Part shown: positions 1 through 64,000 of the stretch, one piece after another
How positions within the stretch are numbered: the stretch's first letter is position 1
Layout: every line of letters begins with the position of its first letter
Translations under genes and position numbers: made by a program
Origin: Amphiscolops sp. MND2022
Taxonomy: Eukaryota
Length of the DNA: 64,000 nucleotides
Reading direction: 5' to 3'
NCBI GenBank assembly: GCA_964187785.1
Contig: OZ076409.1
Span: 372,001 to 436,000, forward strand
Notes under the pieces: generated by a model
What the model was told of the DNA's origin: nothing
What the model saw: the letters and a program-made list of their open reading frames with translations, nothing else
The model's database searches: none

Positions 1-560
1 TGAAACTACTCATAATACTCTCTATACTATCCTCAAACAATGAATGCTCTTCCATCGACGTGGCATGAGCTCGCGAATTTAGTAACAGCTCAGCTAACTT
101 CCCTGCAACCACTGGGTGAGAAAGAGAAACAAAAGTAGAATTCTATTGGGGGTGGGCTGTTAAAACGGAGCAAAAAGTAGTCGAGGCAACCCCCCACTTG
201 TCACACTACTTTTAGGAAAAACAAACATGTTGAAATTTCTTGGCAAGCAAGAGAAAAGTTAGGAGTCAGAAATTTGACATGCCACTTTTCAATAACGCTC
301 AACTTTTAAAACAATCAAATTATGATTTCAAGGTGAAATAAAAGCTCATTTTTTCGATTTTTTCATCATAAATGGCTGCTGGACTATATGATTAGTTGCA
401 CGCGGAGGTTTGTCAAGGTTGACAATTTGAAGGTCGAATGTGAGTGAGAGAAGTGGAAATTTTCAGGCACTCTTTTGGTATTTTGTTGATTGCTGCCAGT
501 ATGAAGACAAGCGCTGATGGAATGAGTGAAAACAAAACAAAACAGATGACACTGACAAAC

Positions 561-765
561 CTGGTGCCGCCGCCCCCTGTCTGTGTGGTGGTGGTGTTTG
601 ACTCCTCCAGCAGGTGTTTGCAGAGTCCAATGTGGGCGTTGAGCTGGTCCACCCGGCGGAACTTGTCTGCCGTCTCCTTCTCGGCGCCCTCCACCTGCGT
701 CCTCAGTCTCTCCACCTTGCGCTTCTGCGCCTCCAGCGAGGCCATCACTTGGCTGTGTCTCTCCG
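561..765 (-). CDS. ITSN: Intersectin exon 11 (end of coiled coil)
   Basis: SLEAQKRKVERLRTQVEGAEKETADKFRRVDQLN, resembling ITSN [40 protein letters not shown] tandem acceptor; GTTTGT donor. Confidence 0.85.
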
Positions 766-861
766 CTGCTCAACACAACACAACACAATCCACATCTACA
801 CATGTAGTACTCAACTAGCCCTCAATACAATACCCCCCATTCACAGTAGTAACTAACAGTA

Positions 862-1935
862 CTGTAGTAGCGTTCTAAAATATCGCAACCTCATTGCTTA
901 AAATAGCAAAACTCAATCCAAATATCTCATGAACTGCCACGGATACAAAATTTGCCAGCTAGGAAAGTTTCTTAGAATTTCACCTAGTTTACACAAATGT
1001 TTGTTTGAAATTTCTACGACACATACTAAACCAGAGCCGCATATGCGGTAAAGGAGTCGGCTTAGGCCTTTTTCCTTCTGACTTGCTCGAATCCCATTCA
1101 TACTATTACGATGTCATTGCACATATAGGACTCTAATATAGTGTAGAATGACTGTAGAACATTTAGTTCGAATCGTATGGAGTTTTTGAGAACATCGAAA
1201 AAAGTCCAAAAATGGCTGTTTTTGGCCATTTTAAAGTTAATTTTGCCTATGTTTCGTTTCTCACATCCCAGTCATACGATTTTGCGCAAGCAGGGGCGCC
1301 TTTGGATGTAGAATGACTGCAAAATTTTATGAAAATCGTATGGACAGTTTTTGAGAAATTTGAAATTTTCATTGGAAGATCGAGAGACAAAAATCATTAG
1401 AAAAATTTTTCCGACTCCTAAAAATTTAGAAAATGCAAATTTTAGGAAATTTTTATTGAAATTTAAGTTTTTCCGAAAATTGAGTCTTGAATTAAAATTT
1501 TCGGATTGTTTTTTCGTTTGGAGATTCCCTATGATCTCCCGAATCTACTGAATTGTTTTGATCGCGAATTTGTTTCGAATAAGAAAAAATACACTGCTTT
1601 GTGTCTATAAGCACTGAAGTACATGTATTAAGAAAGTTTTCCAATCAAATCATAGCATCCTCAAGAGATTTGGGGACAAACGATTGACTGAAAATTTGTG
1701 AAAATCATGAAAAAGTGCAAATTTGATTAAATTTTGTCAAAATTTACAATTTCTAACTTATGTAATTTTTGTCGCAGAAATTTCAAACAAACATTTTTGT
1801 AAACTAGATAAAATTCTAAGAAACTTTTGTAGCTGACAATTTTTTGTATTTGTGACAGTTTTCAAGATGTTTGGATTTGAAATTTGCAATTTTAAGCAAT
1901 GGAGGGAGTTGCGATATTTTAGGAAGGTACTGTAG
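862..1935. mobile_element. Long-TIR MITE family (also 13551-13836 and about 45850-46321)
   Basis: About 150-bp imperfect inverted arms starting CTGTAGTAGCGTTCTAAAATATCGCAAC / GTTGCGATATTTTAGGAAGGTACTGTAG. Confidence 0.7.
1029..1424 (-). mobile_element. Helentron/DINE-1-like family B nested in a TIR MITE
   Basis: Same termini as 19755-20394. Confidence 0.72.
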
Positions 1936-2248
1936 TGAGCACTTGGTTCATGCTCACAGACACTTTCGACCGACGTCTCTGCCAATTTCAGTCATACACA
2001 GAATTGCAACATGGACTAATTTGAGCAGCAAGCAAGCACAATTTCGTGGCACAAAAGTAGAACCCGTTTTAAACTGAGTTGCAATGTTTAAAACACCAAT
2101 CTGTTTCATCTGTTTGCTTGCAACATCCAATGAAAAACAAATCAAGCACCCACTTCAACGTTTTTTTTGTTTTCAGCTTGCTTGCAGATGATTGTTAATC
2201 GACACATTTAGTGGCGATTTCCACAATTATATTTTTTCAGTGAGTTTT

Positions 2249-2368
2249 GTCAGTCCTAATTATCCGCAAAGAGTCTTTCTGGGACTTCAGTCAGTGTATG
2301 TAATGAGTTGAGTGATACATACCCTGAAGTGACACTAGAAAGACTCTTTGCTAATTATCAGGACTGAT
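2249..2368. repeat. ~120-bp fold-back palindrome (MITE-like)
   Basis: CAGTCCTAATTATCCGCAAAGAGTCTTTCT..ACTTCAG / CTGAAGT..AGAAAGACTCTTTGCTAATTATCAGGACTG. Confidence 0.7.
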
Positions 2369-3525
2369 ACTTTTAGCTTAGTTTAATTGCACCTTAGTGT
2401 ATATTGAGGTTTCTTTAGTTGACCCTAAAAAAATGGACCGAGAATGGACCCCAAAGCTCAACTATCATTGTCACGTGGCTTCGGCGGCGGGATAAAATCA
2501 TTTTGAAAACTCCAAGTAGTCAATCTTCCAATTCGGACTTGTCAGAAACTCAAGGCAATTTTCACTGGAAGCAACCATCTTTTCGACTATCAGCTTTGTT
2601 ACTTGAATTTATTCAACTTAGCAGCTAAGAGGGTTAGATAAGCGAATACCGACGGTAGTTGAAATCGTCTAAACAATTTAGATAATTTCGTCTGAAAAAT
2701 TACCTTAAGTATAATATACTTACAGCATACGCAGAAATACCAAAAGCAATGACCGGAAAATTTAAATTTAGAGTACAAAAAAAACTCGGAGCTGAAATTT
2801 CACAGGTGAGTGATTTTGACAATGCTCGTGCCAAGTCAAGTTTCTATTTCTAACCATCTAATGTCCATGCAATTCAGTGCACTTTCATGCTAGGAAGTCG
2901 GCGGACGACTAATTCAAATTCAAATTCAACTTGTCATGCAGCTATTTCAAAGGTACGGTAAATAACGTCCACAGTTTGTTAGTAATTAATAAATGCAGAA
3001 GCGAAGCGGAGCGACGTGCAATTACAGGTCTATCGGCTGGTTTTGATGTAGACGACCCGGAAGGACGAATGTTTAGACATAGAACAAACTTTTCAACCAG
3101 TTTTCATTTTGAAGATTGATTATTTACGAGACATCTTTTGGACTTTAATTCCAATAAATGGTCCTGGAAATAATTTTCCAACAGCTTAACACTAGTAACC
3201 AGGTTAGCATGGTAGCCGTTCGTATAACCGAACTAGCTTTAAGAAGAACGAATATAAAACCAATCTCAAATATGATTGGACGACGAAATAGGCAAACTAC
3301 TACCACCTTGACTTTCATTTATTTGCAAAATTACATAATAGTTTCATCATTGAAAGCTCACTGTCGAACGGAGCGGCCAATCACAATTTTAAATTCGATT
3401 CGGTTCTGATACAAATTTATTCAGCATTACACCCAGTTTTTTTATATTGTTCTTAAATATCCGGCAAAATGAGGCACAAAAGCTTCTTATGTTCTTAAAT
3501 TTTCGACAATTTGAGGCTCGAGGTG

Positions 3526-4084
3526 TTTTTAGTCGGCGCATTTTAGTAGAAAATGTGCCCGACTCTTACAGTGGGTAGTTTTTTTTAGACACGAAAGTTC
3601 CACTTTTCTTTCTGTGTCTTTTCTTTTTGTTCTTTGTTCAGTTCATTTCTTCAACAACTTGGCGAACCTAAGAAGCGCGTCCAAAACGAAAAAGAAAACA
3701 AAACAAACAGAACCTCGACAACACACTAACGATCTCCCCTAAGCCTCCCCCCCCTCACTTTTTTTCGGCACTATGCGACTTTTTTTTGAAACTTTTTGGA
3801 TTGCACCAAAGGGTCCCCCCTTTATTTGTTTCGATATTTTAAAACACAATGGATGTCAGAAAATTCCAAAGGGTCCCCCCTTTTACATTTTTCGGCACTG
3901 TGACACTGTTCAAAAATCACATTTTAAAATTTTTTTGGGCAATTTTTTTCAGTCCTTAAAGGGTCCCCCCTTCAATTTTTTTCATATTTTGCCACCAGCT
4001 GGAGTTTCACAAAACCCAAAGAGTCCCCCTTTTACAATTTTGAGCCTTAGATATAGCGCCGACTTTGGCCGTTCTCGGCTTGTT
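3526..4084 (+). mobile_element. Non-autonomous Helentron/DINE-1-like element, family A
   Basis: 5' T-run + subTIR AGTCGGCGC folding with a nearby CCGACT; 3' subTIR GCGCCGACT + short stem-loop + CTTGTT. Confidence 0.8.
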
Positions 4085-4159
4085 AATTTCTAGAAATCTG
4101 AAATTTTCCACCACGCGTGATAGAGTTTTGTAAGCGTATAAAGTACATGTAGGCCGGAC

Positions 4160-4644
4160 GGGGAATTCCCAAACAGCCGAAGTACCAAACAGCAGAAAAT
4201 GAAAAATTGGTCTCAAACAGCAGAATATTTCTTTATGTTGCAATCTGATTGGCTGAAATTTGAAATCGAATTGAATTCACTAAGCTGAAAACGCGTGTCA
4301 GATTTTGTAGCAATTATTATTATAACGTAGTCAGCTAGAAATCGAATTGAATTCACTAAGCTGAAAACCCGTGTCAGATTTTGTCGGAATTATTATAACG
4401 TAGTCAGCTATGTTCACATACCCCTAGTGCCCTGAATGGAGGAGCGAAGCGACGTGCCATATGGCCATGCCTCAATGTTGCTACTTGGCGAAGGGAGCGA
4501 AGCGACCGAGCCATACAACAAATATGCAAACCTCTTCAAATAAATCAAAATCCAACATATTGGCTGTAACAGCACTAAAAGCTAGTAATTTGAATTCGGC
4601 TGTATGGGACCAAATTTTCATTTTCTGCTGTATGAATAGGCACC
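4160..4644 (+). mobile_element. Mutator-like MITE carrying the GCGAAGC cassette
   Basis: Direct repeat AGGCCGGAC at 4151-4159 and 4645-4653; imperfect TIRs with ACAGC(A/C)GAA repeats; cassette about 4395-4527. Confidence 0.72.
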
Positions 4645-4718
4645 AGGCCGGACGACCGACGGTCACTACACGTAAGCCTATACATGCAAACGTATGAATG
4701 TAAGCCTATACATTTAAA

Positions 4719-4933
4719 GGGAACCGTTCAATTGGACGACCGCTCAGTTAGACGACTGTGCAATTGATCGGTTTTGCACGCATTCCATTTTCAGTTCCGC
4801 TCACAACTTGTAATGATTACGTAATCGGAGTCTGTCGGCGAAGATGAATTAACCACTAAAATTTTAGAAACAGCTGATAGTCTTCCAATTGATCAATCGG
4901 TTAGTTGAGCGGTCGTCCAATTGAGCTAGACTC
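4719..4933. mobile_element. Mutator-like MITE
   Basis: 9-bp TSD ACATTTAAA (4710-4718, 4934-4942); TIR core TCAATTGGACGACCGCTCA / TGAGCGGTCGTCCAATTGA. Confidence 0.8.
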
Positions 4934-5652
4934 ACATTTAAAGAATATAAAATTGACTACCAACATAACTCAATTCACTGTGTTCATCCTTCTAAAATTG
5001 GAGGTGCTGTTTATTTTGTTGATGTAAGTTAAAGTTGTTTCCAATTGAATTTCAATTTGAGCCTCGGCGGTGTTATCAATTTTTTGACTGTCTGAGGCTG
5101 GTGTTCTTATAAAAAAACTGAATGTACTACCGTTCGGCAAGACAACCTACCGCCGGTTAGCATAGCAGCCGGTGGATATTGGAACGCGCGCATTAAGTCG
5201 AGTAAGCATTAAACCGACAATCAAATATTGAGTCAAAAAGCCAACGCTAATTACCTGATTTGTTGAAAAGTGGTGATTCAGAGTCACAACTATTTTCAAT
5301 ACTTATGGACAATGTATGTCTCGAAATGATCATTCTTGTCGGTTGCCTAATGGCTTGTCGGTTCAGTTGAGTGTCGGCGTAACGCATCTCTTCCGTAGAT
5401 ATTATGTAAACTGAAAATGAGGTAGAAGCGTTGAAGCTGATACTCATACAGGGGCAGCAACAATACATGTCTAGCAACCAACGTAGTTGCTACAGCAGAG
5501 CTTGAGACCGATGATAGCTAATTTACGTTGAATTGCGACCGCAACCCTTCCGCATTTTCCAAAAGTTTGTCAATCTCCATTCAGTTTAATGCACTTTCAA
5601 CTGTGATAGAAGAATGGGACCCCTAAGTGGTATTAATGCTTGGAACACTCCG

Positions 5653-6130
5653 TTTTTAGTCGGCGCTTTTCTTAAGAAAAGAGCCCGACTATTACAGTCA
5701 CTCGTTTCTTTTCTTTTTTTTATTTAAGACAGACTCGAAGCGACGAACGTTAAAATTAACGTTCAACTACTAAATACAGTACTAAACTACTGGACCGCTA
5801 AAGGCAAACGGGGAGCGCATTCATTTACTTTTTAAACGTTACCTACAAGCCCGGACGGGACTAAAGTTCCCCCCCCTTTCGATTTTTTTTCGTCACTGTG
5901 AGACTTTTTTTCGAAATTTTTCGAAGGTCCCCCCTTAGAGTTTTTTGTTATTTTGTTACAGAATGCGTGTTTATAAATCAAAAAGGGTCCCCCCTTTTAC
6001 ATTTTTCGGCACTGTGCGACATTTTCTGACAGAAATTTTTTTCGAAAATTTCAAGTTTTTTTCCAAAAAAAATGTTTTGCGCTTTTTGAGCCTTAGATAT
6101 AGCGCCGACTTGAGACGTTCCCGTCTTGTT
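5653..6130 (+). mobile_element. Helentron/DINE-1-like family A (young subfamily)
   Basis: TTTTTAGTCGGCGCTTTTCTTAAGAAAAGAGCCCGACT ... GCGCCGACTTGAGACGTTCCCGTCTTGTT; near-identical to 31748-32230 and 56490-56974. Confidence 0.85.
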
Positions 6131-7266
6131 CAGCTAATAACATAGAAACTATTGATAATAAGGTAATCTAGTTTACATTCGTGGTTGATTGAAACTTTCA
6201 GAACAAATATCGCGAAAATTAGCTATTAACAACTGTTTTATTTGGCTCGCTATCTAAGTTTTTAACTTTCGCGCAATTCAGAAAGAATTTTGATAAGGTT
6301 TTTTATTCATCTTTCAATTCATCGCTGTCAACTGATCATATTTAGAAGCTTTTAGCTTGAACACGGTCGACGAAAATCGACCATCTCCACTGAAATAATT
6401 CGGTACAGGTACTAAAGATTGGGTATAGATTCAAGACAACGGATTTGTGATTGTCTTTTTACATGTACACTTTAGGGAGCTTCCACTTTTCGAGTGTAAT
6501 GTCACCGATGGGCATCATGAACATTATCAAAAAGTTAACAATCACTAGCTTCTGCACTCAATTTAACCTTTGCAATTAGATTTCAAACATTTTACAAGTA
6601 AAAAGTATTTGCAAACTTGTCTCATACTGCCGACACGACGTCCAAAATTAGATGAAATGAATGTAAACTTTTGTTTTTATCCTTTTTTGGAAAATTTGAC
6701 ACTTTGAGAAATTAGACGCAAAACCATTAAGCGTTTTGCTCCTAATTCAATTAGCAAACAGGATTAGTTCTACTCTTCTATCACAGGACTGTAAGGTTAC
6801 ATTATTATGAAACGTATTCGAGCAACTGCGATTTCTTCATGCATTCTCGGCAGGGAAACTTTCCAGGGAGCTAATCTCAGATGAGTGTCATTGGTGGCCC
6901 AATTCAAGGAATGATGTGGTCTCCTCTACTTGACCAAGACTTGGATTGATACTGAATGATGCAATACAATACAATACAATTTAAAGTGGAGAGGGAGAGA
7001 GAGAAAGATAGAAAGTGAAGCGAAGACTAAGGGAACAACATCAACAGACAGAACTTAACTGTCAAGTGAATGAATCTTGTCAAACCTGTCACACTGCTGT
7101 CCTCTGCACAAACAAACAAACAAACAAACACTAAACCATTACACCACCAAAGGTTTTCAAAAACTAATCGGTGCTGTCATCTGACGCCAATCAAGTGACA
7201 GCAAAGAAACAGTTCTTCATAAATCTTCTCACGGAATAGAAGAAGAAGAAGTGAAAAGACTCTCAC

Positions 7267-7354
7267 CGATGGGAGTGCGCACCGACTGCTGCTTCAGCTG
7301 CTCCGCGATTGACATCCTCTTGTCCGTGAACTGCTTCAGACTGCGCTGGAACTC
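7267..7354 (-). CDS. ITSN: Intersectin exon 10 (coiled coil)
   Basis: EFQRSLKQFTDKRMSIAEQLKQQSVRTPI; tgcAG / GTGAGA. Confidence 0.85.
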
Positions 7355-8238
7355 CTGCAAACACACAACACTCACTCACTTTCCATCTTACTTGTGCTCT
7401 CCCCTCTACTTGTTGTGCAAGCATCAACAACATTCATAACTCGTATCAATAACAACGTATGATAATACAGGATCGAGCGATAAACAGCCATTCGGTTGAA
7501 CTGCAAACGTTTTAAAAAGTATGGTCTCAGAATACCGAAACAATCCGAAGGGGGACCGACCCTTTGGCTTCAACAACAATTTGTATCAATTCGAAGAACC
7601 CTAGAAAACCAAAGCCGCAGTTATATCTGGTATGCGCTAAATCTGGTATGGATTGCGTTATTAACGAAGGGGACTCCTTAGCACTTTTTACAGTTCAAAT
7701 GTAGCATGGAGGTGGCCAAAATGGACATTGCCAAAATTGAACAACTTTTGGCAGAACTATTTTTGGACAGTTCAGGTGTATGACGAAAACCCATGACTAT
7801 AGTCGACTCCTCTTTTGCAGAGAAAAGCGCCGAAGAAAACGGTTAGGACCAGAGCAGGACAAAATGGTGAAAAATTTCAGTGCGGTGGCGGGTCAAACAA
7901 AAAGTGCAACTTGGCTGCTAATGCAGACGACGTTTTTGCTTTAAAGGGTGCTCAAGAAAAGTGCATTAGAAATGGAGAAGCCGGAATTACAGAAGCATTA
8001 CGGTTAGTTAAAAGATGGCCAACGCTCCGTCCGATACAGTGAGCAACTATCCCGCCGCTTCGCCCAATTAGAGAGAGTGGTTGTTCAGTTATAACGTGCT
8101 CTAGATTTGCCTGCCCTCGGCAGTGTAAGCCTATGATGGGATAGGATGGTGAGGGTGAGTACATGGTAAGTAGGTACACGACAGGACAGGACAGGACAGG
8201 GGAGAGGGGGAGGGGAGGGGAGGTTAAGGGGGACATGC

Positions 8239-8385
8239 CTGTAGTTGTTGCTGCAGCTGTTCCAGGTGTCTCTTCCTGGCCGCGTACTTGTCGCCCCTGT
8301 CGCGCACACAGTCCTTGCTCCTCTGCTCACTGCCTCTCGTCTCGCCCAGCTGCTCGTCCAGAGAACGCTTCTTCGCCGCCAGCAC
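8239..8385 (-). CDS. ITSN: Intersectin exon 9 (coiled coil; GC donor)
   Basis: VLAAKKRSLDEQLGETRGSEQ...HLEQLQQQLQ; cgtAG acceptor; donor CAG|GCATGT. Confidence 0.82.
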
Positions 8386-8508
8386 CTACGTACACACAGT
8401 GACGTCGTCATTCACGCTACTACTACTTACAGTTGAGTTAATGGCAGCATAAAATCACCCGCGTCATTTTCTAACCAATTAGAGTGCTCCGTGACATGGC
8501 GTAATTTT

Positions 8509-9132
8509 GGGAGGCGGAAATTTCGTCGCCAGAAATTTCGTCGTCAGAAATTTCGTCGTAAGAAATTTCGTCGTATTAGCAAATCCAGAAATTTCGTCGT
8601 CGGAAATTTCGTCGTATTGATTAGAATAACAGCGTTCACCAAAAGATATCATTTGAATTATACAATTACTTAATTATAAAAATGAGATCTTAAAAACAAG
8701 TTTCATTTTGACACCAAAATTGAGTCAAAAAGTTAATTGCATTCAATCAACTCATCAAGACGCTTATTAAGCAATGGTATATTTTCAGTCCTACCGGTGG
8801 AACTACCGGTGGTAATGGAAATGTTTGCTTTAAGTGTCGAAACAACTTCGTGTTGGGGGGATAAGAAACAAGGTGTATATGGGGAGTTATTATGTCCGAA
8901 ACTTTTTCAAAACCATAACAAAAAGTAGTCAATGATAGTAATTATTGCACAATTATCGATAATTATTAAGATTAAAGAATTAGATTAAAGAAAATGCGAC
9001 GTTTTATAGAACGTAATCACCGACGACGAAATTTCCGACGACGAAATTTCTGACGACGAAATTTCCGACGACGAAATTTCTTGCGACGAAATTTCTGACG
9101 ACGAAATTTCCGACGACGAAATTTCTGGTAAT
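8509..9132. mobile_element. Mutator/Foldback-like MITE with 15-bp tandem subrepeats, nested in a hAT MITE (about 8440-9490)
   Basis: 9-bp TSD CGTAATTTT (8500-8508, 9133-9141); arms of (GAAATTTCGTCGTCA)n and its reverse complement. Confidence 0.85.
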
Positions 9133-9853
9133 CGTAATTTTACAGCGGAACTAGCAATTGGCCAAATATGATGCTTTTGAAATAACTATTCTAGAATATT
9201 CCAGAAAATCGAAGAATACAGAACACAAAAAGAACAAGAAATTGGCGAAACATGATGCTTCTGAAGCAAATTATTCTAGATTTCAAATATTGCACTTCAG
9301 ACCGCCAAAGTTTGGACCCAGAAATGATCAAACAACTGTTGTTTATAATAAAATTGCGGCAAATTGAATTGAATTCAGTAATTGCTCCGATTGTTTGTGC
9401 GCGAATTTAGCGTGATTTTCGATTCAAAATAGCGTGAATTAGTGTGTGATTAACACGTGGGCATGTTCCCGCGTGATTTTATCCTGGCGCCCTAAGTTGA
9501 GTACAAGTGCAAGACTGACCTGGATGAATTTAGGAAAAGTCGTCGAAAACAACTGGCAGGAAATACTAGGCGGAAAACCGCGGAGTCGCGGGCGGTAGAA
9601 AATAATCTCAGGCAAAGATAGTGCTAACTTTGCGATCATACCGTGTTTTGAAGTTCTAAATTATTATCAAGTACTGCATTGTAAAACTATAAAAGTGAAA
9701 CATTTCGAGCAATTATATAGCTAAAAAAGTTATTATGCGTGAAACTGAAACTTTCACGCATCAATTAACAAAAATTAATCCATAATTAGCACTGGATAAT
9801 GCCTGTAAGTAGTCTGTAATTTTCCACCAATTTTCCGCCGCATACCGACCGAC

Positions 9854-10108
9854 CTGGATGTCGCTGTCTAGCTGTGAGTTGTGGCTGCGCAGCTGCGTCA
9901 TGTGGCTCCTGGCGGCGGCGATTCTGCTCTCCAGAGTGAGGGCGATGCGTCTGTCGTGCTCGGCCTGCGCCTTGGCCTCTGCCTCCTTGCGCGCCTCCTC
10001 GAGTCGTCTCTGCTGCTCGGCCCACTGCTCAGCCCTCTTGCGCTCCTGCTCCGCCCGCTCTCTCGCCCGACGCTCCTCCTCCTGCCGCTCCTTCATCATA
10101 CGCTCCTC
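9854..10108 (-). CDS. ITSN: Intersectin exon 8 (E/R/Q-rich coiled coil)
   Basis: EERMMKERQEEERRARERAEQERKRAEQWAEQQRR...QLDSDIQ; tgcAG / GTCGGT; 255 nt, phase 0. Confidence 0.88.
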
Positions 10109-10168
10109 CTGCACAACACAACACAACAGACACTCACAACCTATACACTACTCACTACTACACATCTA

Positions 10169-10210
<42 letters not shown>
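10169..10210. repeat. (TAC)n microsatellite
   Basis: Read directly. Confidence 0.95.
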
Positions 10211-10212
<2 letters not shown>

Positions 10213-10250
10213 GGACGATTCCCGTCGTTTTAGTTGGGTGCTTTTTGAGA

Positions 10251-10831
10251 AACAAGATGGGACCATCCAAAGTTGGCGCCACGCTCAAGCCTCCAAAAAC
10301 GCTAAAATTTTTTTGAAAAATTGCTCGGGGTGACTTCAAAAAATCAGAACCTAGCACTCACAGAGCGGAACCTCTCCGAAAATAGAACTCAAAATGGTTT
10401 TCACTAACTTGAAATAACAAAGTAGACCAAAAAGTGGAACAAATTTCGGAAAGAGTCTCACGGTGCCAAAAAACACAAAATTGGGATCCTTCACACTCAA
10501 ACAAGCTGGGAACGGCCAAAGTCGGCGCTATATCTAACGCTCAAAATTGTAAAAGTGGGGGACCCTTTGGGCTTTGTGAAACTCCAGTTGGTTGCAAAAT
10601 TTCAAAAAAAATTGAAGGGGGACCCTTTGGAGACATTAAAAAAATTCGAAAAATTTTGAAATCGAGATTTTGAACAGTGTCACAGTGCCGAAAATTGTAA
10701 AAGAGGGGCCCAAAGTTGATGATATTGAACAAATAGCAAATGAACAAAAAAGTGGACCGATCGCGTTGAACTGACGAAAAAAACTAGCCACTGTAAGAGT
10801 CGGGATTTTCTTCCAAAACGCCGACTAAAAA
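10251..10831 (-). mobile_element. Helentron/DINE-1-like family A: copy 10500-10831 adjoining a partial copy from 10251
   Basis: AACAAG...AAGTCGGCGCTATATCTAA at 10500 and AGTCGGG..CGCCGACTAAAAA at 10798-10831. Confidence 0.78.
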
Positions 10832-11165
10832 CATCAGACTGTAAATATTTCTAACTGAAAGATTTCAAAAGGCAGACACTTTTGTGGTGGATTTAAAAAT
10901 GCGAAAAACGTGACCTAACCTAGTGCCGAATTCTAACAGATTCTCACGCAACTTGGCCTAGTAGTTAGGGTTCGAACTCAACTCCGCGCTGGACTAAAAA
11001 CCGTTATCCTGTTTGCAAAACTAGAGGAAACCAATGGCCCCTTTTGGTTCTTTCGAGGCTGTGCCATGATTTTCCACAAATTCCTTCAAAACAGAGGGTC
11101 ACTTGTTTTTTTTCGACACTAGTTTTCTACTCACTGCAGAACTTGAAAATTCGTGAAAAACTCAC

Positions 11166-11263
11166 TTTTTCGCGACGTTCCTGTTCCAACAACGCCTTGC
11201 GTTTCTCCTCCAACGCGGCTTCTCCTCTGTCGAAGTTCTGTCGCAGTTTGTCTTCGAACGAAA
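11166..11263 (-). CDS. ITSN: Intersectin exon 7 (start of coiled coil)
   Basis: VSFEDKLRQNFDRGEAALEEKRKALLEQERREK; ttcAG / GTGAGT. Confidence 0.92.
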
Positions 11264-13550
11264 CTGAAACACGAAGAAGAGACATTATTGGTGGTGATGA
11301 GGATACGCAAAGGATGGTAGCATAACACAAAGAGGAGCTTCCCGCGTTCGTTTGTCAACAAGGGGATCCCGCATGTCCAGTAGGGGCTAGGACACCCTAT
11401 GTACCTGGGCCAGCAGGTGGAACGGAACATGCAAAAGGAGTACAAAACAAACCAATAATACCATCGAACCAAGCCGCCGCTCAATCGTTTAATACCATCT
11501 CAAGTTAACATCGTATTCTAACATTCTGTGCAGACTACATCACATGCTCAAAGCCTCTAACCACTTCATACAGATTCGCTGCCATTGGCCTACAAAGAGA
11601 AGTCAGAACGAAATTCGAAATAGCTTTTTACCAAAATCGTCAAAATTACGAGTTTCAAAAAGTTTCAGAAAAAATTACGAGCCAGAAATTTGGTACAGAT
11701 TCGAAGCAGTGTGTCGCATACCTACACGCAAGGCGCGCGAATTAACTTGAAGCACAACTGGATAACAAGAGAAGTTCAACGCACGGGTGTGAAAAACTTC
11801 CGAAAGAGGGAAAACTTAATAATATAATTTAATTTAATTTATTTGATCATTCTTATTAAAATACAGTATATAAACTAAAATTCATGACCAAAAGAGACTT
11901 CCAAGGGCGCACATAAATTCAACAACTATAATTTCACTTGTAGCATCAGCATTTGTAATTTGATTATTAGGGGTTTACGAGAACGGGGCAGGGCAGTCCA
12001 ATTCACAATGACTAGTAATGAAAGCCAAATAATTGCCAAGAGGCATTTTTCTCCCGCGAACGTCGAATGAAGCTCAAAAATTCACAAGACAGCATAGTTT
12101 AATATCATAGCCTTCGCGGCGTTTAGAGCTCCCAAGTCAAAAAATGCACGTGAAAAAGGTTAGAGAGGTGAACATTTGTCAAATGCACCAATTGCACGTT
12201 GAATGAAGCAGGCTGTTGGTTGAATATATTGGTTTCCACAGAAACGAACGATGTACAACTAATCAGCAGCCGCCCGCCACTGAACTTCGTCAAGTAAAGA
12301 TGTTCCAGACAGACAACTCTGTTCAGAATGAAGCACAACACTAACATCCAACAGAAACAGATATTAACTATTACAGCCATTGCTTGGATGAGACGAGTCA
12401 CCTCCTCAATCGGCAAATCCATGATTTAATTAATCCACTAATAAAACCAAGTAAAAATCGGTTTCTACTGCAAACCAACAAGTGTGTTCGTGACTCAGTT
12501 CATTGACTTTAGTTGGCTATCAAGCTGTTGGCTACTTCATAAAACTTCTAGAGAAAGTTGGCCGCCATTACGGGACTCAATGATGCCTAATTCCTTTTGG
12601 GACAACATCTCAATTAAAAAATGCAAACGTATCTCTTCCAATTCTACCACGAAGACGTCTTTCAAGAATCCCAATTTTTGAATCTTGAACGTATGAAAAT
12701 CGAATGCATTTCACTAAAAAGATCAAGTGTAAATATTGCTACGTGTATCAAAAATGAAGCTTGCCAAAACGAGACTTCCCAAAAATTTCTTTCTCAAAGC
12801 ATTTATTTTACTTGAAAGTTAAATGAAAAGTTATCTTGAAAAACCAGAGCCGCATGTGCGTTAAAGGAGTCGGATTAGGATTTTTCCTTTCGACTCGCTC
12901 GAATCCCAGTCATACGATTTTGATGCCATTGCACATATAGGACTCTAATGTGGTGTAGAACGACTGTACAAAACTTCTGTGTTGTCTAGTGACGAAAAAA
13001 GCTTCAAAAACCATGGTACGCAAAGGCGGCACCCTTTGGAATACCCACCCGAGTATGCTTTCCAGTAAGATAGGAATTAGGAATGCCTATAGAAATTCAG
13101 TAAAAATTGGACATTTCAGTGTGAGGTCTGTTGTGGTCGAAAAGAAGTCACTGTAAAAGTTGGGCATTTTTCGTTTCACAAAAGCGCCGGCTAAAAAAGA
13201 GGAAATTTGACTGTTGCATCAATGATCAGGTCAGGTCAAGTCACTTTCGGATCATCATTTCTCGACACTGGAAGTAGAATGCGAAACCAAATGCACTCAA
13301 ATGATTCTGAGGAGAATTATCTTCAGATGAAAACCCTTAGATGAATGCCAAAAGAGCATTGCCAAAATAAACAACTTCCATAGAGAAGGAAGTTTCAGAA
13401 GTGTGCTACGTAGAGAAGTCCTCCCTGCAGATCCTGAAAACATTTGAAATGAACTGCAAAACCTGTTAGCGAACGAATAACAACTGCAGTCAACACACGA
13501 TCACATATTGCCTTGCCAAGCTATTTCGCCAATGTGCCAAGCTATTTCGA

Positions 13551-13836
13551 CTGCAGTAGCCTTCTAAAATATCGCAGCTCTATTACTTAAAATAGCAAAT
13601 TTCAAATCCAAATATCTGAAACAGTCACAAATATGAAAAACTGTCTACTGCAAAAGTTCCTTCAATTTTTTTTATCGTTTTCAAAAAGATTTGAAATTTC
13701 AGGACAAAAATATCAAAATTTAGAAATTTGTATTGTCGAGGCGAATTTTTGTAGTTGTGAAAGTTTACGAGATAATTCGTTTTGAATTTTGCCATTTTAA
13801 GCATTTGAGTTGCAATATTTCATAAAGTTACTGTAG
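13551..13836. mobile_element. Long-TIR MITE, same family as 862-1935
   Basis: CTGCAGTAGCCTTCTAAAATATCGCA ... TTGCAATATTTCATAAAGTTACTGTAG. Confidence 0.68.
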
Positions 13837-15150
13837 CTACAAAGAGAAAACAGTACAATTTGTAATAAATATATTGCTTGTTGGGAAACAAATTGGCTGT
13901 ACCTACGCACGAATAATAAACAGATAAGCCATTAAGCGAGATGATTAGGCGGCTCGTTTGAGTAATTGATGAACAATTAGGCGGCTCGTTTTGAGTTCAC
14001 AGATGAATAATGCATAATATCGGGATGGGATGAGCTGAAAACGTTTCAATCTTTTCCATTCAGGAGTATGTTCGTTCAACACAAGCAAGGCAAAAACTGA
14101 AGATCAGATCAGATCAGCTGAAGAGCATCAAGTTCTATAAACTACACCAACTTCTTCATATGCTTTCACCACCAAGCACTAAAACTTTTCAACGTCTTTA
14201 GGAATGAATGGTTCACAAACCATGACCTTCCGCCCAAAATGTTATCAGGATAACGCATGAATCAGATTCCTCTCAATTTTCCACACTGAGGACTCACAAA
14301 AAAACACACCCAGCGCCTCATTCCCAATTAGCAACAAGCTGCGAACGGTATGAAGCGGCCCTTGCTTAAGGCTCAGAAAGAGAGAAGCGGCCCTTGCTTC
14401 AAAACGACAAGGAACTGTTTCTGAAACTATGCCATGTCTTCTGTGCCATGTCAATAGATTCTCTCTTCTTCTCTCTCGCAAGGACGCCTACAAACGGACG
14501 CATTCATTAGTTGGTAGGACTCACAGTCCATTCTCGGATCTGGAAGGAAGTTCTGCAAGTTTCCTCGGTTGTCTGCGTTCAGATCTCAACAGTTATCTTG
14601 CCAGTTGTAACAACATGCTCCAGCTTCTCTTTTCTTATAACATGCCCAAAAGAAGTGATTTGTGGTCCCTTCGTTATCGTTCACAAAATCCATCTACTCT
14701 CACTAAGACAATATCATTGCAAACCTTGTCTGTGCACTTCTTCAATATCCTTATAAGGAGCCACATTTCAGTGGCCAGCAATTTCTTCTTATCATCAGAT
14801 CAGATCAGATCAGACATTAAGGTCCCTGCTTTACAGCCAAACAAAAGGAGCGCTTCGATGTAACGTCTGACAACTCCGAATCTTGTCTTTGTAGTTTCGA
14901 ATTAGTCAGTGCTTTTCATTTTCAGGAAGGTTAGTTAAGCCTCTGCAACTCTTTGGCTCCTTCCATCGCTGGTAATGATGAAGCCCATATATTTGAAAGC
15001 ATTGGCTTGTTCTAATTTTTGGTTGTTCAAAATCGCTTGCACATTTCTTTTCTAGAAACACCTTTTATTTTCTTGACTACATCATTACCAACTTGAATTA
15101 ACTTTTTCCGTCCCATTTCGCTCATGACATTCAGCAAAACTTACAGGTCC

Positions 15151-16173
15151 TTTTAGTCGGCGCTTCCTACAGTGGCAAGTTTTTCTTCAGTCATCGTTAA
15201 ACATCCGCTTTTATTAATTTTGAATGGGTCAAATTTTCAATGCAAGTGAGCCGCCTTTTGGGGTCAGTGATTAACGAGGACTTTTGGGTCTTATGACAGA
15301 GCCTGAGAAGGAGTAGGCGGGTTCGAGTCACGCAAAAAACACGTTTTGATGGGCGCTTTTGTAGAAAGAGCAGACTATAGTGATGACATTTTATTTTTAG
15401 GACCAACAAACTGACAGATTTTATAAGTTTTGTAAGTTGCTGCTCAGTAACATTTAACTTCCAATGCCACCCGACACCGAGGTTTATCGGGATTTTTTGA
15501 GGTCTGGAAAGCAGAGGAATGTGGGTAAGAGTCTTGCACTTGACCAAAATTCTTAGGCTTGTTATTTCGGCTCTGTGAGACTTTTCGAAAACTTTTCAAT
15601 GTCTCCAAAGGGTCCCCTTCTTTTTTAAAAAATATTTTGCAACAAACACCCAAAGGTTGCCTCCTTTTACAATTTTCGGCATTGAGATTTTTTCCAAATG
15701 ATCATTTTTAGTCTTAAAAGGTGGTTTTCTCAGCACACAATATCCGAACTTGTTTGTTTTTTAATGACCGACGTTTTTTCCACGCGACTTTTTCTAATTT
15801 GTTTCCATCGAAGCCCCTCTCAATTTCACTAAAAACGAAACGCACTTATTGGGGTTTTCGGCACTATACGACTTAGCAAAAACATTTATCAGAAAAATTT
15901 CGTAAAATTTCCGAGAATGTTTCCTCAATTTTTATTTTTTGACAAGTTTTCCGCGGAGCAAATGTGTTTTGTTTACAGTCGAGAAAAAAGTGGTTTCCAA
16001 ATTCAATGGGTCTCCTTCCGGGTTTTTCGTCACTATTAGACTTTTTCCAAATAACAGGTTTTTCGAGTCTTATGCGTGTCCCTTCGGGTATTTTTTGATC
16101 CTGTAAAATTTTGATCCTGTTAACATTAAATTTCTTTTGCATATAAAAAAACTTGGGCCGTTCCCAGATTGTT
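15151..16173 (+). mobile_element. Helentron/DINE-1-like family A, older composite copy
   Basis: TTTAGTCGGCGC start, internal AAGGGTCCCC repeats, degenerate GGGCCGTTCCCAGATTGTT end. Confidence 0.6.
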
Positions 16174-16899
16174 TATCCTTGCAGAGGAGGTAGAGGGAAG
16201 ACGGAACGATTTTCACAAAAAACCAACCTGAGAATTTCGGCAGAAATGAAGCGCTTTGCGAGCTTATTGACACAATGCCAACAGTTGGTTAAGTATCAAT
16301 ATCAAATATCACTTCGAGATGTTTCTTAAATGACGAGCTCCATATGCCCGAATTCTCCCACTGCGACTGCTTCGCAGGTGACGCCAAAATCTGCTCAAGT
16401 GGTAATGCTGAAAAGGCTCCGAGCAGATCTGATTTTTTCTCTGGGCTCACGACAAATTGACTTTCCACAAACACAATTGCTGTTATTTGTATTTCAAGAA
16501 AACGAATTCTTATCTAGTTCTTGGACATCAAAGTTTGCAGGCATAGTCAAGAGCTGGAATGCTAACCTGAGCTGTATTGTAACATTTCAACTAAACTTGT
16601 TACTGCGACTACGGAAAGTTCTACGCACTAACTCTACGAAAAGTTCAAATATTTGCCATATTCTGTGGCCCGCCAAGTTCCTTTGAGTGTGAAATTTCCA
16701 TGTAAAGTTTCCATTATCTTATACTGATCTTCTTCATGGTCTGCAAATTGGAATTAACTGCAAATTGGAATCTTTGAAACAGGTCTGATAGGGGCATTAG
16801 CAGTCACTCCTAAGCGTTATTGAAACTTCTGCAATAATACCGACCATGTATCAAAAACAGAACAGAACAGACTTGCACCGTGACTTGTTTGCCGGCATC

Positions 16900-17930
16900 T
16901 CCTCTGGACATCAATGACCTCACCAATAACATCAATGACCTCACCAATACGGTAGAATCGCATGTTACTCTTTTCGCCGAGAACACCAACATTTTCGACC
17001 GCATGGAACAGGACGCAAGCAACGTAGAGAAAACCTTATCCATTGTGAATTCCTGGATGAAAAGTAACAAGCTGAAATGTAATCTCGATAAATCAAAAGC
17101 TGTAATCTTCGGTGAAACATCTCCAACTGCAATTTTCGACAAGTTTGGCTTGATGGTTCAACATTGTATTAAGTATTTGGGAGTGTTAATTGATGACGAT
17201 CTCAGCTTCAAGAGTCAAGTTGAAAAAATTAAGAAAAAAACTTTTGTTTTGCAACTACACAGTTCTGCGCACAAGGCCCTACCTGAAAAGATCTCAATTA
17301 CTTGTATACTACAGAACACACGTCAAAGCAATTGTACAGTATGGCGTTTTGGTGTATGGATGCACAGCTTTCAGCAACCTCCAACCGATTTTGCGTCTAC
17401 CGAAAAGAATAATTAGGAACATTTACCATCTGCCAAAATATACCAATGTCGATCAAATAATGTCGGAAAATGGATTGGAAACTGTATACGAACTTCATGT
17501 CTATGAACTCTTGAAATTTATCCTGACGTCAATGACGACAGGACACGAGAGCCAGCTATTGAACGAAATGTTACGTAAAAAAGAGGGAAAAAACTACGGA
17601 CTGAGAAAACCACCAGAGACTTTGGCCCTGATTCCAATCACAAGAACGAAAGTCGGTGAGCATTCTCTTAAATTTAGGGTCCCGACGCTTTTTAACAAGT
17701 TGGACTCCTGGGGAGTTTTTCCAGACCAGAGTAATCTAGCTGGTATCAGCGCTGACTCCGTCAAGAGCCTTGGCCACAAATTGTTTGACTGTTTTGTCAT
17801 AGGTAACGAAGACCTGGTGCGCTTCGTTTTCCGATTGCCGCCATAGTAGAGCAACGAGCGGGAAGCATCCGAACATCTCTGCTATCGACAGAGAAGAACG
17901 ACCGCGAAGCAATAAAAATAATAAAAAAGC
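16900..17930 (+). mobile_element. 5'-truncated CR1/L2-type LINE (RT C-terminus, frameshift near 17240, A-rich tail)
   Basis: INDL...LFAENT...NKLKCNLDKSK...KYLGVLIDDDLSFKSQV...IVQYGVLVYG. Confidence 0.85.
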
Positions 17931-19754
17931 TAAATTCAAGTCTCATTTCATCAGTATTTTTTGCAGTTAATTCAATAGCAATTGGTTCTTCTTCTTTGCA
18001 ACTGTCATTTTGTATAATTCGATTAATCAATGCCGAAGTATCATCGTCATTTTTGCGGGCGCCGAGTGTAAGTACCAAACTAGTGTGTATCCTTTCTGTT
18101 TTTTTCTGTTATTTTTGCTAACCATCAATTTAGGGTATCATAGTGTTTACTATCATACCCCAAATGCTTCTGCCACCTGATGCAAAAAATCCCGCGTTAG
18201 AGTTCTCAGGTGTCTACATCTTTGCTCCCCGAGAGCATTGAAGACTCCTGGGCCTGTAAAGTCGGGCATCAGGTGCGCAGAAGCCGTCACATGAAACTTT
18301 ATCAGCAGGGGTAAGAAAAGCGAGTTTTCGGTGAATTTCCGTGAAATTTCATCTTTAATTCCGTTTTTTTTTCCCGACTGTCTTTATACTCTGTAGACTG
18401 TCTATGCCCACAACTGATAGCACATGATCTTTCACTGTTTTTCACGCGCATTAAGCTCTCCAAAAAGTCCTGGAATTCTTTTTTTTTCTGATGTTCCGTA
18501 TTTTTTTTCTTTTTTTTCCGATGTCAACTTCTGTTCCAGAACTAACTTCTAAATTTCATAATATTAAGAGGCTCCCTTCAAACGGGCAACTGCCTTTTGG
18601 GAGTCTTTTCTGGCATTGATCTATTCTTTTGGTGTTCTAAATTAATGAAGATGCTTGTAATGCAGCCAGATAAATTAATTTATTATTATTATTATTATCG
18701 CGTGCATAAACTTTTATGACCATTTCACTATACAAGGCGATAAGAGACCTTGCGAAATAGTTAGAAGCTCAAACTAGCGGCGTCGAAATTCAAAGGAAAT
18801 TAGTTCATCAGTCATTTATCCCAAGAGTAACCTCATCTGCTAAATGATCTTCAAGACTACTGAAAAAGACTCGATCTCTCCTTCGCATAACTTCAAAGAC
18901 CAACTTCGACAGTACTTTCGATTTTAAACGCAAACTAAGTATGACTTGAACAGAACCTGCGCTTGATATGAAAAATGTCCTTTATGTGCCTCTTGAGCTT
19001 TGCAGTGATTAAATGACTTATCTCTCTGTTTGTAAATCTATATAGCTATTTGCGAATCCCCTCCACGTTCTGCGAATTTGAAGTGTCTTCTTTTGGGTTT
19101 TTGGCACGCACAATGAGACTTTTTCCGGAAATTGATTCAATTTTTCACAATAGTATTTTCATTAGTTGCAACAAGAACGGTGTCATCTCTATCTATTGTT
19201 GAGGGTTTCAATTGAGACACCGTTTTCTTCATCAAATACAGAAAGAAATCAGGCGACACAATATCGTTTCGCCGAACACGTATTTTGTTGAGAACCATGT
19301 CAGTAAATTTTCGATTGGCATGGCTGCAGATTCTGTTCTAATCGGAGATCTTTGTCACTCAAATCTCTAAATGAGATATCAAACAAAATACTGTGTTGTA
19401 CAATATGGAGCCTTTTGTGTAATATACGAAACAGAAGTACAGATTGACATTAGCCTCGCGACACTGTTCGTCAAAAGTGTTCAGAACATAGATAGCATTT
19501 CGCACGCCTTTGCCGGGAAGAAACCAAACTGGTTCTCGCTCAATTCCGATCTCTTCTTCATCCTGTACTTCCTGCAACACTTTCGTCACTTAGCTAATCA
19601 ATGCTACTATAGTTCGGAAATGAGTGCACTCTTGGCGGAGGTATAAAAATACTGCTTGTCAGCTCATCTGGAAACGTCGGAAAATCTCAAGCCCATCAAA
19701 ACCTCATAGTGCCGAAAAAACCACAAGGTAGGATTTTCCCAAATTCAAATATGC

Positions 19755-20394
19755 AACCAGAGCCGCATGTGCGGTAAAGGAGTCGGCTTAGGTCTTTTTC
19801 CTTCTGAAGTCGAAAAATGGCCCTTTTTGACCATTTTTGGGCTAATTTTGACTATGTTTCTCACATCCCAGCCATACGATTTTGATGCCATTGCACATAT
19901 AGGACCATAATATGGTGTAGAATGACTGTAGAAAATTTCGTTCGAATCGTATGGACAGTTTTTGAGAAAATCGAAAAAAAAATCGAAAAATGACTGTTTT
20001 TTGGCCATTTTTGGGCTAATTTTGGCTATGTTTCTCACATCCCAGCCATACGATTTTGATGCCACTGCACATATAGGACTCTAATATGGTGTAGAATGAC
20101 TGTAGAAAATTTCGTTCGAATCGTATGGAGTTTTTGAGAAAATCGAAAAAAGTCGAAAAATGGCTGTTTTTTGGCCATTTTTGGGCTAATTTTGGCTATG
20201 TTTCTCACATCCCAGCCATACGATTTTGATGCCTTTGCACACGCAGGGGCCCCTTTGGGTGTAGAATGACTGTGCAAAATTTCGTGAAAATCGTATGGAC
20301 AGTTTTTGAGAAATTTGAAATTTTCATGAAAAGGTCGGGAGAAAAAAAACACGATTGCATATGTAGTCGAAAATTTTTTCCGACTCCTAAAAAA
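19755..20394 (-). mobile_element. Helentron/DINE-1-like family B with three internal ~170-bp tandem repeats
   Basis: AACCAGAG + hairpin CCGCATGTGCGG + subTIR AGGAGTCGG at one end; AGTCGAAAATTTTTTCCGACTCCTAAAA at the other. Other copies at 1029-1424 and 12842-12975. Confidence 0.75.
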
Positions 20395-20889
20395 GCAGTT
20401 TCATAAAATTCCTGACCAACAAAACTCGGCTTGAAAGTGCTCTTTCTTTACTGAAAATGTCAAAAAACAAAGGAGGGTTCTTGGTGAAATGTATAACAAT
20501 AGAATGGAGCAGAAAAATTATAAATTGAGGGTTACTTTGGTCTCTCGTTATTTCGATGATCATCTAAAAATGTGGAAAACTGAAGAGAACAGAACCAAAG
20601 ATGAGCAAAATCAGAAATTTTAATCAGCATTTTCAGTTTTAGAAACAAAGACCAACATAGCCAATCAATTGATTTTTTTAACCATTTGTGAAACAACTTA
20701 ACAGTTGAGGAGTGCGGCTGAGCAGTGCCACTCGTGGTCTCAGAAGCTATTATGTTTAACATTGAGCCACGCCTCGATTGAGGTGCAGTGTTCTCAACTC
20801 AACTATGAGCAGTTCTACAATGATGGTGCTTGCTCAACTGAAAGCAATTGTGTTCAACACATCCAAAAGTTTGCAAAACGCTTTTTCCA

Positions 20890-21351
20890 AGACGAAAACT
20901 TTTCGAAAGTGAATGGGGTACTCCCTGACGAAAAGAAAACTTTCCTGTAAAAAAGTCACACAGTGCTGAAAAAAACTTTTCCGTAGTTATTCAGAAACTC
21001 TCATCAGTCCCACAGGACCTGAGAAATCAAAGAGGCCTGCCTCAAGAAAAAAACTAATGTATGCAAAAAAATTGTTTCGATTTTTTTTCGGTAATTCGCA
21101 GTGCCGAAAGACTATTAGGGGGCCTACGTTCGCAAAATTTTTGTATAATAATCTAGGGGCTTCACTCGGAAAAAAATTCAAAAAGTCGCATAGTGCCGAA
21201 AAAATTGTACTGGACTCGAACGCCTGGACTCCCTCCCTGCTGGCCAAAAGCCGGGACCAACTGTGATGGTAGGTGGAATTTATGAAAAGTTAAAAAAGTG
21301 GAGGTTACAGGGTGTCTGGGGAAAATTACCACCAAACGCGCCGACTAAAAA
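20890..21351 (-). mobile_element. Helentron/DINE-1-like family A, partial
   Basis: AGTGCCGAAAA repeats and GCGCCGACTAAAAA end. Confidence 0.6.
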
Positions 21352-21819
21352 TACCATGACTGACTTCATTCGATTATTATTGCGGTTCTTAATCGATAGC
21401 AATAGCAGCTGCTGTTTCGAGATATCAGCAAAACAGCTACAGGACTGTGACAAATTAACAGCAGCAGAGAAGCAATTGTGTAGTACATGACATGGAAAGG
21501 GTTCGCTGATTTGTACATATGTGTATGCGAACAAAGCGTACAAACTAAAAATACAGAATACGTCAAGTGCAAGCGTCAATTCAGTTCAGTTCCATTCAAT
21601 TCATCACAATCAACAAACCTTCATCTGGAAACATTTATTCATCTGTCATTTATTCAATTAAAGGGACAAGAGAGAGACACAGACAGTCAAGTGAGAGCAC
21701 TACTGCTGATGCTGCTGAGCTCTTGCACTTAGCACGTGTTATTAGCAGAGTGAGAGGACTCCTAAGCTATGCCTGAGATACCGTAGTGTACATGTAGAGA
21801 GAGACACTGCTGTTAGTAC

Positions 21820-21911
21820 CTGGCAGCGGTTGTTTCTGAGCAGGCTGCTGTTGTTCGGCTGACGTGGAGGAAACATCCATGGTCGTGCCAGGTGCATGCA
21901 TCTTGTGCTCC
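21820..21911 (-). CDS. ITSN: Intersectin exon 6 (linker)
   Basis: tgtAG acceptor and GTACT donor; the 92 nt convert phase 2 to phase 1, as needed to join exons 5 and 7; EHKMHAPGTTMDVSSTSAEQQQPAQKQPLP. Confidence 0.75.
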
Positions 21912-22401
21912 CTACAATCACAAAACATCGTCACTTAACGGTATGTCAATCGTGTATTTCAACACATGAATAAGTAGAGAGTCACGTGCTTCTTTTCTTT
22001 TCTCTTCTCCCTGGAAAGGGTGTCAAAAGTGAGAGGGTTGAATTGTCAGTGTACCAGCTATGCAATTGGATCCCTCCCCCAACCTATGCCATATACGTCC
22101 TTAACATTGGCCAACACGACCTATACATTTGATAACTTAACCTTCAATGGCAAAGTTGAGCCCACACTATGAAATCGTAACAATTAGTGTTAGGCACAAA
22201 AACCAATTATTCATTCAATTTATTCGCTTTCACCATTTCACACGAGTGTAGCTGAAGCACATCGATCGGAACGGAAAAGCACAAATTCGTTTCATCTCCT
22301 CTTCCACACCAAAGGAAGGCCTCTTGGCATTTTTTTGGCACACTTTCAGAAACTATTCAAGAAAATATCATAAGGACCCTCGTCGGAAAGTTTCTCTACA
22401 A

Positions 22402-22722
22402 TTTTTTAGTCGGCGCTTCATGAAGTGAAACGCGACTATTATAGTGGCTTTTCTTTTTTTTCAATCCACACGAACTGACCAAAATAGTTCTTAGAAGTTC
22501 TACGAAATTTTTAGGCCCAAATTGAATCATTTGGCCCCTAGCGAACTGAACCAAAAAAGTTTTTCCTATTTTTCCGCGTAACATACCATACCGGGAGAGA
22601 CTAAAGGGTCCCCCTTTCAGTTTTTTTTGGTATTGTGAGACTTTTTTTCGAAAAAAATGTTCGGCTGCTGTAGAAGAGAACCTTTGACACTATTTTTGAG
22701 CCTTAGATATGGCGCCGACCGA
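22402..22722 (+). mobile_element. Helentron/DINE-1-like family A, ending about 15 nt from the ITSN exon 5 donor
   Basis: TTTTAGTCGGCGCTTCATGAAGTGAAACGCGACT ... GAGCCTTAGATATGGCGCCGAC. Confidence 0.75.
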
Positions 22723-22737
22723 CATAATAATTTTTAC

Positions 22738-22875
22738 CTCATGGAGGGGGGTACAAGTAGAGGGGGAAGTGTGGGGGGCAGCGACTCCCCGGCCTTGACC
22801 AGGTCGCACAGGTGCATAGCCAGAGTGAACTCGTCTGGATTGAGGTTGCCCTGGCCACGCAAGTTGGACAAGTCC
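22738..22875 (-). CDS. ITSN: Intersectin exon 5 (EH2 C-half)
   Basis: [51 protein letters not shown] borders in phase. Confidence 0.9.
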
Positions 22876-22965
22876 CTGAAACAACAACCACAACAACAAC
22901 ATACTCCTCTGTGTGACGTCACAACTTAACTTGAGGCCAGACAAAAAGAGATTAGCGCCACTGAC

Positions 22966-23029
22966 CAGATGCGAGCCAGGATGTTGGTGTCGACATTGGT
23001 CTGCAGCAGAATGTTGCGAGCCAGATTCG
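22966..23029 (-). CDS. ITSN: Intersectin exon 4 (EH2)
   Basis: ttcAG acceptor; ANLARNILLQTNVDTNILARIW; GTCAGT donor. Confidence 0.88.
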
Positions 23030-23962
23030 CTGAAACATACCACCACTTACCATCACTATTGTGCATCCTTATGAAAAAACTAAATTCCGAATTTAAAATG
23101 AAACAAACAAACATGTCCACTCATAAAAAACGGTAGTGTAAAGTTGCTTGGTATAAATTAAAATAAATAGAGTATAGAACTAACAAGCACAAAATAATCA
23201 TTTAAAGTTATGAACACAACATACTAGGGATTTAATTAAAAACGGTAATCTTTCCAACATTTCATTCTATGCACGGGATGTTCAGTCTCTTTTTTGATTT
23301 GAGAAATGAAGTGATGTTTCAGTTTCGTCTTGATACTCTCATACGAGTTTTTATTTTAAGATATACAATAGTGTAAGAAAAGAACTGAACCCTTATATGT
23401 AAGAAATAATTTGGGCTGCATGTAAACAAAGCTAGCATTTTACATGGTGATTTCTTTCAATCTTTGTTTTATTCACGAAATTAAGGGCCTGGAAAGACAA
23501 ATCGAATGTTCAAGATAATGGGTACAATAGCTTTAATTAGCAGATTCTCCTGATATCAATTTTATCAGTAAAAATGTAACACAGAAAACATAATCCCCAA
23601 TCTTTGCAAAAAATAGCTGTGTCTCACGTATTAAGATAGTAAATAAAATGAAATAGAAAACCCCTTTCAAAAACTACCAATTATCTTGATGTAAAATAGT
23701 TGAATGGCTTCAGTAAATAAAAAACCTGCCAAATAAACACAAGTTCCAAATTAGGTGCCAAATGTTGCAAAATTGTCCAAAATGATGTCCCATATGCCTA
23801 TTTAGTAAATAAAATCAATGAAAAATGAAATTAGGAAGTTTCTTCATTATTTGCAAACCTACATTTCAAGTCCCCAAGAAACCTTTAGAATGTTTCTTTG
23901 ATTTTCAAATATCTTGGATGATAGCAGAAATCAGAGCTGGGGGGGGGGGGCAGGCAGCTAAC

Positions 23963-24415
23963 CTCCCATGATGCCAGTCCTTCCGGGGTCGTTGAGAGAA
24001 AACTGCTGTCTGTACTTGTTCCTGGAGGCAGGAGGCACCAGCCAATCAGAGGAGGCCATGTTCAGAGCCAGCGAGTCTCTGCGGGGAGGCACAGGCTGGG
24101 CGAAGGGATCTCCCCCTACCCCCACTAGAGTGGGCGGTGCCCCCACAGGGGGAGGGGGAGCAGCAGTGGCAACGGGCATGGTCATGGCCGCCTTCATATC
24201 GTTCCGCATGGGGACGGCGGGTGGCAGCGTGGGGTACAGTTTAGGGGCCGCCGCCCCTCCCCCGAAAGCTGCGTCGATTGTACTGCTCGTGTTGGGATGG
24301 GCAAGGGGAGGGGGCATCTGCGGCGGTGGGGCGGCGGGGGTGCCAGAAGGGAAGCCACCTCTCGCGACTGGCGCCCCAGGAATGAACGAGTTGCCGAATC
24401 CACCGCCGAAAGCAT
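23963..24415 (-). CDS. ITSN: Intersectin exon 3 (Pro/Ala-rich linker, start of EH2)
   Basis: tgcAG acceptor; ends DWLVPPASRNKYRQQFSLNDPGRTGIMG; GTTAG donor. Confidence 0.9.
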
Positions 24416-25292
24416 CTGCAACACACAATAACACGCAGTCACAATACATGTACATACGTGCACGCTAAACCATACCACAGTTGAGCGACAACCCACTTGT
24501 GAGGTTGATCTCGCAATGAACGGTTATAAAAAAAACAAACATCCGACAAACACTGGGATCTTTCCGACACGAAATTTCTGGGTCTTCTCAGAAAGACTAG
24601 GCAACAGCGAGTATTTCGCGGTCAGTGGAATAGAAAACAAATCAGTGGCAATAGAACTCATCTGAGAGTCTTACACCTGCAGAAAACATCTAGGAGTTCG
24701 CAATCGTTCATTTTCCGTCTCAGCTAACCTTTCAACGATTCTTGTAGTCATCATCGGATGTCATGAGAACAATTTATATTGGACCATTCGTATGTCATTT
24801 GTATTTACACCCAGTAAACTTTGAAAACTTCGGCCTCCAAACCCAGGAAAAATGGCGCCATTCAAGTAATTTAATCAAGATTGCTGTGAAAAGGAACAGA
24901 ATGCAATATATGTTTCTATTAAGCGGCTTTTCCCCCAATAAACGGATCTCTTTCACAAGGTTCCCCCTTTTTGTGTCCTTTCACTATGCCCCCCCCCCTA
25001 GAGAAAAGGAATGTTACTGGTTCATTTTTATTCATCTAAAGGATGTATGGCTATTCTGTCAATCAATTGATCTCTTCAAATATATATCGACACTTTTTAT
25101 TGGCTCTTATTATCAAAATCCCCACTCAGCCAATCAGCAGCTATGAAAACATAGATATGAAAAGAACTGCGGTATTAGACTTCATACATGCATTCAAGAG
25201 CGTTTCCTGTTGTCCTCCCCTTTTGCCATAGGGAAGGGGGGGGTGATAGTGAAAGAGATCCCATCCCGATAAACACTTGGAATGGCGGCTAC

Positions 25293-25531
25293 CTTGTGAG
25301 AATTGCGACTGGGGAGGGGGTCCGCCGGGTGCAGCTGCAGCCTGTGACGTCACTGCAGAGGAGGGGGTGTTGACGGGGGGAGTGTTGACGGGGGTGCCGG
25401 TGAGGGTGAGGAGTTGTTGGGGGAGGGTGGCCGGCACCGTGTGGCCCCCCAACACGTGCTCTATGAGACACATGGCGATGGCGAACTCCCGCTCACACAA
25501 CTTGCCGTCCTTCGTCAAGTCACTCTTCTCC
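25293..25531 (-). CDS. ITSN: Intersectin exon 2 (C-half of EH1)
   Basis: tgcAG acceptor; WEKSDLTKDGKLCEREFAIAMCLI...PATLPQQL; GT donor at 25292; phase 2 in, phase 1 out. Confidence 0.9.
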
Positions 25532-25633
25532 CTGCAACACACACACATACACACAAGATACCTTGCTCCGCTTCACCAATCACAAGCTTTTAGAGCGTTC
25601 AAGAGGTCAAATTCAAATTCAATGCATGTACAG

Positions 25634-25945
25634 GGGAACGTTTATTTAGGCCCGAAAATTTGTTCTCCGAAATTATTATTATAACGTAGTCAGCTATATT
25701 CACGTACCCCTAGTGCCCTAAAAGCAGCAGCAAAGCGAAGCGGAGCGACGTGCCATATGGCCATGCCTCAAGGTTGCTACTTGGCGAAGGGAGCGAAGCG
25801 ACAGAGCCATACAACAGATATGCTAACCTCTTCAAATAAATCAATTTAAATACATATTGGCTGATATATTATTATCTGACGCTAATAGTCACCAAATTAA
25901 TCGGGCCTCAAATTACACTAGCTTCGGTCCTCAAATAGGCTACCC
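25634..25945 (+). mobile_element. Mutator-like MITE carrying the GCGAAGC cassette
   Basis: Flanking (C)ATGTACAG repeat; termini GGGAACGTTTATTTAGGCCCGAA / TTCGGTCCTCAAATAGGCTACCC. Confidence 0.75.
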
Positions 25946-25950
25946 ATGTA

Positions 25951-26773
25951 CAGTACTGTGATTAAGAAAATGTCCCCGGGCGATTTTAGGCTCCATTTTC
26001 TCGAAATCGGTTGGAAATTTTGAAAAACGTCAGAAATAAAAGTTTCTCAGAATTTCATCTAGTTTACAATACTATTTTTAAAAAATTCTGAAACAAAAAT
26101 TGAGAAAGTTATAGCTGATTTTGAGCAAAATTGGGACTTTTTGCCGTTCTTTCTAAATTTTAACCGTTTTGTGTTTTTTGGCAGTTTTTTTGACAAATTT
26201 TATGCTCAATTAAATCCCACAAATCTACTGAATTGATGAATATATTTTGATTTCAAAAATGATCAATTGTTTCCGACGTATCATTCTCGAAGGGTAAAAT
26301 TTCCTCAATTTACATGAACTTCACTGAAAGCGTTGGCCAATCAAAATTGAAAGTGAGACCAAATAAACAATTTTAAATGGCCGAGAACGTCATAGGGGAC
26401 GATTTCTTAATCACAGTACTGGTGCAACTTCAATTCGTCGAACATTCAAATCGTCGAAAAATGAAAAGCTATTCAATGCGTCGAAAGAATTCCATATCAG
26501 CGATTATTATCATTTTGTTATATTTTTTGTTATATATTAGCATATTTGTTGTATGGCTCTCGGTCGCTTCTCTCCTTTCGCCAAGTAGCAACATTGAGAC
26601 ATGGCCATATGGCACGTCGCTTCGCTTCTGCATTTAAGGCACTAGGAGTATGTGAACATAGCTGATTTGAATGCTCGAATTTGATTGGCCGAAATCAATT
26701 CATTCCATTACGTCATACCATGCTCGCTAAATTAATACGTGTTCGCCGAATTGAAGAGTCCCCCACAGTACTG
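25951..26773. mobile_element. Tc1-type MITE whose right TIR is split by a Mutator-like insertion
   Basis: TA-CAGTACTGTGATTAAGAAAATGTCCCC ... GGGGACGATTTCTTAATCACAGTACT[insert]CACAGTACTG-TA. Confidence 0.78.
26421..26763 (-). mobile_element. Mutator-like MITE carrying the GCGAAGC cassette
   Basis: 9-bp TSD CACAGTACT (26412-26420, 26764-26772); TIR core CTTCAATTCGTCGAAC / GTTCGCCGAATTGAAG. Confidence 0.78.
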
Positions 26774-27300
26774 TATTCACGACACCTAGGAAGTTGCGGA
26801 AATATATTGAACAAATCGCGGGAAAACTTGCGTTTAAAATGTCTTGAAATCGTGGGGAAAAGCGCGGAAAATTCAAAAATTTTAAACTACAATGTGCAAT
26901 TACAAATGATCAAAATTTACAAACTAATGTATAAAAACAAAAGCCATTCAATGGTTTCCCTTTTCAAGGATCGACGGTCATCTGTGAGAATTTTGTTATA
27001 GTATGAAAACAGGCGATCCACCTCTGCGGACGTCAAAAATAATGCATATATTAAGTTAACGGATAAAGTAGGCATGTTCTATGTAAACTAAATTCAATTT
27101 CGGTGTGTTGCTTTGATTTTAACGAAAAGCGCGGGAAAAGTTGCAAGAATGCGCGGAATGTAAAGATGATTGAAATGCGCGGGAAATCGCGGTAAATTGC
27201 AGCAGCAAGTTCCTACTAGTAGGGGTCGTGTGTATTGGAGTGACGTGCGTTAGTAAGTATGTAAAAAAGTAGAGAGAGTGCCAGATGAGTCCGGACTTAC

Positions 27301-27527
27301 CAGATGAGTCCGAGTGTCTTGGCGGGTAGCCCCGACAGGAGGAACACCTCTTTGACCTTCTCGCCACCCAGCAGCGCTTGGTTGGGAGGGCGTGAGGGTA
27401 CTGCCCCCAACAGAGAGAGGAATGTCTTGTCGTAGCGACTCTTCTCCTCCGCAGTGATGAACGGCACAGCCGAGCCCTTCCTGCACGGCACGAACAGGCC
27501 TCCGATGCTAGCGGCAGCAGCAGCCAT
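27301..27527 (-). CDS. ITSN: Intersectin coding exon 1 (start, N-half of EH1)
   Basis: ATG at 27527; ...FITAEEKSRYDKTF...GEKVKEVFLLSGLPAKTLGLIW; donor GTAAGT at 27300; acceptor ttcAG about 20 nt upstream of the ATG. Confidence 0.88.
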
Positions 27528-27710
27528 CTGTCTCTTACATTCACCACCTGAAGCGAACCAGAGCGAGAAAGACCACAGTCACTCAGAAGCAGCTGCATTA
27601 AAGCAAGTTAAACTCCAACCACCGACCAATAATAGGTATATTATCGCATAGTTGTGAACCAAAGTAGTCGCTCATAATCGAGACCCATGTAAAGTCAAGT
27701 AAGATTTAAA

Positions 27711-28372
27711 CTAGAAGTGAACGTCTCAAGTCGGCGCCCCACTTAACGCTCAAAAAGCGCATGTTTTTAGGGTTTGCTCATGACGTTTTCTATGGAAAAC
27801 TTACAAAAAAGTTTTGAAACACTCAAAGGGTGCATTTCGTGCTCGGAAAACGCTTCACTAGTTCGGATTTGACGTGCTGAGACAAATGCGAGCGTTTTTT
27901 CGATCATACGCCTCCTCTTGAGTAAAATGTAAAATAACTTCGGATATAACGTGAAAAGTTCGGATATAGCGTGCTGGGACAAATGGGAGCGCTTGTTTTT
28001 GAACCTCCTTAGTAAAACGCAATATAGTTCGGATATCACGTCAAAAATTCGGATACACCGCAAGATTTTCGAACCTAAAACCCCTCTTTAGGGAAACGCA
28101 ACTTACTTCGGATATAACGTCACAAGTCGGATAGTTCTGAAAAAAATTATGGTGGGTATATATATTGCAAAACCTATTTCAGAAGAAAAAAATTTGGAAC
28201 GTTTTGATTGTGCCAAAAGGTGTGCCGAAAAATCGGGACCTTTGGACCTTTCCGAGGCGTTCGTTTAGTAGAACAAACAAAAAAAGTATCCATTTCAGTG
28301 GGAGCATCAAGAAAAAAACTAGTCACGGCAATAGTCGTGCACTTTTTCTCGTGTGAAAAGCGCAGACTAAAA
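27711..28372 (-). mobile_element. Helentron/DINE-1-like family A with internal TTCGGATATAAC repeats
   Basis: ACGTCTCAAGTCGGCGC start and AAAAGCGCAGACTAAAA end. Confidence 0.65.
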
Positions 28373-28613
28373 ATATGTCTGACATATTGAAGGGACAACT
28401 TTCGTGAAACTTTTCAATCATGGGTTACCACCGAAAATCGACCTTCGATATTCAGGTGTTTCTTAAACCATTTTCCAGGTATACAAAAAAGTTAAGAAAA
28501 AAACAAATGGAAGTGAAACAATGAAACTGATCAAGTTCAAAACAAACAAATTACAACTGTGTGAGTTGGTTCTTCATCAACTGTGATCGTTCGCGAGCAA
28601 CTTGATCGTGCTG

Positions 28614-29630
28614 TTTTTTAGTCGGCGTTTTCGAAGAAAACGCCGACTCTTACAGTAACTTTTTTTTCGTCAGTTCAACGCGATCGGTCCACTTCTTCTG
28701 TTGATTGAACAAATGAACAGAAAACTTCAACTCCTTCGCCAAGTAATTTTCAGACTTCCAGAAGCGGAGGAGACCGTGGGTTCGAGTCTGGCACAAAGTT
28801 TTTAATGTTTCCAAAAGTAGAGGGTAGACCAAAGGGTCCCTCTTTGGGTTTTTTCGGCAGTATGCGACTTTTTTCCGAAAATTTTTGAATTCTATCAAAG
28901 GGTACTCCCTTGAATTTTTTTGAAGTTGTCGATTTGTAAAAAACGTTTAATGAGCCTAAAGGGTCTCTTCTTGGGTTTTTCAGCATTATGCGACATTTTT
29001 AACAATTTCAATTTTTCTCACAGGCAACTCAGTTTTTTTTATGCTTCTATTGCAGAGAAAAAAACTGTTTTCGAGTTTCGGGGAAAACCTTTTCGGGATT
29101 TTTTGGCACTGTGTGATAAATGAAAAATTTCACAATAGGCTGAGTTTTTCCTTGAATATTGTTGAGCCAGGGTGACCACATGGATGACCATCGAAATATG
29201 AACCTCAGAATTTGAGCAAAATATGAACATTTATGAACTTAAACGTGGCAAAAAATATGAAAATTTATGAAGTTAAGAGTGGCAAAAATGATGTCTTTCA
29301 CAAATGTTAATTATGAAGTTGTATAAAATTCATGTACTCAAAACCTCAAAACATTTGGCTGATGACGTTGGCAGAAATGATATAGGTCCTAGCAACTTCG
29401 GCCTTCTTCTCGTCCTCCAGTTTCTTCTTTTTAACTTCATTTACTCTAACTTTACATTTAAAAAAATACTTTAACTCTTCATTAACAGTGAAACCCAAAA
29501 AAATCATTAAAATACACAGACAGGGAAAATCGGTAAAATATGAACCTTGACCTAAAATATGAACCAAGTGGTCACCCTGTATTGAGCGTTAGATATAACG
29601 CCACCGACTTGCGACTTGGGCCGGCTTGTT
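28614..29630 (+). mobile_element. Helentron/DINE-1-like family A interrupted by a hAT MITE
   Basis: TTTAGTCGGCGTTTTCGAAGAAAACGCCGACT start; the end TTAGATATAACGCC..GGCTTGTT resumes after 29579. Confidence 0.72.
29168..29579. mobile_element. hAT MITE
   Basis: TIR CAGGGTGACCAC / GTGGTCACCCTG; 8-bp TSD T(G/A)TTGAGC. Confidence 0.8.
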
Positions 29631-31310
29631 GGTTTCTCATTTTCGAGGTCTTGTAGCAGCTCCTTCTCGAGTTTCTTCAAGATACTGTCTCAATCTGATT
29701 GGCTCTGAATTGCGTTGTTGGCTTGAAGCCATCTCATCTTGTATCGACTGCGTGCTAATTTGCAATCATCGAGCAAACTTGTATCCTCAACATGAGCATT
29801 TTCTACAGCACCAGCAGCAGATAGTGTACAATTCTCAACTAAAAACGCCGAGTTGAGTTCACTGAAATTCCCGATTCAACCGCCCAATTGAATTGCCATG
29901 GAAAACAACAATTACAATGCTTTTCACTTGCCAGAGTCATCCATATAAGATAAAATCTCATGGTAAAAATCGTTGAGTGCCGTCAAAAGATGCCAAATCT
30001 GCTGATTTTTCGTCTATCATATTTTCATATGGTCGTTTTGCTTTATCAAGTGTCACAGCTGTCTTCTGCTGATTAAAATTGCAGAAAAACTTTTTTCAAA
30101 TACCCAGTGTTTTTCGAGAATTTGCACTGTGTATCTATCGTGTCAAACTTTGGTCACACACAAATCGGAGTGCGAAATTGGTCACTCGCACGCTACTGTA
30201 CTAGTGTCTTGAATGGAATAAAACATGACTTTCCAATACTACATGGATGCAGGCGAAGCTGCCAGCGAACCATTACTTAGTAGAGTCGTTCGCTTCATGC
30301 ATGTAGATGAAAGTGCTGCTGGGTTAGATAGACTAGTAGCTAGTTGGAGAACGATTTGTAAAGATATCTGGTGGCGGCATACGTGCTACCATTGGAGGTG
30401 GTACGCGTCACAAAAAGATAGCAGCAGCTTTCGCAGATGAACGCTTGCAGCTGAAAGAATTGCAGAGAACGAAACAGCACGTGGAACCATGCCCACTTTT
30501 GCCATTCGGGTTAAAAAGAAACCGTTTGAAGAACAACGCGAGAAAAAGATGGAGAACATCACTATCACTCACCAAAAATCAATAACGCATCTCAAACTTC
30601 TTTCGAATCTACTTTGAGCGAATACCAATCAAATATTTGGGATAGGACCGATAGGACCAATCTCCATTTGAAGGATGTCGGAAAGGAGTGTTTTGGGATA
30701 GCTACCGTGTATTTTGTTCTGCAGCAAAAAAGAACTGATCTAGCAGCGAGTTCAAAACAAGAGCAGAGATTGATTGCGACATGGAATTGAAGTAACATAC
30801 AACAAATAGATAACATACAGTATATACAGTTGCATCTAGACTGAAATCATATCGATTAGCAACACATCAACATAAGTTATCCGTACGCTCATTCAGCTTA
30901 CCCGTCCCGTCTATTGGGAAAATCTCCATTTCAAAATTGATGCTTTCGCAAAAATAGAAAAAAGTGGATACTAAAGAAGAAACATGAAATACTAAGTCGT
31001 TCTTTTATGGAAATGATGCATTAAACTTTGAAATTAAATGAGTAGTTATACATAGTGTATTTCCGAGCACCCTTTATGATTTGAGTAGTTTTGAGTAGAT
31101 TGAACACATTCAAAGATGACTACACGACAGACAGTAGCAGCCACTGAGGATGAATGACGTCATACATTCTCCCCCGCAGACGTCTTGGCTGGCGTGGAAC
31201 CCACCGCCCATGATCAGCTTCAACTTCATTATGCTTGTGTGTGCACTTGACCTCACCTCACCTGACCTGACCTGGGCTGACCTGCCCGGCGGGGTGTGAG
31301 GTGATGTGAG

Positions 31311-31356
31311 CTAGTCCTCGAATGTCATCCTGCCCACTCCGTGGTTCTTGATCCAC
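31311..31356 (-). CDS. DNAJC25: DNAJC25 terminal coding exon
   Basis: tgcAG acceptor then (R)WIKNHGVGRMTFED-TAG, matching the family C-terminus RWMKNEGPGRLTF. Confidence 0.9.
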
Positions 31357-31747
31357 CTGCAGCAGCACAAAAGGAACACTGAGTCAAGAGTTCGTTGACT
31401 ACCAAACTTGCCTATTCATTTCGCGTGAAACTTCTACGTTTCATTCCACAGCAGAAGGTCTCCTATCTTCAAACTACTCGCCACACAAAGCACAGGCTTA
31501 CAATGTCACGGGGTATTATCACATGACATGCATGCAGAAGAAAAAAACTTGAAGTAACTAAGTTGAGTCAATATCCAAATAGATCCGGGATCGAATATGG
31601 AACACAAATACGCTTTCAAATGTTATAATGATAATCTGGATCGATTTCTGGATAGATTAAGGCTGGAGAACGTCTCCAGGGCTCGTGGCTTGGTTTTGAT
31701 GCAGTAAAAGATGAATGGTGAAACTGAACTATTTCCTGATCTTTTTA

Positions 31748-32230
31748 TTAGTCGGCGCTTTTCTTAAGAAAAGAGCCCGACTATTACAGTCACTCGTTTT
31801 TTTTATTTAAGACAGACTCGAAGCGACGAACGTTAAAATTAACGTTCAACTACTAAATAAGTACTAAACTACTGGACCGCTAAAGGCAAACGGGGAGCGC
31901 ATTCATTTACTTTTTCAACGTTACATACAAGCCCGGACGGGACTAAAGTTTCGTACCCCCCCCTTTCGATTTTTTTCGGCGCTGTGAGATTTTTCTTTCG
32001 AATTTTTTTTTAATGTCCCCAGAGGGTCCCCCCTTTGAGTTTTTTGTTATTTTGTTACAGAATGCGTGTTTATAAATCAAAAAGGGTCCCCCCTTTTACA
32101 TTTTTCGGCACTGTGCGACATTTTCCGAAAGAATTTTTTTTCGAAAATTTCAAGTTTTTTTCCAAAAAAAATGTTTTGCGCTTTTTGAGCCTTAGATATA
32201 GCGCCGACTTGAGGCGTTCTCGTCTTGCTT
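31748..32230 (+). mobile_element. Helentron/DINE-1-like family A (young subfamily)
   Basis: Near-identical to 5653-6130. Confidence 0.85.
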
Positions 32231-32729
32231 TCTTTTAACCTTAACTTGGCAACTGTGCCAAATTTGGTACATTTAGTTTCTGCAAATTCTAAACGCACCA
32301 GCAGATTTTATAGTAAAGAAAACTCTTGAATCAGATTTTCAGACGATATTGCATAGCATTCGGCCTTTTCACGAAATATTGATATGATGTCTCCGAAAAC
32401 CAGAAAATGGGACCGAAAAGTCAAAAATAATGAGTGCAAATTTTCCGTTTTTCCAGTTTTCGTTTGTCGCCCTTTTATCCCACTGGTATCAACATTGGGT
32501 CAAAGCGGCCAAAGCATGTTTTGAAACATGCTGAAAAGCAATCAGACACCGATGCTGCAATCCTTGAAAGTACTTGAAAATTTGTTTGTTTACTAAACAA
32601 ACAAAGCTGATTGAGCTGACAAAGCTGCCTGTCTTTCAACTTTTATTAACAAAAGAATGATATGATGAACAAACGTGAAGAAGTGTGAATAAATTCTACA
32701 AATTCAAAAAAATTTCTTCTTTTTGGAAC

Positions 32730-33352
32730 CTAGCAACTTCAATCTCAGCCTCAGAAAACAAGTTCTCGCTGCGGCTCACTTCGCTAATTTATGTAATCAT
32801 CAGTAGAGTAAGATATTCGTCTTCATTGCAATTCTTTGGGGGAAAACGCAGATCAAAAACGCTATTGTTAAAGTCCTTAGCACAAAACATCACGAAGAAT
32901 CCATATTCAAGTTTATGCAACAACTGAAAAACAATAAAAAACAGTCTATTGCTACGCATTTTTCCTGCACTGCATATATACCAGGCCATTTTGAAGTCCC
33001 CGCTACTGGGAACGGTTTTTTTGTTCTTGTCAGAATGGTTGACAAAATTTTTACCACTTTCAAAATCGAAGAAACGAATCGCAGTTTCTCGGACACCTCG
33101 CGCCATTACAACTCGACTAAAGATGAATCACTGCTAACTGGGCAGCCTTGGACTAGGGCATTTTCTATCTGGCGATTTAACAATGACAGCCAGAGACTAC
33201 AATGTAAATATGATTTGACAAGACTATCCAATATGAGCACTAAAAACTTTTCAAAACTTGCTGAAGGAACCAGAAAACATGTTAACACTTTTTACCCGCA
33301 TTCGCACATTCGCATAACTGGTCAAGTGATAAACATTGATCCTATTAACTGA
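32730..33352 (+). pseudogene. Helitron-like helicase C-terminus (Pif1 motif VI) followed by a degenerate GIY-YIG-like domain
   Basis: LATSISASENK...LIYVIISRVR..LQFFG, then VPATGNGFFVLV...KIEETNR...RHYNST...QPW. LATSISA is also the last segment of the helicase piece at 38549-38580. Confidence 0.6.
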
Positions 33353-33442
33353 AGATTATTAAAATACATTAACGATGTTGCATTACATGAAAAACAACTT
33401 GATCGAGCAACTCAGAAAAATACTGACTGCAGAAGAAAATAG

Positions 33443-33941
33443 AACAAGACGGGATCGTCTCAAGTCGGCGCCATATCTAAGGCTCAAAAATATTCAAAGA
33501 ACAACTATTGGAAACATTTGGAAAAAGAATTTTTTTCAAAAAAAAGTATTTTTTAGACAGTCGCACAATGCCGAAAAACTCAAAAAGAGGCCATTCAGGC
33601 TCATTAAACGTTTTTACAAACCGAAAACATCAAAAAAATGCAAGGGGTTACACTTTGATAGAATTCCAAAATTTTCGAGAAAAAGTCGCATAGTGCCGAA
33701 AAAACCCAAAGGGGGGACCCTTTGGTCTCACCTGCTGTACTTTTGGAAGCATAAAAATATTATGGTTTAGTGCGAGAATCGAACCCCCGCTTTCCGGCTT
33801 GGAAGATGAACAAATATGAAAGATGAACAAATTGTAAAAAGTGGACCATTCAGAGTGAGATTGTAGGCTGAAAAAGAAAAAAAAACTACCCACTGTAATA
33901 GTCGGGCTTTTTTCCTTAAGGGAAAAGGCGCCGACTAAAAA
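33443..33941 (-). mobile_element. Helentron/DINE-1-like family A
   Basis: AACAAGACGGGATCGTCTCAAGTCGGCGCC ... AGTCGGGCTTTTTTCCTTAAGGGAAAAGGCGCCGACTAAAA. Confidence 0.82.
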
Positions 33942-34999
33942 TTAAAACAGACTCAGCAAGCAATTGCTACTTTTAATTCAATGTTGTGGCCCTTGTCTCG
34001 TTTTCTTTCACTTTTTCTTCAGTACGTATGTCCCAGGGCTATTTTCAAACACTCAAACAAAGTTCATGGTTAATTAGTTTTGTGTTGTTAGCAAATGGAT
34101 TTTATTTAATGAGGATTGACTCGGAAATTGCCGTTTTTGTCATATTTATTCTCCTAACATTTCCTTCAAAATTGAAATCGTAATGAACATAAAGTTCGAG
34201 ACTGCTTAAAAGAATACAGATCAACATTTCCAGACTTCAACCCCAGAACATGTCCTTACTTATTAAACTTCAAAGCGTTTCTTTGGGTTATCATTTCTCA
34301 AATCTTTTCAAAAGCCCTTATTTGGCAGAATTAAAGCTTACTCTTTTTCAGATGAAACCCGCTTCAAGTAACCTCGTCGTGGGCTCTAATCAAGAATTTT
34401 GTCCCTAAAGTTATTCAAAACCGACGATGCAACAACCGGAACTAAACAAGACTACAAAAAAGTTGATTCAATCAACGCTGGTTGAAGAAGGCTACCAAAA
34501 TTTCGCAGTTGAAGTGTCGTTGAAGCGTTAAAGTGTGGTGTATGTAAACTTTGTGCGGGAGGAGGCTATTACATACTATTTTCAAACAAATTACCAGCGT
34601 TTAGTTAGTTTTTCACAATTAGCAAGCTTCGAAATTATTGAATCACTGTCAATCAGGAATCCTTAACGAACTTGGTATTCAATTCGTAAAAGCGAACACT
34701 TGAATTCGGAATCCAAAATTTAGCGACAAAATCAAGAAGAAGCACCAAAACCAATTTCGAAACAGAAGGTGGTGCTTCAGCACATATTGTTGAATATGGC
34801 TATGCTCAATTTCAACATGTTTAGAAAGTTTGTTTCTTTTGCTGCTAACTACAAAAAATATAGATCAATGGGACTTGATTACTTCGATACTTGTGATACA
34901 AAACTAGTTTTTGAGTTGATTGATATCTATATGTGGTAATACCGAAGGAATTAAATTGACGATCACAAGAGAGGTTCTGATTTGACCATTGTACATGTT

Positions 35000-37900
35000 C
35001 CTCGACATCCCTTAGTCGGAAACTTGTAACATCCTCATGTCAATTGCCTTGCATCCGTTGCGTCTTCACTGGGAGAGGCAACAGTGATGAGATTTGATGA
35101 TTTTTCCAACACTTGGTCGTTGTCAAAATCTGTGGCTGGAAGCGACGGATCAGGATCATTAGTTCTCCATTACCAACGGAATTTTGCAGTGAAAAGCCAA
35201 TCCTTGGTCCCTGCAATCGAATCTACTTTCCTTAACAACCGATCTGAAATGGTAGAAAACATGCGTACGATTGCTGCTGAAAATCATTTGCCCAGAGGCC
35301 TGATTACGGGAAGGTTTCGTAAATTTGACACGCTTGATGACGACAAATGTTTGGAAAGTGCGACAATCATTCCCTGTTCTACAATAACCAAGTGAAACAC
35401 TTCTTGAACTACCGACACGCTGAAAGAATTGTTACTCGACGTCAAACATTTGTCAGTTATATCAAACTCAACATCCTCAGAGATTCCACATTTGGAACTC
35501 CCCCCTAGAAAATAGAACGCCGATTTCACCATTGTTTCAGTAACCTTCCTTTTTCTCAATTTACATGCATTTGCAGAATCTATGATTATTTCACCAAAAA
35601 GCACAGCACTTACTTCTTCAGTCAAAATCTCAGCTATGAAAACCAGTTTCCAATCAGCAATTATTGTTGACATCAAAATTCCATCTATAGCTGTCGTTGA
35701 GTCTCTTGAAAACTTGACAAAACTGCGGCATAGGAGAGTTCACCATAATCATGTTCTACTCTGACGATGAATGCCATGACACGTTTTTTTTATTGCGATT
35801 GATTTTCAAAAACTTCTGAAAGGTGGATTTGCGTGAGAGGACAATCAGCAGACACCAGATGTTGTTACCATATAACGTTTGTTTTGCTATTTACCTTTGA
35901 AACCTTTTGAAAAAATGCCTTTCAAATTGGAGGAAGATCAAGCTTCTGTTAAATGCCCCCAGCATGTTACCATTCTGTCAAGAATACAAAAAATCTCAAC
36001 ATGTGTTCATTTGACCAAAAATGAAAATGTAGAGTAATTTGGAGAAGCCCAATAGAAAGCTGTAGCCTGTGTTCATGTGAAAAGTATCATTTACAGTATT
36101 TACAAACTAATGCGAATAACACTTCTATCCCGAAAGGCCCCCATCAGATATGCTATCAGACTTTGTGCCGACCTGCATTTGGACATTGATGCCGGTTCCA
36201 CATGCCTTGCTTTGGAACAAAACGATGTCCTGGGTGTTGACGTTGTGTCAATGCATGCGTTATTGAACGATATCTTCTGTGCTGCAACGCTTTCAGCGCC
36301 GCCGAGTGCGGGGTTGAAGCGGTTTTTCCAGCGGTTCTTAAGTCTTCATCCATCTTCATGCTCATCTCTAGCTCAATTGGAACCGTTGCTGTTTCCGTCA
36401 ATATTTTATCACCAACTTGAAGACGGATCTTATCCAGGTACCATTCCAATCTTCTTGTATACTATTGACAAAGACTGCCACGACTTCAGTTTCCACGTTT
36501 CCAAAGCTTACTCCAAGAGTGACCCTACTCTGGAGACTTCTTCAAATGCTAAATACATAGTTTGCCGCCTACTCTGGAGACTCTGCCAAGAGTGACCCTA
36601 CTCTGGAGACTTCTTCAAATGCTAAATACATAGTTTGCCGCCTACTCTGGAGAAGTGACCCTACTCTGGAGACTTCTTCAAATGCTAAATACATAGTTTG
36701 CCGCCGGAACCATTCTCAATCAGAATCTAAAAGGAAAACACTCAAGCTTTCATCGAGAGGGGCATACAGAGCATCGAAATTGAAAAAGCCCAAACTTGGG
36801 AGATCCAGCAAGTTTCTCCTCAGACACGGAAATACCTATCGACGAACTTTCAGCTGCCATGCGATCGGAACCAGTGTCTCTCTTTTTGACTCTCGTGCAA
36901 CCAAAAAGGACAACCTGGGGTACCTCCGTTAAAGCTGGCAATTGATGCTAATTTTCCAAATGCTAATATTGAAGAACGTAAAAGAGCAACGAAGCTTACA
37001 AGCCCACGTTTGTCCGACACTGAAACAGAGGTGTCAAATTTTTGATAGAGTTACTTCTTCATTCGTCAGAACATCTCATGGGTGAAATTCACAAGCTTTG
37101 GGGTAGAGCCGAATTTCAAACGTTAGACGGTAATTTACAGCATTACCACATACTGATATGGCTAATTGAAGGATCCATAAACCAATTCGATCAGGTTCAA
37201 TGTTAAAAAAACACATTCTTCACACGCTCCTCAAAATTGCAGATTCTTCAATGCAGTTGATGAGATGAAGTTGAATTGTTCCAATTGTACGATGAAAGCA
37301 TTCGGTTCCTTACCCAGTTGTGAAAAACCAGACGGACGTTGCAGGAAACGCAAGGACCTTGAAGGAAACAAAATTTGTCGAACGCCGCCATTTCCTCCTT
37401 CACACACTCATTGGGTAATGGACATTGAAACTCAATATCCCCATAAAGATCTAGAGAGTCTCAAAAGATTGAACTTGGCAGAAAAATACCGGGAACTTTA
37501 TTTGCTCTGCAACCACCTGGGCCGTTGAAGTGCACGAAAGTCATGTATGCTGCTACTGAAGGAGAACACATACTACCAACTTGTGGTGTTCTCTTTTGTT
37601 TGACGAGATCCAGCACGAACTTACTAGTAAAGTTACACTTCAAAGACGGAAGAACATACTGACGGTTCGATTGTACCAAGTGCTGATAGAAAAACATTCC
37701 GCCTGGAAACAGAGGGCATTGAAAATAAATATCTTGCATCAGCTCTTATCTTGAAGCGAGGACATTAAGCGAGATGTTGTACAACTTGACTGCCGAATCG
37801 TCTCTTTGATAGAGTGCCTTCTGGATTTTCGCAATGCCCTACGTCATGACAAACATGGACTTTGTGCACGTACAAAAAGTTCCCCCTTAACTGCGCTCTC

Positions 37901-39400
37901 TAAAACGACTCCAGAAATCGACCTCCGCTCAAAATGTATCATACATCTCCTTTCATGATATATGTCTGACCTACAAGTTTCAAAAATTGGTAGAAAAACA
38001 AAAGATCATGGCTTATGGCTTACAAAATTCTGGACAAGCTGACGATTGAATGTCATCGTTTAGTATCAGGCCACCTGAACTTTTGTGCGTGCTGAATGTA
38101 GAGCAGTTTTACAAAGGGTTTGTCTCTGAGCGCAAAAAAATGAAGGTAGAAACTCTGAGACAAATTTTCGGGAGCAACTCTGAATTGTAAAATCTCTTGT
38201 TGCTTTTCTGCTTTCATTTGACTTTTTTGAAACTCCTTTACGACAAAGCAATGTTACAGTTAACCCGCATTTTGGAAGGCGCTTCTAAAGGCGATATATT
38301 CACATTTCAACTTTATACATAGTAACCTCTCAACTATTTCACTATTTAAATCACCTAACACAAATTCAATAACGCAGGAGGTTCTTGACAAGAGCAATTA
38401 CACGAACTGGCCCAAAATGAACGTTACAAGGTGTGCCGGATTTGTTTTTCCTCTCAAATATGGCTCAGTTCGCCGCTTGCAGTTTCCTCCTTTTACTAAC
38501 TATGTGGCCATGACAGTACATAAACTAATGGGCGATACTTTCACAGATCTAGCAACATCGATTTCAGCTTAGGAAAACAAAAATTTTAGCGTCTTCCGGT
38601 CTTCTCTCTCGTGTTTTCCCTGCCTCGGACTGCTTCGCCACCCGCATATCGAGTTGCTGTCACCTAAATCCACTATTGCATTCAGAGAAGTTTTTATCTC
38701 TAATTGTGTGCGGCTGAAGTCAAGAAAAAACGGAATTCGAAAATGAATGAGTTATCGATTCGTGTCACTGAATTTTTTCCTAGTTAAAATTCGAATACCA
38801 TTGTGTTTATCATCGTAAAAAAATGTGCATAACTTTTGTGCCATCAATTTGAAAGAAAAAATATTCAATATGATAGAAATATAACAGCTCAGAACTGGTT
38901 ATTGTGTAGCAGGACGACATTGCAACTTCAACTGCCTTTACTGTGGCATCAGCAACGACCGTTTTTTTTCATTTCAACGCTTATCGGCATTACGTCTAAT
39001 TTCAAACAAATTCTCTTTCAATGAACAACTTATCAATGTTTAACTTTTTCAGATGAAATCAAATCCAATATCGGCCGTTGTTGGCCCAAATCAACCGTTC
39101 TTCTCTGACAACATTTACACGACAGATGTCATCACTCCCATTTCGAAACGGGATGTCTTCCTGTTTCTCAAAACGCGCATAGCATGGAAAGGGTACAAAA
39201 GTTTAAAATCAAGATCGTTACTTACAAGTGTCTGCTGGCACACATAAATTTCGTCCGTGCAGAGGTTATTTCATCCACTTATATCATTATGATAATCTTT
39301 TGATACTTTAACCGATCAGTTCGATTTTTCAACAGCCAGCCCTACAACTGTAAAAACATTTCGAAAGAGGTCTCCTTAATGAATTAGACTTGCAAGTAGA
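35000..39400 (+). mobile_element. Decayed autonomous Helitron-like (Helentron/Helitron2-type) Rep-helicase element inside DNAJC25 intron 3
   Basis: Rep motifs: EPLLFPSIFY..DGS.PG.IP (about 36380), SLFLTL (about 36875) and HUH motif WGRAEFQTLDGNLQHYHILIW (37099-37161). Pif1 motif V VRRLQFP..TNYVAMTVHKLMGDTF at 38468-38542. Many stops and frameshifts; boundaries approximate. Confidence 0.8.
36513..36705. repeat. Three perfect short tandem copies (about 60-70 bp)
   Basis: AGTGACCCTACTCTGGAGACTTCTTCAAATGCTAAATACATAGTTTGCCGCC x3. Confidence 0.9.
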
Positions 39401-40899
39401 GAAAGCCGATGGACAAAAAAGAAACCCGGTCTTCCGGTCTATAATCAAGTCTACAGTTCAAAACCAATACCTGAATAAAAGCTGTATAATGCATCCTAGC
39501 AACAAGCCATCAACTAAAATTAACCGTAATCGTTAACTCGTTCCTGGAAGTAGTTATTGTTGATAAAACAAAATTTATCTTGAATTGAAAAATTCGAAAT
39601 TGGATTTTCTCTACATCTTCTAGAGATCGACAGATTTTCACATAAACAAGACTCCATAGCATAGTGTAAGATTGATGGTGAAAAATATGAATGTGCTTGC
39701 TAGCAGCAGGTGCCTTCTGTACAATTGCATTTTCCCTCTTACAAAAATCTAGCTTTTTCCTTGAAAATCATTCTATGGCTAAACGAAAATCTCTTTTGAG
39801 TTCGTGATGGAATACGTAAAAAAATGATATACGTAAAAATATGATAGTCTCTCGTGAACTCTTCAGAGAGCTTCATTGGTAATTTATCTGGGTTACCTTA
39901 ACTGTTGTTATCATCAACTCATTACCAACAGCATTTCCACCAGCAGATCCTGGATTTCTCAGACTTCTGTTTTGCTGATCTACTCAGCTACATTTACAAA
40001 ATCGACATCCTTCTGTGGTTTTAGCATCTTTCTTGAATTTCTGTCGCTTGTGGAACAGCAAAACAGAAGTCCATCAGCACTACCAGCAACATGGTATTTT
40101 AAGCAGTCCTGAGCCAATGAATTCTTATCAAATAAATTATGATATTTTCGTTGTTGCTAATCCTAAAAACGCAATTGCTTCACGTATTTTTTTTTCGTTG
40201 AAAACTAAAACGGCCGCGATTAGTTGATTTACTTCATTAAATTGATGTTTAGTTGGAGTTTGTTGACAGTAGGCTTTGCGCACACACAATTGTTGTAGCA
40301 ATAGCAATCATTATACTGTGGTGAGTGAACATTGAACCACTGCTCAATAGTCATTGGTTTTTGGTGAAAGTATCGTATCTGGAATGCCAATAATTTAGGC
40401 AGATGCAGGCCTACATTTAAACGTTTAAAACTATTTGCTTAGACGGCAACTTATTCAGAAACATACTGATAATCGGAGAACGCACCTTTTTTGTCAACTT
40501 TTTCTCACACAAAAACTTGATCTTTCTATTATCAGATTCATTCTTCTTTGATTCGCCACTTCACGTTAATTATCCTTTCTGCATTCATTTTTTCCTTGTA
40601 GTAATTAGTCTTCAACTGTTGAACGGGACGATGGCCGAAAGTTTTCCATCTAAAGTACAAAACAATGTCAAATGACGCGTTTCTTTCTCTTTCTCTTTAC
40701 CACTAAATTGAACACTTCAATTTTGTGACAGTTATTGAAATCGAACTGAATGTAACAGCGGCTTTTTTGATTGCTCCCTGCAAAAAAATTCTTTCGGACA
40801 GATTAGGTTTAATGAGTGTTTTTTTCAGTGCAATTCATCAAGACATTTTCGAAATGTTTGCCTCTGCAAGATAACATCAAATTCCAAAGTAAATACACT

Positions 40900-41950
40900 A
40901 GTTCCAGTTTATCAGGACTCCGGTTTTTCCAAAAGTTCCGAGCCCTCGAAAAGATGTGTTGGAAGGATAGGAAGATTTCACTATGTCACATTCGGACAAC
41001 TCGTTTCGGAACAACCAAAGCCAATTCGATACAAGATTGAAGCTGTTTACCTTTATGCCAGTAAGTCACAGTAAAAGTACCAGACATTCCAATCAACACG
41101 GGGAAAGTTGACCCAAGTCAACAAAGAAATTTCAACGTTCGACAAATTTTTTGTCTTCGGAATTCCTGGAACTCCCCACGTGATGATAGCGTTCTTACAA
41201 GCACCACCTGCAACGAAGCATAATTTGAGATTTAGCAACAGCATGGCTCCTGGGAAAAATGTATTCATAATCATGCCTCGTGCATATATCGGTCCACAAA
41301 ATCCAGATAGTCGCCAACAATCCAATAATTACTGTTGTCACCAACTCAATCTGCCATCAATATATTGCCTCCTGCTGATGTCGATGCAGCCAACTACACC
41401 AGCTTCGATTTCGTAACACGGGCGTTAAACATATTTTGAGCTACTCCTCAAGATAATGTCTGCACAGGGTCCTTTTGCGACGCCCAAACAAATGCAGCAG
41501 CTTGTCCATGCACCACTTGCGACCCCTACAAGCATTGGGCTCTTAGTATCACTTTCTCTTGTGACGAATTCCGTGACATTGCAAGAGACCAAGTGATGCT
41601 TACATCATTGAAAACAGCTGCGGTTTTCATTACGGATGATAAACTTCAGTGGCCATTGACAAACGATACGATCGATCCATTCGATTTAGACGACCCCATA
41701 AGTTTTGTTGCTACTTTCTCAAAAAGCTTTTCTCCATAACTACTTATATCTGAATCACTTGTCTAAATGAACAAATGTTACAGGTGCGTAACGTAGCTAA
41801 TTTGGTCAACGTTGAACAGGGTTTCCGCCTAAAAGGATGGTTCAAACCTGGTGTAACGGAAAATGGAGTAACAAAGGAAACTTCTTCGCTTCGTGTGCTC
41901 GTTAGCACCTAATGCACCGCTCACAGAGGAAGAAAAACGCCAGATGTATA
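40900..41950 (+). pseudogene. Decayed spliced accessory gene, probably part of the Helitron-like element
   Basis: Protein-like fragments FDKFFVFG, GSFCDAQTNAAACPC (about 41467) and, after a tacAG acceptor, NVEQGFRLKGWFKPG (about 41810-41852); lies next to the Rep-Hel remnant. Confidence 0.4.
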
Positions 41951-43054
41951 AAGATAGAGGTAATAAAGTTTCCTTGTAAACTTTTCTCACAACATGAGTG
42001 CTTTTGTTCGTTTTGTGCCCAATATGGATAACTACCCAAAGTACAAAATATTTAGAAATGAATTCCGATGACTGTGCCCGTCCATCGGCTGCCAAGATAC
42101 CCAAATTGGGATAATTCGACTTGCTTCACAGTAAAGCAACAACCAAATGATTCCTAAGTCTTGAAGCCAGTGTCTAAATGAACACTATGTTGAACACATT
42201 TGAACATAATCTGCTATATATCTCCTTGGTGTTTCATGAAACTCTTCAATCAAGATTTCTCGTCCTTATTACATCGAAGAATCATTTATTGTAACAGCTT
42301 ATGTTATAATCTCTATTGCCTTGAATCCATAGCATTCATTTATTTCGAACTGTGTTTCGCTCTTATATCATTGATTCCCAGCACTTTCTTGGAAAATGAC
42401 GTTTTTGTATTTTATCTTTTGCATCTTTCTATAGTGTTGACACAGCAAAACTTTTCCTCCTTTTCATAAAGAATTAAACAGAGAGCATATCAAAATTGAT
42501 TGTGAAGTATCTGGTTTTTGGTTTTTATCAAAATTGAGTGATTAAACGATGGTACCCCAAACATGGAGTAGACTTGATTATTTTGTACCAATGGACCTTC
42601 TTAGAAAATCAATTGCTTTAAATTCGATGAATATCGTTTTTTTGCATCCATTTGGTACAATTAAACAATTAACTACACTCCTTACCAATCTCACTTCCGA
42701 TAGAGATGTGAATGAACGTTGATCAATTGCCATGCAAAGTTGGACTTTTCGCAATAATTTCACTAGCCATAACACTGTTTATATTTCCAAATCATTGCAC
42801 GGTTTAAACATCACGTTTCATTAGTATTGATTGCTTTGGATTCCAGACGTCAACGTTCGTAACTTCAACTCCACATACCTTATCGACGCCCATGGTCCGT
42901 AGGCATGCCTTTCGACGACCTACGCCAAATACCATATGCAACGCAGTCTGTTCCGCCAGTAAATGTAATGTATGTATTCTTATACTAATGTTTTTGTTAT
43001 ATCTTCATTTCAATTATTATTTAGGGGTGTGGGTGTTGTGACTAGACTAGAATC

Positions 43055-43058
<4 letters not shown>

Positions 43059-43096
<38 letters not shown>
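43059..43096. repeat. (AG)n microsatellite beside the DNAJC25 exon 3 donor
   Basis: Read directly. Confidence 0.95.
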
Positions 43097-43100
<4 letters not shown>

Positions 43101-43105
43101 CTAAC

Positions 43106-43439
43106 CGGCGGTACTTCTTCAACCTGGCGTTGTTGGCCATCTGCAGCTTCTGCTCCTCGTCCTTCTCGCGCTTGTACTCGAGGAAGTTCTCCCTGTCCCA
43201 CAGCTTCAGCTCCAGGTACTCTTCAATCTGTTTGTCCTCCACACAGTTGAACTGTCCCTCAGTCAGCTGCAGGTGTCTCCTGATCTTGTACAGCTGCTGC
43301 TCCCTGTCCAGGGGCCTCTTCAGCAGCACGTGATTGACCAGGTACTGCAGGTGCCACTTCGCACCCACCAGCTGTTTGTAGGGCCACGTGAACAGCTGCA
43401 CCCACAGAATGTTGTACACACTCGGCTTGCAGTAGCCCC
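43106..43439 (-). CDS. DNAJC25: DNAJC25 exon 3
   Basis: GGYCKPSVYNILWVQLFTWPY...LWDRENFLEYKREKDEEQKLQMANNARLKKYRR; aacAG / GTTAGA. Confidence 0.92.
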
Positions 43440-43468
43440 CTGTTCAGTGTGAGTGAGTGACCACGAGT

Positions 43469-43515
43469 AACAACAACAACAACAACAACAACAACTACTA
43501 CTACTACTACACTAC
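43469..43515. repeat. Compound (AAC)n(TAC)n microsatellite beside the DNAJC25 exon 3 acceptor
   Basis: Read directly. Confidence 0.95.
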
Positions 43516-43916
43516 AGTCAGGGTTGGTAAAAGTTTTTTTTTAAAAAAAACGTTTTTTTCCAAAAAATTTTTTTTCTACAATTATCGTAATTACTTTTTT
43601 AACTTTGGATTTTTACACTGCTCTTGTATTTGTGAAATCTGTATTTTATCATGATGTGAGGAAATTCAGCAAACATGTTTAAAACGTATTTTTTCTTAAT
43701 TTAATTAAAAACACATTTTGTCAGATATTTAAAAACTAGGATTTATGCAGAAACTCTTAATGGTAAAACAAAAGTTAAAACCAAATAAGTAAAATTATTC
43801 TGGTTGACATTTTTTGTTTGAGTTTTGGACCTACGTTACTCTTTTATAGTCTGAAAAAAACAGCACTTTACCAGATTATCCCCAAATGACCGCGAGTGAC
43901 CAGAAGAAGTAAGAAT

Positions 43917-44321
43917 CGTGCAGACAAAAGCGCCCCACTACAAAGCGCCTAGCTAAAATTTGAGCTGATTTCATCTCCTCTAATTAAATATAATTAAAGG
44001 TGTTCAAACAAAATCACATTTCATTGGTAACACCTTGTTTAACATTTTCAATTGAAAACGACATGAATTGCAATTGAAAACGACCTAAATTGTTCATTTT
44101 GGCATTTGTTCCATTAAAATATTAACTTCTTAAAGAAGCAATTAGTCAAAACACTGTTTTACAATGAAATGCTCATAATTATTTAATTGGAGTGAGAAAC
44201 CTGAAGTTGATGGCTTCATAAATAATAAAAGAGTCAGCAAATTCCATGTAACGGCGTTTGATTGGGGCACTTTTGGCTGTATTTTGGGCGCTTTTGACTG
44301 GGACGCTTTTGTCTGGTAACC
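43917..44321. mobile_element. TIR MITE (Mutator-like)
   Basis: Flanking GTAAGAAT repeat; CAGACAAAAGCGCCCCA / TGGGACGCTTTTGTCTG arms. Confidence 0.65.
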
Positions 44322-44449
44322 GTAAGAATAACAACATCACTACAGTACAGTGATTTGACGTGTATTACCGTAGCTTGTACCGTTACAAAAGAATTGAGTT
44401 AAAGATACAAGCGAATACATCCACGATTGTTTTCTACAATACCGGACAA

Positions 44450-44680
44450 GTTCTGTCTGTATTATGAATTATCGCAAAGCGTGTGAATGTATTGGGCAAA
44501 TATTTCTAATTTTTCCGAATGTCCTGATTTTATTGGAAATTATCCTGAAGTTTTGGAAATTTTAATTTGCCCGGCTTCATCTGCTGCTGTTGAAAGACTA
44601 TTTAGTTTATGTGGCTTGAGGACTTCCAATCGCCGTAATAAAACAAAAACCGAAATTGCTTCTTGAATCGAGATTGCATC
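44450..44680 (+). pseudogene. hAT transposase C-terminal dimerisation domain remnant
   Basis: ICPASSAAVERLFSLCGLRTSNRRN read at about 44565-44640. Confidence 0.7.
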
Positions 44681-44692
44681 TCTGCTCTTGCA

Positions 44693-45694
44693 TTTTTAGT
44701 CAGCTCTTCATGAAGTGAAACGCGACTATTATAGTGACTCTTTTTTCAATCCACACGAACTGACCAAAATAGTTCTACAAAATTTTATGGTCCCAAATTG
44801 ATACATTTGGCCTAGCGAACTGAGCCAAAAAAGTTTTTCCTCTTTTTCTGCGTAACATACCATACCGGGAGAGACTAAAGAGTCCCCCCTTTCAGTTTTT
44901 TTCATCACAGACTTTTTTTCGAAAAAAAATTTCCCCAAAGGGCCCCCCCTTCAATTTTTCGATGTTTTGCGACAGAATGGATGTTGAAAAATCCCAAAGG
45001 GTCCCCCCTTTCAGTTTTTTCGGCATTGTGAGACTTTTTTCGGAAATTTTTTTAACCAAATTTTTTTCACCGTTCAATGTTTTGCAAGAATGGATGTTAA
45101 AAAAGCGAAAGGATCCTTCTTTTAGCGCGCCAGTTCCGTCGTTTGGATTTTTCCTGAGTTTGATACTTTAAGTGTTTTGACACTTTCATGTCCTTTCGCA
45201 ATTTTTAGTCGGCGCTTTTCTAGTGAAAAGTTCCCGACTCTTACAGTGGCTAGTTTTTTTCGTTTTTTTTCGTCAGACCAGAGACCTCATCGCGTATGTA
45301 CCACTTTTTACAGAAACTGATAAAACTACTCAGGCCAAGTCCAGCCAATGCAAACTTAGTGCAAAGGGTCCCCCCTTCATTTTTAACCTTTTTACGTAAC
45401 CTACAAAACCAGAAGAGGCTAAAGGGTCCCCCCTTTCAATTTTTTTCAGCACTGTGCGAATTTTTTTTTCGAAAATTTTTAATGTCTCAAAAGAGTCCCC
45501 TCTTCGGATTTTTTGATATTTTGCAACAGAATATATGTTAATAAAGCCCAAAGGGCCCCCCCTTTTACATTTTTCGGCACTATGCGACATTTTCTGAAAG
45601 AAAAAATCAAAAATTTCATGTTTTTTTCAAAAGAAGTCTTTTGCGCTTTTTGAGCCTTAGATATGGCGCCGACTTATACCGTTGCCGGCTTGTT
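44693..45694 (+). mobile_element. Two adjoining Helentron/DINE-1-like family A copies (44693-45201 and 45202-45694)
   Basis: The second copy starts in the T-run near the first copy's 3' end and has both termini. Confidence 0.78.
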
Positions 45695-46410
45695 TCCAAG
45701 AATATTTAGGTAAATATATATAAAAAGAATTTTTAAAATACCGTTTACGGTCCTCTAGTATCTCCGAATACCTAGTTACATACACGAAATTTTGAATGTT
45801 ATACTTAAAATACCGAGTACCGGAAATTTTATACACATCAAACCACTGCTAACAAGCCTTTTAAAATATCAGAACTCCATTTCTTAAAAGTGCAAGTTTC
45901 GAATCCAGATATCTTGAAAACTGTCACCAATACAAAAATATGCCCGCTAAAAAATTTTATAAGAATTTTACCTAGTTTACAAAAATGTTTGTTTCAAACA
46001 AATTCTCAAATCAGGACAATTCAATAGCTTTGGGAGGTTATAAGGAATCTCCCAATATCTTTAATTTCCAAAAAAGTTGAATTTAAGCATCCAAATATCG
46101 AAAAAACTAAAATTTCAATTAAAATTTAATGAAATATGCGGATTCGAACTTTTCCAGTACGAGTCGTAATATTTCAAACAAACATTTTTGTAAACTAGGT
46201 AAAATTGTAAGAAACTTTTGTAGCTGGCAAAATTTTGTATTTGTGACAGTTTGCGAGTTATTTGGTTTTGAAGTTTGCCATTTTAAGCAATGGAGTTGCG
46301 ATATTTTAGAACGCTACCGTACTCCTACACCTACTACAGCTTTCTCAACATGCAACATGCTCGCTCTAGTAAGTAGTAGTTAGGGGTATGTGTAAGTGTG
46401 TGAGACTGAC

Positions 46411-46625
46411 CCTGTATGTCCATGTTTTCGGCGACAATGTCCCTGATCACGGCCTCCTTGAAGTTCTTCATCTCCTCCTTCAGCCCCTTGTTCACGCCCT
46501 TGCCCCTGGACTTGCTCCCGCCCCCGCCCCCGGTGCATTCGAAGAGGCCCCTCTGCTGGGCGATCTCGATGGCCTTGTTCCTGTACTTGGCCACCGTCAC
46601 CAGGTAGTTGATGGCCTCGTGGTAC
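46411..46625 (-). CDS. DNAJC25: DNAJC25 exon 2
   Basis: YHEAINYLVTVAKYRNKAIEIAQQRGL...ENMDIQG; uncommon ttGAG acceptor; GTCAGT donor. Confidence 0.9.
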
Positions 46626-46689
46626 CTCAAACAAACACACCTCCTCACTTGCAGTCAACTGACTCGTGTACTGAAAATAGTGCATCTTG

Positions 46690-47036
46690 TTTTTAGTCGG
46701 CGGGGCAAGGACAAATGCCCGATTCTTACAGCGATCTTTTTATTTTTCTTCAGAGATGACAGACCTCACACTGATCGGTCCACTTTTTATACAGAAACTA
46801 CTCAGGCGAAAGCAAACTTAGTGCAAAGGGTCCCCCCTTTCATTTTTTGTTTTTTCGAGTTAACCTACAAAACCGGACGAGACTAAAAGGTCCCCCTTTC
46901 GATTTTTTCTCGGCACTGTGCGACTACTTTCCGAAAGAAGAAAAGTTTCAAAAATTTCAAGTTTTTTTTCCAAAAAAATGTTTTGCGCTTTTTGAGCCGT
47001 AGATATAGCGCCGACTTTAGACGTTGTCGTCTTGTT
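46690..47036 (+). mobile_element. Helentron/DINE-1-like family A
   Basis: TTTTAGTCGGCGGGGC..GCCCGA start; GCGCCGACTTTAGACGTTGTCGTCTTGTT end. Confidence 0.8.
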
Positions 47037-47149
47037 CGTGTATCTTCCTCTAGTGCATCGGTATCGTGTACAAAAATGATCATGTACGGTACTTTACATG
47101 TATCGATTTCAATTCACTACTCACTCGTCTGCAGGAGAATTAGTTGAAT

Positions 47150-47599
47150 AACAAGCCGAGAACGGCATAAGTCGGCGCCATATCTAAGGCTCAAAAATAG
47201 CAAAAGGACTTCGAAGTGTCAAGTATTCTCTTATACAGTACCCAAAAAACCCAAAAGTTCCACCGAATTGGCGCACCAGAGGGGACCCTTTGGGATTTTT
47301 CAACTCCCGTTCTGTCAGAAAACTCCAAACAAAATTGAAGGGGGACCCCGAGGGGATTTTTTTCCAAAAAAAGTCTCACAGAGCCGAAAATACTCTTTGG
47401 CCCCGTAGACATTCTTAGATGATGTAAAATACTACTTCGTAAGCTTTTGCGCCATTATTTATAAATTTGCCAATAAAAGTAAAAATTGTAAGAATTGTAA
47501 GAAAAGTGGACCATTCAAAGTGAGATTGTCAACTGAAAAAAAACTACCCACTGTAACAGTCGGGCTTTTTTCCTGACGGGAAAAGGGGCCGACTAAAAA
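47150..47599 (-). mobile_element. Helentron/DINE-1-like family A
   Basis: AACAAGCCGAGAACGGCATAAGTCGGCGCC ... GGGGCCGACTAAAAA; part of it is re-copied at 48079-48396. Confidence 0.8.
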
Positions 47600-48875
47600 C
47601 CACCCCCTCCTTTCGTCGCCACTTGCACTGCACTCGTGCATTTGCAGCATGCCGTTTCCACTTTCAACCGTTTCCCCTTCCAATTTGAACATGCGCATTC
47701 GGAGGGCACGCTTCAAACCAACTATGCAAATCTCGTGACCTCACTTGACCGCCTCTCACCATAGCCATCACTCCAGTGGTCGAAAGAGCATAAGACGAAA
47801 GGCGTCGGGCGGGATCGTTTGCATTCATTCTTTGCAGCAGTAGTAAAAAAACTCTCAACGAACTATTCAATACAGTTGGATCCGACCGAAAAAATGATTT
47901 GGCCAGATTCAAACTGAACTGCATCACAAAACGTGGTAGTTCGAACATTTCAAAACCCACCCAAAACACTCAAGGTACGCTATTTTATATTATATGAAGG
48001 TACTGTTTGGACAGCCGGAAATGTGGCGTTGCTGAGACGATGGTTGCTCTTGTTTAAGATTCGTGTTAATATAATTGAGGGGACCCTTTGGGATTTTTCA
48101 ACTCCCGTTCTGTCAGAAAACTCCAAACAAAATTGAAGGGGGACCCCGAGGGGATTTTTTTCCAAAAAAAGTCTCACAGAGCCGAAAATACTCTTTGGCC
48201 CCGTAGACATTCTTAGATGATGTAAAATACTACTTCGTAAGCTTTTGCGCCATTATTTATAAATTTGCCAATAAAAGTAAAAATTGTAAGAATTGTAAGA
48301 AAAGTGGACCATTCAAAGTGAGATTGTCAACTGAAAAAAACTACCCACTGTAACAGTCGGGCTTTTTTCCTGACGGGAAAAGGGGCCGACTAAAAACCAC
48401 CCCCTCCTTTCGTCGCCACTTGCACTGCACTCGTGCATTTGCAGCATGCCGTTTCCACTTTCAACCGTTTCCCCTTCCAATTTGAACATGCGCATTCGGA
48501 GGGCACGCTTCAAACCAACTATGCAAATCTCGTGACCTCACTTGACCGCCTCTCACCATAGCCATCACTCCAGTGGTCGAAAGAGCATAAGACGAAAGGT
48601 GTCGGGCGGGATCGTTTGCATTCATTCTTTGCAGCAGTAGTAAAAAAACTCTCAACGAACTATTCAATACAGTTGGATCCGACCGAAAAAATGATTTGGC
48701 CAGATTCAAACTGAACTGCATCACAAAACGTGGTAGTTCGAACATTTCAAAACCCACCCAAAACACTCAAGGTACGCTATTTTATATTATATGAAGGTAC
48801 TGTTTGGACAGCCGGAAATGTGGCGTTGCTGAGACGATGGTTGCTCTTGTTTAAGATTCGTGTTAATATAATTGA
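47281..48875. repeat. Near-perfect tandem duplication, unit about 797 bp
   Basis: 47281-48078 versus 48079-48875; I could see only one A-run indel and one C/T difference. Confidence 0.92.
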
Positions 48876-48997
48876 AAGGCATTACTTGAGACGTCCAAAT
48901 GTTAATACAACAAGCAAAAATTGAATGAATTTAAGCAGGACGTTCTGAAATGAAGATGTCCCGAGTGGTTTCGGGATACTTGCAGAAAGATGAGATA

Positions 48998-49174
48998 CAG
49001 TGGAATCGGCCTAAATCGTATCGCTAGGGACCGAATAAAATAGTACTAATAGTGAGAAATACGAATTAACCGAATGGCATCACTTTGATCGGGGCCCACG
49101 AAATGGGGCCTCAAATCCATACGAATTAGACGAAAATTCGAATTATTCCGATACGAATTAACCGGAGTTCACTG
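48998..49174. mobile_element. pogo/Tigger-type MITE
   Basis: TA-CAGTGGAATCGGCCTAAATCGTATCG ... CGATACGAATTAACCGGAGTTCACTG-TA. Confidence 0.72.
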
Positions 49175-49380
49175 TAGAATGTTGCAACATTGAATTGAGA
49201 TGACCCATCACACGGGAGTTTGGGAGACGCTGCCGGGTAATCACACTGAGTAAGCGAGTGACTGAGTGGGGACTGACGGGAAGCGGGAATAACGTCTAAA
49301 GCCAAGTCATGCTCATTCCCTGCATTGAAACGTTGAACTTAGACGTTATTCCCGTGACACTTTGAGGTGACTGGACTGAC

Positions 49381-49805
49381 CTGTGCCAGGAGGCGTAGTA
49401 CTGGATGGCGGAGATGACGGACACGGCGACCACCAGCACCAGTCGCACGTCCACGCTGGGCGCCCTGCGTCGGTAGTAGCGGTAGTAGTGTCTGTACACC
49501 TGGTCGGGGTTGTCCAGCAAAGAGTTGTACTCGGCACGCGTGTCCTCGTCCTTCAGCGTCTCGTACGCGGTGGCCACGCGGATGAACTTGGTCTGCTGCT
49601 CGTGCTCCTTGTCGGCACTGTGCGAGTCGGGGTGCAGCTCGCGCGCCAGTCTGCGGTACGCCTTCTTGATCTCCTGCGCACTCGCGTCTCTGCCCACGCC
49701 CAACACGTCGTAGCAGTTCTCCAGGCCACAATACAGTCCCTCGATCAGCCCCAGGGCCCCCCGTGCACACACGCCCCACCAACACAAACAGTACAAGAGA
49801 TACAT
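49381..49805 (-). CDS. DNAJC25: DNAJC25 coding exon 1 (signal peptide, J domain, TM)
   Basis: MYLLYCLCWWGVCARGALGLIEGLYCGLENCYDVLGV...HPD...RLVLVVAVSVISAIQYY; GTCAGT donor. Confidence 0.93.
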
Positions 49806-50012
49806 CACATCACACACCTGAAACAACACATCACACACCCACACATCATCACAATCACAGGACATTACATGAACGTAAAGAAAACACCGAAATACGCCGC
49901 CAAGCGGAACTTTTTGCACTCCTCTCCATCTCACACTTGGTGCTGCTGCTAAACCTCGTTATTTTTGCTCTTTTTCAGATGCTTGATAATGTCAGCTGTT
50001 GTTGAAAGTGCG

Positions 50013-50280
50013 TTTTTAGTCGGCGTTTTCGAAGCCTCCTCCAAGGGCTAGTTTTTCCGTCAGTTCAACGTGATCCGTCCACTTTTTGTGCACTGTTCAT
50101 TTAGTACTTGACTTGGAACGCATCCAAAGCCTCTAAAATGAAAAAAAAACATTCCAGAGCAAAAGGTTGTTTCAAAACTTTTTTGTGTTTTTCGTTAAAA
50201 AACGTCCTGAGCAATTTTTAAAACGTTGCGCATTTTGAGCCTTAGGTATGGCGCCGAATTAAGACGTTCCCGTCTTCTTT
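50013..50280 (+). mobile_element. Helentron/DINE-1-like family A, short copy
   Basis: TTTTAGTCGGCG start; GGCGCCGAATTAAGACGTTCCCGTCTT end. Confidence 0.72.
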
Positions 50281-51785
50281 CTAATCGGGTTGTTCCTCTG
50301 TATTTTCAATCGAAATACACTTCACCAAAAACTCTATCAACCGTTTCAACAGAATCGGTTAATCCGGTTGTTGGACGAAAAAAAACAAATTCCCACAAAT
50401 TACTTATACGCCGTTCCAATTTCCTGGAAACTTCGAAGAAAGAACAGATTGGAATTGGAGCATGTGTGGTGTTGTATCCAACAAATGGTGTTTTGCAACA
50501 TACAACTGTCGAAAGTAGCGGAATTAAAGTTATCCCAACTTCGTCTCATGTTTCAATGTATATCTGCAGCATTGTACCAATCAGTTAACTGTCAGTATAA
50601 TTTAACCGAGCCGATTGGATAATATTCCAAGCCGTTTAACAAACCGGGTTTTCCCAAGAAACGTCTTTCACTGGGAAAGCAACAATTGTTCCTCCGTCCA
50701 GTTACTCAATTACAGTTATTTGAGCCGAGGTACGCGACAAAAAGCAGAAAAATGAACAGTTGCAAATCTCACCGCTTTCCCAACATATAGGCGGCACTGA
50801 ACAGAACCTTCTTCATTTGTGAAAAAAAGAATTGAACCAAACCAACCATTCAAGTAATACAAAGTGGCTACAATTTTGAGAACATCTTGCCTCATTTGCG
50901 AGCAGTCGCCAACTTTAGATGAAAACAATGAACTATTTTGCTGCATTGTTTTATCACTTTTTTTGCTATGATTCATTTTTGTGTGTACTTGAAATTCGCG
51001 TTTTGCTCAATTCAATTCTTACAAAGGGAATACATTTTAATCAGTTACAAGTAACTGGCACCCGGTTGCTCTTTGATGTAGCCACATTAAAAACATGCCC
51101 ATGAAACCACAAGAGCGTGACCGAGGAATCAGACCAACCTTTCAAAGGAGTACCACTTGTCTAAGTTGTTAATTGTAACTGTTTTTTTTTAAAAAAAAGG
51201 GGATTTTTAATAGCGTTTAACCAAAACTATCACAAATGTTCAGTCACTTCAATTGCACACTTTCAAATGGACGTCATCGATGATAAGTTTTTGATCGCGA
51301 ATAGCATGTTGAATGCCTTTTCAAATTGTCATACAATTACACCACTCTGTCCTTTCGTACATTGCAAGTTTTAGTGCAACGAAAGTTTTGAATGCGTTCA
51401 ATATAATGCGTCTCGACAGTTTGTGTGCTTTTATTTTGCCGCGCTTCGATTATGTTCAACTAGTTTTAGGACGTTCGCAAAGAACGCAACGACCTTGAAC
51501 TAATTAAAACAGGTTGAAATTGCATGCGGTTGAAAGTGTAATAGGTTGAAATGACAGCGGTTGAAATTGCATAGGACGAAATGACATGTAACCACATTTG
51601 ACGATTCAAATAAACACTTGGAACGTAGGTTTGCAAAAAAAAATAGAGGAATCTTGCTAACTTCATTCAAAATCGGTTGTATTTACTTCTGTGGCACGCG
51701 GGACATCATTTTAGTCAATTTTGTGGTAGTTGACATCTCGTTTGTCTTTTTGACACAAATGAGCCAATTAGAAACAAAAACTCAA

Positions 51786-52321
51786 GGTACTCCTGACTAA
51801 GTGTGGTCCCTACAAAACTTATGCAGCCGGCCTGGAAACTCCTGATTAAGTGTGGTCCCTAGAAAAGGTTGGCATATTTGTATGGCTCGGTCGCTTCGCT
51901 CCCTTCGCCAAGTAGCAACATTGAGGCACGACCATATGGCACGTCGCTCCGCTTCTGCATTTAGGACACAACATGTATGTAAACATAGATGACGACGTTA
52001 TAATAATAATTCCGACAAAATATGCAGGGACCACACTTGGTAACGAGAAATCGCTTGTGACCACACTTAGTCAGGAGTACCCAATCTCCTTAGCAGAGAA
52101 ATCCTTTTAAATGTCTGAAAGCAAAGCGACTGTTGGCAAATCTGTTTTAGCGACTACATGTATGAGCCAAATTCACGGAAGCCTAAATGTTTGTCAAGTG
52201 AAAGTTTGCAGCATTTTTTCATCTACACCAAACTCAAGGAGATTTCTCTCATATAATAGTACAACATGGATCACATTCAGTTAGGGGAAATCGCTTGGGA
52301 CCACACTTAGTTAGGAGTACC
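51786..52321 (-). mobile_element. TIR MITE carrying the GCGAAGC cassette
   Basis: TIR GGTACTCCTGACTAAGTGTGGTC / GACCACACTTAGT(C/T)AGGAGTACC, right end present twice (about 52081 and 52321); imperfect TSD AAACTC(A/T)A. Confidence 0.72.
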
Positions 52322-52719
52322 AAACTCTATTTTGAAATAAATCTGGCTAAAATGGTCATCGGCAAACTAGATAGAAATCGAAGAAAAATTACTTTTTTAC
52401 TCTAATCTTTCGAATTTTACGACTGTTGGTGCTAAATTCGATTGTGAGATTTGCCTTGCCGTGTTTCAATATCACTTCTGCAACAACTACCATCGGTGAT
52501 ATACAAAAGCATCACTTCCAAATGCAACACAACACAGCTAGTTGTCCTCACAGATTGACGAAAAGGGCCACTTTCGAAGGTTAAATTGAAACGATCATTC
52601 TAAAGCTAACTAACGAAATAAAACAACTCATCCAAGTAATGTTACAAACATTGTAGCAGCAATTCATTCTGGCGGTAGTTCCAAATGGTGGTGAATGGAG
52701 TCAACACTTAACTGACTTG

Positions 52720-53211
52720 CAGGGCCAGCAAAAAATCACGCACTTATTCACGCTATTTTTAATCGAAAATCACGCTAAAATCACGGACAAAAAATTGGAG
52801 CAAAAGCTGAATTCCATTCAATTTCCTGAATTTATGTACAAAAACAGCAGTTGCTTGATTGTTTCTGAGTCCAAAAATTGGCGATCAGAAGTGACAATAT
52901 TTGAGAAACAAGTGAAACTTCTTTCCACACCTGCTGAGGATGATTGAAGGAACCCAAAATTTGGCGCAATAGATGAAAGAAACTACTATAGTCTTATTCC
53001 ATCAATCAAATTGCCCAGATAACTCCACAACTGTCATATTCCGCCAATTTCTAGTTTCTTTTCATTGTTCTACATTATTGGGTTTTCTAGAATTGTTACT
53101 TTAAATTCCGCCAATCATATTCCGTCGTAACATCACGCCATGTCACGGATCATTCTGAATGGCTAGAAAATCACGCTAATTCACGATTCGCGTGATTTTA
53201 TGCTGGCCTTG
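52720..53211. mobile_element. hAT MITE
   Basis: TIR CAGGGCCAGCAAAAAATCACGC / GCGTGATTTTATGCTGGCCTTG; perfect 8-bp TSD CTGACTTG. Confidence 0.85.
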
Positions 53212-53384
53212 CTGACTTGACTAGTAAAGGTGATCGATCGATCGATCTGCTAGGTTGAGTGGATAGAATTCGTTATTGGTTCTGCTGCTGCACTAACTAA
53301 TCTAATGAGAACAAGTTGGTTAAAACAAGTTAAAACATCAAACCCTCCCCCCCATCAAGTGTGGAGACTGCTCCTGAAACACTC

Positions 53385-53585
53385 ACTGGCTCACTCGCCA
53401 TCTAACCATCACACAACGACAGCGCCCTTGAATGACTTTAGAATAGGGATGTCCGAATATACACACACTTCTTCTCTGGTCCCTGTCTTCCGAGTCATGT
53501 TTACTGCAGCTGCTCAACTTGAGAACCAACTACTTTTCTGCCGCAGCTGTTGAGAATTGAAACATTCAAATGGCGGCCGTGTTTC
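53385..53585 (-). promoter_or_regulatory. Candidate DNAJC25 promoter and non-coding first exon
   Basis: Unique-sequence island between MITEs, with YY1/initiator-like GGCCGCCATTTG (53567-53578) and downstream GTGAGC/GTGAGT donor-like sites near 53385-53395. Confidence 0.35.
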
Positions 53586-54250
53586 GAGTCTCAAAAAAAC
53601 TCAAAGCGCAACTCCGTGATTCTGACGAGTAATTGAAATAAATGATTCAAATTGAATAAAAAAAAGTGATTCAAAGTGTTTTAGCCTAGTGTTTAGAAAT
53701 AAGCAGTGAAAAGCAGATTTTTCTAGATGAGAGAAGCAGATGTTTTGTTTGAGTCCTGATAGCAGCTGAGCCGAGTGGAGCAGAGCAGAGCAGCGATAGA
53801 GTGTTTCCTGTTCAAACGCCTACAAAACTGTTCATACTTCTGCCATCTGCCCTGCCGCCCTCGTTCAATGTAAACTTTGGGCTGCGGTGGCGGCGAATTG
53901 AAAGTGTAACGAGGGCACAACTTGAGCAGTTGGCAGCCACACATTTGACAGAATCAGAAGCAACATGTAGACGGCTTCTGGGCACCAAATGAACCAGAAG
54001 TAGAAACAGGGAAGATACACGTATTCAAAATCACACGTGGCGTGAGAGAGGTAGAAAAATAGGCTTAAAATGGCAGAAACATCCAAATTAGTCAGACTAT
54101 TCTGAGATTTCATATGCGGTTGAATCAAATAGATTACTTGAATCGCTTGGAAAAGAATGAGGTATTCAATCAATTTTCTGTACATTATTCGGAATATATT
54201 CTCTTCTTTCACCGGGAGGGGTTGAAGCTCAAACTAAGAGGGGTGATAAC

Positions 54251-54601
54251 CAGGGGTTAGAAACGATTAATCGATCAAATTAACAAATCGAATGGATTTC
54301 GATTATTAGAAAATAATGAAAAAGCAACCAATTAATCGATCGATGCCTGTACGCCAGGCCTAGGCCTACAAATGTTGTGCGTGACAAATGGTCTATGTTG
54401 AGAGATCGTGTTCGTTTAGCACTTTTGTGATAAGCAATTCAAGCAGGTACACATTTCAATAGTTTTTTTATCATTGCTACTATATACATGTAACTGAGTT
54501 GCACGCAAAATATTGAGCAATCCGATACTTTTCAATAATTCGAAGAAAATCAATCGTTAGTTTTACGATGAGTCGCGATCAATCCTCCTTTCCAACCCCT
54601 G
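54251..54601. mobile_element. hAT MITE
   Basis: TIR CAGGGGTTAGAAA / TTTCCAACCCCTG; TSD GTGA(T/C)AAC. Confidence 0.78.
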
Positions 54602-55206
54602 GTGACAACTGCTGTTCAGAATTGGGGGTTGGCGCAGTGAAGAGATTACAGCCACAACTGTTATGATTTGAATCCAATCAGCATTCGATCAACATCTACA
54701 AGTAGGTGACTGATAGAAGGTCACCATAGCAACAAGTCGACACCGACTATTACTACTACATGTATATTGTACATTGAATGTTATTGAATTAAATTAAAGT
54801 GTTACAATGTTAATCTTCTCGCAGGCCACCAGGCGGCAGCAGTACGTGGTAAGGTAACGAGGGCGGGACAGTATTCCACTTGTGCAGCAGAACAGTATTG
54901 TGCAGCAGGGTGCGTAGCAAGAGGAGTTCAGTCATATGCAGAAATATTCATCCAAATCATAACGAGTGAGAGACAGGTGGGGTGGGTTCGGGTTTGGAAG
55001 GCATTGTAATGAGCTGGTCACCACAAACAGTCAAACAAGGTGTGGCATTGGAGGAGCATGAGGAAGAGAGGGGAGGGGGGAGGGAAGGGAAATAGGGGCG
55101 GGGTGTAAATGGGTATTTGGGTAGGTGGGGGTAGAGGTATATATTTATATTTATATATAGAGTGAGAGAGTGGGTGGGTGGGTGTTTGGAGACAGGCAGA
55201 CGTTCG

Positions 55207-55334
55207 TTAACTGCTCTTCAGTTTTGTGTTGTGTGCCCCGCCGCCTGTTCTTCGCAGCTTGGACAGCAACCAATGGTAGTAGTGACTGGAGACGTCGTTT
55301 CTCTTCACTCCGGGCAGCAGAGTCACGATGCACA
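55207..55334 (-). CDS. ARL6IP1: ARL6IP1 terminal coding exon
   Basis: ttcAG then VCIVTLLPGVKRNDVSSHYYHWLLSKLRRTGGGAHNTKLKSS-TAA. Confidence 0.78.
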
Positions 55335-55399
55335 CTGAAACATTGTTTTGCACTATTTTGTGCGTGAGGTGGTACAACATACCTGGAAATTCAAGTTAG

Positions 55400-55900
55400 T
55401 GCACATTTCAATCCAACTACGAAACACGTCAAGTATCTGGGGTGTTCTTCGACCAAAATCTGACCTATCAGCATGAGGTTAAAAACTGAAAATGGTGTGT
55501 GCAATTAAAACATTACATTCAGTACGTGAGTCATTTCCGAAAAAAAACTCGTATTTTGCTACTAAAGGCTTTGGTAATCAGCCATTTACACTATCCATTA
55601 GTACTATTGAATGAAACTAAGAAACTCACACAACTCGCCAAAATCGATTTGGGCAAAAAAGGCTGCTTCAAGAAAAAATTGATCACATCTCAGATTTTAA
55701 AGATTTTACCGAAAAATATTCGATATTTTCTGAAGTTCATATCGGTTGGTGGGTCCAACTCCGAAATGGAATATTACCCGCTGTCGCAAATGAAAACCAA
55801 CAACAGCCGCTATCAAAAATCAGGAGCGAGCGAACAAATTGTATTGTATTGGAACCTTGCACGGGAATCTTGCGCGGAATCATCAAGCATAGTTTCTCTG
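55400..55900 (+). mobile_element. Decayed L2/CR1-type LINE fragment in ARL6IP1 intron 5
   Basis: VKYLGVFFDQNLTYQHEVK and LLLKALVISHLHY. Confidence 0.6.
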
Positions 55901-56489
55901 ATAAAGTAGTCCAACTATAAAGAACATCTTGCCAGACAACGTTGAAATGAAAAAACTATATTAGTGTGAAACGAAAAGTCACAACTTTCTTCACAGGAAA
56001 AGTCCTTCCATGGAAACGACATTCCCAACTGAGCAAAGAGTGTAGCAAAATATTCAATTAATTGTGAGTTTAATCACAAAACCGATTTCAAAGTTCCATG
56101 CAAAGGTCTTCACTGCTGTTTTATTGTGCAAATTTATTTTCAATAAAGCATTTTCAGCGTTTCTATTTCAAAAAACTCTTCGACTGTTGAAAAACTTTGA
56201 GGAAATGATTGAGAAAAATCAAACGTTTAGAAACGGTACAGCCAAAAAACTATTTGGAAAAAAGTCAGTAGGCACCCTTATAGACAATGATTGAACCTTT
56301 TACAACTTCAAAGTGGCCAAACAATTTTGTGTTCTTCTAAAACTCTAATTCGACACTTTTTTTCCATTCGACACTTCAATCGTCTCAAACTCGAAAACAT
56401 TGATGTGAAAATTTTTGTTCCACATTCAATCAAAAAACAAGCGGTAGATTAAAACCACGAAAAATTGCAGGTTCCAATTTCTAAACGTA

Positions 56490-56974
56490 TTTTTAGTCGG
56501 CGCTTTTCTTAAGAAAAGAGCCCGACTATTACAGTCACTCGTTTTTTTTCTTTTTTTTATTTAAGACAGACTCGAAGCGACGAACGTTAAAATTAACGTT
56601 CAACTACTAAATAAGTACTAAACTACTGGACCGCTAAAGGCAAACGGGGAGCGCATTCATTTACTTTTTAAACGTTACATACAAGCCCGGACGGGACTAA
56701 AGTTTCGTACCCCCCCCCCCCTTTCAATTTTTTTCGGCACTGTGAGACTTTTTTTCGAAATTTTTCGAAGGTCCCCTCTTTGAGTTTTTTGTTATTTTGC
56801 TACAGAATGCGTGTTTATAAATCAAAAAGGGTCCCCCTTTTACATTTTTCGGCACTGTGCGACATTTTCCGAAAGAAATTTTTTTTTCGAAAATTTCAAG
56901 TTTTTTCCCAAAAAAATGTTTTGCGCTTTTTGAGCCTTAGATATAGCGCCGACTTGAGACGTTCCCGTCTTGTT
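56490..56974 (+). mobile_element. Helentron/DINE-1-like family A (young subfamily)
   Basis: Near-identical to 5653-6130. Confidence 0.85.
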
Positions 56975-57149
56975 ACAACTAAAACTTCATTTTCAACGCC
57001 AATTTTTTTCAAACAAAAAACTTTTTAAGCTGCAAATTAGCGACATTTTGGGGGTGTGCTATTGGGGACGCGACGGCTACATCATATGAGTAGTTGAGAA
57101 ATCAAAGTCTGAGTGCAACGTGATCGTGTCGATAACGAAGCGGGGAATA

Positions 57150-58439
57150 CAGTACTGTGATAAAGAAATGGAACATAGGGCTGTGAAAAAGAAATGGGAC
57201 TGAATGAAAAACATTCAATTGAACAACCTCATGAAAATATTGAAACAATATTAACAAACTAGGTAAAAGATTGAAGCTTTCAATATCGGGTGAAACCTCC
57301 TCGGTTAATTTTAGTTAGAATCAACCGATTTTTAATGGACTTGAAAAGTTTTTGTACATATTCGTCAGTTGCGTAAAATACTTCAAGAGCAAAAATTTCC
57401 AAGTCCTCCAAAGTTTTTGGGTGTCTCTTCGCATCTCTGCCTTTTAGAATAGACCACAAGTTTTCGATAATATTGAGATCTGGCGAGTTTGGGGGCCAGT
57501 TTTCGAGAACGTCAACACCGTTTTCGAGAAACCATGTAGAAGTTTCCGCTGATTTATGAGCTGGAGCATTGTCTTGCTGCAAAACTTCACCCAAATACAT
57601 ATGAGGAAGCAAATGAGAGGCCAAAATGTTGGTGTAAACGCTTGAATTGACACGATTCTCCACTTTTATCAACTTTCTTTCACCTGACTCTTTGATAAAA
57701 CCCCAAAACATCATCTTTTTTCAACCAAATTTAGCATGCTGACCAACACATTTTTGCCGAATTCCACTCTTTGGGTAGGCGGACAAAATTTCTCCGTTTT
57801 GGGAACAACTCAATCATTGTTTCGTCAAAAAACCGCACATTTTTCCAAAAAAGGTCGGATTTTTGTAACATATCTTTTGCCCAAACGTATCGTTTATGTC
57901 GATTTGCTCTGGAAAGAAACGGTTTTGAAGTGCAAACTTTTGCATGTAATCCGTTTCTCAATAACAGCTTCCGGACGTAACTTGTAGAAACTTTTTGTGA
58001 TAACTCTAGGGACGCCAAAAGTTGAGTAGAATTCAGATTTGGCTGAGCCAAACACTTTCTAATAAAATAATTTCTGCTCAAACTTGTCCAATATTTGAGG
58101 TCTTCCGGTTTTCGGTCGATTTTCTAGTGTTGTTGGGTCCTTTTTGTATCGTTGTATTTTGTTATATATGGTTGTTCTAGGAATTTTCATTGATTTTGAG
58201 ATAAAATTGGCAGATTTTCCTTTGTTATAATGAGATATAACAAGAAATCGTTGTTTCACTGTGGTTTGGGGCATTTTGTTAACAAAATGATTATCAGCGT
58301 CTATTAAATCAAACAACAACAGGAGGCCATGTCAATTAAACCCTCGATGCCTTGTTTATTTAGGCAACAATAGAGGTAAAATTGGAGAGTCCCATTTCTG
58401 TATCACAGCCTTATGTTCCATTTCTTTATCACAGCACTG
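57150..58439 (-). mobile_element. Full-length Tc1/mariner DNA transposon (about 1.29 kb) with disrupted transposase
   Basis: About 37-bp TIRs CAGTACTGTGATAAAGAAATGGAACATAGGGCTGTGA / TCACAGCCTTATGTTCCATTTCTTTATCACAGCACTG; TA on both sides. Confidence 0.93.
57280..58274 (-). pseudogene. Tc1-like transposase pseudogene (DD35E), split over three frames
   Basis: HTH plus GRP motif (MPQTTVKQR...TGRPQIL), VRFFDET, MFWG and QQDNAPAH...WPPNSPDLNIIENLW; frameshifts near 58070 and 57720-57780. Confidence 0.9.
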
Positions 58440-58900
58440 TAAGTTTGATTCCAATTGTAATAGTCAAAACTACAGAGTAAACCAACAAAATACATCGCCG
58501 GAATATTGCTGAATTGTGAAGGTTTTACTTTTGAAACGTCTACCATGCCTGTAAGCATTTCTCGGTTTAAAAAGTAACGGTATGAAAGTTTCAGTCGAAG
58601 TTGAAGAAATGTCTCAAAGTTCAATCGTTTAACTACAGTTTTCACAGGCCACAATTTGCAAAAAACCCTTTGTTCAATTTCAAAAAGGAGTTTAGTGATG
58701 CTTTCAGCTTTTCGAACCTTACTTTTTGACCATTGATAAATTATGTCGAATATTTTCATACACGTAGCAGCTATAACAATTTTCTCGATTCTTCGTTGTA
58801 GCTGTGAGTTCTAATAGCTCTAAAAGTTTTACGATTGACGTTTTCCGAGAGAAACTTAAGTTAAGTACAATGTTCAATAATACCATGCCTGAAATAACAG

Positions 58901-59204
58901 GGAACGTTCACTTAGGCCCGATAATGTAATGTTATCTGAGACCCGAAAATTTGTTCATCGAAATTATTATTATAACGTAGTCAGCTATATTCACATACCC
59001 CTAGTGCAGGAGCGAAGCGAAGCGGAGCAACGTGCTATATGGCCATGCCTCAATGTTGCTACTTGGCGAAGGGAGCGAAGCGACAGAGCCATACAACAAA
59101 TATGCTAACCTCTTCAAATAAATCAAGTTAAATACATATTGGCTGATATAATATTATCTGACGCTAATAGTCACCAAATTGATCGGGCCTCAAATATGCT
59201 ACCC
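58901..59204 (+). mobile_element. Mutator-like MITE carrying the GCGAAGC cassette (same termini as 25634-25945)
   Basis: 9-bp TSD AAATAACAG (58892-58900, 59205-59213). Confidence 0.82.
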
Positions 59205-59665
59205 AAATAACAGATAATTCATTATATAGCGGATAATTAATTACTGTACGAACTTACATCGCCTTTCATCCTCGGACGATGAGTTTTGTTAGTTTAACAA
59301 AAGAATACAACTACTGAGCATATATTGTTTCGAATTCGTATTTGAATGCAGGTTCCGAATAAATAACTCGTTCGCTTAATTAATCTCAATGAAAGCGCTG
59401 TCTCGCTGCTACGAGAAATGAATTAACCAGCTTAAGACTTGGAGTAGCGCTGCCTCACTGCTAGTAGAATTGGAGACGAAAACGGGCCGACATTTAAAAT
59501 CACACTTATGACTTGAAACTTCAGCTAACTCAATATTAAGTTATCAAAAGCGGTTGAGAGATATGTTTCTTCTTTCCCATGTATGAAATATGGGCGGAAA
59601 ACAACATTTGGATCTTGTTATGCCAGTGCATGAAGAGAGAAGGAGCAGAGCAGATCTGTACTGAC

Positions 59666-59750
59666 CGAGGACATAGAAGAGCAAGAGGTTGTGAATTCTG
59701 CACCCGATCCACGCCAGAGACACGAAGAAGAAGGAGCAGTAGAAGAAATG
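59666..59750 (-). CDS. ARL6IP1: ARL6IP1 exon 5
   Basis: HFFYCSFFFVSLAWIGCRIHNLLLFYVL; ttcAG / GTCAGT. Confidence 0.87.
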
Positions 59751-60125
59751 CTGAAACATGCCAACAAACATGGTCAAATGTTGCACGAGATTCTGAAGAT
59801 CAATGGTTGTCTTAACACTTCAATGGCTGAGTGAAACAATTTTGGCGCCAAATCTGGAAGCCCCAAAATGAACTGTGAAAATTTGTGTCCTAGAACAGCC
59901 AGAGAGTGCAAACGGGTCAAACGATCAACTGAAAAAACCTCAAAAGGGGAATGACATGTGCGACTCGAATGGTTTGGAGAAACTATTCGCTAAAAGCAGA
60001 TGACAATTCTATCGCTCGCTCTCGCTTCAGTGCGAAGTTTACAATTGTTAGTGCCTTGCACATTGGAAGACGTAGCACCTATGAGCAGTTACATGAATGA
60101 AGAGCGGTGGTGGCTGGCGTCTTAC

Positions 60126-60240
60126 TTTGTTAGGTTCATTCTGTCTGTTGGTGGACAACTGTCTGTGAACATGTTGTGCAACTCGCTTCATTCGCACCAT
60201 CTTCAGGCAAATGGAGCGATACTGCTCCTCGAACTCACTT
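60126..60240 (-). CDS. ARL6IP1: ARL6IP1 exon 4
   Basis: SEFEEQYRSICLKMVRMKRVAQHVHRQLSTNRQNEPNK; ttcAG / GTAAGA. Confidence 0.85.
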
Positions 60241-60354
60241 CTGAAACACAGCACTTGAAGCAATCACGCATTTGATTTGAACGCCATTAGAGTAAAGAGG
60301 ATGAAGTTTTAGATGAATTGTAGGGTAATAAGGAAGGGGCATGTGCTGAGTTAC

Positions 60355-60480
60355 CTGTGGTCAATTCTCTGTCTGTACTTCTCCACGTAGGGACACCTGG
60401 CGAGGAAATCGACAGCTACACACACTATGCCTGCTGCAGAGGCAAGTGTGATGAGGCTAGGATCCATCAACCACACCAGG
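60355..60480 (-). CDS. ARL6IP1: ARL6IP1 exon 3
   Basis: LVWLMDPSLITLASAAGIVCVAVDFLARCPYVEKYRQRIDH; ttAG / GTAACT. Confidence 0.85.
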
Positions 60481-61674
60481 CTAAAGAGAAAAAACAATGA
60501 ACAAAGAGTCACCACTAGTCTGATGTCCATCCATCACTCAAACTCAGTTGCTTCAGCACCAAAGACACTACAGTAAAATGTATCCTTAAAATGATGGTAG
60601 GCTGCAAAAGTCAAGTGCAGGTATTTTTTGCCAATTCGTTCATAGAGCCATTCATTTTGAAACCTATTTTTTAAAATATTCAGTCATTTTTGTTCAAGGT
60701 ACTTGACTTAACAAATTAGATCATAGAAACGTTTGAAGTTATGTCATTGGACAAGACATTAAGGTACCTTTCGCGACATCGTAGATATGAACATTTGTAT
60801 CATTTTGAACTTTTTGTCATAACACAACCCTCTACATTCGCCCATCTGCGACATTCACTAAATTCCTACAGAAGTCTCCAACAATATTGAAATCAAACCA
60901 AAATTTCAGCCGTTAGAAGGCTAGACCTTCGATAAATCAACGAACATTGAAGTTTACGCCAAGGTAAGGCATCAACGCAAACGGAATTTTTGACACGAGA
61001 TTCTACCGAACTTCTTTTGATATAAAAATCTTCAACACCTTTGTTGAATCTTGTCTAAGACAAATTCAAGAACCAAGACAAACATCACGAAGCTTCAAAG
61101 GAACACTAGTACGAGCGACAAATCATAAATAAAACTATGAGGGAACTATGAAAGATCAGATCACTGATTCTAGTTAGTCGGCATTATTTCGGATTCCGGG
61201 AAAAATGTCAACGTTTGCCTCGATATTCGGCACTGAGGTTGTTAGGAGTGAAATTGACTACCGTCAACCTCCGCGTCAAAAATCATCACAACTTGCGTTC
61301 AAACTCAGCGACAAAACCTGCCTTGCGCCGATGTAGGATACGTCAGAGCTACGAATAGCTTCGCACTATTGACGAGTTCAATGCTGTGTATTAGAAGATA
61401 ATATAGATATCTGAATCTTTGACGACGGGCAACATAGTTGCAATACTTCATTTCCAGACGAACATTTACTTTGTGATTCGGTGGATTTATTTTTCAAATT
61501 AGTCCTCCAATTGCTAATAAGTGTCCAATATTTATTTTTCTTGGACAGCTATTGAGACTGTAAGGAAGGCTCTGCAGCTTCCAGCGTGTATGACACCCTA
61601 ATTTCCTCAAAGTTCGCCCCACTGCAACATGGGCAAAATTCGCCAACTAAAAAGGATGTAACTGTAGAAAATAC

Positions 61675-61808
61675 CTGAAAATGATAGTGATGACAGACAT
61701 AATGAAAACAGGATAAATCTGATTCTTCCACAGAATGACATCCTCGAATTTGCATAAAAGCACGTCGTACGGCTTGAACGCCACATAGAAGTCGAGCGAC
61801 TCTAATTC
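61675..61808 (-). CDS. ARL6IP1: ARL6IP1 exon 2
   Basis: ELESLDFYVAFKPYDVLLCKFEDVILWKNQIYPVFIMSVITIIF; ccAG / GTATTT. Confidence 0.85.
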
Positions 61809-61874
61809 CTGGAAAAAAACAATTAAGATAATCCTGACCATTTTCCAATAAATGCCAACGAAACATTATTTTAC

Positions 61875-61913
61875 CTCAATTTCTGAGTAATCAACAAGAA
61901 CAGCTTCCCCCAT
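61875..61913 (-). CDS. ARL6IP1: ARL6IP1 coding exon 1
   Basis: MGEAVLVDYSEIE; GTAAAA donor, phase 0. Confidence 0.7.
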
Positions 61914-62329
61914 TCTCCTGCCCTCAGAATTAGACTGTTTCCAACATATCTGAAAGCAAAATGTCTCCAGATTTTATTTGATTACTGATCATGAACTATT
62001 ATGTTCGAAAAGCTTTTAATTTACACATGTTTACCTTTTCACTAAATGTCTACAATCACGATTGAGAGAAACAAAAGACTCAAGTTTACACAAACACCAA
62101 GATGACATGAAGTTTTAAGAATTGATGAAAACTCAATAATGACAGTCACACAATGCACAAAATAAGGTTAGACAAGAGGCGCAGTAGCAGTTATAGTTTT
62201 CGTATAGTTGGTAAAGCTTCAAAGATTGCAGCATTTCATGTGTGAATAGGATGCAAGCTACTGACCCTACTTACAGGACATTTTTTTCCTTTATCAAATA
62301 TCATGGATCTTCGTCATCAATCAAGTGCC

Positions 62330-62620
62330 ATGTGTATCATCATGTTGCAGGGAGAAGACACACATGTTGGTTGAATGGCTTGGCGAAACTATCGATAATG
62401 TTGGATCTCACAAAGACCTCGGCCTTATCATGTCAACTATGCTAAACTGGAATGCGCATGTTCAGGAGCGGCTATTAAAAGCTAACAGAGCATTTCATTG
62501 TCTCAAGACAAATATACCATCAAAGCAAACTTCATCAAAGACTTAACTGAACATGTTTTACAGCTTGGTCAACCTTGTATTTACCTATGGCTCAGTCATA
62601 TGGATACCCAATTTGAGTCT
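62330..62620 (+). mobile_element. CR1-type LINE fragment
   Basis: HKDLGLIMSTMLNWNAHV..LLKANRAF; YSLVNLVFTYGSVIW.PN. Confidence 0.65.
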
Positions 62621-64000
62621 GATTTCTTCGAACGCATCTCTGTCGCTCACAGTTCCTAGAACACAGGCCGCATGCCAATCTGAAGAGCCATTGAAATCCG
62701 TTGCTTCAAAAAACCTTCAGCTCGTTGATCGTCGTGCGAACGACAGAGCATTTTACAGAGACGCGTGATGAAAATTTCGCTGCACTCGCCTAAAGAACCC
62801 TGTACTTCCAAGGCCACTGGCTGAAAAATGTATCCATTGTCTATTAATTCGCGATACTTCTCAATTTTACGCGCTTGAGCCTCAGTGGCGGTGGTTCCCG
62901 GGGGGTGGGCGGAAATAGGTCGAAGGAACGGGATCGAGAATCAGAGTTATACCAGATCGACATACCAAATTTTTGAATGGGATCGAAACAACTCGGATCG
63001 AAATTTTTATAACGTAGTCAGATATGTTCACATACTCCTAGTGCCCTGAATGCAGGAGCGAAGCGACGTGCCATATGGCCATGCCTCAAGGTTGCTACTT
63101 GGCGAAGGGAGCGAAGCGACCGAGCCATACAACAAAGGGTGGCTGTAAATAGGTCGAATTTTTCTGGTCGAAAGGACTGAGGTCGAACCTTTTGATCGAA
63201 TTACAGGGATCGAATGGAATGCGGTCGAATTTCATCGTATTTGTTGTATGGCTCGGTCGCTTCGCTCCCTTCGCCAAGTAGCAACATTGAGGCATGGCCA
63301 TATGGCACGTCGCTCCGCTTCGCTTCGCTCCTGCATTCAGGGCACTAGGGGTATGTGAACATATCTGACTACGTTATAAAAATTTCGATCCGAGTTGTTT
63401 CGATCCCGTTCAAAAATTTGGTATTGTCGACCTGAGGACTAACTCTGATTTTCGATCCCGTTCCTTCGACCTATTTCCGCCCACCCTACAACAAATACGA
63501 TAAAATTCGACCGCATCCCATTCGATCCCTGCAATTCGATCAAAAGGTGCGACCTCTGTCCTTTCGACCAGAAAAATTCGACCTATTTACAGCCACCCGT
63601 TCCCGGGTCGCATAAAGAGCCTCGATTCAGGCCAATGGGAGCAAGAGCATCGACAACCGTGACATCCCACACCAGCTGTTTACCCATTTCCCAAGGAATC
63701 ATGGTAACACCGTCTGGGCGTTTGCCATCAGTTCGGTACAGTCCACGCGGTTCGAGCATTGAAGGCAAGTCGAGAGATCCGAGCGTCTGCTTTATGAGGG
63801 AATTGAGAGTAGCATGACGTGAGAAGCGACCAGCACTCTTGGTGCAAGAAGGACCGTGTAAACTGTCCCGTTCAACTCTTTTGCGACAGTGGCACGTATG
63901 CGCAACGCAGATGTTGGCACCGAGACGCAAACCAATTGAAATACGAAGTTGCTGATCATCAAGTATCAGGCCTAGGTTCTGCAAGGAATGACGTTCAACC
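62621..64000 (-). mobile_element. CRE-clade (restriction-like endonuclease) non-LTR retrotransposon, 3' part
   Basis: LRLG..IC...CHC..H..SC zinc knuckle, SRH..LN, EPRGL.R.DGKRPDGVT.IPW..GKQLVWDVT. After removing the MITE the frame continues ATEAQARKIEKY...FQPVALEVQGSLG...LKQRISMALQ. Confidence 0.85.
62903..63598 (+). mobile_element. Mutator-like MITE with an inverted copy of the same family (63137-63486) inside it
   Basis: Outer TSD GTTCCCGGG (62894-62902, 63599-63607); inner TSD TACAACAAA (63128-63136, 63487-63495); TIRs GGGTGG..AAATAGGTCGAA. Confidence 0.9.

Follow-up and report, generated by a model that had tools for sequence, protein, structure and literature searches.

A non-coding stretch of about 130–140 bp, referred to here as the cassette, recurs inside Mutator-type MITEs; it makes up the interior of these elements, whose population is very large, and is not an element of its own. 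The cassette is probably passenger filler that other MULE families have repeatedly picked up from older MITEs, with amplification in trans following capture; MULE families, most likely, keep copying one another's interiors. Some of the shared sequence belongs natively to the T1 MULE family, and the process works like a Pack-MULE capture, which is not to say that the elements are Pack-MULEs.

The cassette and its carriers in the window

In the window, the whole 64-kb stretch of DNA that was analysed, a 26-nt cassette anchor matches seven times at up to three mismatches, with none expected according to 100 shuffles. An earlier note on this DNA had described seven cassette copies, and their positions agree with those found here to within a few bases. 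The carrier elements, with their target-site duplications (TSDs), and the cassettes are as follows.

4160–4644, plus strand: T1-type MITE, 485 bp; TSD AGGCCGGAC at 4151–4159 and 4645–4653
4395–4524, plus strand: cassette copy 1, 130 bp, in the T1 carrier
25634–25944, plus strand: first T2-type MITE, 311 bp; TSD CATGTACAG
25681–25820, plus strand: cassette copy 2, in the first T2 carrier
26421–26763, minus strand: T3-type MITE, 343 bp; TSD CACAGTACT
26543–26665, minus strand: cassette copy 3, in the T3 carrier
51786–52081, minus strand: T4-type MITE, 296 bp; near-perfect 25-nt TIRs
51878–52001, minus strand: cassette copy 4, in the T4 carrier; the most diverged, 88.7%
58901–59204, plus strand: second T2-type MITE, 304 bp; TSD AAATAACAG
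58972–59102, plus strand: cassette copy 5, in the second T2 carrier
62903–63598, plus strand: outer T5-type MITE; TSD GTTCCCGGG; interrupted by the nested T5
63009–63136, plus strand: cassette copy 6, in the outer T5 carrier
63137–63486, minus strand: inner T5-type MITE, 350 bp; TSD TACAACAAA
63238–63377, minus strand: cassette copy 7, in the inner T5 carrier

The other window cassettes are 88.7–98.5% identical to copy 1 (110/124 to 128/130), and pairwise identity between end types is 80–93%; the shared segment of T3 begins about 9 nt later than that of the other types. The central palindrome attributed to the cassette, GCCATATGGC, is intact in five of the seven copies (at 4456–4465 in copy 1), and the GCGAAGC motif attributed to it occurs one to three times in every copy. 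Copy 1 also contains an internal direct repeat of about 21 nt (4441–4461 and 4494–4515), absent from the earlier note. An Rfam search with the cassette returned no match at E values up to 10, and its folding is nothing unusual beside shuffled sequence (z = +1.0 as DNA, −0.07 and +0.67 as RNA); on these two results, identification as a structured non-coding RNA was rejected.

The window carriers are 296–485 bp long, or 696 bp when the nested copy is included, and the sampled carrier elements measure 300–540 bp; no carrier in the window overlaps an ORF of at least 150 aa. A TSD of about 9 bp had been claimed for every carrier, and perfect 9-bp TSDs do flank six of the seven window elements, the exception being the T4 copy, whose immediate flanks (AAAACTCAA versus CAATCTCCT) form no TSD. 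This copy adjoins a solo T4 end fragment, and the site looks like a rearrangement. Perfect 9-bp TSDs at type-consistent ends were also found in 18 non-redundant sampled copies, and nested insertions with their own TSDs show that insertion events took place in the past.

The terminal 50 nt of the five window end types are 44–64% identical, compared with 45–54% in shuffled controls; judged by this similarity, which is no better than that of shuffled sequence, the five types are unrelated, as had been proposed, and do not align as a single diverged family. The end motifs listed previously are correct, but the ends are not clean TIRs: the inverted repeats are imperfect, and next to them come subterminal repeats specific to the family. 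The termini start with GG, and the 9-bp TSDs have no sequence in common. By analogy, these features (TSDs, GG termini and subterminal repeats) place the T2, T3, T4 and T5 carriers among the Mutator-like (MULE) MITEs, and T1 arms match six MULE loci (L033, L038–L041 and L062).

Copies across the genome and autonomous partners

The phenomenon proved larger than first described. The central 39-mer of the cassette, at up to two mismatches, has 8,133 matches in the 1.07 Gb genome, with none for the reversed control; the right 39-mer occurs 8,404 times, and the left 39-mer, which spans two common polymorphisms, 5,525 times. Because the left, central and right counts are similar, the cassette seems to travel mostly as a whole. 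The 57 classified copies, drawn from the window, from the 30 loci that scored highest and from 20 loci taken in genomic order, fall into at least 17 end types, and the 20 genomic-order loci by themselves into 11; the samples were selected for similarity to the cassette or for a single arm motif, the position-ordered ones all from contig C1. Ends specific to the cassette were found in none of the 57; the copies lie within carrier elements and lack termini of their own.

In a genome profile search with PF10551, 150 of 305 candidates scored above the cut-off. Twenty of 30 MULE loci have at least 16 13-mers in common with the arms of a single MITE type (T1, T8, T10 or T11), and no autonomous partner for the T2, T3, T4 or T5 arms was found among the 30. 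Together with the 9-bp TSDs, the arms common to these four types and to transposase-bearing elements bear out the Mutator-like nature originally ascribed to the carriers. The partners are compact autonomous elements of 1.9–2.5 kb with a single ORF; all four ORFs contain the MULE domain, and three have a FLYWCH match, two of them above the Pfam cut-off. Their transposases are only 23.9–31.8% identical pairwise, which, with end similarity at the shuffled level, agrees with the initial description of a conserved core with exchanged ends. The T8 autonomous element is complete (L065, 4001–5898, TSD ATAGATTAC, 443-aa ORF), and the T8 MITE arms are 97% and 92% identical to its two arms. As for the suggestion that autonomous MULEs be checked for the cassette, the partner elements do not carry it: BLAST matches occur in two of the 30 MULE loci, and both are separate complete MITEs, one of them a T11 MITE inserted into a T11 MULE (TSD ATCCTGTCG).

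The limits of the shared segment vary by family and form nested subsets, and the cassette edges have neither a flanking duplication nor fixed termini. The stretch ACTGGCTGTAACA...CACTAAAAGC belongs to the native sequence of the T1 MULE (L062) and lies within the shared piece of T4-long, T8, T9, T10 and, partly, T2; additional T1 interior is carried by T4-long and T14. At the right junction of T8, the sole junction compared with an autonomous parent, there is a microhomology of about 6 nt (TAACAA). Two hybrids join the ends of different families, one with a T4 left end and a T5 right end (L010/L011), which has no TSD, and the other with a T5 left end and a T2 right end (s9/s10); in both, the inter-family junction lies inside the cassette. 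A second, different cassette, present in 6,942 copies, lies between T5, T18 and T19 ends, at one locus (L087) in T5 ends with a TSD matching at 8 of 9 positions. That this sequence too is common to several end types points to a general swapping process, and not to the first cassette alone. Between the 5′ parts of the two cassettes there is a weak alignment (score 24; shuffles give 18.6 ± 2.3, and 9 of 200 score as well).

Probable filler capture and its alternatives

On this reading, each MITE family is built from the two ends that a compact autonomous MULE has, and the cassette fills the position of the transposase ORF; the GG-type terminus and subterminal repeats are presumed to be the binding sites of the family's own FLYWCH-MULE transposase. 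The cassette probably spread among MULE families at the DNA level, with pieces of older cassette MITEs copied between the ends of other families; a T1-type MITE would be the donor for many families, and a T3/T6/T7-type MITE the donor for a second group. The likely mechanism is template switching or microhomology-mediated joining during excision-gap repair, or else nested insertion with later internal deletion. Each chimera would then be amplified in trans by the transposase of its own family, with no need for a function of the cassette. As the cassette is now very abundant, it also provides homology through which MITEs that are otherwise unrelated can recombine.

Several observations sit less comfortably with captured filler: for a purely neutral process, 17 or more capturing MULE lineages is a large number, the cassette mostly moves as a whole, T5 cassettes have fewer private substitutions than T5 arms, GCGAAGC is present in both cassettes, and their 5′ parts are weakly alignable. 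A less probable alternative is that the cassette is a selected cis-acting module, such that MULE ends gaining it transpose or persist better and out-amplify other derivatives in every family. Possible modes are an optimal spacer length or flexibility, a host-factor site, an aid to end pairing, or evasion of silencing. One interior in so many end types, mostly as a whole unit, argues for selection, as does the recurrence of GCGAAGC, and the authors of the CMITE study proposed the same idea for their conserved interior (PMC2872659). The cassette is joined to 35 of the first 40 T5 left arms and to at least 112 of 146 T8 left arms, but such a high within-family share is expected anyway for a family with a single founder. 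Among 24 T5 copies selected by their arms, the cassette has a lower rate of private substitutions than the arms (0.96% versus 1.56%, p = 0.023), and the first 14 copies taken separately gave 1.5% versus 3.2% (p = 5e-4); the overall divergence from consensus in the 24 (1.71% versus 2.31%), however, does not differ significantly (Fisher p = 0.084), the cassette being less diverged in 14 copies and not in 10. Also against a module, T5 ends have mobilised a different cassette, with a TSD (L087), the orientation relative to the transposase gene is antisense in T8 and sense in T11, the fold tests gave no stable structure, and the boundaries vary, with T1-native flanks hitch-hiking. An extension of this proposal, which we regard as doubtful, makes the cassette, perhaps with cassette 2 as a possible distant relative, a family-independent cis-acting "engine" of Mutator-type transposition, which would improve any MULE end pair via a host factor or a trait common to FLYWCH-MULE transposases and would have been selected repeatedly after capture in at least 17 lineages.

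It is improbable that the similarity is maintained by gene conversion or by ectopic recombination within the thousands of copies, and not by recent transfers. All four combinations of the two common polymorphisms occur, three of them within T8, the hybrids have their junctions inside the cassette, and divergence is slightly lower in the cassette than in the T5 arms, all as such concerted evolution would predict. Conversion, however, cannot account for the first acquisition of the cassette by unrelated families, all sampled T5 copies retain their own two diagnostic variants, and the boundaries stay family-specific. That the cassette works for the host, whether as a scattered regulatory element or as a source of small RNA, is very unlikely: copy number is high, conservation is good and the cassette is richer in G+C than its surroundings, but Rfam match and fold signal are both absent, the cassette is always tied to transposon ends, and truncation, interruption by nested elements and recombination affect copies freely (at 11 of the first 40 T5 sites the cassette is truncated, interrupted or rearranged). 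The least probable reading, an independent small mobile element or, as the earlier note had suggested, a passenger homing into MITEs, would fit the location of the cassette inside other elements and the one nested insertion exactly at a cassette 3′ edge (that of the outer T5 copy), but it is contradicted by left and right limits that vary by family without fixed termini or edge duplications, by T1 MULE-native sequence dragged along in the shared piece, by cassette-specific ends in 0 of 57 copies, and by the insert at that edge being a complete T5 MITE with its own TSD.

The origin of MITE interiors and the capture of foreign DNA by Mutator elements are old open questions, for which usually few junctions have been studied, and this genome is a natural experiment on MITE birth. 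A single traceable sequence has dozens of independent capture junctions here; its donors (T1-type MITEs) can be identified, and the autonomous parents of the recipients survive in the genome with long ORFs, so that the direction, the mechanism and any amplification advantage of capture are directly measurable. About 8,000 dispersed stretches of homology link otherwise unrelated transposon families, and the hybrids suggest that these families are already recombining because of the shared interior. Should the interior indeed enhance transposition, vectors built on MULEs would gain a general design element.

Comparison with known systems

In a study of a Tc1/mariner-type Stowaway MITE, the interior can reportedly raise transposition frequency within one family, a precedent for the cis-module reading, whereas the cassette is an interior common to many families. 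Stowaway-like MITEs of Aedes are described as arising by microhomology-mediated internal deletion of an autonomous parent (PMC3814204). The TAACAA junction of T8 resembles such joining at short homologies; simple deletion leaves parental sequence only, whereas here the interior is replaced by a piece of another family's MITE.

Non-autonomous derivatives of Muta1 in Aedes aegypti have MULE ends with foreign interiors, the captured pieces being diverse and about 20% of them host-gene fragments (PMC5225508). Capture is a recognised habit of the MULE superfamily. Like Pack-MULEs and Muta1 derivatives, the cassette carriers have MULE ends with subterminal repeats, TSDs of 8–9 bp, and foreign DNA in place of the transposase gene; the difference is that one captured piece, itself from another MITE, recurs across many MULE families in thousands of copies. 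Membership of the Pack-MULEs was rejected: a host-gene source was not found, and the non-T1 remainder of the cassette has no Rfam match and was not found elsewhere.

The CMITEs of Acropora corals have an interior that is better conserved between families than the terminal repeats (Wang et al. 2010, PMC2872659). According to the account given there, they are piggyBac-type elements of about 100 bp with TTAA duplications, CCYT termini and a 75-nt interior, in six TIR families that still have terminal motifs in common and an estimated 1,600 or so copies; nested and derived elements are present, the origin of the interior was unknown, and both a cis role and transduplication were weighed (PMC2872659). 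The likeness lies in cassettes that are 80–93% identical between window types with ends at 44–64%. The differences are that the cassette carriers are Mutator-type elements of 300–540 bp with 9-bp TSDs, that their at least 17 end types are similar only at the shuffled level, with partner transposases 24–32% identical and 8,133 copies, and that a donor family for the cassette can be demonstrated. With GG termini and 9-bp TSDs without common sequence, and not TTAA and CCYT, the carriers are not CMITEs themselves; coral CMITEs and Pack-MULE-like derivatives are nonetheless the closest precedents for the cassette.

Cassette copies and their carriers in the window

The cassette, a non-coding interior of about 130–140 bp found in MITEs of the Mutator-like element (MULE) type, is present seven times in the window. 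A 26-nt anchor taken from it has seven matches in the 64 kb at up to three mismatches, where none is expected by chance, and local alignment gives the copies an identity of 88.7–98.5% to the first. Both approaches place all seven copies where the earlier note, made from the sequence alone, had located them.

Cassette copies, as placed by local alignment, and carrier MITEs in the window (T1–T5, our labels for types of MITE end)
4395–4524, plus strand: cassette copy
25681–25820, plus strand: cassette copy
26543–26665, minus strand: cassette copy
51878–52001, minus strand: cassette copy
58972–59102, plus strand: cassette copy
63009–63136, plus strand: cassette copy
63238–63377, minus strand: cassette copy
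4160–4644: T1 MITE, carrying one cassette
25634–25944: T2 MITE, carrying one cassette
26421–26763: T3 MITE, carrying one cassette
51786–52081: T4 MITE, carrying one cassette
58901–59204: T2 MITE, carrying one cassette
62903–63598: outer T5 MITE
63137–63486: second T5 MITE, nested at the 3' edge of the outer cassette

Each copy had also been described as lying in an element with a target-site duplication (TSD) of roughly 9 bp. All seven do lie inside a short element and six of the seven carriers have perfect 9-bp TSDs; the exception is the T4 carrier, which has no TSD and adjoins a solo T4 end fragment. The end types in the window all start with GG, each has its own short subterminal repeat, and the termini are imperfect, making a strict TIR-seeded finder unsuited to them. 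Their terminal 50 nt are 44–64% identical, against 45–54% for shuffled sequences, whereas cassettes compared between the same end types are 80–93% identical; because the ends are no more alike than shuffles while the cassettes stay similar, the observation of one interior within different terminus types is confirmed.

Several features adjoin these elements. Beside the T4 MITE, the segment at 52082–52325 has an inverted look, and some 190 bp from the MITE there is a target sequence that looks intact, AAACTCAAGGAGATT, followed by the solo end fragment of 55 nt, a layout that suggests a rearrangement tied to aberrant transposition. The neighbouring T2 and T3 MITEs are separated by another short TIR element (25942–26420, ends CAGTACTGTGATTAAGAAA...), of a type also found near T16 copies at two sampled loci (L078 and L079); the TSDs of the two MITEs overlap its terminal bases, so both MITEs inserted right at its ends. 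A retroelement-like coding remnant (63600–63756) stands directly beside the T5 pair. Among window ORFs of at least 150 aa, Pfam found no transposase; a reverse-transcriptase fragment (RVT_1, 16838–17416, plus strand) scored 26.4 bits, below the Pfam cut-off, and an ORF at 49296–49958 (minus strand) has a DnaJ domain (79.6 bits).

Genome-wide abundance, end types and autonomous partners

In the 1.07-Gb assembly, a central cassette 39-mer occurs 8,133 times at up to two mismatches (reversed control, 0), a right-part 39-mer 8,404 times and a left-part 39-mer, which spans two common polymorphisms, 5,525 times; given these similar counts, the cassette mostly occurs whole. An exact cassette 32-mer had no match in the metagenome_contigs or viral_contigs collections. 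Fifty-nine copies were examined: the 30 best BLAST loci, 20 loci on contig C1, taken in order of position from the exact matches to the 39-mer, and the window copies; all samples are small, and the position-ordered ones come from one contig. By their arms, 57 of the 59 fall into 17 end types, with one hybrid in addition, and 11 types appear among the 20 genomic-order loci alone. T3, T6 and T7 are mutually similar, the remaining types have no common motif, and no cassette-specific ends were found among the copies examined. A TSD finder that accepts only elements starting with GG, ending in CC and showing an exact repeat of 9 nt, with an estimated chance rate of about 0.02 per locus, recovered elements in 11 of the 27 top-scoring loci, and a looser one identified 18 non-redundant copies whose type-consistent ends have perfect TSDs, along with others with one mismatch; these tallies are lower bounds, since several end types do not end in CC.

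The Pfam MULE domain (PF10551) gave 150 scored matches over its cut-off among 305 candidates, many in open frames of 400–500 codons. Of 30 MULE loci fetched, 20 have arms in common with one MITE type, namely T1, T8, T10 or T11; no autonomous partner of T2, T3, T4 or T5 was found among the 30. The T8 autonomous element (L065, 4001–5898) is 1.9 kb long, with the TSD ATAGATTAC and a single 443-aa ORF; T8 MITE arms are 97% (left) and 92% (right) identical to it, and in the MITE the cassette occupies the place of the ORF region. The partner ORFs of the four types (387–472 aa) all match the MULE domain and three match a FLYWCH zinc finger, two of them above the curated cut-off. Their transposases are only 23.9–31.8% identical in pairwise comparison, so the MULE families are old and distinct. 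The MULE identity of the carriers is well supported.

Autonomous MULEs do not themselves carry the cassette, a point on which the earlier note had asked for a check: it lies within 2 of the 30 loci, each time as a separate complete MITE. One of these, a cassette-bearing T11 MITE (L061 3874–4410; G000:C2:75.40 Mb), is nested with a perfect TSD, ATCCTGTCG, in an autonomous T11 MULE, at the 3' end of the transposase frame, and is a case of within-family self-targeting.

Two further features of the MULE loci were observed. At L062–L064 (G000:C10:484000-509000), T1-type units form a head-to-tail tandem array that repeats about every 3.5 kb; each holds a 472-aa MULE ORF and a 208-aa ORF that belongs to no Pfam family, the ends abut without TSDs, and one unit is broken by a 950-codon ORF. 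The inner arms of T1, T12, T3 and T8 (e.g. window 4245–4262) share motifs resembling a CCAAT box (CTGATTGGCTGA / CCAATCAG) with the presumed promoter side of autonomous T8; these motifs may be transposase promoters retained by the MITEs.

Boundaries, donor and exchange of interiors

How far the shared interior extends depends on the family, and the extents form nested sets. To the right of the 130-nt core, one version of an extension continues for up to about 80 nt, at differing lengths, in T1, T2, T4, T8, T9, T10 and T13; T3, T6, T7, T15 and T16 have a second version in common; and in T5, T12 and T14 the shared sequence ends at the core. From ACTGGCTGTAACA...CACTAAAAGC onward to the terminus, the first version is native T1 autonomous-type sequence (L062 and the T1 MITE right arm are 95.7% identical over 94 nt). 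T1-native sequence stands beside the cassette in T4-long, T8, T9, T10 and partly T2, which indicates that the interior of these families came from a T1-type MITE. T4-long also retains a T1 subterminal motif, and T14 extra T1 left-interior sequence. At the T8 right junction, the sole one compared with an autonomous parent, TAACAA is common to parent and donor at the breakpoint. One earlier proposal, a passenger that homes into MITEs, is at odds with the cassette's family-dependent boundaries, its T1-native flanks and its lack of ends of its own; judged from these alignments, the cassette is not a discrete module but appears to have been captured, and its donor can be traced. A short GCGAA/GCGGA repeat tract, probably slippage-prone, lies between the palindrome and the first GCGAAGC (e.g. 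window 25726–25750); copies of a single end family, like those of different families, may have no extra nucleotides here, about 10, or in some cases more.

Exchange is also recorded in hybrid elements. One, with a T4 left end and a T5 right end around the cassette, has no TSD and is present in two copies 23 kb apart (L010/L011, C9:32.26–32.29 Mb); another, with a T5 left and a T2 right end, has two copies 3 kb apart (C1:6935722-6939181). In both the junction falls within the cassette, and the paired copies have identical flanks and are local segmental duplications. All four combinations of the two common cassette polymorphisms are present, three of them within T8, and in the T4/T5 hybrid the first of the two sites agrees with T4 and the second with T5. 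MITE-in-MITE nesting is frequent. DNA-level transfer of the cassette between families is well supported.

A second, different interior, cassette 2, is absent from the window and is represented genome-wide by 6,942 occurrences of a 29-mer (control, 0). It lies within at least three kinds of MULE-type ends.

Examples of cassette 2 in different ends (all on contig C1)
L087, 127–430: in T5 ends, TSD matching at 8 of 9 positions
L086 (outer element, TSD TTTGCAGAG) and L098: in ends with AGATCTAA-type repeats
L092: in ends with GACGTTTCGGCA repeats

As this interior also spans end families, interior sharing is a trait of the genome's MULE population and not of one sequence, and interior exchange between end families is ongoing and general. 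GCGAAGC occurs in both cassettes, in cassette 2 within a perfect 6-bp-stem hairpin motif, GATCGC-GAA-GCGATC. The two align weakly over about 60 nt, a score equalled in 9 of 200 shuffles, so that a relationship between them may be taken as a lead, not a result.

Passenger filler or selected module

In the best-supported account, which we consider probable, the cassette is passenger filler conferring no advantage on its carriers, the absence of advantage being the weaker half of the claim. The cassette would first have become the interior of an older MITE; other MULE families would then, time and again, have placed copies of it inside their own ends, by template switching or microhomology joining in gap repair or by nesting followed by deletion, and each family's transposase would have amplified its own product.

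The rival reading, in which the cassette is a selected cis module, is unlikely on our assessment, and several comparisons bear on it. A T5 left-arm 20-mer occurs 2,051 times, with a cassette 12-mer 120–150 nt downstream in 1,079, and T8 left-arm 21-mers number 146, with a cassette 10-mer following in 112. The first 40 T5 sites on C1 hold cassette 1 in 35 cases (24 full-length; 11 truncated, interrupted or rearranged) and a cassette-2 type interior in five (three independent). Such high shares are expected from one founder per family and are therefore no proof of selection. Across the 24 full-length T5 copies, which were selected by their arms, divergence from the consensus is 2.31% in the arms (93/4,034) and 1.71% in the cassette (59/3,443), with a Fisher p of 0.084 in a small sample of non-independent bases; private changes amount to 1.56% versus 0.96% (p=0.023), and copy by copy the cassette is less diverged in 14 and more diverged in 10. 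An earlier subset of 14 copies gave 3.2% for the arms and 1.5% for the cassette (p=5e-4), the signal thus becoming weaker with more copies. The cassette does not have the same orientation with respect to the transposase gene in T8 as in T11, and as DNA or RNA, on both strands, it folds no better than shuffles. An Rfam scan of 4100–4700 at E values up to 10 found no match on the cassette and lent no support to a 5S-rRNA origin; the sole match was a chance-level snoR1 (13.9 bits, E=5.6) at 4292–4327, outside the cassette.

In the limited library searched, no report of a single interior common to many MULE families was found. The closest precedent for a conserved interior with different ends is provided by the coral CMITEs, piggyBac-type elements of about 100 bp with TTAA duplications, in six TIR families that share terminal motifs (PMC2872659). 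Non-autonomous MULEs with foreign interiors are represented by Pack-MULEs and Muta1 derivatives, whose interiors are diverse (PMC5225508), unlike the one recurrent cassette described here.
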